Position numbers and translations under genes: made by a program. A stretch of 64,000 bases of DNA from Bugula neritina (lineage: Eukaryota > Animalia > Bryozoa), in contig OZ037773.1 in the NCBI GenBank assembly GCA_964035545.1, positions 10,815,869 through 10,879,868 of the forward strand. The letters run 5' to 3'. The first letter of the stretch is position 1. The number at the start of each line of letters is the position of its first letter. The notes below the pieces were generated by a model. The model had not been told where the DNA came from. It saw nothing but the letters and a program-made list of their open reading frames with translations, and did no database searches. Shown here piece by piece: positions 1-64,000 of the stretch.

Positions 1-51
1 TCTCTCTCCCTCTCCCTCTCTGTGAGGCAATATTGCTGTCTGGTCTTGTAG

Positions 52-3000
52 GATTAGAGTTGGTTCTGAACATTGAAACATACAAATACTACATGGGACC
101 GCTGACCTACCCTCTGGACTTTGCTGCTGCTTGGTTGAAGGTGTCCAAGCCAGGGGCAGCTTTTAAAATAGAAGAGATGAGTGTTGCTGTTTCTCCAAAC
201 ACCATCAATATTCTCTCTATACATCAGGTAACTATATATATGTTATACATTATACACTATCTATATTCTCTCTATACATCAGGTAACTATATATATGTTA
301 TACATTATACACTATCTATATTCTCTCTATACATCAGGTAACTATATATATGTTATACATTATACACTATCAATATTCTCTCTATACATCAGGTAACTAT
401 ATATATGTTATACATTATACACTATCTATATTCTCTCTATACATCAGGTAACTATATATATGTTATACATTATACACTATCAATATTCTCTCTATACATC
501 AGGTAACTATATACATGTTATACATTATACACTATCTATATTCTCTCTATACATCAGGTAACTATATATATGTTATACATTATACACTATCTATATTCTC
601 TCTATTTATCAAGTGACTATATATGTGTGCGTGTATGTATATACTATATACTACACTTGTATGTTTGCGACAGACTAACTTTGCTCGGCTAGGCATTCCA
701 TACGGAGATTGCTTCAGAGAAGACGATCCCAAACCCCTACTTTATCAGAAGAACAAAAGCTATGATAAGGACTTGTGTGATAACACGTGCCTGCAAAGAG
801 CGGTAATACAGTAATACAGTAATAGAGTAATACAGTAATAGAGTATTACAGTGGTGTCATAGTATAGAAATATACGAGTACTAATATGATGGTATAGTAA
901 TGCAGTAATATAATATTATGATATTGTTTATCTGCAGGTAATATTAGAGTGTTGTTGTTATATCAGTATAGTAGAAACCAATATAGCAGAGTTTGATGAG
1001 TCATGGGAATTGTGTAGACGAGACAACATAACGGAATGTGCAACTGATAATAGTAAGTGTTGTATAGTAATAGTACTGTATAGTAATAGTACTGTATAGT
1101 AATAGTACTGTATAGTAATAGTAAGTACTGTATAGTAATAGTAAGTATTGTATAGTAATAGTAAGTACTGTATAGTAATAGTACTGTATAGTAATAGTAA
1201 GTACTGTATAGTAATAGTAAGTATCATATAGTAATAGTAAGTACTGTATAGTAATAGTAAGTACTGTATAGTAATAGTAAGTATCATATAGTAATAGTAA
1301 GCACTGTATAGTAATAGTAAGTACTGTATAGTAATAGTAAGTACTGTATAGTAATAGTAAGTATCATATAGTAATAGTAAGCACTGTATAGTAATAGTAA
1401 GTACTGTATAGTAATAGTAAGTACTGTATAGTAATAGTAAGTACTGTATAGTAATAGTACTGTATAGTAATAGTAAGTACTGTATAGTAATAGTAAGTAC
1501 TGTATAGTAATAGTAAGTACTGTATAGTAATAGTAAGTACTGCATAGTAATAGTAAGTACTGTATAGTAATAGTAAGTACTGTATAGTAATAGTAAGTAC
1601 TGTATAGTAATAGTAAGTACTGTATAGTAATAGTAAGTACTGTATAGTAATAGTACTGTATAGTAATAGTAAGTACTGTATAGTAATAGTAAGTACTGTA
1701 TAGTAATAGTAAGTACTGTATAGTAATAGTAAGTACTGCATAGTAATAGTAAGTACTGTATAGTAATAGTAAGTACTGTATAGTAATAGTAAGTACTGTA
1801 TAGTAATAGTAAGTATTGTATAGTATTAGTAAGTATCGTATAGTAATAGTAAGTACTGTATAGTAATAGTAAGTATCATATAGTAATAGTAAGCACTGTA
1901 TAGTAATAGTACTGTATAGTAATAGTAAGTACTGTATAGTAATAGTAAGTACTGTATAGTAATAGTAAGTACTGTATAGTAATAGTAAGTACTGTATAGT
2001 AATAGTAAGTACTGTATAGTAATAGTAAGTACTGTATAGTAATAGTAAGTACTGTATAGTAATAGTAAGTACTGTATAGTAATAGTAAGTACTGTATAGT
2101 AATAGTAAGCACTGTATAGTAATAGTAAGTACTGTATAGTAATAGTAAGTACTGTATAGTAATAGTAAGTACTGTATAGTAAGTACTGTATAGTAATAGT
2201 AAGTATTGTATAGTAATAGTAAGTACTGTATAGTAATAGTAAGTACTGTATAGTAATAGTAAGTATTGTATAGTAATAGTAAGTACTGTATAGTAATAGT
2301 AAGTATTGTATAGTAATAGTAAGTACTGTATAGTAATAGTAAGTATTGTATAGTAATAGTAAGTACTGTATAGTAATAGTAAGTACTGTATAGTAATAGT
2401 AAGTATCATATAGTAATAGTAAGCACTGTATAGTAATAGTAAGTACTGTATAGTAATAGTAAGTACTGTATAGTAATAGTAAATACTGTGTAGTAATAGT
2501 AAGTACTGTATAGTAATAGTAAGTACTGTATAGTAATAGTAAGTACTGTATAGTAATAGCAAGTACTGTATAGTAGTAATAGTACTGTATAGTAATAGTA
2601 AGTACTGTATAGTAATAGTAAGTATTGTATAATAACAGTAAGTACTGTATAGTAATAGTAAGCACTGTATAGTAATAGTAAGTACTGTATAGTAATAGTA
2701 AGTACTGTATAGTAATAGTAAGTATTGTATAATAATAGTAAGTACTGTATAGTAATAGTAAGTACTGTATAGTAATAGTACTGTATAGTAATAGTAAGTA
2801 CTGTATAGTAATAGTAAGTACTGTATAGTAATAGTAAGTACTGTATAGTAATAGTAAGTATTGTATAGTAATAGTAAGTACTGTATAGTAATAGTAAGTA
2901 CTGTATAGTAATAGTACTGTATAGTAAGTATTGTATAGTAATAGTAAGTATTGTATAATAACAGTAAGTACTGTATAGTAATAGTAAGCACTGTATAGTA

Positions 3001-5865
3001 ATAGTAAGTACTGTATAGTAATAGTAAGTACTGTATAGTAATAGTAAGTATTGTATAATAATAGTAAGTACTGTATAGTAATAGTAAGCACTGTATAGTA
3101 ATAGTAAGCACTGTATAGTAATAGTAAGTGCTGTATAGTAATAGTAAGCACTGTATAGTAATAGTAAGCACTGTATAGTAATAGTAAGTGCTGTATAGTA
3201 ATAGTAAGTACTGTATAGTAATAGTAAGTAGTGTATAGTAATAGTAAGTATTGTATAATAATAGTAAGTACTGTATAGTAATAGTAAGTACTGTATAGTA
3301 ATAGTACTGTATAGTAATAGTAAGTACTGTATAGTAATAGTAAGTACTGTATAGTAATAGTAAGTACTGTATAGTAATAGTAAGTATTGTATAGTAATAG
3401 TAAGTACTGTATAGTAATAGTAAGTACTGTATAGTAATAGTACTGTATAGTAAGTATTGTATAGTAATAGTAAGTATTGTATAATAACAGTAAGTACTGT
3501 ATAGTAATAGTAAGCACTGTATAGTAATAGTAAGTACTGTATAGTAATAGTAAGTACTGTATAGTAATAGTAAGTATTGTATAATAATAGTAAGTACTGT
3601 ATAGTAATAGTAAGCACTGTATAGTAATAGTAAGCACTGTATAGTAATAGTAAGTGCTGTATAGTAATAGTAAGCACTGTATAGTAATAGTAAGCACTGT
3701 ATAGTAATAGTAAGTGCTGTATAGTAATAGTAAGTACTGTATAGTAATAGTAAGTAGTGTATAGTAATAGTAAGTATTGTATAGTAATAGTAAGTACTGT
3801 ATAGTAATAGTAAGCACTGTATAGTAATAGTAAGCACTGTATAGTAATAGTAAGTGCTGTATAGTAATAGTAAGCACTGTATAGTAATAGTAAGTACTGT
3901 GTAGTAATAGTAAGTACTGTATAGTAATAGTAAGTATCATATAGTAATAGTAAGCACTGTATAGTAATAGTAAGTACTGTATAGTAATAGTAAGTACTGT
4001 ATAGTAATAGTAAGTACTGTATAGTAATAGTAAGTATCGTATAGTAATAGTAAGCACTGTATAGTAATAGTACTGTATAGTAATAGTAAGTACTGTATAG
4101 TAATAGTAAGTACTGTATAGTAATAGTAAGTACTGTATAGTAATAGTAAGTACTGTATAGTAATAGTAAGTACTGTATAGTAATAGTAAGTACTGTATAG
4201 TAAGTATTGTATAGTAATAGTAAGTACTGTATAGTAATAGTAAGCACTGTATAGTAATAGTAAGTACTGTATAGTAATAGTAAGTACTGTATAGTAATAG
4301 TAAGTACTGTATAGTAATAGTAAGTACTGCATAGTAATAGTACTGTATAGTAATAGTAAGTACTGTATAGTAATAGTAAGTACTGTATAGTAATAGTAAG
4401 TACTGTATAGTAATAGTAAGTACTGCATAGTAATAGTAAGTACTGCATAGTAATAGTAAGTACTGTATAGTAATAGTAAGTACTGTATAGTAATAGTAAG
4501 TACTGTATAGTATTAGTAAGTATCGTATAGTAATAGTAAGTACCGTATAGTAATAGTAAGTACTGTATAGTAATAGTAAGTACTGTATAGTAATAGTAAG
4601 TACTGTATAGTAATAGTAAGTACTGTATAGTAAGTACTGTATAGTAATAGTAAGTATTGTATAGTAATAGTAAGTACTGTATAGCAATAGTAAGTACTGT
4701 ATAGTAATAGTAAGTATTGTATAGTAATAGTAAGTACTGTATAGTAATAGTAAGTATTGTATAGTAATAGTAAGTACTGTATAGTAATAGTAAGTATTGT
4801 ATAGTAATAGTAAGTACTGTATAGTAATAGTAAGCACTGTATAGTAATAGTAAGTACTGTATAGTAATAGTAAGTACTGTATAGTAATAGTAAGTACTGT
4901 ATAGTAATAGTAAGTATTGTATAGTAATAGTAAGTACTGTATAGTAATAGTAAGTACTGCATAGTAATAGTAAGTACTGTATAGTAATAGTAAGTACTGT
5001 ATAGTAATAGTAAGTACTGTTTTAGTGTGTCTAGCAGAGATGTGGGCAGAGTATGATTCTGGTAATCTCCCCTGTACAGAGTGTCTACCTCTTTGCAGGT
5101 AAGTATTCCGTTATTTTATATTATACTTATACTTACTATATATAAAGTTACCACTACATATTATATGTTATATGTTATTTGTTATATGTTTTATGTTATA
5201 TATTACATGTTATATGTTATTTGTTATATGTTTTAGTGATGTTTTATATGAGGTGTCTGCTGACAAGAGTAAGTGGCCGTTAGAAACTTTCACAGTAAGT
5301 ATCTCTCAGGCTTATAATATGTAATATAATGTTTTGTATCATAATAAAATAATATTATATAATTTAGCATAATATTATTTAGAGTAATATAATATAATAT
5401 AATGTAATATAATAATATAAAACAATAATATTTTATTTTTATTCTTTGTCTAGGAAAATGTCATCTTACATGAACTGAGAGCATTTGACCAACTTGTGGA
5501 TCAATTGAACAACTTCTCCATCAACTTAGATGCTGACTTTGTGAGAGACAATCTTGTGAAAGTTCAGTTAAACTTTGCGTCCATGACCACTTCTACAGTT
5601 ACAGAGCTACCTCAGATTAGTCCCTGGGAATTCACCTCTGAGTTAGGTAACACTCATTCCTTATATGAATACTATTCGGTGTTGTATTGTAATGTATTAT
5701 ATTATATTATGTCATAATATATTCTGTTATACTATGTTATTGTCTCTTCTAGGGTCTGCCTTTGGTTTGTGGATCGGCTGGTCAGCCTGGACTCTCTTCC
5801 ACCTCATTGAGTACATCTCAGACTCAGCGGCTCTCTCCGTACAAAGAAGACGGCGTTCAGATTAG
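52..5865 (+). CDS. DEG/ENaC/ASIC-family (amiloride-sensitive type) ion channel subunit, 3' part; the 5' exons lie upstream of the window
   Basis: Seven GT-AG exons with consistent phases: 52-227, 674-802, 938-1052, 5026-5098, 5237-5294, 5454-5646, 5753-5865 (TAG). The spliced product has family hallmarks: GLELVLNIE, RLGIPYGDC, a Cys-rich thumb (CDNTCLQRAVILECCC ... CTECLPLC), SKWP, NLVKVQLNF and TM2 SELGSAFGLWIGWS. Confidence 0.93.
204..622 (+). repeat. 55-bp minisatellite (~7.5 units) copying the exon 3' end plus the donor CAG|GTAACT
   Basis: Unit ATCWATATTCTCTCTATACATCAGGTAACTATATATATGTTATACATTATACACT, with GT donors at 228, 283, 338, 393, 448, 503 and 558. Confidence 0.95.
1053..5020 (+). 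repeat. 20-bp minisatellite (ATAGTAATAGTAAGTACTGT)n, ~200 units, filling a 4-kb intron
   Basis: Read directly; variants include GCACTG, GTATTG, GTATCA and shorter deletion units. Confidence 0.97.
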
Positions 5866-5872
5866 TAGCCGT

Positions 5873-6250
5873 CTCCTCCCATATTCATCTGCAGAATAAC
5901 TCCTCCCATATTAATCTGCAGAATAACTCCTCCCATATTAATCTACAGAATAACTCCTCCCACATTAATCTACGAAATAACTCCTCCCATATTAATCTAC
6001 AGAATAACTCCTCCCATATTAATCTACAGAATAACTCCTCCCATATTCATCTGCAGAATAACTCCTCCCATCTTAATCTACAAAACTCCTCCCATATTAA
6101 TCTACAGAATAACTCCTCCATAATAATCTACAAAACAACTCCTCCCATATTCATCTACAGAATAACTGCTGACATATTTATCTGGAGAAAAGCTATTGAC
6201 ATGTTTATCTGCAGAAAAACTATTGACATGTTTATCTGCAGAATATTTAT
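5873..6250 (+). repeat. 27-bp minisatellite in the channel 3' UTR region (copy at ~15121-15498)
   Basis: Unit CTCCTCCCATATTAATCTACAGAATAA x ~11, decaying into related TTGACATGTTTATCTGCAGAA units. Confidence 0.9.
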
Positions 6251-6397
6251 TGACATGTTTGTGTAGATGTTTTTAAAGAAATTAGGTGCTGTCAAACTTA
6301 GCTACAAAATTTCAATGTTCATTTCTCTTTAGTAATCAATTTGTCTATTCTTCTAACATCTTTGCTTTAGTAATGTTGACATTCAGGCAGTATTCAT

Positions 6398-6430
6398 CTA
6401 CTGCTACTGCTGCTGCTACTACTGCTACTG

Positions 6431-6480
<50 letters not shown>

Positions 6481-6481
6481 G

Positions 6482-6522
<41 letters not shown>

Positions 6523-6649
6523 GCTGCTACTACTGCTACTACTGCTACTACTGCTACTACTACTACTACTACTACTACTGCTACTACTACTACTGCTACT
6601 ACTGCTACTGCTACTGCTACTACTACTACTGCTACTGCTACTACTACTG

Positions 6650-6696
<47 letters not shown>

Positions 6697-6940
6697 GCTG
6701 CTGCTACTACTGCTGCTGCTACTACTACTGCTGCTACTGCTACTACTAGTACTACTACTGCTACTACTGCTACTACTGCTACTACTACTACTGCTACTAC
6801 TGCTACTACTGCTACTACTGCTACTACTGCTACTACTACTACTGCTACTACTACTACTACTGCTACTACTACTACTGCTGCTGCTACTACTACTACTACT
6901 GCTACTACTATTACTGCCACCACTACTGCAACAGCTACTA
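6398..6940. repeat. Compound (CTA/CTG)n trinucleotide microsatellite
   Basis: Read directly; source of the poly-T, poly-V and poly-S ORFs. Confidence 0.97.
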
Positions 6941-7719
6941 TATGTGTGACCACTACTTTGCATCAGTGAAGGTGATGGGTTCTTGCTTAGTTGTGCTGAG
7001 ATTATTGTTGGTTAATCAATTTATTGCATTTATCTTTTATGTCTGGAAGGTGCAGTTCTGTTTTAGTCATGCTGAAGGCAGCATGATAAACTGGTGGCAG
7101 CTGCTAATGCTGCCTAATTAGAACATTAGTAACACTGATAAGCTGATTGAAGTGAACCTGAGCACAGCCTAGCGGCAGCATGCCCTAGCAGCAGTACAGT
7201 CTAGAGGTAGCATGCCCTAGCAGCAGTACAGTCTAGCGGTAGCACGTGCTGTCTAATGAGGAGCTGCTGTTAGTTATGCCAGCCACATTGATGTAATTAG
7301 TTGAAAGACGTTGTTGATTCATTAACATTTATAGCAGTTATGTTTATTGCATTAATTATGTATGTGGGATGAACAAAGCTAAGCAGTAAATAAGTATTTA
7401 TACTCTGGAAGTGTAGTGGTCAACATGGCAGGTAGGTCAGCTATATAATATCTCTGTTATATATTCTCTGTTATATACTCTCTGTTATATATCTATACTC
7501 TTATTTTACACTTATCTATATTCACTTGATATTTCACGTTTCATCAATTATTACAGGTCTGGTAAAACCAAAGAAATACGACTGGAAGGACTCCAATTTG
7601 GCTCTGTTTGGGTCAAAGCTAGAGAGAGAAGTCAAAAGTACGTTTTAATTATACTTCATGTGGCGTTATTTCTCTTTGTTTTTCAGCATCATATTATAAC
7701 CTCTGAACTAGCTTAGCAC

Positions 7720-8150
7720 CTATATATCTACTGTATCTACTCTATATCTACTATGTATCTATTATATATCTACTATATATCTATTATATATCTACTGTAT
7801 ATCTACTATATATCTACTATATATCTATTATATATCTACTCTATATCTACTATATATCTACTATATATCTACTATATATCTACTGTATATCTACTATATA
7901 TCTACTATATATCTACTGTATATCTACTATATATCTACTATATATCTACTGTATATCTACTATATATCTACTCTATATCTATTATATATCTACTATATAT
8001 TTACTGTATATCTACTATATATCTACTATATATATACTATATATCTATTATATAACTACTATATATCTACTATATATCTACTATATATCTACTATATATC
8101 TACTATATATCTACTATATATATACTATATATCTATTATATAACTACTAT
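7720..8150 (+). repeat. 11-bp minisatellite (CTACTATATAT)n in gelsolin intron 2 (copy ~16968-17398)
   Basis: Read directly. Confidence 0.92.
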
Positions 8151-8416
8151 ACTCTATTTATATTCTACATTCGCAGAGGCATCGGCAGCCACGGAACCAG
8201 CTTGGCACGGAGCTGGCAAGGAAGTCGGAATCAGAATCTGGAGGGTTGAGGTGAGCGTTTCTACTATTACATAAAACGGAGTTCAGTATTAAAAATCAAA
8301 ATTTTCCTTTTGCAATGAGTTCCTCTGTTTTGTGAATAATTTTGATTTTTCAGCAATTTAAGATCGTAGACTGGCCAGTGGAGGAGTATGGGAACTTTTA
8401 TAGTGGCGACTCTTAC

Positions 8417-9090
8417 ATCATACTGAGAGTAAGTTAATTATTATATCATACTGAGAGTAAGTTAATTATTATATTATACTAAGAGTAAGTTAATTATTAT
8501 ATTATACTGAAAGTAAGTTAGTTATTATATTATACTGAGAGTAAGTTAATTATTATATCATACTGAGAGTAAGTTAGTTATTATATTATACTGAGAGTAA
8601 GTTAGTTATTATATTATACTAAGAGTAAGTTAATTATTATGTTATACTGAGAGTAAGTTAGTTATTATATTATACTGAGAGTAAGTTAATTATTATATTA
8701 TACTGAAAGTAAGTTAGTTATTATATTATACTGAGAGTAAGTTAATTATTATATTATACTGAGAGTAAGTTAATTATATCAGACTGAGGGTAAGTTAATT
8801 ATTATATCATACTAAGAGTAAGTTAATTATTATATTATACTAAGAGTAAGTTAGTTATTATATTATACTGAAAGTAAGTTAGTTATATCAGTCTAAGGGT
8901 AAGTTAATTATTATATCATACTGAGAGTAAGTTAATTATTATATTATACTGAGAGTAAGTTAGTTATTATATTATACTGAGAGTAAGTTAGTTATTATAT
9001 TATACTGAGAGTAAGTTAATTATTATATCATACTGAGAGTAAGTTAGTTATTATATTATACTGAGAGTAAGTTAGTTATTATATACTGAG
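8417..9090 (+). repeat. 28-bp minisatellite copying the exon 4 end plus the donor AGA|GTAAGT (copy ~17665-18338)
   Basis: Unit ATCATACTGAGAGTAAGTTAATTATTAT, ~24 units. Confidence 0.95.
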
Positions 9091-9191
9091 TTGTTTTCTC
9101 ATTCTTATAGACTTACAAACCAAAGCCCAACAGTGAGCTGTTAGCATGGGATCTACACTTCTGGATTGGCAAGTTTAGCTCACAAGTAGGT

Positions 9192-9440
9192 TACATATAT
9201 CATATCATGCGTACATATCATATCATATCATGTGTACATATCATATCATATTATATATCATATCGTGTGTACATATCATATATCATGTGTACATATCATA
9301 TCATGTGTACATATCATATCATGTGTACATATCATATCATGTGTACATATCATATCATGTGTACATATCATATCATATCATGTATACATATCATATCATA
9401 TCATGTGTACATATCATATCATGTATACATATCGTATCAC
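9192..9440 (+). repeat. 18-bp/5-bp minisatellite (TCATATCATGTGTACATA)n in gelsolin intron 5 (copy ~18440-18688)
   Basis: Read directly. Confidence 0.9.
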
Positions 9441-9890
9441 GTCTGCTAACAGGATGAGTACGGTACAGCAGCCTACAAGACAGTAGAACTGGATACTTAC
9501 CTGGATGATGGACCAGTCCAGCACAGGGAGGTGATGAACCATGAGTCTGAGGCCTTCAAATCCTACTTTGAGAAGATTGTGTGAGTTTTTAAATACTTTG
9601 ATAGTATTGTGTGAGTTTCTATCTGTATACTATATATTATACTATACATGTATACTATACATATAGCCACGTGTTGCAGGTACATGGAAGGAGGTGTGGC
9701 CACTGGGTTCCGCCACGTGGAAAGAGGGAAATACGAGCCGAGATTCTTCACCGTCAAGAAGGTTGGCCGCCGCACGGAGGTCAAGCAGATCCCCATGAGA
9801 TATAAGAATGTGAACTCAGGAGATGTGTTTATCATGGATTTGGGGCTGACCATCTACCAGTTCAACGGCCGCAATAGCTCCAAGGTGATC

Positions 9891-10380
9891 TATATCTCAC
9901 TGTACCTCACTGTATCTCACTGTATCTCACTGTATCTCACTGTATCTCACTGTACCTCACTGTACCTCACTGTACCTCACTGTATCTCACTGTACCTCAC
10001 TGTACCTCACTGTACCTCACTGTATCTCACTGTATCTCACTGTATCTCACTGTATCTCACTGTATCTCACTGTATCTCACTGTATCTCACTGTACCTCAC
10101 TGTATCTCACTGTATCTCACTGTATCTCACTGTACCTCACTGTACCTCACTGTACCTCACTGTACCTCACTGTATCTCACTGTATCTCACTGTACCTCAC
10201 TGTACCTCACTGTACCTCACTGTACCTCACTGTATCTCACTGTATCTCACTGTATCTCACTGTATCTCACTGTATCTCACTGTATCTCACTGTATCTCAC
10301 TGTATCTCACTGTATCTCACTGTATCTCACTGTATCTCACTGTATCTCACTGTATCTCACTGTATCTCACTGTATCTCAC
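9891..10380 (+). repeat. 10-bp minisatellite (TGTAYCTCAC)n, 49 units (copy 19139-19628)
   Basis: Read directly; ends exactly at the MITE left terminus. Confidence 0.96.
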
Positions 10381-10382
10381 TA

Positions 10383-11123
10383 ATGGGGCTAACAGACTAC
10401 AGTCCAAACTCGACTGTGAAGGTGTTTTTGGAGCTGCTTGGCGCATACCTTCAACGTCACTTCCTACTTTTTGCTGGTCACACTACAGTTTAATACAAGC
10501 GCTGAAAGCTAACTGTCTCTAGCCTCGCAGTAAACTTTTAACCAATAGGAATCTTGTAGCTTAGTTTCTGCTGTATCCACAGCAACCAAAAATCAAATTT
10601 AGCGCAATTTATTGAGATTTACTAGCATAATTCAATAAGATTTACTATTTATTTTTATAGTAATTTATTAGTTTCACTTATTCAAAATTACTAGCTTCAT
10701 TTAATGAAATATACTAGCTTTATTCAATCGCATTCACTAGCATTAAGAAATAAATATGCTTATAAAATTCAGCCAAAGTAGAATAACCAAATATGCTGAT
10801 AAAATTCAGCCATATTTATCTGCTAAATAGTTATTTTCATAATTAATTTTTATTAAAATTTTCATACATAACTTCATCATAATAATGTTTAGTAAAATAA
10901 TATAATTTTCTAAGAACCAAATCAAATAATAATGCTCACTAGTAGCATGCGGAATAAGTAAAAGGACTTATTAATCAATCAGGGCTTACCTGGCCAGTCA
11001 GTGATTGGCTGATTGCTGAATGCTGAACTAATCGCGAAAAATTGCCAGTTGCGATCAGAAATCAGACAGTTGTGACGTCACAGAGTTCAACGCTTAACCT
11101 CGACTGTAGTCTGTCAGCCCCAT
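10383..11123. mobile_element. Non-autonomous DNA transposon (MITE), ~741 bp, in gelsolin intron 7
   Basis: TIRs ATGGGGCTAACAGACTACAGTC and GACTGTAGTCTGTCAGCCCCAT (1 mismatch in 22), with TA on both sides. The interior is AT-rich and non-coding. The superfamily is not assignable with certainty. Confidence 0.82.
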
Positions 11124-11124
11124 T

Positions 11125-11367
11125 ATACAACACATAGTTGTACAATATATAGTTATACAATACATAGTTATACAATACATAGTTATACAATATATAGTTA
11201 TACAATACATAGTTATACAATACATAGTTATACAATACATAGTTATACAATACATAGTTATACAATACATAGTTATACAATACATAGTTATACAACATAT
11301 AGTTATACAATATATAGTTATACAATACATAGTTATACAATATATAGTTATACAATATATAGTTATA
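11125..11367 (+). repeat. 15-bp minisatellite (TACAATACATAGTTA)n, truncated at the duplication junction (full array ~20373-20686)
   Basis: Read directly. Confidence 0.94.
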
Positions 11368-14268
11368 TAATAGTAAGTACTGTATAGTAATAGTAAGTAC
11401 TGTATAGTAATAGTAAGTACTGTATAGTAAGTACTGTATAGTAATAGTAAGTATTGTATAGTAATAGTAAGTACTGTATAGTAATAGTAAGTACTGTATA
11501 GTAATAGTAAGTATTGTATAGTAATAGTAAGTACTGTATAGTAATAGTAAGTATTGTATAGTAATAGTAAGTACTGTATAGTAATAGTAAGTATTGTATA
11601 GTAATAGTAAGTACTGTATAGTAATAGTAAGTACTGTATAGTAATAGTAAGTATCATATAGTAATAGTAAGCACTGTATAGTAATAGTAAGTACTGTATA
11701 GTAATAGTAAGTACTGTATAGTAATAGTAAATACTGTGTAGTAATAGTAAGTACTGTATAGTAATAGTAAGTACTGTATAGTAATAGTAAGTACTGTATA
11801 GTAATAGCAAGTACTGTATAGTAGTAATAGTACTGTATAGTAATAGTAAGTACTGTATAGTAATAGTAAGTATTGTATAATAACAGTAAGTACTGTATAG
11901 TAATAGTAAGCACTGTATAGTAATAGTAAGTACTGTATAGTAATAGTAAGTACTGTATAGTAATAGTAAGTATTGTATAATAATAGTAAGTACTGTATAG
12001 TAATAGTAAGTACTGTATAGTAATAGTACTGTATAGTAATAGTAAGTACTGTATAGTAATAGTAAGTACTGTATAGTAATAGTAAGTACTGTATAGTAAT
12101 AGTAAGTATTGTATAGTAATAGTAAGTACTGTATAGTAATAGTAAGTACTGTATAGTAATAGTACTGTATAGTAAGTATTGTATAGTAATAGTAAGTATT
12201 GTATAATAACAGTAAGTACTGTATAGTAATAGTAAGCACTGTATAGTAATAGTAAGTACTGTATAGTAATAGTAAGTACTGTATAGTAATAGTAAGTATT
12301 GTATAATAATAGTAAGTACTGTATAGTAATAGTAAGCACTGTATAGTAATAGTAAGCACTGTATAGTAATAGTAAGTGCTGTATAGTAATAGTAAGCACT
12401 GTATAGTAATAGTAAGCACTGTATAGTAATAGTAAGTGCTGTATAGTAATAGTAAGTACTGTATAGTAATAGTAAGTAGTGTATAGTAATAGTAAGTATT
12501 GTATAATAATAGTAAGTACTGTATAGTAATAGTAAGTACTGTATAGTAATAGTACTGTATAGTAATAGTAAGTACTGTATAGTAATAGTAAGTACTGTAT
12601 AGTAATAGTAAGTACTGTATAGTAATAGTAAGTATTGTATAGTAATAGTAAGTACTGTATAGTAATAGTAAGTACTGTATAGTAATAGTACTGTATAGTA
12701 AGTATTGTATAGTAATAGTAAGTATTGTATAATAACAGTAAGTACTGTATAGTAATAGTAAGCACTGTATAGTAATAGTAAGTACTGTATAGTAATAGTA
12801 AGTACTGTATAGTAATAGTAAGTATTGTATAATAATAGTAAGTACTGTATAGTAATAGTAAGCACTGTATAGTAATAGTAAGCACTGTATAGTAATAGTA
12901 AGTGCTGTATAGTAATAGTAAGCACTGTATAGTAATAGTAAGCACTGTATAGTAATAGTAAGTGCTGTATAGTAATAGTAAGTACTGTATAGTAATAGTA
13001 AGTAGTGTATAGTAATAGTAAGTATTGTATAGTAATAGTAAGTACTGTATAGTAATAGTAAGCACTGTATAGTAATAGTAAGCACTGTATAGTAATAGTA
13101 AGTGCTGTATAGTAATAGTAAGCACTGTATAGTAATAGTAAGTACTGTGTAGTAATAGTAAGTACTGTATAGTAATAGTAAGTATCATATAGTAATAGTA
13201 AGCACTGTATAGTAATAGTAAGTACTGTATAGTAATAGTAAGTACTGTATAGTAATAGTAAGTACTGTATAGTAATAGTAAGTATCGTATAGTAATAGTA
13301 AGCACTGTATAGTAATAGTACTGTATAGTAATAGTAAGTACTGTATAGTAATAGTAAGTACTGTATAGTAATAGTAAGTACTGTATAGTAATAGTAAGTA
13401 CTGTATAGTAATAGTAAGTACTGTATAGTAATAGTAAGTACTGTATAGTAAGTATTGTATAGTAATAGTAAGTACTGTATAGTAATAGTAAGCACTGTAT
13501 AGTAATAGTAAGTACTGTATAGTAATAGTAAGTACTGTATAGTAATAGTAAGTACTGTATAGTAATAGTAAGTACTGCATAGTAATAGTACTGTATAGTA
13601 ATAGTAAGTACTGTATAGTAATAGTAAGTACTGTATAGTAATAGTAAGTACTGTATAGTAATAGTAAGTACTGCATAGTAATAGTAAGTACTGCATAGTA
13701 ATAGTAAGTACTGTATAGTAATAGTAAGTACTGTATAGTAATAGTAAGTACTGTATAGTATTAGTAAGTATCGTATAGTAATAGTAAGTACCGTATAGTA
13801 ATAGTAAGTACTGTATAGTAATAGTAAGTACTGTATAGTAATAGTAAGTACTGTATAGTAATAGTAAGTACTGTATAGTAAGTACTGTATAGTAATAGTA
13901 AGTATTGTATAGTAATAGTAAGTACTGTATAGCAATAGTAAGTACTGTATAGTAATAGTAAGTATTGTATAGTAATAGTAAGTACTGTATAGTAATAGTA
14001 AGTATTGTATAGTAATAGTAAGTACTGTATAGTAATAGTAAGTATTGTATAGTAATAGTAAGTACTGTATAGTAATAGTAAGCACTGTATAGTAATAGTA
14101 AGTACTGTATAGTAATAGTAAGTACTGTATAGTAATAGTAAGTACTGTATAGTAATAGTAAGTATTGTATAGTAATAGTAAGTACTGTATAGTAATAGTA
14201 AGTACTGCATAGTAATAGTAAGTACTGTATAGTAATAGTAAGTACTGTATAGTAATAGTAAGTACTGT
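11368..14268 (+). repeat. Second copy of the 20-bp GTAAGT-containing minisatellite
   Basis: Same variant order as 2120-5020. Confidence 0.96.
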
Positions 14269-14273
14269 TTTAG

Positions 14274-15113
14274 TGTGTCTAGCAGAGATGTGGGCAGAGT
14301 ATGATTCTGGTAATCTCCCCTGTACAGAGTGTCTACCTCTTTGCAGGTAAGTATTCCGTTATTTTATATTATACTTATACTTACTATATATAAAGTTACC
14401 ACTACATATTATATGTTATATGTTATTTGTTATATGTTTTATGTTATATATTACATGTTATATGTTATTTGTTATATGTTTTAGTGATGTTTTATATGAG
14501 GTGTCTGCTGACAAGAGTAAGTGGCCGTTAGAAACTTTCACAGTAAGTATCTCTCAGGCTTATAATATGTAATATAATGTTTTGTATCATAATAAAATAA
14601 TATTATATAATTTAGCATAATATTATTTAGAGTAATATAATATAATATAATGTAATATAATAATATAAAACAATAATATTTTATTTTTATTCTTTGTCTA
14701 GGAAAATGTCATCTTACATGAACTGAGAGCATTTGACCAACTTGTGGATCAATTGAACAACTTCTCCATCAACTTAGATGCTGACTTTGTGAGAGACAAT
14801 CTTGTGAAAGTTCAGTTAAACTTTGCGTCCATGACCACTTCTACAGTTACAGAGCTACCTCAGATTAGTCCCTGGGAATTCACCTCTGAGTTAGGTAACA
14901 CTCATTCCTTATATGAATACTATTCGGTGTTGTATTGTAATGTATTATATTATATTATGTCATAATATATTCTGTTATACTATGTTATTGTCTCTTCTAG
15001 GGTCTGCCTTTGGTTTGTGGATCGGCTGGTCAGCCTGGACTCTCTTCCACCTCATTGAGTACATCTCAGACTCAGCGGCTCTCTCCGTACAAAGAAGACG
15101 GCGTTCAGATTAG
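14274..15113 (+). pseudogene. Orphan duplicate of the last four DEG/ENaC exons
   Basis: Exons 14274-14346, 14485-14542, 14702-14894, 15001-15113 match 5026-5865; no upstream channel exons belong to this copy. Confidence 0.8.
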
Positions 15114-15645
15114 TAGCCGTCTCCTCCCATATTCATCTGCAGAATAACTCCTCCCATATTAATCTGCAGAATAACTCCTCCCATATTAATCTACAGAATA
15201 ACTCCTCCCACATTAATCTACGAAATAACTCCTCCCATATTAATCTACAGAATAACTCCTCCCATATTAATCTACAGAATAACTCCTCCCATATTCATCT
15301 GCAGAATAACTCCTCCCATCTTAATCTACAAAACTCCTCCCATATTAATCTACAGAATAACTCCTCCATAATAATCTACAAAACAACTCCTCCCATATTC
15401 ATCTACAGAATAACTGCTGACATATTTATCTGGAGAAAAGCTATTGACATGTTTATCTGCAGAAAAACTATTGACATGTTTATCTGCAGAATATTTATTG
15501 ACATGTTTGTGTAGATGTTTTTAAAGAAATTAGGTGCTGTCAAACTTAGCTACAAAATTTCAATGTTCATTTCTCTTTAGTAATCAATTTGTCTATTCTT
15601 CTAACATCTTTGCTTTAGTAATGTTGACATTCAGGCAGTATTCAT

Positions 15646-15678
15646 CTACTGCTACTGCTGCTGCTACTACTGCTACTG

Positions 15679-15728
<50 letters not shown>

Positions 15729-15729
15729 G

Positions 15730-15770
<41 letters not shown>

Positions 15771-15897
15771 GCTGCTACTACTGCTACTACTGCTACTACT
15801 GCTACTACTACTACTACTACTACTACTGCTACTACTACTACTGCTACTACTGCTACTGCTACTGCTACTACTACTACTGCTACTGCTACTACTACTG

Positions 15898-15944
<47 letters not shown>

Positions 15945-16188
15945 GCTGCTGCTACTACTGCTGCTGCTACTACTACTGCTGCTACTGCTACTACTAGTAC
16001 TACTACTGCTACTACTGCTACTACTGCTACTACTACTACTGCTACTACTGCTACTACTGCTACTACTGCTACTACTGCTACTACTACTACTGCTACTACT
16101 ACTACTACTGCTACTACTACTACTGCTGCTGCTACTACTACTACTACTGCTACTACTATTACTGCCACCACTACTGCAACAGCTACTA
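15646..16188. repeat. Second copy of the (CTA/CTG)n microsatellite
   Basis: Gives ORF translations identical to 6398-6940. Confidence 0.97.
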
Positions 16189-16672
16189 TATGTGTGACCA
16201 CTACTTTGCATCAGTGAAGGTGATGGGTTCTTGCTTAGTTGTGCTGAGATTATTGTTGGTTAATCAATTTATTGCATTTATCTTTTATGTCTGGAAGGTG
16301 CAGTTCTGTTTTAGTCATGCTGAAGGCAGCATGATAAACTGGTGGCAGCTGCTAATGCTGCCTAATTAGAACATTAGTAACACTGATAAGCTGATTGAAG
16401 TGAACCTGAGCACAGCCTAGCGGCAGCATGCCCTAGCAGCAGTACAGTCTAGAGGTAGCATGCCCTAGCAGCAGTACAGTCTAGCGGTAGCACGTGCTGT
16501 CTAATGAGGAGCTGCTGTTAGTTATGCCAGCCACATTGATGTAATTAGTTGAAAGACGTTGTTGATTCATTAACATTTATAGCAGTTATGTTTATTGCAT
16601 TAATTATGTATGTGGGATGAACAAAGCTAAGCAGTAAATAAGTATTTATACTCTGGAAGTGTAGTGGTCAAC

Positions 16673-19600
16673 ATGGCAGGTAGGTCAGCTATATAATATC
16701 TCTGTTATATATTCTCTGTTATATACTCTCTGTTATATATCTATACTCTTATTTTACACTTATCTATATTCACTTGATATTTCACGTTTCATCAATTATT
16801 ACAGGTCTGGTAAAACCAAAGAAATACGACTGGAAGGACTCCAATTTGGCTCTGTTTGGGTCAAAGCTAGAGAGAGAAGTCAAAAGTACGTTTTAATTAT
16901 ACTTCATGTGGCGTTATTTCTCTTTGTTTTTCAGCATCATATTATAACCTCTGAACTAGCTTAGCACCTATATATCTACTGTATCTACTCTATATCTACT
17001 ATGTATCTATTATATATCTACTATATATCTATTATATATCTACTGTATATCTACTATATATCTACTATATATCTATTATATATCTACTCTATATCTACTA
17101 TATATCTACTATATATCTACTATATATCTACTGTATATCTACTATATATCTACTATATATCTACTGTATATCTACTATATATCTACTATATATCTACTGT
17201 ATATCTACTATATATCTACTCTATATCTATTATATATCTACTATATATTTACTGTATATCTACTATATATCTACTATATATATACTATATATCTATTATA
17301 TAACTACTATATATCTACTATATATCTACTATATATCTACTATATATCTACTATATATCTACTATATATATACTATATATCTATTATATAACTACTATAC
17401 TCTATTTATATTCTACATTCGCAGAGGCATCGGCAGCCACGGAACCAGCTTGGCACGGAGCTGGCAAGGAAGTCGGAATCAGAATCTGGAGGGTTGAGGT
17501 GAGCGTTTCTACTATTACATAAAACGGAGTTCAGTATTAAAAATCAAAATTTTCCTTTTGCAATGAGTTCCTCTGTTTTGTGAATAATTTTGATTTTTCA
17601 GCAATTTAAGATCGTAGACTGGCCAGTGGAGGAGTATGGGAACTTTTATAGTGGCGACTCTTACATCATACTGAGAGTAAGTTAATTATTATATCATACT
17701 GAGAGTAAGTTAATTATTATATTATACTAAGAGTAAGTTAATTATTATATTATACTGAAAGTAAGTTAGTTATTATATTATACTGAGAGTAAGTTAATTA
17801 TTATATCATACTGAGAGTAAGTTAGTTATTATATTATACTGAGAGTAAGTTAGTTATTATATTATACTAAGAGTAAGTTAATTATTATGTTATACTGAGA
17901 GTAAGTTAGTTATTATATTATACTGAGAGTAAGTTAATTATTATATTATACTGAAAGTAAGTTAGTTATTATATTATACTGAGAGTAAGTTAATTATTAT
18001 ATTATACTGAGAGTAAGTTAATTATATCAGACTGAGGGTAAGTTAATTATTATATCATACTAAGAGTAAGTTAATTATTATATTATACTAAGAGTAAGTT
18101 AGTTATTATATTATACTGAAAGTAAGTTAGTTATATCAGTCTAAGGGTAAGTTAATTATTATATCATACTGAGAGTAAGTTAATTATTATATTATACTGA
18201 GAGTAAGTTAGTTATTATATTATACTGAGAGTAAGTTAGTTATTATATTATACTGAGAGTAAGTTAATTATTATATCATACTGAGAGTAAGTTAGTTATT
18301 ATATTATACTGAGAGTAAGTTAGTTATTATATACTGAGTTGTTTTCTCATTCTTATAGACTTACAAACCAAAGCCCAACAGTGAGCTGTTAGCATGGGAT
18401 CTACACTTCTGGATTGGCAAGTTTAGCTCACAAGTAGGTTACATATATCATATCATGCGTACATATCATATCATATCATGTGTACATATCATATCATATT
18501 ATATATCATATCGTGTGTACATATCATATATCATGTGTACATATCATATCATGTGTACATATCATATCATGTGTACATATCATATCATGTGTACATATCA
18601 TATCATGTGTACATATCATATCATATCATGTATACATATCATATCATATCATGTGTACATATCATATCATGTATACATATCGTATCACGTCTGCTAACAG
18701 GATGAGTACGGTACAGCAGCCTACAAGACAGTAGAACTGGATACTTACCTGGATGATGGACCAGTCCAGCACAGGGAGGTGATGAACCATGAGTCTGAGG
18801 CCTTCAAATCCTACTTTGAGAAGATTGTGTGAGTTTTTAAATACTTTGATAGTATTGTGTGAGTTTCTATCTGTATACTATATATTATACTATACATGTA
18901 TACTATACATATAGCCACGTGTTGCAGGTACATGGAAGGAGGTGTGGCCACTGGGTTCCGCCACGTGGAAAGAGGGAAATACGAGCCGAGATTCTTCACC
19001 GTCAAGAAGGTTGGCCGCCGCACGGAGGTCAAGCAGATCCCCATGAGATATAAGAATGTGAACTCAGGAGATGTGTTTATCATGGATTTGGGGCTGACCA
19101 TCTACCAGTTCAACGGCCGCAATAGCTCCAAGGTGATCTATATCTCACTGTACCTCACTGTATCTCACTGTATCTCACTGTATCTCACTGTATCTCACTG
19201 TACCTCACTGTACCTCACTGTACCTCACTGTATCTCACTGTACCTCACTGTACCTCACTGTACCTCACTGTATCTCACTGTATCTCACTGTATCTCACTG
19301 TATCTCACTGTATCTCACTGTATCTCACTGTATCTCACTGTACCTCACTGTATCTCACTGTATCTCACTGTATCTCACTGTACCTCACTGTACCTCACTG
19401 TACCTCACTGTACCTCACTGTATCTCACTGTATCTCACTGTACCTCACTGTACCTCACTGTACCTCACTGTACCTCACTGTATCTCACTGTATCTCACTG
19501 TATCTCACTGTATCTCACTGTATCTCACTGTATCTCACTGTATCTCACTGTATCTCACTGTATCTCACTGTATCTCACTGTATCTCACTGTATCTCACTG

Positions 19601-21843
19601 TATCTCACTGTATCTCACTGTATCTCACTAATGGGGCTAACAGACTACAGTCCAAACTCGACTGTGAAGGTGTTTTTGGAGCTGCTTGGCGCATACCTTC
19701 AACGTCACTTCCTACTTTTTGCTGGTCACACTACAGTTTAATACAAGCGCTGAAAGCTAACTGTCTCTAGCCTCGCAGTAAACTTTTAACCAATAGGAAT
19801 CTTGTAGCTTAGTTTCTGCTGTATCCACAGCAACCAAAAATCAAATTTAGCGCAATTTATTGAGATTTACTAGCATAATTCAATAAGATTTACTATTTAT
19901 TTTTATAGTAATTTATTAGTTTCACTTATTCAAAATTACTAGCTTCATTTAATGAAATATACTAGCTTTATTCAATCGCATTCACTAGCATTAAGAAATA
20001 AATATGCTTATAAAATTCAGCCAAAGTAGAATAACCAAATATGCTGATAAAATTCAGCCATATTTATCTGCTAAATAGTTATTTTCATAATTAATTTTTA
20101 TTAAAATTTTCATACATAACTTCATCATAATAATGTTTAGTAAAATAATATAATTTTCTAAGAACCAAATCAAATAATAATGCTCACTAGTAGCATGCGG
20201 AATAAGTAAAAGGACTTATTAATCAATCAGGGCTTACCTGGCCAGTCAGTGATTGGCTGATTGCTGAATGCTGAACTAATCGCGAAAAATTGCCAGTTGC
20301 GATCAGAAATCAGACAGTTGTGACGTCACAGAGTTCAACGCTTAACCTCGACTGTAGTCTGTCAGCCCCATTATACAACACATAGTTGTACAATATATAG
20401 TTATACAATACATAGTTATACAATACATAGTTATACAATATATAGTTATACAATACATAGTTATACAATACATAGTTATACAATACATAGTTATACAATA
20501 CATAGTTATACAATACATAGTTATACAATACATAGTTATACAACATATAGTTATACAATATATAGTTATACAATACATAGTTATACAATATATAGTTATA
20601 CAATATATAGTTATACAATACTTAGTTGTACAATACATAGTTGTACAACATATAGTTATACAATACATAATTATACAATACATAGTATGCAAGGTATCTA
20701 CAGGTGTTTCTATTACTAGGATGAAAGATACATGGCAGGAGCTTACTGTCAGACATTGGAGGGTGAGAGGGGCGGAGCTATGACTCAAGTTCTAGAAGAG
20801 GACACGACTCCGAAAACAGTAAGTATTGTCTTGTGTGTAGTATATATTGTATAGTGAGTATTGTATTGTGTATAGTGTATATTGTATCATGTGTAGTATA
20901 TATTGTATAGTGTGTATTGTATAGTGTGTAGTGTGTATTGTATTGTGTGTAGTGTGTATTGTATTGTGTGTAGTGAGTATTGTATTGTGTGTAGTGAGTA
21001 TTGTATTATGTGTAGTGTGTATTGTGTATTGTATTGTGTGTAGTGTGTATTGTATTGTGTGTAGTGAGTATTGTATTGTGTGTAGTGAGTATTGCATTGT
21101 GTGTAGTGAGTATTGTATTATGTGCTGCTAGAGTAGTTTGTGTTCTCTCTTTAGCATGAGTTCTTTGAGAAGCTGCAGATTGAAGAAGGGGACTTTGATG
21201 AAGATGAAATAGATGGAAGTGGTGAAGGAAAAAAGGCTTTGTATCGGTGAGGTTTGGGATGTGCTTTCTTATATAATATACACTGATATGTTGATATATT
21301 ACTATATACTAATATGTTGATATATTACTATATACTGATATGTTGATATATTACTATATACTGATATGTTGATATATTACTATAATATACTGATATGTTG
21401 ATATATTACTATATACTGATATGTTGATATATTACTACTATATACTGATATGTTGATATATGACTATATACTGATATGTTGATATATTACTATATACTGA
21501 TATGTTGATATATTACTATGCACTGATATGTTGATATATTACCATAGAATATCTGATGCAACGGGAAGAATGAACTTTGAACTGGTGAAGGAAGGAGAAG
21601 TCTCAAAGGATATGTTAGATTCTAATGTAAGTAGACTAGCTGTTGTAGTGAACATGCGTTTGATATAATGCACAGCATCCGTATATATATAACATGCATC
21701 TGCTCTTTCTTTCCAAGGATGCTTTCCTCCTTGATACTGGAAGTGATGTCATCGTGTGGATAGGGAAGAATGCATCTAAAGCAGAGAAAAAGGGCGGACT
21801 AATGTATGCTCACGTGAGTGTGAAGAACTTAGTCTATGTGGAG

Positions 21844-21901
<58 letters not shown>

Positions 21902-22116
21902 GAGTATGTATATAGTGAGAATATGTATATAGTGAGAGTATGTATATAGTGAGAGTATGTATATAGAGAGAGTGTGTATAGGGAGAGAGTATGTATATAG
22001 TGAATCAAATTCTCTGCTTTTAGACATTTGGACTTCAGGCCAGTAACCCTCTCGCGTCATTTACAGTCATGTCTGAAGGTCAAACATCAGAAACCTTTGA
22101 TAGATGTTTCGCTTAG
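16673..22116 (+). CDS. Gelsolin-like protein (three gelsolin domains, severin/fragmin-sized), complete, 367 aa
   Basis: 12 phase-consistent GT-AG exons: 16673-16679, 16805-16885, 17425-17498, 17602-17676, 18359-18433, 18701-18828, 18928-19132, 20720-20818, 21155-21246, 21548-21626, 21718-21813, 22024-22116 (1104 nt). Motifs: [105 protein letters not shown]. Confidence 0.96.
19631..20371. mobile_element. Second copy of the 741-bp MITE (part of the tandem duplication)
   Basis: Same TIRs and flanks at +9248. Confidence 0.82.
20819..21124 (+). repeat. ~21-bp minisatellite (GTAGTGWGTATTGTATTGTGT)n in gelsolin intron 8
   Basis: The unit resembles the real donor context A|GTAAGTATTGTCTTGTGT. Confidence 0.88.
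21279..21543 (+). repeat. 26-bp minisatellite (TATATACTGATATGTTGATATATTAC)n in gelsolin intron 9
   Basis: Read directly; ~10 units running up to the acceptor. Confidence 0.92.
21847..22003 (+). repeat. (TA)n microsatellite followed by 17-bp (GTGAGAGTATGTATATA)n in gelsolin intron 11
   Basis: Read directly. Confidence 0.9.
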
Positions 22117-22305
22117 ACTCACACCGTATAAAGTGGCAACACGAGCCTCATACCATCTCATCTACAGTTTTTACTTCTTAGTTTGTGCAGTTCATAAATT
22201 TTTTTGGCTTTTTTCTCTCCATATCAATCAATGTCTTTGTGTGTTTAAATGTTGTTGTAGATTTATTTTAAACAAATCTTATTGCTAATTGTGAGTTAAA
22301 ATATG

Positions 22306-22311
22306 AATAAA
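22306..22311 (+). terminator. Candidate polyadenylation signal AATAAA of the gelsolin gene
   Basis: AATAAA 190 nt after the stop codon. Confidence 0.5.
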
Positions 22312-23043
22312 CTTTATGATTCAGAGCTAAAATATTTCATGCTGTCAGATTACCTTGCAAGAGTGACCAGCTGTGTCAGTTGTTATACTTGTTAGTTGCT
22401 AAGCAACAAGCTATCAGGAAATGACTGTTTAGTAACAAGCTTTTGCAGCTAACTCAGTCTGTCATAGTAGTAGCAACTTCAGCAACTAAATGTAAAATAG
22501 CCGAGTTGAATCTTGTCGGTTCCTTAACACCAGCTGAGATCATGGAGGTAAGCATTACACCTTGGCCTAATATTTTCCACCAGGTTAACTGCTGCAATCT
22601 TTATAATCATTCATAATGGTAAATGTTCAGGACTAACTGCAGTATCTCAGCAGTCTTGCCATCAATCTTCTTTATGGCAAGTCTTAAATATGCTTCTAAG
22701 AAATAAATTCTTTTTAATCCTAATATAACTGCTTACAATAGAAGTAGAACAGTTGCTACTATACATCACTAAATTGAGTTAAAAGTTACTAGCTAATCAA
22801 TAAGCTGGCAATGATCTTACAGATTAACAGCTAGTATTTGTAAATTCTGCTAGAAGTTAAGCTCTTGAATCCTGTGAAGTAGAACTTAAACCCACTAACA
22901 CTACTAACTATTCTTTAACTTAAGAATCGATAATGCAGTTCCTTCTTTATTAAGGGTTGTCTTTCTGGCTTGGTAAGCTAAGATCAGTGACACCAAACTT
23001 TGTGCTGCAATAAACCTTTTTATTGCAGCACGTGTGGTGGTGC

Positions 23044-23062
23044 ATGACGTTGAGAGCACGTG
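23044..23062 (+). promoter_or_regulatory. Composite CRE-half/E-box element ATGACG-N7-CACGTG
   Basis: ATGACG TTGAGAG CACGTG in a local CpG-rich patch. Confidence 0.55.
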
Positions 23063-25434
23063 ACCTGTTTCGTTCGACTAAAAGCAGACGACGCTGCAAG
23101 GACACTCATAATCAGAAGGACTGGCAGCGCTCAAAGTAGTGGTAATCACTGGTTTATTATATTTGGCAATTGTTTCATAAGGTGACTTGAGTTTTAAGCA
23201 AAAAGATGGGTTTTAGTTTGCTTTAAAATTGTCTTAAATTACACAAGACCAAGTGTCACTGTCAGGTGAGAGTTGAATTATATAGTTCATTAGTTGATCA
23301 TTACTAAGTGACTATCAGTATCATATTCATATTGATGTTGATGTCCATATTCATATTCATATTGACTATCACAGTATCACCATCAGTTACAATATCATAC
23401 TAACTATCAATATCACACTCAATCTCATACTCATACTAAGACTATAAGTCATAGTCTTAGTCATACTGATTCTGGCTATCAGATATCAGTATAACTATAA
23501 GTATGATATTGAGTATCAGTATCAGTATGACTATGAGTATTATTTTTACTTTTATTACTATTACTATTAGTATAAGTAATACTATAAGTATGAGTATGAC
23601 TCTGAGTTTGACTATCATCATCAGCATTAGTTTTAGCAAATGTAATATTACTGTTATGTATTACAGTTTTAACTGATGCATTATAATTATTTAATTTTAA
23701 CTATTTAATGTTATAGTTATTATGATTTGATGACAATACTAATTGCTATTTACTATTTGCTTTTACTTTTAGTATTTTACTATTTACATCTATTTCTAAT
23801 TTAAGTTGTTGTCAAACATTAGCTGCTAAATAATTATATGGAAAATAATTATACACATTAAAATTATTAATATTATTCGAAGTGCATAATTTAAAACAAG
23901 TTAATGATATAAATATAACTATATTATAAAATACAATTAATATAACCAAGTTATAGTATAATGCTATAAGCTATAATAGAAACTATTGTTATAGCGTATA
24001 GTCATAATTTTAAATAATAATAGTTTTAAATTATAGACTTCAAATTGCTTAGATGTTTGACTTATAACTCATAATATTTATTATATTTTATATCCAAACT
24101 AAGTTATTAGTTAGCACAAATGTATTCTATTCTCACCTATCTCTGCTTTGTCCTGTTCCGATATACCCGCAAAAAACTATATAGTAGTCCCTGTCCCTGT
24201 GAGAAAGCCCCTGATGGAAGAGGTTTTTGTTAACTCAGGCTAAGAACGTATTAGCTCAAATTTATTACCTGTTTTATAATTTATAAATTGATGTTTTTAA
24301 TGATGTATTCTGGTATTAAATATTACTATAGTATAAATATTAAACAGCAAATACTATAACTTGTTGCTTATAGTAACAATTGCTATCATATTATTATTAT
24401 ATAAACTTTCTCCTATATACTGGTAAGCTTTCTAAGAATAACTATCTGGAGCAAATTTGTAGGTTTTATTTTGCACTGCGATTGCCAATTGATAATGCAT
24501 TGATGTATTGCTATATCCTGAACTACTGCAGAGAACTTATTACTTGAGCAACTTCTGATTTAGACTATGAATAAAGATGGTTCTCTCTTGTATTATAGCC
24601 ATTAAATATGTTCATACTTGTTTAGAGTAACATCACTTCGTATTGTAGTAACATCTATAACATATGATTTGTAATATGATGCATTATTTTTCCTTAAACT
24701 TGTGATGTCCCTTGATTCAAATATATTTTTATCTACCTAAATGTAGCTTTTAATATATTAAAAAATCAAATAATATTGTAACTAAAAATTTAAAAGTTTA
24801 TGAAGCAGTTTATAATTAAATAAGAAATTATAACTATTATTTGCTACAAATTATTATTTTAACAAATCATAAATGGTGGTTAATACTTGTATTTATTAAC
24901 AAAAAATTAGTAATACAAAAGTATTTTATAATAAGCAGTTTTAGAAAGTCAGTTTTACTTTAAAGCAGTCAGTTGTAGTGTGCCTTGGTTCATTTATTTA
25001 TTTTTGTTGTTGTTTTACAGGCTTTCATTGAAATAACTGTTTATGGAATTCAAAATTTTAAGATTTTTCAGCATTTCACTCTGTTATCTGCAAATATCTC
25101 CATAAATAGCAACAAGTTATCTTGTTTGATGTACTCTACATAGTTTGACTGTTTGAAGCAAAGCTGCAAGTAATTGCAGTGTAGCTGTGCTGCATTTCAA
25201 CGCTTTCTTTTAATAAATTCCTGTGTTACAGCTTTGATTTGTTATAGCAATGATATAATTTGTTTCAAATGTAAATAATTGATTTATAATTACGTAGTAC
25301 CTTTAAAATGTAAAGTGTAAAATAAAGCGGAATTCCAATCTTTGCATTCATATAATTTTAACGATCTATTCATAGTAATACAACAGTACTATATACACTG
25401 CTGTCTGCAGCTCCCTAGCCGGCAAGTTCTCTGT

Positions 25435-25453
25435 ATGACGCACCAATCACGTG
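25435..25453 (+). promoter_or_regulatory. Composite element ATGACG-N7-CACGTG heading the left-arm unit
   Basis: ATGACG CACCAAT CACGTG, followed by a donor CAG|GTAAAG at 25692/25693. Confidence 0.55.
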
Positions 25454-25962
25454 ACCTGCTCTGGACGACTTGACGCAGTAGCTGCGGACACTGCCTTTCC
25501 ATGAAGGTGAATGAATGCGTACGGGTGCCCGTACGGATTACATCGAAGAAAAAACCACACCTTCCTATATGCAACCCATACAAAGTTATCTTCTCTTTGA
25601 AATTGTAACCGCTGAACTGGCAACTGTTCCAATTTTCAGCAAGAGAGGTGTCAACTTGTGCTAAATTTAACTTTCAAACTCATACATGCCAGGTAAAGTT
25701 TTAATTGAACGTGATCGTGTCTTAAGAGAAAGAGTTGTGAGTATCCCTGAGTAATTCTCGGACTTTCACTTTATGGCGGTCATATCAAGTTCTCTTAAGT
25801 ATGATGAAAAATGGAATATTCAGTTTAAGCTGCTGTAACTAAAACAAGTTATGTTTCTGATTCAAAGAAATTTCTTTCCTGGTTCTGTAGACTATATTGA
25901 TTTTGTCATGATAAAAATTTTCAATACTCTAGATTTTACAGTCTATAATTTGTCTCATACAG

Positions 25963-25998
<36 letters not shown>

Positions 25999-28900
25999 CG
26001 CACGCACACACACTTCAAATGTAAATTTCCAATACTCTAGATTTTAGAGCCTATGCCTATATGAGTTGTCTCATACATGTCTGTCATTTATTCAAAAATT
26101 TTAATTTGTCAAATGTCTTTGTTTTTTAGAATGTTTTCGAGCAGCTCAGATATTCACACATTAGAGAACAAATGGTTTTCACCAGGAAGATAGGACCTAG
26201 CCAACTGTGGTCAGTTCTGAGAGTCCCATCTTGATTATAATTAGGTATTTATTATTTATGATAACTTACTGTGTTTTCAATTTTACAGGATTATAAGGAA
26301 AGAATTATCTTGTACTTCTTGTATTTTTCTTGATAACTGATGTCCATAATTCACGTATATCTATTTCTGTTTGAAGTAGTGAAAAAGTTATGTATTTTTC
26401 ATTATTTTAGTCTTGTTAACTCTAAGTCTTGTGGAATTTGTTCAAGTTAAACACTTGTAGTTATTAGACTAATATCCCAGCTCTGCAAACATTTACTATT
26501 AGCAAATTAAAATGAAATGTTTTATATATTAAGATAGTCTAGATTATTTCTTGTCTGTTTTATAGTTGTGTTCAACCACATGCAGATGGAAGTCACCTTG
26601 ATATCAAGACCAGTTTTATATCTGTGAAAGGCTCACAAGCCACATGTAGAAGTTGTCTTCTCTCCATGTTTGATTCATCTAAACTTTCATCTGTTCAGGT
26701 TTGTGTCTAAATGAATTCTTTATTGTAACAATATTTACTCTTTCCCTGTGTTATGTGCTATTAGATTTTGGCATTCATAAAGCTACTACCAGTGCATGGC
26801 AATGAGGTGAAATCAGTTGACCAATATCTGCTCCTTAGTAGTTTTATTCTAGCTCCTAGAGGATAGCTACTCTCATAAATGACGTTAGATTTAGCTTCTT
26901 CTATACCCTTCCCTTGGACAAAGTTTAATTTAAGATAAGCATAACAAGCGTTACTACTCAAATAGTGAAGCATGTGCTTTTGATAAAAGTGGCAATATAA
27001 TTGTATAAAGTGTAGAATATATAACTTTGTAAAGTTGTGCACATAGAACTGTATAGAGTGGTGATTAAAATGCAACTGTGTGAGTGTGGCACATAAAATA
27101 TTTATACTATATGTCCTGTTAGCTATGAACTCCACTGTTGATTGATTTTGCAGTGTAACACTTGGCTGTTTTTCTGCTTTTAGTTTTAAAAAATTATGGC
27201 TGTTTATTTCATTCAAGAATTTCCAAATGTGTTTCTAATAAAAGTTAAAACAGCCCATTGTAAAGGCTCCTACAAACCTTACCCAGCTTTAGCTATGTAT
27301 GTAACCTTCCTGGCTCAAACCCAGTGTTAGTTTGTTTCACTTACAGGCTACTGATGGCTGCTTCATAATATTCGTTCTGGATGGTTTGGTATTAGTTGGA
27401 GTTGTTTGATCTCCACTTGACCTGAGCTGTTTTCAGACTGAGGTGAACTACATACTACTCTATTTGAAGTGTGAGGTAGCCGGTTATTACACCTTTTGCA
27501 TGTCTAATTTTTCAGTAGTGCGTGTTGGAATTTTTGTATCTGTATCACCTGTGATGAAAAGTAGACTTAATTTCTGTCAACATAAAACATATAGCCAGGA
27601 GAATATGAGCTCAGTAGAAGTGAAAATATATGCATCTTCTCCTTGTTTGTCTGAATGTCAATACAACATTTGACCTAAGATATGAGAAATCAGCACATGA
27701 TTAGAATTTTATTTTAAGATTTTACTTTTTATGGTAATGAAATTATTGCCTTCATTGAACACCATCAATAAGTAATTTATTTGACTTTGGAATTGTTTAA
27801 GCTGTTTCATGTAAATGCTATAACTACGCCTTATTCCAACTAAATGAGCACTCTTCAATCATATTTATTGTTTTGTCAATATATTGCTATAACTGTGTGA
27901 AAAGCTCTTATTAAATAATATAAGTTTACATAGTGCTATGCTTGCTTGTGGTAAGAAAACCAAGTCAGGCTTTCATTTTAGATATTTTATTATGGTTCTG
28001 TCAACAAATCATGTTTTTTATTTAAATAATTATGACATTCTTCTATACATCTATACATAAATAAGAATATGAATTTTCTTTTGTACTTCTCCATTTTGCT
28101 TCTGTTGCTTTCTTTACCACTGTTATATAAATTAAGCATTTTATTTCATTGTTTTTCATGATATGCGACTCTGCTTAAATATAGACTGCTTTATTTTTAC
28201 AGTAGCTGGTGTGATGGTCACATGGTCAGCTACTGGACAACCAACCGTTTGGGTGTAAAGTTGGACAAAGTCATTCTAGATTATTCTTCACATGTGCCAG
28301 CTGGATGAGCTATACGGAGGTAATTCCTGTTGTTTTTAATATATAGAGATATTTATTGTAGCAGTCTAAAAGAAAGTAGCGATGTAAAAGCCTTTACATC
28401 ATAAGTTGTAAGCGCAGTTGCAAGACGCAAGCTTAAAGATAGATGAAAATACTGGGTTGTTATACCAGTCAAAAAGGTCAGCTATTGTGTAGTAGCCGTA
28501 ATGAGTGTCGGAAAATCGTAATATAGCTTGCATAGCTGTAATAATACATGAAAAGCTATAATGCATTAGGGAAAAGCTTTCCCAACTTATGTAAAGTCCC
28601 AACAGTTCCTATTAAGTATAACACGAATCCTTGATTAAACTACTTACAATAGAATTATTTGAAAACTTTTAATTAATCACAATTTAACCAGTAAACAGTT
28701 TCAAACTTTTCATCGAGTTATATTTTCAATAATTACAATTAAAAGTTGCACTAAAGTTGAACTGATATATTATTTTACTTCTCTGTGAGTGGATATGACT
28801 TGGATGCTTTATGTGCCTCAACTTTACCTGATTATACATACCTGTGGTGGTTGATGTCTACTTTTATATCATAATTATATTATTTTACCCCAATCAGCTA

Positions 28901-30090
28901 AATATTCCAATTTTAAATTACTATAGGGAATAGGTTTTAGCAGTAGCAGATTAATTCAGCTAAAGTCTCACATAACTTAACTATATACCTCTGGTATTAT
29001 GCATTATACAATGTACTTATTTTCTGTAGTCTCTAAAACTAATTTTTGATGCTTCAACTAAATTTGGTTGCTTTAAAGTCACTTTTATTGTGAATGTCTG
29101 CTTTGATTTCTCTATATAATTGTTGGTGTGCCATGCATGGCTTTAAAGCTGTAAACACTGTTTTACGTTTCACAAAATATATATTGTTGTATCCTATATT
29201 ATCATGATGTTAGTTATAAAAAAATTTCACTTGTCAAAAAGTGGTAATTTATATAGTTGATAGTCATGAAAAGGGGGAATATTAGGAAAAGGTTGGGAAT
29301 TCGTGTGTTATATGTTTCTACTGCACTTTAAGGGAGAAAATATGTTGTTCGCATCAACCATCCTGCATAACCCATTGGCTGTTGAAATTTGGGCATACGT
29401 GCTTTTACAGGTACACTGTAAGGCATGAAAATTGTTTGGACAGTACATGAGCATGGAAAGCTTTTGTTGAATCATTAAAGCTTTGATTTTATTAACATAG
29501 CTATGTTAGCTACATTAGGCTATGTTAGCTACATTATGTTTTCTATGTTGTGTTATTTGCTTGTTTTGGCTATTCCAGACAAAAGCTATTTTCTAGACTA
29601 ATATAAACCCTGCACTTTCGGCTCTCTCTTCATTCAGTCTTTGGAAACGCACATCTCTCTTCAAGCAACAGGAACTAACTTGAGAGTTGGTTGTTTTAGA
29701 AATGCTCACCTTTCATCTGAAGGATTTAAAGCACCAAAGGCTTACAGTACATACAGGCTAATATATAAGGTAAGTTTCATTTTTCATTTATTGGTGCACA
29801 CAATTTATTTGATGAAGATTAGTTAATAAATTCAGTTTGAGACAAAGTTGTTAGTGGATTAGGTGTTATTTATGTTCAACAATTGCTATGGTCATAATAA
29901 AAATAGGAAATGTTAGTTGCGAAGTATTGAGTTTACACAACTACCATCTCTAAATAATTGTGTTTTAGGATGGAATTACCCTTGGGGTGGATACCATGGC
30001 TACATAATATACGTGTCAGTTTGAGACGGAGGGAACACACCAGCGAGGACTACAGCTGTCGTCTCTACCCCTTCACCTGTGCTACAAGTG
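25454..30090 (+). ncRNA. Putative multi-exon non-coding (or decayed coding) transcription unit, left arm
   Basis: AG..GT-bounded, GC-richer cassettes: A 26130-26244, B 26566-26698, C 26765-26806, D 27347-27442, E 28203-28319, F ending 29769 (AAG|GTAAGT), G 29969-30090. A, D and E have stops in all three frames. No expression evidence. Confidence 0.45.
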
Positions 30091-33000
30091 GTGAGACAGT
30101 ACTGCTCCTATAAATACTACTAGGTGTGGTGAGACAATGATCCACCTACTTATGATTTTTTTTCTTGAACTAGAACAGGCCATTCCACCACTAGTAGTTA
30201 TTGCGAATTCAATTGCAAAGCTAGAACGACTTGGCTATATAGCAGGCTACAATAGTTAGCTATTAAGCCTTTATTTTAAGCTATTTATAGCAAGCAGATG
30301 ACAAATACAATTAGTAATCAGTATTCTATTATAAGGCATAAACCCATAAGGTAGCTATTTTGTATTGCATTATATTCAAATTTTGTTCTTTTGATAGTTT
30401 ATAGTGCTGTAGCTTCACTGAATAATGATATTTCTTGTATTTATGTTTTGTATTACTGTCAGTTGGTCATGTGTTATATAGTTGACATTGTTTAATAGAT
30501 TTCACAGTTAGAAATAAAAGATAAGTCCAGCCTCCCAGGCCCAGTAGTTTATTCAGTGGCAAATGAGCATTAGACTCTACTTAAGGTCATAAGTCTTGAC
30601 AATGAAAATTTTATACTACTGTTGCAGTGAGCCCACTAACTCTCGAGACTGTCATGGTTGCCTTTCTGTATTATATATCCTGAGGTTTTACCGGATGATA
30701 AATTTAACTGACAGTTGGTAATACTATTAATTCAAAGACATGGCAACTAACTCTAGGAAGTGAATTAACTTTAGTAATGCTGGTTTGGATTATACTTGTC
30801 ATAATTCAATATATTCTGTTTGTAGAATCTCTATAGAAGCATCTATTCTTCACCTGCTGCTCAGCACAAAGTTACGGCCAACCCAGCAGATGCTTTTCAT
30901 TTTAGCCAATATATCCAGCCTTGGACTCTAGCTATAAAGTGGCTTGTGCCATGATACCGACATTAGTTCACAGGCGCCTTTTGCAGCAGGATATATTTTA
31001 ACATGGTTTTTTGAAATGATGGACCAACCGCTGCACCATACTATAACTATATGCATTTTATTAAATGTTTTTAGGCTTGCAGATATTGTTATTATTATAT
31101 ATAATAATTTTGCCTTGTTTCATAATCATTATTACAACATTTTCTATGGTGTTTTTGAAAGTAATTTATTTGATTTGTTTTCAAAAGCGACAATAAATGT
31201 AAGGTGTTATGCCAAGTGGGATTGTTGGTCTTCTTGTCTGCAAAGAAAAATTGACAGGATATCACTTATCACTTATCACTTATCACTTATCACTTATCAC
31301 TTATCACTTATCACTTATCACTTATCACTTATCACTTATCACTTATCACTTATCACTTATCACTTATCACTTATCACTTAGCACTTATCACTTATCACTT
31401 ATCACTTATCACTTATCACTTATCACTTATCACTTATCACTTATCACTTATCACTTATCACTTATCACTTATCACTTATCACTTATCACTTATCACTTAT
31501 CACTTATCACTTATCACTTATCACTTATCACTTATCACTTATCACTTAGCACTTAGCACTTAGCACTTAGCACTTAGCACTTAGCACTTAGCACTTAGCA
31601 CTTAGCACTTAGCACTTAGCACTTAGCACTTATCACTTATCACTTAGCACTTATCACTTATCACTTATCACTTAGCACTTAGCACTTAGCACTTAGCACT
31701 TAGCACTTAGCACTTAGCACTTAGCACTTATCACTTAGCACTTAGCACTTAGCACTTATCACTTATCACTTATCACTTATCACTTATCACTTATCACTTA
31801 GCACTTAGCACTTAGCACTTAGCACTTAGCACTTAGCACTTAGCACTTAGCACTTAGCACTTAGCACTTAGCACTTAGCACTTAGCACTTAGCACTTAGC
31901 ACTTAGCACTTAGCACTTAGCACTTAGCACTTAGCACTTAGCACTTAGCACTTAGCACTTAGCACTTAGCACTTAGCACTTAGCACTTAGCACTTAGCAC
32001 TTAGCACTTAGCACTTAGCACTTAGCACTTAGCACTTAGCACTTAGCACTTAGCACTTAGCACTTAGCACTTAGCACTTAGCACTTAGCACTTAGCACTT
32101 AGCACTTAGCACTTAGCACTTAGCACTTAGCACTTAGCACTTAGCACTTAGCACTTAGCACTTAGCACTTAGCACTTAGCACTTAGCACTTAGCACTTAG
32201 CACTTAGCACTTAGCACTTAGCACTTAGCACTTAGCACTTAGCACTTAGCACTTAGCACTTAGCACTTAGCACTTAGCACTTAGCACTTAGCACTTAGCA
32301 CTTAGCACTTAGCACTTAGCACTTAGCACTTAGCACTTAGCACTTAGCACTTAGCACTTAGCACTTAGCACTTAGCACTTAGCACTTAGCACTTAGCACT
32401 TAGCACTTAGCACTTAGCACTTAGCACTTAGCACTTAGCACTTAGCACTTAGCACTTAGCACTTAGCACTTAGCACTTAGCACTTAGCACTTAGCACTTA
32501 GCACTTAGCACTTAGCACTTAGCACTTAGCACTTAGCACTTAGCACTTAGCACTTAGCACTTAGCACTTAGCACTTAGCACTTAGCACTTAGCACTTAGC
32601 ACTTAGCACTTAGCACTTAGCACTTAGCACTTAGCACTTAGCACTTAGCACTTAGCACTTAGCACTTAGCACTTAGCACTTAGCACTTAGCACTTAGCAC
32701 TTAGCACTTAGCACTTAGCACTTAGCACTTAGCACTTAGCACTTAGCACTTAGCACTTAGCACTTAGCACTTAGCACTTAGCACTTAGCACTTAGCACTT
32801 AGCACTTAGCACTTAGCACTTAGCACTTAGCACTTAGCACTTAGCACTTAGCACTTAGCACTTAGCACTTAGCACTTAGCACTTAGCACTTAGCACTTAG
32901 CACTTAGCACTTAGCACTTAGCACTTAGCACTTAGCACTTAGCACTTAGCACTTAGCACTTAGCACTTAGCACTTATATGAAAAGAGAAAAAAAACTGCT

Positions 33001-36000
33001 GTCATGCATGCAAAGTGAACTGAGAAGTGCAGTATGAAAGGGGAACAGTGTGGAAAAGGTTGGTAGTCACTGCACTAACCTTTCCTGTCGAGATTTGTTT
33101 TGTCTTAAGGTCTGATGTAATCTTTTGTGTTGTTAACGCAGAGGTCAATGCAGGTACCTGGGCCGATGTCATTGAATATTCCAACACCAGCTTAACCTGG
33201 CTCAAACTACAAAAGTTTCAAGACTTTAAAGAAAGCATACCGGAGTACAACAAATTTGATCCGGAAAGAGAAAAGTGAACTGCTATAAGAGGACAGCAAA
33301 ACAGGACAACAAGAATTATAACAAAGAGAAGAGAACAGGACAACAAAGTTACTAGAATGATTTCTACATGCTACATAACACATTTCGAGTACCTACATGT
33401 TCGGTTTCTATCCATTCTAAAGAGAGCCATAGCAATTAGGGAGCAGGAACCCACGGTGCTGCAACGTACGACGTCAGAGGATCCATGAGGGCATATGGTG
33501 GAGAGTTTGGGGCCTATAGGGTCCACTCCAAGAAGTAGAGACTAAAGACAGCATGCCAGCTTATCAGCAGTAGATGTTTGGTGCCATAATATGTATCATG
33601 GAGCGATTCTTGCTAGCTATCACAGTATCTTCTGTAGCCCTGGTATCCATGCCCAGGATAACTCTATCCTAGAACACAGTCAATAGATGCAAGTCATGTA
33701 AACTCAATACTTCAGCAACCAACATTTCCTATTTTTATTATGACCATAACAATTGTTGAACAATAATAACAATAACCCCTAATCCACAAACAACTTTGTC
33801 TTAAACTGAATTTATTAACTATTTTTCAACAAATGAAAAATGAAACTTACCTTATATATTATCCCACATATAGTTGTGCCAGTACTGTAACCTTTTGGTG
33901 CTGTAAAACCCTCAGATGAAAGGTGAGCATTTCTAAAATAACCAACTCTCAAGTTAATTCCTGTTGCTTGAAGAGAGATGTGCGTTTCCAAAGACTGAAT
34001 GAAGAGAGAGCCGAAAGTGCAGGGTTTTTATTAGTCTAGAAAATAGCTTTTGTCTGGAATAGCCAAAACAAGCAAATAACACAACATAGAAAAGCATAAT
34101 GTAGCTAACATAGCCTAATGTAGCTAACATAGCTATGTTAATAAAATCAAAGCTTTAATGATTCAACAAAAGCTTTCCATGCTCATGTACTGTCCAAACA
34201 ATTTTCATGCCTTACAGTGTACCTGTAAAAGCACGTATGCCCAAATGTCAACAGCCAATGAACTATGCAGAATAGTTGATGTGGACAACATATTTTCTCC
34301 CTTATAGTGCAGTAGAAATATATATAACACAGGAGTTACCAACCTTTCCCTAATATTCCCCCCTTTCATGAATATTGACTATTAATTTCCCCCTTTTGAC
34401 AAACTGTGAAAATTTTTATAACTGGCATCATGATAATATAGGATACAACAATATACATCATATGAAAAGTAAAGCAGTATTTACAGCTCTAAATCCTGCA
34501 TGGCACACTAACAACTATCAAGACAAACATCCACAATAAAAGTGACTTTAAAAACAACAAAATTTAGTTGAAGCATCAAAAACCAGTTTTAGAGACTATA
34601 GAGAATAAGAACATTGTATATAATGCATAGTACCAGAGGCATATAGTTTAAATGTGAGACTTTGGCAGAATTAAGCTGCTACTGGTAAAACCCATTCGCT
34701 AGTAATTTAAAATTGGAAAATTCAGCCCATTGGGGTAAAATAATATAATTAGGGTATAAAAGTAGACATCAACCACCAAGGTTATGTATAATCAGGTTAA
34801 GATAAACCGCATAAAACATCCAGGCCATACCAACTTATAGAGAAGCAAAATAATATATCAGTTCAACTTTAGTGCAACTTTTATTTGTAATTATTGAAAA
34901 TATAACTCGATGAAAAGTTTGAAACTGTTTACTGGTTAAATTGTGATTAATTAAAAGTTTTCAAATAATTCTATTGTAAGTAGTTTAATCAAGGATTCGT
35001 GTTATACTTAATAGGAATTGTTGGGACTTTACATAAGTTGGGAAAGCTTTTCCCTAATGCATTATAGCTTTTCATGTATTATTACAGCTATGCAAGCTAT
35101 ATTACGATTTTCCGACACTCATTACGGCTACTACACAATAGCTGACCTTTTTGACTGGTATAACAACCCAGTATTTTCATCTATCTTTAAGCTTGCGTCT
35201 TGCAACTGCGCTTACAACTTATGATGTAAAGGCTTTTACATCGCTACTTTCTTTTAGACTGCTACAATAAATATCTCTATATATTAAAAACAACAGGAAT
35301 TACCTCCATATAGCTCATCCAGCTGACACATGCCAAGAATAATCTAGAATGACTTTGTCCAACTTTATACCCAATTGGTTGGTTGTCTAGTAGCTGACCA
35401 TGTGACCATCACAGCAGTTACTGTAAAAATAAAGCAGTCTATAATTATGTGGTGTTGCATATCACGAAAAACAATGAAATAAAATACTAAATATATAACA
35501 TATTTTATAAAAACATTATTGAAGAAAGCAACAAAAGTAAAAATGGAGAACAACAGGGGGGAATTCACATTTTTTATTGATGTATAGGTGTACAGAAGAG
35601 TGTCACACTTGATTGATTTAAAAAAATGATTTGCTGCAAGAGCCATAACCAAAAATCAAAAATGAAAACCTGACTTCGTTTTCTTACCACAAGCAAGCAC
35701 AGCACTATGTAAACTTATATTTTTTAATAAGAGGTTTTCACACATTCAGCAATAAATTGACAGAACAACAAATATGATGGAAGAGTGCTCATTTAGATGG
35801 AATGAGGTTTAGTAGCATTTACAAGCTCCGAAATCAAATGAATTACTGATTGATGGTGTTCAATGAAGGCAATGATTTTATTAACATGAAAGTAAAATCC
35901 TAAAATAAAATCCCAATCATGTGCTGATTTCTCATCTCTTCAGTCAAGTTTTGTATGGAGCTAGGGTAAGGTTGGCAAGAGCTATTACAATAGGCTGTTT

Positions 36001-37255
36001 TAACTTTCATTAGAAACCCGTATGGCAATTCTTGAATGAAATAAACAGCTAAAACTTTTAAAGCTAAATATAACGGCAGAAAAACAGCCAAGTGTTACGG
36101 TAGAATTAATCAACAGTGGACTTCATAGCTAACAGGACATATAGTATCAGTATTTTATGTGCCGAACAGTACAGTTTCATTTTAATCATCACTCTATACA
36201 GTTCTATGTGCACAACTTCCCAAAGTTATATATTCTACACCTTATACAATTATATTGCAACTTCTATCAAAAGCACATGCTTCAGTGTTTGAGTAGTAAC
36301 GCTTGTTATGCTTATCCTAAATCATACTTTGTCGAAGGGAAGGTAGAAAAAGCTGAATCTAACATCATTTAGGAGAGTAGCTATCCCCTGGTAGTAGCTT
36401 TATGAATGCTAAAACCTACTAGCACATAACACAGGGAAAGAATGAATATTGTCACAATAGACAATTCATTCAGACACAAACCTGAACCGATGAAAAATTT
36501 CGTTGAATCAAAAACAGAGAGAAAACAACTTCTACATGGCTTCTCATGGATTTAAAACCAGTCTTGATAGCAAGGGAATTTTTATCTGCATGTGGTCAAA
36601 CACAACTACAAAACAGACAATAAATATTCTAAACTACCTTAATATATAAAACATTTTATTTTAATTTGCTAATACAGTAAATGTTTGCAGAGCTGAGATA
36701 CTAGTCTACTGACTACAAGTGATTAACTTGAACAAATTCACAAGACTTGGAGTTAACAAGACTAAAATAATAAATAAAACATAACATTTTTACGACCACT
36801 TCAAACAGAAATAGATATACATGAATTATGGACATCAGTTATCAAGGAGAATACAAGAAGCACAAGATAATTCTTCCAATACATCGTGTAAAACTGGTAA
36901 AATTGAAAACAGAGAAAATTATCGTAAATAATAAATACCTTATTATAACCAAGAGGGGGCTCACAGAACTGACCACAGTTGACTAGATCCTATCTTCCTG
37001 GTGAAGACCATATGTTCTCTAATGTGTGAATATCTGAGCTGCTTGGAGACATTCTAAAAAACAAAACACATCTGACAAATTGAAGTTGTTGAATAAATGA
37101 TGACAAGACATGTATGAGACAAATTATAGACTGTAGAATCTAGAGTATGGGAAATTTGTATCATGATAAAATCAACATAGTCTACAGAACCAGGAAAGAC
37201 ACTTCTTTGAATCCGAAACTGTTTCAGTTGAAACAACATGAACTGAATATTCCAC
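25805..37255. repeat. Large imperfect inverted repeat: arms ~25805-30015 and ~33620-37255, spacer containing the heptamer satellite
   Basis: Reverse-complement matches throughout; for example the ORF at 28399-28602(-) matches 35018-35224(+), and 29881-29937 pairs with ~33697-33755. Confidence 0.92.
31260..32976. repeat. Heptamer satellite (TATCACT)n grading into (TAGCACT)n, ~245 units
   Basis: Read directly. Confidence 0.98.
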
Positions 37256-39049
37256 TTTTCAATTTCGAGGAATGATTATGACTATAATATGAGTATGTAA
37301 CTGAAATAAAGTCAAACAAATTGAATTATTGGGTAGGAGTTAGAATTTATTGCACAGTTATGGCTATTTTGAAAAGAAAATTTGATATCAATTATGAGCC
37401 ATACAGTACAGAGTAGCAAATCAATGAATTAAAATCATAAGCTTGTACATGTGGTGAGCAAAGCAACAGCCGCACTATTACAGAAAGGTCATTGTAAAAT
37501 GTTAGTGTAAATATTTGTGCGAAGTTTAATACTCCTGCAGAGGGCTTGATATAGAATCACAAAAATTATGTCTAATGAAATCATATATCACAACAAAATA
37601 CCGTAATTATTAAAACAGCATTATATTAATAGATAAATTAACTATCCCTTCAGTGTGAATCACAATTAATTAAGGCAAGCAGATAAAATCAAGCTGAAGA
37701 CAGGTCTATTGTAAAATGAAAAATTTATAGTACGAAAATGGAAAAAAAACTGTAAACACTGAAATAAAAATAAAATATGATACCAGCAAAAATGGCTTGG
37801 CATATTATATAATTAGTGGTACAGCAGCACCAATATTATGCTTAGACAAGAAATTATCTCAAAGGACAAATTTTCAATAAACTAAAGAAATGAGAAAGAC
37901 TCACTGCATCAACTATTAGCTAGAAAACCTATATCAAACTAAAAGCAGTAACAGATAGGGTGCTAAAATGTATACCTCACTAATTACAGTATTACCAACA
38001 TTATTATTCTTAGTATTGATTTTGTGGTTTAGTTCAGCAAACGAGAGGAGAACAGGGTAGAATTGTTACCTTGAAATCAAGCCCATTTAAAGCCAAGCTA
38101 AATTGAGATTCATTATATAAGCCTTGCAGCTGCATTTACTCAATTGAGGGCTTTAAATATTTGTTTTTGTTTTTGGAAATTTTTTAAAAGTTCTTAAACT
38201 TGTTTATTGAGCTAAAACTTATAAAACACCATAAATTAAGCTCATGAATTACAACCATGTTCAGTGCCAGTGAGATGCACAGAATAAAAAGTGTCCATCT
38301 TTGAAACTGTAATTAAATGAAATTAAATAACAGCTACAACTTTTAAAACAAAATAAAACGACGGAAAAGCAGCTATGTGTTACGGCAGTGTTAATCAACA
38401 GTGGATTTCATAGCTAATAGGAGCAGATATAGGTCAACTGAGTTGACTTGCTTACTCCCAACTTGTTGAATTGTGATTAAATGCAAATTTGTGAACAATT
38501 CTATAGACAAATAGCTTCATCAAGGAGACAAATTATACTTAATAAGTATTACCTCCATATAGCTCTTACAGCTGACACATGCCAAGAATAATTTAGAATG
38601 ACTTTGTCCAACTTTATACCCAATTGGTTGGTTGTCTAGTAGATGACCATGTGACCATCACATCAGTTACTGTAAGAATAAAGCAGTCTATAATTATGTG
38701 GTGTTGCATATCATGAAAAACAATGAAATAAACATAAAATTCTAAATGCAGTTCATTCATTACAACAGCAGTAGAAAAAGCAAAAAAATGGAAAATGGAC
38801 AAATACAAAACAATCATTTTTAATCTTGAAGATTAATCATTACTCAAATAAGTAGAAGAGTGTCATCATGCTTAATTAAGTTGAAATATGATTTGTTGAA
38901 AGAGCCATAACCTGATAAATAATAAAGCTAAACATAGTTACCAAGTGAGAGCAAAATACTTCCCTAGTCTGGAGGCTGCGGAGTCACAATAAACTGATCA
39001 AACTATTCTTACTGACAATTTGCAAGTGTGAGCCTTTGAATATCCTAAA

Positions 39050-39240
39050 GAAAACAACTACCTCATCATATTCCAAGAAACTGAGAGAAGACAACTACAT
39101 AAAGAAACTTGAAGAAAACAGGAGAAGACAACTACATTACGAGAGTTCAGGAAAACAAAAGAAGACAACTTCGTAATGGAACTTTGAGAAAACAAGAGAA
39201 GACAACTACATGATGAAACTTTAGGAAAAGACAACTACAC
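39050..39240 (+). repeat. Degenerate ~33-bp tandem repeat (core GAGAAGACAACTACAT); shorter copy at ~59940-60030
   Basis: Read directly; ~6 units. Confidence 0.75.
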
Positions 39241-42200
39241 TAGGAACAAGCAGCAAGTTGAACGAATTTCTATTAGAAAAGTTGGCAGAGAATAAAATTA
39301 TAACCTCACGTGAAACAGTATGGTACATTATTGATTATAACCAAAGATACACTATAGAATAAATACATCTACATACATATATGGAGTTAAATTAATAGAA
39401 TGTGGTTAAAAACCACAAGTTTTCTTTATAAATAACTAGAATAGTCAGAATGTGACACAACATTATAAACATCATAGTTTGGAATGTTTTAAAATATTGG
39501 AGAAGATGTTAAATATTAGAAGAAATTATAAATCGGAAAACAACATCAGTAGATTAAAACACTGAAGGGAGCTAACCTAAAAAATACTAAGTAGAAACAA
39601 ACAGCTTTCACACTGATGAAAACTGTTAACAGTCTAAAATAGCAAAAGTGACAACTAAGAGCCACAGAGGCAGCATTATCTAAGATACTTCCAACATGCA
39701 TCACATAACATGCCAAATAAACTGAAAGAAATGAATCAACATATTATAGACTGCTGAAACAAAAAAAATTAACTTAGCAGAATCGGAAGGCAGCAACAGC
39801 TGTTAACAGACAATATTAGTAGCTTGAATATGCACCAACTAATAGATATGGGAGTAATGGCCGAGTAATACTAGACATACTAGGTAAATTATGCATGCAG
39901 ATCATATATAATAATGGTGGTAACCTTTTGCTATACTGTAATCGGTGTTAGTAATGACAATAAATTATGCATATTATAATAATTACAAAATAAAATGCCT
40001 AAACCAAAATTCTAAAATGAAAGCCCGACTTCGTTTTCTTACCACAAGCAAACATAGCACTATGTAAGCTTATTATATTTAATAAGAGGTTTTCACACAG
40101 CTAGCAATAAATTGACAAAATAACAAATATGATTGAAGAGTGCTCATTTAGTTGGAATGAGGTTTGCTGCTAGCATTTACAGGAAACAGCTTAAACAACT
40201 TCAAAATCAAATAAATTGCTTATTGATAGTGTTAATGACTTTATTAACAAGAAAGTAAAATCCTAAAAAAAATTCCCAATAATGTGCAGATTTCTCATCT
40301 CTTCAGTCAAATTTTGTATTGACATTCAGACAAACAAGGAGAAGATGCATATATTTTCACTTCTACTCAGCTCATATTCTCCTGGCTATATGTTCCAACA
40401 CACTACTAAAAATTTAGACATGCGAAAGATTATAACCGGCTAGCCTCACACTTCAAATAGAGTAGTATGTAGTACACCTCAGTCTGAAAATAGCTCAGGT
40501 CAAGTGGAGATCAAACAACTCCAACTGATACCAAACCAACCAGAAGGAACAATATGAAGCAGCCATCAGTAACCTGTAAGTGAAACAAACCAGCACTGAG
40601 TCTGAGTCACTCAGGTTGCAGACGCATCTAAAGCAAATGAAGCTGTAAAGGTATATATATGGCATCTTTCCATATAGAGCTAGGGTAAGGTTGGCAAGAG
40701 CTTTTACAATATGCTGTTTTAACTTTTATTAGAAACATGTTTGGCAATTATTGAATCAAATAAACAGCAATAATTTTTAAAGCTAAATAAAACGAAAGAA
40801 AAACAGCCAAGTGTTATGGTAGAATTAATCAACAGTGGAGTTCATAGCTAACAGGACATATAGTATGAATATTTTTGTGTCACACTCTATACAGTTCTAT
40901 GTGCACAACTTTACAAAGTTATATATTCTACACCTTATACAATTATATTGCCACTTTGATCAAAAGCACATGCTTCACTATTTGAGTAGTAACGTTTGTT
41001 ATGCTCATCTTAAATCAATCTTTGTCGAAGGGAAGGTAGAAAAAGCTGAATCTAACGTCATTTACGAGAGTAGCTATCCCATAGGAGCTAGAATAAAAGT
41101 ACTAAGGAGCAGATATGGGTCAACTGAGTTCACCTCATTGCCATTCACTGGTAGTAGCTTTATGAATGCTAAAATCTAATAGCACATAACACAGGGAAAG
41201 AGTAAATATTTTTACAATAAACAATTCATTCAGACACAAACCTGAACCAATTGAAGGTTTTGATGAATCAAAAACAGAGAGAAGACAACTTCTACATGTC
41301 ACCTTGTGAGCATCTCACAGATATAAAACTGGTCTTGATAACAAGGTAACTTCTATCTGCATGTGGTCAAACACAACTACAAAACAGACAAGAAATATTC
41401 TAAACTACCTTAATATATAAAACATTTTATTTTAATTTGCTAATACAGTAAATGTTTGCAGAGCTGAGATACTAGTCTACTGACTACAAGTGATTAACTT
41501 GAACAAATTCACAAGACTTGGAGTTAACAAGACTAAAATAATAAATAAAACATAACATTTTTACGACCACTTCAAACAGAAATAGATATACATGGATTAT
41601 GGACATCAGTTATCAAGAAGAATACAAGAAGCACAAGATAATTCTTCCAATACATCGTGTAAAACTAGTAAAATTGAAACCACAGAGAAAATTATTGTAA
41701 ATAATAAATACCTAATTATAACCAAGAGGGGGCTCACAGAACTGACCACAGTTGACTAGGTCCTATCTTCCTGGTGTAGACCATATGTTCTCTAATGTGT
41801 GAATATCTGAGCTGCTTGGAGTGATTCTAAAAAACAAAACACATTTGACAAATTGAAGTTGTTGAATAAATGATGACAGACATGTATGAGACAAATATAG
41901 ATGTAGAATCTAGAGTATGGGAAATTTGTATCATGGTAAAATCAACTTAGTCTACAGAACCAGGAAAGACACTTCTTTGAATCAGAAACTTTTTCAGTTG
42001 GAACAACGTGAACTGAATATTCCACTTTTTAATTTCAAGGAATGATTATGACTATAATGAGTATGTAACTGAAATAAAGTCACACAAATTGAATTATCGG
42101 GTAGGAATTAGAATTTATTGCACAGTTATGGCTATTTTGAAAAGAAAATTTGATTTCAATTATGAGCCATACAGTACAGAGTAGCAAATCAATGAATTAA

Positions 42201-42494
42201 AATCATAAGCTTGTACATGTGGTGAGCAAAGCAACAGCCGCACTATTACAGAAAGGTCATTGTAAAATGTTAGTGTAAATATTTGTGCGAAGTTTAATAC
42301 TCCTGCAGAGGGGTTGATATAGAATCACAAAAATTATGTCTAATTATATCACAACAAAATACCGTAATTATTAAAACAGCATTATATTAATATATAAATT
42401 AACCATCCCTTCAGTGTGGATAACAATTAATTAAGGCAAGCAGATAAAATCAAGCTGAAGACAGGTCTATTGTAAAATGAGAAATTTATAGAAC

Positions 42495-42650
42495 GAAAAT
42501 GGAAAAAAACTGTAAACACTGAAATAAAAATAAAATAATATTTTATTTTTATTTCAGTGTTTACAGTTTTTTTCCATTTTCCATCTAATATGCCAAGCCA
42601 TTTTTGCTGGTATCATATTATGATACCAGCAAAAATGGCTTGGCATATTA
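42495..42650. repeat. Two adjacent perfect palindromes (43-bp and 32-bp arms, 1-nt loops)
   Basis: 42495-42537 pairs with 42539-42581, and 42586-42617 pairs with 42619-42650. Absent from the paralogues at ~37735-37810 and ~51544-51620. Confidence 0.93.
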
Positions 42651-45600
42651 TATAATTAGTGGTACAGCAGCACCAATATTATGCTTAGACAAGAAATTAT
42701 CCCAAAGGATAAATTTTCAATAAACTAAAGAAATGAGAAAGACTCACTGCATCAACTATTAGCTATAGAAAACCTTACATAAAACTAAAAGCAGTAACAG
42801 CTAGGGTGCTAAAATGTATACCTCACTATTTGTAGTATTATACTAAGATTGTTATTCTTAGTATCGATTTTGTAGTTTAGTTCAACAAACCAGAGAAGAA
42901 CAGTGTAAAAGTTATGTTGAAATCAAGCCAATTTAAAGCCAAGCTAAATTGAAATTCATTATATAAGCCTTGCAGCTGCATTTACTCAATTGACTGCAGA
43001 ATTGCATTGACAAGAAATGAGGAGCAGTTTATCAATTAAGTAAAAAACTCAATGTGAATTCCAAGAATATGAATGAATACAGATCTACAGTTTACTAAAG
43101 AAAATGTTAGTAAAAAGCTATTATAAATAAAGAATTGAATAGAGAATTACCTTATTGATGCCATGACCAAGCAGTTTCAGTTGCTGGACCAGTTTCAGAA
43201 TCTAATGAAGGGAAAACAGAGATGTAGCAATCAAATACTTTTAAAAAATGTGTCCTCTTTAAGCAGCATTATCAATCATGTTCAGGGCAAAATAAAGAAG
43301 AAATAAGCTAAATTAACCATAAAGAAAAGAAACACAAATTAATGACACAAAGAGACATAAAGAAATTGAACAGGTGAGCTACAGAAACTGCTTGTTCTAG
43401 AAGCTATTTAGGTGAATAATGAAAATGAGTGTTGCAACGTGGAATTTGACTTTTGGAATTTTTATGAAGCTTTATCATCCTTCTAACCATTCACCATTAA
43501 ATCACTAATTTCTGCTATTGAATGCAACTAGATATTAGCATGAGGTTAGGGACCTAAAGAAAGAGGCCAGGGCTGTGCATGCATTTGCTTACTCCCAATT
43601 CTCACTACTGGTTGTGGTTAAAAATTCAAATACTTGTTTGAAATGAGTTGAGGCAGGCCACAGTCATGAATTACTATAGACAATTTGTATAGCATTAGGT
43701 TTATTATAAAATGTGTACTGTCGCTGCCTGATAAAATAACTTGCATGGGTATAAATTTCAAATAGCAGAAATTTGAGATAAGGTAATTTTAGAAAATAAT
43801 GAGTTGAAATAATACATACCATACATACATGAAGATGAGGCTTACAGGGATGGGAAGAATAACAGAGAGAAAAAGAATACATGTTGCTGCTCCTCTATAC
43901 ACATCCTGTGAAACAAAAAAGTAGTAAATAAACTTGTTCAAAATACAATAGAAAAAAAGGAAGCCTGAGTTATGGCAATAGAAACATAACCTGTAGCACT
44001 TTTTCCCCCAAACTGACAAATTTATTAGTAGATTCCAAGCATTAAGAAAACACTCAACACTATGTTAACACTGTAGGAGTATATATTATATCTAAAGTTT
44101 TCAACTGGTTAAATAATGAAACCAACATCAAAATTCTATACTCATGTAATACAGATGTATAATATAAGTAGGAAATCTAATAACATAATGAATATGGTAA
44201 AACAACAAAACTTAGTTGAAGCATGAAACACCAGTTTTAGAGAATATAAAAAATAAGTACATTGTATAATGCATAGTATGCATACGAGAGACTGACAGAA
44301 TTACGCTGTGCCACAGTTAACACTCATTTGCTAATAATTCAAAACTGCAACATCCAGCTGACTGAAACTGAAAAGTTTATATAAGTTGAAAAGGGAAAAT
44401 TTTGTCACCTTTTTATTTTATTATTATTTTTATTTCATGTGTACAATTTTTAGTTCCATTTATTGTTATAGTTTTTAAACACAATCTTTATGCATATAAA
44501 ATTAAAAACAATTTTAAAACTCACTCACTAATAATTATGCATGAAAATATAAAGCCCAAAGCTATTCACTTTAATTATTAGAAATTATTATTATTATTAT
44601 TTGAACTAGTTTAAAAGTTTTATTTAATACTAAGTTCACACCCTTTTAATCATAAAAACAATCATTAAATAATTCATTGAGTGCTTTAAATGTTTTTGAA
44701 AATTTTTTCAATGTTCTAAAACTTGTTCATTAAATTAAAATGTGTAAAACACTATAAATTAGGCTCATGAATTACAACCATGTTCAGTGCCATGGTAAGA
44801 TGCGCAGAATAAAAAGGTGTCCATCATTGAATTAAACTACAATTAAATCAGGTTTCTGTTGATGATCATATAAAATTTGTTCAATTAAACAATTCATTTA
44901 TAATTTTTATTATAAATCTTTAGGAAAAACATGTAACAAAGGGCCAAAAACTAGGTGAAATCATGTAAAAATACAGTAATATGAGCCACACCTCCTACCG
45001 ATAAGTAGCATAATGGTTGACAACGCCCTATACAATCGCCGCTCTCATATCGATCATCTCTGGGGTGAGGTAGACAAGAGCTTTTACAATAGGCTGTTTT
45101 AACTTTTATTAGAAACATGTTTGGCAATTTTTGAATGAAATAAACAGCTATAACTTTTAAAACAAACTAACATGAGTTCACCTAATGGCTAGCACTGGAA
45201 GTTTTACTAATTCCAAGTGTTGGTAGTAAAGGTTAGACAACACAAACTTAATGAAAGGAAGAGTTAATATTGTTGCAGAAAGCAATTCATTTAAACACAC
45301 ACCTGAACCCATGAAAAGTTTCGTTGAATCAAACACAGAGAGAACAACTTCTACATAAAACAGGTCTTGATGGCAAGGTGACTTCTATCTGCATGTGGTT
45401 AGACACGACTACAAAACAGACAATAAATATTCTAAACTACCTCAATATATAAAACATTTCATTTCAATTTGCTAATAGTAAATGTTTGCAGATCGAGCTG
45501 AGATTCTAGTCTAAAGAGCACAAGTGATTAACTTGGACAATTCCACAGGACTTGGAGTTAACTAGACTAAAATTATGAATAAAAGATAACATTTTAACTA

Positions 45601-46652
45601 CTTCAAACAGAAATAGATAAACATGAATTATGAACATTAGAATACAAGAAGTACAAAATAATGATTTGCCTAACATCATTTAAAATTGGTGAAATTGAAA
45701 ACAGAGAAAATTATCGTAAATAATAGATACCTAATTATAACCAAGATGGGGCTCTCGGAACTGACCACAGTTGGCTAGGTCCTATCTTCCTGGTGAAAAC
45801 CATATGTTCCCTAATGTGTGAATATCTGAGCTGCTCGGAGTGATTCTAAAAAACAAAACACATTTGATAAATTAAAATTGTTGAATAAATGATGACAGGT
45901 ATATATATGAGACATCTCATAGGTCCTAAAATCTAGAGTATTGAAAATTGTATCATGATAAAATCAACATAGTCTACAGAACCAGGAAAGAAACTTCTTT
46001 GAACAAGAAACATAACTTGTTTTTTATAGTTACGGCAGTTTAAACTGAATTTATTCCACTTAAACTTTTCAATTTCGAACCATGATTATGACCATGATGA
46101 GTATATAACTGAAATAAAGTCAAACAAAATAAATCATTCAGCATAAGTTGAACGTTATTATAGCGAGAAAAAGAAATTAAAATATTCGATTTCAATTATA
46201 CTATTAATCTTAGTATTGATTTTGTAGTTCAGTTCAACAGACCAGAGTAGAACAGGGTAGAAGTTACTCCAAAGCCAAGCCAATTTGAAGCAAAGCTAAA
46301 TTGAAATTTATTATAACTATAATTATAAGCCTTGCAGTTGCATTTACTCAAATGACTGCAGTATCAAATTGACTAGAATTGGGTAGCAGCCTATCAATTA
46401 AATAAAATAATCAATGTGAATTCCAAGCCTATGAATAAATACAGATCAACGATCAGTAAACTAAAAGATAGCGTTGATAAAAAGTTATTAAATGACATGC
46501 TAAACAAAGGTTTAATTGTTTACCTTGGTAAGATGACCAAACAATTTCAGTTGCACGACCATTCACTATGAAGAGCAACTTACTATAATGACAGTGCAGC
46601 AGACGTGCTCAGTCATCCGTAACCAATCATTGCTCAGTCGTCTGTAACTGAT

Positions 46653-46671
46653 CACGTGATTATTGGGGCAT
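46653..46671 (-). promoter_or_regulatory. Degenerate composite element ATGCCC-N7-CACGTG
   Basis: The minus-strand downstream sequence (CACGTGATCAGTTACAGACGACTGAGCA) resembles 25448 onward; a donor AAG|GTAAAC follows at ~46523. Confidence 0.45.
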
Positions 46672-47166
46672 GCGCTATGTCTCATGACTCACTTCCAATG
46701 GTGTTACCAAATCATCGATCTGTATGCAGCAAAAAGAGCAATACTAATTTTGGTGCCTAAGATTCTATGAGGCTTCAAGGGAAAACAGAGATGTAGCAAT
46801 GGAATACTTTTAAAAATTTGTCCTCTTTATGCAGCATTATCAATCATGTTTAGGGCAAAAAACGAGAAAAGATATCACTATGCTAAATTAACCATCAAGA
46901 AAACAAACACAAATTAATGACACAAAGAGACATAAAGAAATCGAACAGATGAGCTCAAGAAACTGCTTGTTCTAGAAGCTATTCAGGTAAATGATGAAAA
47001 TGATTGTTGCAACTTGAAATTTGACTTTTGGAATTTTTATGGAGCTTCATCATCCTTCTAACCATTCACCATTAAATCACTAATTTCTGTTATTGAATGC
47101 AAGTAGAGAGTAGCATGAGGTTAGGGACCTAAAGGAAGAGGCCAGGGTTTCGCTTGCCTTTGCTTA

Positions 47167-47509
47167 GCCTAGGGCCACACTGTGCGTATTTTCGCATGCT
47201 AAAATTAAAATCACAAGTAGCAAAGGTGTCCACTGTAGCGTCAGTGATGCGTGATAAATAAAGCTTTCATTTTTAAATCGCACTCGCTTTCAATAAAACG
47301 CAATTTACTGGAATATAGCACTAAATAAAGAAATTGGGCTCGCTGATTAACTACTAGCCAATTAGGTGACGACGACAGAGACGATTCGCACTTGCGTTGA
47401 AAATGCAGAGCGACAAGTGCGAATGTTTTCTCAACGCGCACAGTGGACACCTTTGCTACTTGTGATTTCAATTTTCGCATGCGAAAATACGCACCGTGTG
47501 GCCCTAGGC
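47167..47509. mobile_element. PIF/Harbinger-type (Tourist-like) MITE, 343 bp
   Basis: ~70-bp TIRs starting GCCTAGGGCCACAC (3 mismatches) and a TTA target-site duplication (47164-47166, 47510-47512). The paralogous empty site GCTTAGTCCC is at 54211-54220. Confidence 0.93.
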
Positions 47510-50500
47510 TTAGTCCCAACTCTGACTACTGTTTGCAGGTAAACATTGAAATACTTGTTCACATGTGTTGGGGCAGGTCATGGTCATGAATTACTAGACA
47601 ATCTGTATAGCATTAGGTTTACTATAAGATGTGTATACTGTCACTGCCTGATAAAACAACATTTGTCAATAATAATTTTAAATAGCATATAATATTTAGG
47701 ATTAGGTAATTTTTTACTTAAAGCAATCTCATATTTCTAAACACTCGTAGTTCTCAATAATTTAAACAGATATTAAAAATACATCAAATTTGAATATTTG
47801 GTAAATAATAGTAAGAGAAGTAGAGGCTATGATATAACAACAGAGAACAATTACAGGACTGGAGAAAATAATGAGTTGAAATAATACATACCACGGACAG
47901 ATACAGATGAGGATTACAGGGATGGGAAGAATAACACAGAGAGAAATTGTACAGGTTGCTGTTCCTCTGCCCATTCTGTAACACAAAAAATAGCAAATAA
48001 ACTTGTTCAAAATACACTAGAAAAAAGGAAGCAATAGAAACATCACCTGTAGAATTTTTTCCTCCAAACTGACAAATTAATAAGTAGATTCCAAGCATTC
48101 AGAAAACACTCAACACTATCTTAACACTGTAGAGGTATATATTATATCTAAAGTTTCTAAGTGGTTAAATGATTGAACCAAAATCAAACTTCTAATATAA
48201 GTAGGAAATCTAGTAACCTAATGAGTTTAGTATAAAACAGTATAAATTTACAGCTCTAAAACCTGCATGGTAAACCAACAAGTCAAAACATCAAGGCAGA
48301 CATTCACAATAAAAGTGACTTTAAAACATTGAAATTTAATTGAAGCATGAAACATGTTTTTTTAGAGAATACACTATAGAAAATAAGTATGTTGTATAAT
48401 GTATAGTAGGAGAGACTTTGACAGAATTACACTAGCTGCGCCCAAGTTAACACCCAAATGCTAGTCATTCAAAATTGGAATATTCAACAGATTGGGGTAA
48501 AATAATATAATTAGGGTATAAAAGTAGACATCAATCACCGAGGGTACATATAATCAGGTAAAGATAAATCGCATAAAACATCCAAGCCATACCAACTTAC
48601 AGAGAAGTAAAATAATATATCAGTTCAACTTTAGTGCAAATTTTATTTGTAATTATTGAAAATATAACTTGATGAAAAGTTTGAAACTGTTTACTGGTTA
48701 AATTGTGATTAATTTAAAATTCCCCGAATAATTCTATAAGTAGTTTAATCAAGGATTCATGTTATACTTAATAGGAATTGTTGGGACTTTACATAAGTTG
48801 AGAAAGCTTTTCCCTAATGCATTACAGCTTTTCATGTATAATTATTACAGCTATGCAAGCTATATTACGATTTTCCGACACTCATTACGGCTACTACACA
48901 ATAGCTGACTTTTTTGACTGGTATAACAACCCAGTATTTTCATCTATCTTTACGCTTACAACTTATGATGTAAAGGTTTTTACATTGCTACTTTCTTTTA
49001 GACTGCTACAATAAATATCTCTATATATTAAAAACAACAGGAATTACCTTCATATAGCTCATCCAGCTGACCCATGTGAAGAATAATCTAGAATGACTTT
49101 GTCCAACTTTATACCCAATTGGTTGGTTGTCTAGTAGATGGCCATGTGACCATCACACCAGTTACTGTAAGAATAAAGCGGTCTATAATTATGTGGTGTT
49201 GCATATCATAAAAAACAATAAAATAAAAATATACTAAATATAACTTATTTTATAAAAAATTATTGAAGAAAGCAAACAAAAGTAAAAATGGAGAACCAGG
49301 GGGGGGGGGAGGGGGAATTCTATTTTTATTGATGTATAGATGTACAGAAGAGTGTCATACTTAATAAATTCAAAAAAATGATTTGTTGAAAGAGCCATAA
49401 CCAAAAATCAAAAATGAAAGCCTGACTTGGTATTCTTACCACAAGCAAGCATAGCACTATGTGAACTTATATTTTTCAATGCCGGTTTTCACACAGCAAT
49501 AAATTGGCAAAATAACAAATATGATTGAAGAGTGCTCATTTAAATGGAATGAGGTTTGGTAGCATTTACATGAAACAGCTTAAACAGCTCCAAAATCAAA
49601 TGAATTACTTATTGATGGTGTTCAATGAATACAATGATTTTATTAACATGAAAGTAAAATCTTAAAAATAAAATTCCCAACCATGTGCTGATTTTTTCTC
49701 TCTCCAGTCAAATTTTGTATAGAGCTAGGGTAAAGTTGGCAAGAGCTATTACAATTATAGGCTGTTTCAACTTTCATTAGAAGCATGTTTGGCAATTCTT
49801 GAATGAAATAAACAGCTATAACTTTTAAAGCTAAATAAAACGACAGAAAAACAGCCAAGTGTAGAATTAATCAACAGTGGAGTTCATAGCTAACAGGACA
49901 TATAGTATGAATATTTTTGTGTCACACTCTATACAGTTCTATGTGCACAACTTTACAAAGTTATATATTCTACACCTTATACAATTATATTGCCACTTTG
50001 ATCAAAAGCACATGCTTCACTATTTGAGTAGTAACAATTGTTATGCTCATCTTAAATCAAACTTTGTCGAAGGGAAGGTAGAAAAAGCTGAATCTATCAT
50101 CATTTACGAGAGTAGCTATCCCCTAGGAGCTAGAATAAAAGTACTAAGGAGCAGATATGGGTCAACTGAGTTCACCTCATTGCCATGCACTGGTAGTAGC
50201 TTTATGAATGCTAAAATCTAATAGCACATAACACAGGGAAAGAGTAAATATTTTTACAATAAATAATTCATTCAGACACAAACCTGAACCAATTGAAGGT
50301 TTTGATGAATCAAAAACAGAGAGAAGACAACTTCTACATGTCAGCTTGTGAGCATCTCACAGATATAAAACCAGTCTTGATAACAAGGGATTTTTATCTG
50401 CATGTGGTCAAACACAACTACAAAACAGACAATAAATATTCTAAACTACCTTAATATATAAAACATTTTATTTTAATTTGCTAATACAGTAAATGTTTGC

Positions 50501-53500
50501 AGAGCTGAGATACTAGTCTACTGACTACAAGTGATTAACTTGAACAAATTCACAAGACTTGGAGTTAACAAGACTAAAATAATAAATAAAACATAACATT
50601 TTTACTACCACTTCAAACAGAAATAGATATACATGAATTATGGACATCAGTTGTCAAGAAGAATACAAGAAGCACAAGATAATTCTTCCAATACATCGTG
50701 TAAAACTGGTAAAATTGAAAACAGAGAAAATTATCGTAAATAATAAATACCTGATTATAACCAAGAGGGGGCTCACAGAACTGACCACAGTTGACTAGAT
50801 CCTATCTTCCTGGTGTAGACCAAATGTTCTCTAATGTGTGAATATCTGAGCTGCTCAGAGACATTCTAAAAAACAAAACACATCTGACAAATTGAAGTTG
50901 TTGAATAAATGATGACAGACATGTATGAGACAAATATAGACTGTAGAATCTAGAGTATGGGAAATTTGTATCATGATAAAATCAACTTAATCTACAGAAC
51001 CAGGAAAGAAACTTCTTTGAATCAGAAACTTTTTCAGTTGAAACAACGTAAACTGAATATTCCACTTTTTAATTTCAAGGAATGATTATGACTATAATAT
51101 GAGTATGTAACTGAAATAAAGTCAAACAAATTGAATTATCGGGTAGGAATTAGAATTTATTGCACAGTTATGGCTATTTTGAAAAGAAAATTTGATTTCA
51201 ATTATGAGCCATACAGTACAGAGTAGCAAATCAATGAATTAAAATCTTAATCTTGTACATGTGGTGAGCAAGCCAACAGCCGCACTATTACAGAACGGTC
51301 ATTGTAAAATGTTAGTGTAAATATTTGTGCGAAGTTTAATACTCCTGCAGAGGGCTTGATATAGAATCACAAAAATTATGTCTAATGAAATCATATATCA
51401 CAACAAAATAACGTAATTATTAAAACAGCATTATATTAATAGATAAATTAACCATCCCTTCAGTGTGAATCACAATTAATTAAGGCAAGCAGATAAAATC
51501 AAGCTGAAGACAGGTCTATTGTAAAATGAAAAATTTATAGTACGAAAATGGAAAAAAAACTGTAAACACTGAAATAAAAATAAAATATGATACCAGCAAA
51601 AATGGCTTGGCATATTATATAATTAGTGGTACAGCAGCACCAATATTATGCTTAGACAAGAAATTATCTCAAAGGATAAATTTTCAATAAACTAAAGAAA
51701 TGAGCACTGACTCACTGCATCAACTATTAGCTAGAAAACCTATATCAAACTAAAAGCAGTAACAGATAGGGTGCTAAAATGTATAGCTCACTATTTGTAG
51801 TATTACTAACATTATTATTCTTAGTATTGATTTTGTGGTTTAGTTCAGCAACCCAGAGGAAAACAGGGTAGAATTGTTACCTTGAAATCAAGCCAATTTA
51901 AAGCCAAGCTAAATTGAGATTCATTATATAAGCCTTGCAGCTGCATTTACTCAATTGAGTGCTTTAAATATTTGTTTTTGTTTTTGGAAATTTTTTAAAA
52001 GTTCTTAAACTTGTTTATTGAGCTAAAACATATAAAACACTATAAATTAAGCTCATGAATTACAACCATGTTCAGTGCCAGTGAGATGCACAGAATAAAA
52101 AGTGTCCATCATTAAAACTGTAATTAAATCAAGTTTATGTTGATAATCAAATAAAATTTGTTCAATTAAACAATGTGAAAACCCGTAACAAAGGGCAAAA
52201 AACTGGGTGAAATCATCCGCAACTACCCTCTGTAAACATATAATAATATGGGCCACACCTCCTACTGATAAGTAGCATAATCATGGACAACGCCCTAAAA
52301 TCGCCGCTCTCATATCGATCATCTCTGGGGTGAGGTTGGCAAACGCTTTTACAATAGGCTGATCTAACTTTTATTAGAAACACATTTGGCAATTTTTGAA
52401 TGAAATTAACAGCTATAATAACTTTGAAAACAAAATAAAACGACGGAAAAGCAGCCATGTGTTACGGTAGTGTTAATCAACAGTGGATTTCATAGCTAAT
52501 AGAAGCAGATATAGGTCAACTGAGTTCACCTAACTGCCTAGCACTGGAAGTTTTACTAATTCCAAGTGTTGGTAGTGAAGGTTAGACAACACAAACTTAA
52601 TGAAAGGAAGAGTTAATATTGTTGCAGTAAGCAATTAATTTAGACGCAAACCTGAACTGATGAAAAGTTTTGATTAATGAAACACAGAGAGAAGACAACT
52701 TCTATGTGTCGGCCTGTGAGCATCTCATGGATATAAAACTGGTCTTGATATCAAGGTATAGCTTCTATCTGCATGTGGTTAAACACAACTACAAAACAGA
52801 CAAAAAATATTCTAAACTACCTTAATATATAAAACATTTTATTTTAATTAGCTAATAGTAAATGTTTGCAGTGCTGGGATACTAGTCTAATGACTACAAG
52901 TGATTAACTTGAACAAATTCACAAGATGTCAAGTTAACAAGACTAAAATAATAAATAAAACATTACTTTTTCACTATTAAAGATGAAATAGATAAACATA
53001 AATTATGGACATCGGTTATAAAAAATAATACAGAAAGTACAAGATAATTAATTCCTAATATCCTGTTAAATTGGTAAAATCAAAAACACAGAGCTAATTA
53101 TCATAAATAATAAATACCAAATTATAACCAAGATGGGGCTCTCAGAACTGACCACAGTTGGCTAGATCCTATCTTCCTGGTGTAGACCAAATGTTCTCTA
53201 ATGTGTGAATATCTGAGCTGCTCGGAGACATTCTAAAAAATGAACACATTCGATGAATTAAAATTGTTGAATAAATGATGACAAGACATGTATGAGACAA
53301 CTTACAGACTGTAAAATAAAGAGTATTGGATATTTACATGGTGATAAATTTTCATTATGATAAAATCAGCATAGTCTACAGAACTAGGAGAGAAACTTCT
53401 TTGAATCAGAAACACAACTTGTTTTAGTTGAAGCAGCTTAAACTGAATATTCTACTTTAACTTTTGAATTTCGATCCATGATTATGACCATGATGAGTTT

Positions 53501-56500
53501 GTAACTGAAATAAAGTCAAACGAATTAAACCATTGGGCAACAGTTAAACTTTATTATACTGGTAAGGCTGTAGTGAAAAAAATTAAAACATTTGATTTCA
53601 ATTATACTATTATTCACAGGATTGATTTTGTAGTTCAGTTCAACAGACCAGAAAAGAACAGGGTAGAAGTTGTGTTGAAATTAAGCTAATTTGAAGCTAA
53701 GCTAAATTGAAATTCATTATATGCCTTGCAGTTGTATTTACTCAAATGACTGCAGAATCAAATTGACAAAAAATGAGTGGCAGCTTATAAATTGAATAAA
53801 ATATTCAATTTGAATTCCAAGCCTATGAATGAATACAGATTAACAAACAGTTTACTAAAGACAGTACAAAATTACTAAATGACGTGCTAAATAAAGGATT
53901 ACTTTGGTAAGATGACCAAACAGTTTCAGTTGCTGGACCAGTCAGTTTGAAGGGCAACTTAGTAATGACAGTGCAGAAATTGGCAGAAATTGAACAGGTG
54001 AGCTAGAAAAACTGCTTGATCTAGAAGCTATTCAGGTGAATGATGAAAATAAATGTTGCAACTTGTGATTTGACTTTTGGAATTTTTATGGAGCTTTATC
54101 ATCCTTCTAACCATTCACCATTAAATCACTAATTTCTCTTATCGTATGCAACTAGATATTAGCATGAGGTTAGGGACCTACAGCAAAAGGCCAGGGTTTC
54201 GCTTGCCCCTGCTTAGTCCCAACTCTTGCTTACTCCCAACGCTGACTACTGGTTGCAGGTAAACATTCAACTACTTGTTTGAAATGTGTTGGGGAGGTCA
54301 TGGTCATGAATTACTAGACAATCTGTATAGCATTAAGTTTACTATAATATGTGTGTACTGTCACTGTATGCCTGATGAAATAAATTTTATGGACATTAAT
54401 TTTAAATAGTAGGAATTTGAGATAAAGTAACTTTAGAAAATAAAGATTTAAAATAAAACATACCACGCGGACAGATAAAGATGAGGCTTACAGGGAAGGG
54501 AAGAATAACATAGAGAGAAAAAGAGTACAGGTTGCTGTTCCTCTGCCCATTCTGTAACACAAAAAATAGTAAATAAACTTGTTCAAAATACACTAGAAAA
54601 AAGGAAGCAATAGAAACATCACCTGTAGAATTTTTTCTATCAAATTGACAAATTTACTAGTAAATTCCAAGCATTCAGAAAACCCTCAACACTATGTTAA
54701 CTCTGTAGAAGTATATATTATATCTAAAGTTTCTAAGTGGTTAAATGATTGAACCAACATCAAAATTTTCTACTCGTATAATACAGATGTGTGATACAAA
54801 TAGGAAATTTAGTAATGTAATGAGTCTTGTGAAACAGTATAAATTTACAGCTCTAAAATCAACGTCGCAAACCAACAATTCAAAGAATCAAGACAGAAAT
54901 TCACAATAAAAGTAGCTTTAAAACAATAAAATTTAGTTGAAGCATGAAACACCAGTTTTAGAGAATATAGAAAATAAGTATATTGTATAATGCATACTAT
55001 GAGAGACTTTGACAAAATTACGCTGTACGTGCCACAGTTAACCCTAATTTGCTAAAAATTCAAAAGTGCAACATCCTTAGCTGACTGAAACTGAAAACTT
55101 GGACATGCGAAAGTAATAACCGGCTAACCTCACACTGCAAATAGAGTAGTATGCAGTTCATCTCAGTCTGAAAATAGTTCAGGCCAAGCAAAGATCAAAC
55201 AACTCCAACTAATACCAAACCACCCAGAAGGAATATTATGAAGCAGCAATCAGTAACCTGTAAGTGAAACAAACCAACACTGGGTTTGAGCCAGGAAGGT
55301 TTCAGAGATATATATCTAAAGCAAAAAAAGTTGCAAAGATATGTAAATGATATCTTTATACGAAGCTAGGGTGAGGCAAAGGTGATCTATATGAGAGTGG
55401 CGACTTTAGGGAATTATGGGGACATCATTATGCAGAATTCTGCGCTGCGATGTTTATATAAGTTAAAAAGGGAAAATTTTGTCACTTTTTTATTTCATTA
55501 TTATTTCTATTTTATGTGTACAATTTTTAATTTTATTTATTGCTATAGTTTTTAAACACATTCTTTATGCATATAAAATTAAAAACAAGTTTAAAACTCA
55601 CTCACTAATAATTATGCATGTGTAGCTTAATATATTGACAATAGAAAGCCCAAAGTTATTCAATTTAATTTTAAATAGCATAAAGAAATTTATTTGAATT
55701 AAATTCTTGAAAATTATTGTTATTTGAACTATTTTAAAAAGTTTTATCTAATACTAAGTTCACACCTTTTAAGCCATAAAAACAATCATTAAATAATTCA
55801 TTGAGTGCTTTAAATATTTTTTTTGGTTTTGGAAATTCTTTAAAAGTTCTTAAACTTGTTTATTGAGTTAAAACATATAAAACACTATAAATTAAGCTCA
55901 TGAATTACAACCATGTTCAGTGCCAGTAAGCTGCACAGAATAAAACGTGTCCATCATTGAAACTGCAATTAAATCAAGTTTCTGTTGATAATCGAATAAA
56001 AATTGTTGAATTCATTTATAATTTTTATCATAAATCTTTAGGGAAAACATGCAAAAAAGGACAAAAAACTCAGTGAAATTATCACGCAACAATCCACTGT
56101 AATTACATAATAATATGAGGCACACCTCCTACCAATAAGTAGCATAATGGCGGACAACGCCCTAAAACTGCCACTCTCATATCGATCATCTCAGGGCGGA
56201 GGCTGACAAGAGCTTTTACAATAGGCTGTTTTAACTTTTATTAGAAACATGTTTGGCAATTTTTGAATGAAATTAACAGCTACAACTTTTAAAACAAAAT
56301 AAAACGACAGGAAAGCAGCTATGTGTTACGGAAGTGTTAATCAACAGTGGATTTCATAGCTAATAGGAGCAGATATAGGTCAACTGAGTTCACCTAACTG
56401 CCTAGCACTGGAAGTTTTACTAACTCCAAGTGTTGGTAGTGAAGGCTAGACAACACAAACTTAATGAAAGGAAGAGTTAATATTGTTGCAGTAAGCAATT

Positions 56501-57893
56501 AATTTAGACGCAAACCTGAACTGATGAAAAGTTTTGATTAATGAAACACAGAGAGAAGACAACTTTTACGCGTTGGCTTGTGAGCATCTCATGGATATAA
56601 AACGGGTCTTGATATCAAGGTATAGCTTCTATCTGCATGCGGTTAAACACAACTACAAAACAGACAAGAAATATTCTAAACTACCTCAATATATAAAACA
56701 TTTCATTTCAATTTGCTAATAGTAAATGTTTGCAGATCGAGCTGAGATTCTAGTCTAAAGAGTACAAGTGATTAACTTGAACAATTCCACAGGACTTGGA
56801 GTTAACAAGACTAAAATTATGAATAAAAGATAACATTTTAACTACTTCAAACAGAAATAGATAAACATGAATTATGGACATTAGAATACAAGAAGTACAA
56901 AATAATGATTTGCCTAACATCATTTAAAATTGGTGAAATTGAAAACAGAGAAAATTATTGTAAATAATGAATACCTAATTATAACCAAGATGGGGCTCTC
57001 AGAACTGACCACAGTTGGCTAGGTCCTATCCTCCTGGTGAAAACCATATGTTCTCTAATGTGTGAATATCTGAGCTGCTTGGAGTGATTCTAAAAAACAA
57101 AACACATTTGATAAATTAAAATTGTTGAATAAATGATGACAGATATATATGAGACATCTCATAGGTCCTAAAGTCTAGAGTATTGAAAATTGTATCATGA
57201 TAAAATCAACATAGTCTACAGAACCAGGAAAGAAACTTCTTTGAACAAGAAATATAACTTGTTTTTTTATAGTTACAGCATTTTAAACTGAATTTATTCC
57301 ACTTAAACTTTTCAATTTCGAACCATGATTATGACCATGATGAGTATGTAACTGAAATAAAGTCAAACAAAATAAATCATTCAGCATAAGTTGAACGTTA
57401 TTATAGCAAGAAAAAAATTAAAATATTAGATTTCAATTATACTATTATTCTTAGTATTGATTTTGTAGTTCAGTTCAACAGACCAGAGTAGAACAGGGTA
57501 AAAGTTACGTCAAAGTCAAGCCAATTTGAAGCAAAGCTAAATTGAAATTTATTATAACTATAATTATAAGCCTTGCAGTTGCATTTACTCAAATGACTGC
57601 AGTATCAAATTGACTAGAAATGGGTAGCAGTCTATCAATTAAATAAAATAATCAATGTGAAATCCAAGCCTATGAATAAATACAGATCAACGATCAGTAA
57701 ACTAAAAGATAGCGTTGATAAAAAGTTATTAAATGACATGCTAAACAAAGGTTTAATTGTTTACCTTGGTAAGATGACCAAACAATTTCAGTTGCACGAC
57801 CATTCACTATGAAGAGCAACTTACTATAATGACAGTGCAGCAGACGTGCTCAGTCATCCGTAACCAATCATTGCTCAGTCGTCTGTAACTGAT

Positions 57894-57912
57894 CACGTGA
57901 TTATTGGGGCAT
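57894..57912 (-). promoter_or_regulatory. Second degenerate composite element ATGCCC-N7-CACGTG
   Basis: Duplicate of 46653-46671. Confidence 0.45.
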
Positions 57913-60900
57913 GCGCTATGTCTCATGACTCACTTCCAATGGTGTTACCAAATCATCGATCTGTATGCAGCAAAAAGAGCAATACTAATTTTAGTGCCTA
58001 AAATTCCAACTGGACTTCATGTTTCGCAAGGTATAATATGAAGGGAAAACAGAGATGTAGCAATCAAATACTTTTAACAATTTGTCTTCTTTAAGCAGCA
58101 TTATCATGCAATCATGTTTAGGGCAAAAACAAACAGGAAAAGAATTCACTATGCCAAATTAACCATCAAGAAAACAAACACAATTTAATGACCCAAAAAG
58201 ACATAAAGAAATTGAACATGCAGGTGAGCTCAAGAAACTGCTTGTTCTAGAAGCTATTCAGGTGAATAATGAAAATGAGTGTTGCAACTTGGAATTTGAC
58301 TTTCGAAATTTTTATGGAGCTTTATCATCCTTCCAACCATTCACCATTAAATCACTAATTTCTGCTATTGAATGCAACTAGATATTAGCATGAGGTTAGG
58401 GACCTAAAGAAAGAGGCCAGGGCTGTGCATGCATTTGCTTACTCCCAACTTTGACTACTGGTTGTGGGTGAACATTCAACTATATAGTTGTTTGAAATGA
58501 GTTGGGGCAGGTCACAGTCATGAATTACTAGACAATCTGCATGTATAGCATTAAGTTTACTATAATATGTGCCTGATAAGATAACACTAAACTAGAATAA
58601 TTTTAAATAGCATGATATTCAGGATTAGGTAATTTTTTACTTAAAGCAATCTCATATTTCTAAACACTTGTAGCTCTCAATAATTTAAACAGATATTAAA
58701 AATACATCAAACTTGAATATTGTTAAATCATAGTAAGAGAAGTAGAGGCTATGATATAACAACAGAGAGTGATTAAAGAACTAGAAAACAAAGATTTACA
58801 ATAGAAAACTAGAACTAGAAAATAAAGATTTAAAATAAAACATACCAAGAACAGATACAGATGAAGCTTACAGGGATGAGAAGAATAACACAGAGAGAAA
58901 AAGAGTACAGGTTGCTGTTCCCTACACATCCTGTAACACAAAAAATAGTAAGTAAACTTGTTCAAAATACAATAGAAAGAAGGAAGCTTGATTTATGGCA
59001 ACAGAAACATAACCTGTAGAATTTTTTCCTCCAAACTGACAAATTAATAAGTAGATTCCAAGCATTCAGAAAACACTCAACACTATGTTAATACTGTATA
59101 GGAGTATATGTTATATCTAAAGTTTCTAACTGGTTAAATGATTAAACCAACATCAAACTTCTCTACTCATGCATATAATACAGATGTATGATATAAGTAG
59201 GAAATCTAGTAACGTAATGAGTCTTGTGAAACAACTTAAAGAGAAGTAAAATACTATATCAGTTTAACTTGAGTTCAACTATAATTGGTAATTCTTGTAA
59301 ATACAACTTGATGAAAAGTTTGAAACTGTTTACTTGTTGAATTGTGATTAAATGAAAATTTGTGAACAATTCTATAGATAAATAGTTTCATCAAGGAGAC
59401 ATGTTATACTTCATAAGTATTACCTCCATATAGCTCTTACAGCTGACACATGCCAAGAATAATCTAGAATGACTTTGTCCAGCTTTATACCCAATTGGTT
59501 GGTTGTCTAGTAGCTGACCATGTGACCATCACACCAGTTACTGTAAGAATAAAGTAGTTTATAAAAATGTGGTGTTGCATATGATGAAAAACAATGAAAT
59601 AAACATAAAATTCTAAATACAGCTCATTTATTACAACAGCAGTAGAAAAAGCAAAAAAAATGAGAAATGGAAAAATACAAAACAATCACATTTAATCTTG
59701 AAGATTAATCATTACTCAAATAAGTAGAAGAGTGTCATCATGCTTAATTAAGTTGAAATATGATTTGTTGAAAGAGCCATAACCTGATAAATAATAAAGC
59801 TAAACATAGTTACCAAGTGAGAACAAAATACTTCCCTAGTCTGGAGGCTGCGGAGTCACAATAAACTGATCAAACTATTCTTACTGACAGAGCAGACAAT
59901 TTGCAAGTGTGAGCCTTTGAATATCATATTCCAAGAAAGTGAGAGAAGACAACTACATTAGGAGAGTTCAGGAAAACAAAAGAAGACAACTTCGTAATGG
60001 AACTTCGAGAAAACAAGAGAAGACAACTACGTTAGGAGCAAGCAGCAAGCTGCACAAATTCCCATTAGCAGAGTTAGCCGATAATAAAATTATAACATTA
60101 TTGATTATTAAAAACACACAATAGAATAGATATGTAACTATACAGGGATGTAGATGATATTTAGAAAAGACTGCAAGTTTCCTCTACAAATAACTAGAAT
60201 ATTCAAAATGTGAACCAGAAATTTAAACAGATGGAAAATTTGGTATGTTTTACAATATTAGATAATATGTAAAATGGGGTTTGGGGTTTGAACTGAAAAA
60301 CTGGAGAGAACTAACATAAAAATACTGAGAAGAAACAAACAACAGCTTTTACACAAATCTGAGAAAACGTGAACAAACAGAAATGGCAAAAGTGAAGCAG
60401 AGTGAAGTGAAAACAACAGTCATAAAAGCATTCTACTGCCTGCATGTGTTACTAATCTGAATACAGCAGATGAAGTGTTATATTAGGATCATTATTGACT
60501 TTGTAAACGCTATTCATCCAAATACAGTAGATTACAAGAAGCAGGTCGTAATGGTGAAAGTGATTGCCTCGAAATATTGAGTAGTGATTTAAAAAAATCA
60601 ACTTTGGCCAAATCTGAGCATGATCATGGTGTTTAAACAGTATGAAAATACTTAATAGGGAATGAGGGAAAAAATTGTCAAAACTAAAATTAATTTATTT
60701 TGAACTGAAAATGAGTTCACACTGACTAACTTAAATGAATGAAAAATAGGAACAAATTACCATTCTAATATTACATAAACTCGAGTATGAAAATACAAAA
60801 CAGATTATATTTTTATATTACTATTACCTATTTGTCATTAGTATAAAAACAAACACAACTAATGGAGTGAAATTTTTACTCTATTCATAACATCAATTTG

Positions 60901-61772
60901 AATGATGAATATAAATTTTCGTAGTCATATACTGATGGTAACAAAGTAGAATAGTAGTGATTATAATAATGAATATCAATATGCATAAAACCCAATTTCC
61001 AAGAGACTAGAACAAGTACTAAAACTAGACGAACGAATTACAAATAAAGACACCCAACTTGAAATAACATTTCATTACAATTATGACTAAATCACTAATG
61101 GTCATAGTCATGCTTATAAGTTACCAGTAGAGGTTTGAGTTGTGGGAAAATAAAATAAAACGGGAGCCCGGAAGAGAATAAAAACGAGAATAATAATCAA
61201 TATCATAATTTAAATTTAAATTATTATCATAATCATTAATAGGCATTGCAGTTATGATTGTAATTATTATAATAATACTAATAGTTGATATAATATTAAT
61301 AATGATAATCATCATCGACTTTTGTTACCTGTGGTTATCAATATCATATTGATATTTATTATGATAATAAAAACAAAAATGACAACTAATACTATAACTA
61401 TTAATATTACTCTCACTACAACTGTTAAGTGCAAGTATTTGTGTTAGTAATAGTAATACTAATAAGCTACTAAAACTACTAACAATAGTCACGTGAGCTA
61501 CTATTACTCTATAGTCTAATGGCATTACCCAAGTCATTAGCCTTAGTGTTACTATTACTAACATAATCTTAGTGATGAAGTTTAACATAAAATGAAAACG
61601 ATTAAAATTAAATCCAAGGAGCCGCGGCTTGAAATTTCATTGAACTAGCAGTTAATACAAACAAATTACCGCGACAGCGTTAAGGATTCTCTAGACAGAA
61701 CTTGCAGAAGACATCAATGTCGGTTCAGACGAATGAATGATGAATGGCAATCCAGTTAGGACCACGATTGAA

Positions 61773-61791
61773 CACGTGCTTGTTACGTCAT
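61773..61791 (-). promoter_or_regulatory. Composite element ATGACG-N7-CACGTG at the far right end of the array
   Basis: Plus strand reads CACGTG CTTGTTA CGTCAT in a CpG-rich patch. Confidence 0.55.
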
Positions 61792-62471
61792 GTATCGTGA
61801 CGCATGACTGGCCGTGCACGGATTTATAATCCATGAACTGTGAATAGCGGCTGTCCATTGGTTGAACAAGTATTGAAAATGACAACAGACTGAAGAGGCT
61901 GCGAGCTATAGATTAGGTGTATAATATTAAGATGATTCATTGCTAAGAAACGGGAGAGAATAGGTGAAGCATTAGGTTTGAAAACCATAGCCATAAAAAA
62001 CATGAAAAATTATACAAATCATGAGGCCAATATACTTTAAAATATTACAAGTTTCATTCAATTTAAAATGAGGATAACTCTAACATGCTGAAGAGTGACT
62101 GTAAGAAATGATAGAGATGTAAAGTTGTGTATAAAACCACCAAAGGAAGGTTATGTGGTTGGTATGCTAACTTCAATGAAGTATGCTAAATAAACTACAG
62201 ACCAAACGAATGCAGCATTATGTATCTGATCACGAGTTTGGCACACTATCCATATGTGAGCTTAAAGTTGCTGAGTGAGCTCAGTGTATAGCAAAAAGTC
62301 AAAAAACTAGCCAAAAGAGGCCAGCATTGCAGTATAGTTCCACTAACTTAATCTTTAAGTTCCAATGTCATGGGCAATTGATAGTTGAGTAAGTTTGGTC
62401 GCCGTGCTGATTGTATGATCATGAAAAATCCATATTAAATATCTTAACAACCCCAACATCTCAATTCTAAA

Positions 62472-64000
62472 CTTTAAATTTTAATTTAAATTTTAATTTT
62501 AAATTTTAATTTTATATTTTAATTTAAATTTTAAAATTTTAAATTTTAAATTTTAAATTTTAAATTTTAAATTTAAATTTTTAATTTTAAATTTTAAATT
62601 TAAATTTTAATTTTAAATTTTAAATTTTAAATTTTAAATTTTAAATTTAAATTTTAAATTTTAAATTTAAATTTTAAATTTTAAATTTTAATTTTAAATT
62701 TAAATTTAAATTTTAAATTTTAAATTTTAAATTTTAAATTTTAAATTTTAAATTTTAAATTTTAATTTTAAATTTAAATTTTAATTTTTAAATTTAATTT
62801 TAAATTTTAAATTTTAATTTTAAATTTTAAATTTTAAATTTAAATAATTTTAAATTTTAAATTTAAATTTTAAATTTTAAATTTTAAATTTAAATTTTAA
62901 ATTTTAAATTTAAATTTTAATTTAAATTTAATTTTAAATTTTAAATTTAAATTTAAATTTTAAATTTTAAATTTTAAATTTAAATTTTAATTTTAAATTT
63001 AATTTTAAATTTTAATTTTAAATTTAATTTTAAATTTTAAATTTTAAATTTTAATTTTAAATTTAAATTTAATTTTAAATTTTAAATTTTAATTTTAATT
63101 TTAATTTAAATTTAATTTTAATTTAAATTTTAAATTTTAAATTTAAATTTTAAATTTTAAATTTTAATTTAAATTTTAAATTTTAAATTTAAATTTTAAA
63201 TTTTAAATTTTAAATTTAAATTTTAATTTTAAATTTAAATTTAAATTAATTTTAAATTTTAAATTTTAAATTTTAAATTTAAATTTTAAATTTAAATTTT
63301 AAAATTTAAATTTTAAATTTAAATTTAAATTTTAAATTTAAATTTAAATTTAAATTTTAAATTTTAAATTTTAAATTTAAATTTAAATTTTAAATTTTAA
63401 ATTTAAATTTTAAATTTTAAATTTAAAATTTAAATTTAAATTTTAATTTAAATTTAAATTTTAATTTAAATTTAAATTTTAAATTAATAAATTTAAATTT
63501 AAAATTTTAAATTTAAATTTTAAAATTTAAATTTAATTTTAAATTTTAAATTTTAAATTTAAATTTTAACTTTAAAATTTAAATTTAAATTTTAAATTTA
63601 AATTTAAAAATAAATTTAAATTTAAATTTAAATTTTAAATATTAAATTTAAATTTAAATTATAAATTTAAATTTAAATTTAAATTTTAAATTAAATTTTA
63701 AATTTTAAATTTAAAATTTAAATTTAAATTTTAAATTTAAATTTTAAATTTAAATTTTAAATTTTAAATTTTAAATTTAAATTTAAATTTAAATTTAAAT
63801 TTTAAATTTTAAATTTAAATTTAAATTTTAAATTTTAAATTTTAAATTTAAATTTTAATTTTAATTTAAATTTTAAATTTAAATTTTAATTTTAAATTTT
63901 AAATTTAAATTTAATTTTAAATTTTAAATTTTAAATTTTAAATTTAAATTTTAAATTTAATTAAATTTAATTTAAATTTTAATTTTAAATTTTAAATTTA
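62472..64000. repeat. Almost purely A/T satellite of irregular TTTAAA/TTTTAAA/TTTAA units, continuing past the window end
   Basis: More than 1.5 kb with essentially no G or C. Confidence 0.97.

Follow-up and report, generated by a model that had tools for sequence, protein, structure and literature searches.

Introduction

Human TERRA transcripts start from subtelomeric CpG-island promoters with 61-29-37 repeats, for which binding of CTCF and NRF1 has been reported. Yeast chromosome ends carry the subtelomeric X and Y' elements, and in fission yeast centromere-ward subtelomeric transcripts are known as ARRET. In RNA polymerase II proximal promoters more generally, an E-box of the type bound by USF, MITF or TFE (TCACGTGA) is found beside CRE/ATF sites. 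To my knowledge, the subtelomeres of lophotrochozoans are almost undescribed.

The window analysed here is a stretch of 64 kb that makes up the terminal 64 kb of a chromosome of the bryozoan Bugula neritina, the end of the window being the end of the contig. An earlier note on this sequence had claimed that a bZIP-type box and an E-box, ATGACG-N7-CACGTG, head the repeated units of the window with fixed spacing and a free spacer, and that they always point inward. Here, these sites are placed in their genomic context, and their relationship to one another and their possible role are evaluated.

Results

A repeat block common to chromosome ends

Most of the window is a subtelomeric repeat block that is also present at most other chromosome ends (Table 1). 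Chromosomes C2-C8 are capped by telomere arrays of (CCCCAAA)n or (TTTGGGG)n of 7-10 kb, while the corresponding position in the window is occupied by the A/T-only array; a literature search on TTTGGGG telomeres returned nothing relevant. Within the block, one unit (26019-30640) points toward the telomere and five or six units (33600-62400) point toward the centromere. They converge on the (CACTTAG)x245 array, which is missing in the copy at the right end of C7, and the block also holds inverted arms (4 kb; 27661-30015 versus 33621-35956).

Copies of the s3 and s4 unit heads and of the module at 26023-27291 all lie within ~45 kb of contig ends and have a fixed polarity relative to the telomere, although many of the head copies are known solely from the output of a genome pattern search. 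Copies elsewhere were limited to one block in the interior of C3 (17.85-17.88 Mb), the unplaced contig C245, and a small number of diverged heads 150-360 kb from the right end of C8, among them s4-head relatives of 70-74% identity at 150-210 kb. An origin of the heads as a transposable-element promoter or LTR was rejected, because they are subtelomeric and not dispersed over the chromosome arms.

Table 1. Coordinates of features in the 64-kb window
Feature	Position	Strand	Remarks
s1, A-type core	23044..23062	+	exact match, ATGACG-TTGAGAG-CACGTG
s2, A-type core	25435..25453	+	ATGACG-CACCAAT-CACGTG; CCAAT inside spacer
Dispersed repeat, ~130 bp	25488..25618	.	inserted 35 nt past s2 E-box
Subtelomeric block	26019..62429	.	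colinear with ends of C2, C3, C5, C6, C7 and C8, 80-95% identity
Array (CACTTAG)x245	31263..32976	+	where units converge
Candidate first donor, A/GTAAGT	46582..46583	-	68 nt past s4 E-box; predicted from sequence
s4 core, B-type	46631..46677	-	47-nt run invariant in 9/9 copies; ATGCCC-N7-CACGTG at 46653-46671
s5 equivalent of candidate donor	57823-57824	-	duplicate site
s5 core, B-type	57872..57918	-	duplicate of s4; ATGCCC-N7-CACGTG at 57894-57912
Telomere-adjacent element	60905..62429	-	16-21 copies; + strand at left ends, - strand at right ends
s3, C-type	61773..61791	-	inside telomere-adjacent element; ATGACG-TAACAAG-CACGTG
A/T-only array, 7-nt units, AAATTTT-like	62463..64000	+	runs to contig end

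Five motif sites in CpG-rich patches

The three exact matches (s1, s2 and s3), each with its own spacer, and the two ATGCCC variants (s4 and s5) were all found at the positions, on the strands and with the sequences that had been described for them. As s4 and s5 belong to the two copies, 94% identical, of a duplicated segment (45355-47166 and 56597-58441), they count as one event. The pattern is not a product of chance, since only 0.01 matches of the exact motif are expected in shuffled sequence, and since six Markov simulations, in which ~1,700 patterns of the form 6-N(0-20)-6 recurred at least three times by chance, produced no recurring pattern with three or more CpGs.

CpG is scarce in the window (observed/expected = 0.32), and the statement that the sites sit in its few CpG-rich patches held: s1, s2, s3 and s4 occupy four of the only 11 patches that reach 7 CpG per 200 bp. 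Four of the other seven are two regions that each occur twice in a 9.25-kb tandem duplication, one of these pairs being a gelsolin coding exon, and one further patch is a small inverted-repeat element. The convergent orientation of the sites (+,+ versus -,-,-) was also correct, and what had been called inward corresponds to the conserved layout of the block, in which copies close to the telomere are directed at the centromere, whereas a single copy in the reverse orientation occupies the inner edge.

This inner edge is where the A-type sites s1 and s2 are located, pointing to the telomere. s1 is single-copy, lies just outside the shared block and has a second CACGTG at 23029; a public DNA-contig run on the window showed single-copy depth over s1 and s2. 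The closest relative of s2 (C8:13314366) is without the ~130-bp dispersed repeat (at least 38 copies with 87-92% identity, on all chromosomes), which contributes CpGs to the s2 patch. Almost all chromosome ends have the C-type site, s3 in the window, at a distance of 0.7 kb from the telomere, the motif of the telomere-adjacent element lying ~0.5-0.7 kb from the telomere array; s3 is preceded at 6 nt by an inverted TGACGCA, and a CCAAT is found at 61857. The B-type sites s4 and s5 head the repeated centromere-ward units, and in them TGACG is replaced by a GCGCATGC element.

The sites are related by descent

With the motif itself excluded, the downstream 130 nt of A-type sites showed similarity in a shuffle test (z = 12.7, 9.3, 5.6 and 5.4), and the homologous block downstream of s1 extends to ~23140. 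Homology between B-type and A-type sites was marginal in the same kind of test (z = 2.5-2.8), and their cores agree at ~24 of the 30 nt that follow the E-box. It is this common downstream block that relates s1, s2 and s4/s5 by descent. Aligned directly, the flanks of s3 showed no significant similarity to those of the other sites, and its homology to them rests on a single bridging copy, C7:33298, which combines the 19-mer of s3 with an s1-type flank. An alignment over ±300 nt detected no homology among s1-s4; it was rejected because so long a segment dilutes a signal that is seen with shorter downstream segments and through intermediate copies. As judged from these comparisons, s1, s2, s3 and s4/s5 are diverged copies and not independent inventions.

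A constrained core in the s4 clade

The s4 core contains GCGCATGC, a CCAAT box, the E-box CACGTGA, an initiator-like TCAGTT and GACGAC. Its 47-nt run is the longest invariant stretch in a 1-kb alignment of nine copies, and of the 20 copies in the s4 clade 17 share the same 41-nt core and three differ from it by a single mismatch, while the surrounding 500 bp show 83-91% identity. Five CpGs between -3 and +66 were retained in all nine aligned copies, whereas flanking CpGs had decayed to TG or CA. A core that is near-invariant within diverged flanks, and that keeps CpGs where its neighbours lose them, points to a protected, promoter-like island; constraint on the sequence and protection of CpGs are both as expected of a Pol II promoter or CpG island. 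That the motif heads repeated units and does so inside protected CpG islands was borne out. In contrast, ATGCCC cannot be read as a weakened bZIP site: it belongs to GCGCATGCCCC, and TGACG was found in none of the 20 copies of the clade.

The same comparison bears on the idea that the motif has no function and recurs merely because chromosome ends have recently exchanged sequence through duplication and gene conversion. The whole block is indeed common to these ends at 80-95% identity, and s4 and s5 are plain duplicates. Conversion tracts, however, would not be expected to be confined to 41-47 nt within flanks of 83-91% identity, the survival of CpGs is restricted to the core, and even relatives with flanks of no more than 60-74% identity still have the boxes. 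I consider this explanation very unlikely, although local gene conversion could add to the invariance of the core.

Spacing is inherited rather than fixed

The extended motif ATGACG-N7-CACGTGAYC has eight loci in 216 Mb, all eight of them in this subtelomeric repeat family. Among all spacings in the raw genome scan, N7 accounted for 22 of 103 matches and any other spacing for at most 7 (counted by hand); once the family and a six-copy repeat on C8 had been collapsed, ~5-7 independent N7 loci remained versus ~3-4 for other spacings. Diverged relatives of s4/s5 have a 10-nt spacer, either as ATGACG-CAGCAATAGT-CACGTG or as ATGGCG-N10 (the form at L002), and the N10 loci C5:17684659, C7:15780965, C7:32457 and C3:17853169 all fall among the relatives that blast returned for the s4 head. 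The claim of a fixed N7 spacing thus fails, and of the claim that boxes and spacing are kept while the spacer is free, one part stood: boxes are kept and the spacer varies between relatives, but the spacing varies too and one or the other box is lost in part of the family. That both boxes are obligatory in the family was likewise rejected, as TGACG is missing in all s4-clade copies and the E-box is lost in most s3-type copies, nine of 16 having CACGTA in its place while TGACGTAA was kept; one s3-type copy has CGCGTG instead. The spacing of the motif is inherited and not strictly fixed.

These observations make it unlikely that the motif is a true composite bZIP and bHLH-ZIP enhancer-promoter, with a strict 7-nt spacing selected through cooperative binding. 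In eight family loci both boxes do persist at N7 around seven different spacers, but this conservation is partly built in because the search that yielded the loci was one for the boxes themselves. Between s1 and C7:33298 the spacer has diverged at four of seven positions and the downstream sequence by ~12%, with no change at the 12 box positions, which speaks for such a module. Against it stand at least five homologous heads with N10, the loss of TGACG in the most numerous clade (20 copies), the s3 copies in which the E-box is gone and TGACGTAA retained, and the lack of a clear N7 excess outside the family after duplicates were collapsed.

Candidate donors and searches for coding sequence

GT dinucleotides are present where the earlier note had placed first donors, but at s2 the 130-bp repeat separates motif and donor, and at s4/s5 a nearer GTAAGT (46583/57824) fits the conservation better than the donor proposed before. 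This GTAAGT is kept in a 71%-identical relative on C8, and similarity stops right after it.

The search for coding content turned up no long open reading frame. A Pfam search of 10 + 120 open-frame pieces, the 120 on the unit strand, gave nothing better than E = 0.002; such a search may miss very short or novel exons, and as a positive control it recovered the gelsolin exon of the window, which is 68 aa long (E = 2.8e-07). In paralogous copies, open-frame retention and three-base substitution periodicity were indistinguishable between strands, so that coding was not shown, and the whole window had no match in Rfam at gathering thresholds.

The failure to find a coding gene downstream would suit cores that are sites of boundary, insulator or origin factors organising subtelomeric chromatin rather than promoters, much like the CTCF sites of human subtelomeres or the Reb1/Tbf1 sites of yeast subtelomeric elements. 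Invariant cores that retain CpGs and a position and polarity fixed relative to the telomere would fit as well. On the other side, a consensus GTAAGT donor with a drop in conservation behind it fits a first exon, and CCAAT, E-box and bZIP sites together are generally typical of RNA polymerase II promoters, which leaves such a role improbable.

Discussion

The subtelomeric location of the sites, their common descent and the local constraint on their cores are observations; use of the cores as promoters is suggested by their sequence. The explanation that I consider probable is that all five sites have diverged from one ancestral proximal-promoter-like core of ~100 bp with what looks like a short first exon, heading the repeat units of a block restricted to chromosome ends in this genome. 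The ancestral layout would have been a bZIP-type ATGACG, 7 nt, the E-box CACGTGAYC, a conserved GACGACT...GCAG block and, 70-110 nt beyond, a GT donor. Such cores may bind bZIP, bHLH-ZIP and NRF1-like factors, transcription would start just past the E-box and run in the direction from bZIP site to E-box, and its products may be non-coding subtelomeric RNAs. The assigned direction is weakened by the facts that CACGTG is palindromic and that CpG-island promoters are often bidirectional.

Beyond the probable promoter-like origin of the cores, an organised chromosome-end transcription is conceivable but unlikely: a promoter 0.7 kb from each TTTGGGG telomere and centromere-ward non-coding arrays would face one telomere-ward unit, and convergent transcripts together with the inverted arms might yield dsRNA that feeds small-RNA silencing.

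The TTTGGGG telomere of B. neritina is unusual, and a block common to nearly all of its chromosome ends is now defined. Three short, strongly constrained promoter-like cores have been pinpointed in it, which offer targets for testing whether telomere-adjacent transcription, be it TERRA-like or centromere-ward, occurs outside the usual model organisms. The case also illustrates that what looks like a fixed-spacing composite motif in a single window can mostly be a legacy of duplication.

Compared with the human TERRA promoters, the islands described here are similarly CpG-rich, repeated, promoter-like and located within ~1 kb or less of the telomere array at many ends, and the NRF1-like GCGCATGC of the s4 clade adds to the likeness. 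They differ in being unrelated in sequence and in adjoining a TTTGGGG telomere repeat, and any transcription from them would, judging by the box order and the candidate donor, run away from the telomere. With the X and Y' elements of yeast they have in common mosaic blocks that are shared between chromosome ends, a fixed polarity and factor-binding sites (predicted in the present case), although the sequences are unrelated, the genome is that of an animal, bZIP and E-box sites stand at the head of the units, and no helicase or other ORF was found. The pairing of E-box and CRE/ATF sites seen in promoters of the USF, MITF or TFE type is not obligatory in this family, where the sites are predictions; nevertheless, as in those promoters, CACGTGAYC, mostly with a 5' T, adjoins TGACG(C/T)A and has a CCAAT box near it.

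Recurrence of the motif in the window

A pattern search of the window matched the five sites and spacers claimed in the earlier note exactly (s1 to s5 in the table), with 0.01 matches expected from shuffles. The motif had been picked post hoc by its reader, and the window was therefore simulated under a first-order Markov model: chance alone gave ~1,700 6-N(0-20)-6 patterns with at least three occurrences, none of them with three CpGs, so the recurrence of the motif is real. Because s4 and s5 both sit in a duplicated segment (94% identical), they were counted as one event.

Coordinates of features in the window and of related loci elsewhere in the Bugula neritina assembly
Feature	Position	Description
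s1 (A-type)	23044(+)	ATGACG-N7-CACGTG
s2 (A-type)	25435(+)	ATGACG-N7-CACGTG
s3 (C-type)	61791(-)	ATGACG-N7-CACGTG
s4 (B-type)	46671(-)	ATGCCC-N7-CACGTG
s5 (B-type)	57912(-)	ATGCCC-N7-CACGTG
Invariant run	46631-46677(-)	47 nt, covers B-type motif
Subtelomeric block	26019-62429	
Most repeated module	26023-27291	
Inverted arms	27661-30015 / 33621-35956	87.6% identical, flank convergence point
(CACTTAG)x245 array	31263-32976	between the arms; missing from C7 right-end copy
Telomere-adjacent element	60905-62429	16-21 copies
A/T-only array	62463-64000	last 1.5 kb of contig; 7-nt units (AAATTTT-like), some 6-nt
Tandem duplication	2115-11394 and 11364-20641	9.25 kb, 99.9% identity, minisatellite-rich
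Gelsolin-repeat exon	9681-9884	Pfam E = 2.8e-07; inside the duplication
Inverted-repeat element	47160-47520	~360 bp, terminal inverted repeats ~75 bp; 22 CpG
Low-complexity stretch	23300-23700	downstream of s1
A-type relatives	C8:13314366, C8:13188178, C3:32385142, C3:32409175, C7:33298	
Interior block	C3:17851888-17877438	middle of 32.4-Mb contig
Tandem telomere-adjacent elements	C245:63523-76451	six copies, period ~2.5 kb; unplaced contig

CpG is strongly depleted in the window (observed/expected 0.32), and s1-s4 occupy four of its 11 CpG-rich patches. Among the other seven patches, one is a small inverted-repeat element and four are two regions that each occur twice in the tandem duplication. 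One such pair is a gelsolin coding exon, in which CACGTG occurs twice and CGTCA (TGACG in reverse complement) once, and this patch is coding sequence, not promoter. The most CpG-rich patch of all, the inverted-repeat element upstream of s4, looks like an inserted small foldback transposon.

Conservation and descent of the three head types

B-type heads, the motif-bearing starts of repeat units around s4 and s5, occur in ~20 copies with 83-91% identity across 500 bp, and a 41-nt core at the motif shows no difference among 17 copies and a single mismatch in each of the remaining three. When nine copies were aligned over 1 kb, the invariant run was the longest such stretch, and all nine also keep five CpGs unbroken between -3 and +66; CpGs beyond these limits are mostly TG or CA now. 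The box ATGCCC is no bZIP half-site; it is the end of a different element, GCGCATGC-CCC, reminiscent of an NRF1 site. Diverged B-type relatives (70-74%) carry ATGACG-CAGCAATAGT-CACGTG (N10), ATGGCG-N10, or ATGACG-CAAAAGT-CACGTG (N7), and the N7 of s4 and s5 therefore arose by a 3-nt length change: the spacing, described as fixed, is inherited and variable. A 26-nt block follows the B-type E-box; C8:13199453 carries this block as a tandem pair, and in s4 the second of the two copies has degenerated.

By read depth s1 and s2, placed on the block's inner edge or slightly beyond it, are single-copy. The 130 nt downstream of A-type motifs (motif excluded) aligned with z = 5-13 in shuffle tests. A 130-bp dispersed repeat begins 35 nt after the s2 E-box, and the low-complexity stretch is a very abundant simple repeat, with k-mer depth summed over the assembled contigs of a DNA run reaching ~142,000, vs ~90 for single-copy sequence.

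The s3-type motif and the telomere array are 0.5-0.7 kb apart. TGACGTAA is retained in 15/16 s3-type copies, while the E-box is altered to CACGTA in nine of the 16 and to CGCGTG in one; the C245 tandem copies have CACGTA in 6/6. Neither the bZIP box nor the E-box is obligatory among heads.

After the E-box, A-type and B-type agree at ~24/30 positions (CACGTGAYC, then GACGACT, then GCA), and over the full 130 nt their similarity is marginal (z = 2.5-2.8, shuffle test). Direct alignment of s3 flanks with other heads was not significant; the C-type is tied to the A- and B-types by C7:33298, which joins the exact s3 19-mer to an s1-type flank. ATGACG-N7-CACGTGAYC occurs at only eight loci genome-wide, all within the subtelomeric head family, and the remaining N7 matches comprise an unrelated repeat with six copies at C8:4.8-5.0 Mb, three single loci and s3 copies. 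After collapse by descent, N7 was not clearly enriched genome-wide.

Location and polarity at chromosome ends

The genome was searched by BLAST with every unit head and the most repeated module, and nearly all copies lay no farther than ~45 kb from the ends of contigs C2-C9. The others sit on the unplaced contig C245, in one internal block of C3 (17.85-17.88 Mb), and 150-360 kb away from the right end of C8, where there are a few diverged heads. Retrieved chromosome ends are colinear with the block at 80-95% identity (94.7% for C3:10001-20000 vs window 60900-50929). Near-telomere copies face the centromere with fixed polarity (+ at left ends, - at right ends), and on C5, C6, C7, C8 and C9 the right end has one inverted copy at its inner edge. 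The orientation that the earlier note called always inward is thus as described, but it was copied along with the block and does not amount to five independent observations. The interior C3 block is complete, including the telomere-adjacent element, in right-end orientation, and may have arisen when two chromosomes fused end to end long ago, or may reflect a join made in scaffolding.

The window (C9:10815869-10879868) is a chromosome end, because contig C9 stops at its last base (10879868) and telomere arrays cap other contig ends: (CCCCAAA)n of 7-10 kb opens six left ends, and the C8 right end terminates in (TTTGGGG)n. TTTGGGG is a non-canonical animal telomere repeat (retrieved stretches L001:1-8443; L004, L007, L009, L011, L013; L003:9201-10000), with variant units GACCCCG, GACCCCA and CCCCGAA close to the inner edge of the arrays. 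It is absent from the window's terminal A/T-only array, which begins 672 bp past the s3 motif, where C3 and C8 have (TTTGGGG)n. Possible explanations for this array are mutation of the telomere, a different satellite, and an error in reads or assembly.

Proposed function

A consensus GTAAGT lies 68 nt past the B-type E-box, and similarity to a 71% relative collapses after it. Four features, namely an invariant core, CpG protection limited to ~70-120 bp, the content of CCAAT, bZIP and E-box elements, and this GTAAGT, are consistent with a proximal RNA polymerase II promoter and a short first exon behind it, which is what the cores most likely represent, judging from sequence. The predicted direction of transcription is from the bZIP box to the E-box, that is, centromere-ward from s3-s5 and telomere-ward from s1-s2. 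Pfam and Rfam searches of the window found no coding exons or known RNAs downstream of the heads, and the same coding test did detect the gelsolin exon; head products, if any, are probably non-coding. Of the dedicated composite promoter proposed earlier, a family-specific, constrained and promoter-like core stands, while a fixed N7 and obligatory boxes do not. The elements are best classed as a family of subtelomeric repeats whose promoter-like heads are conserved.
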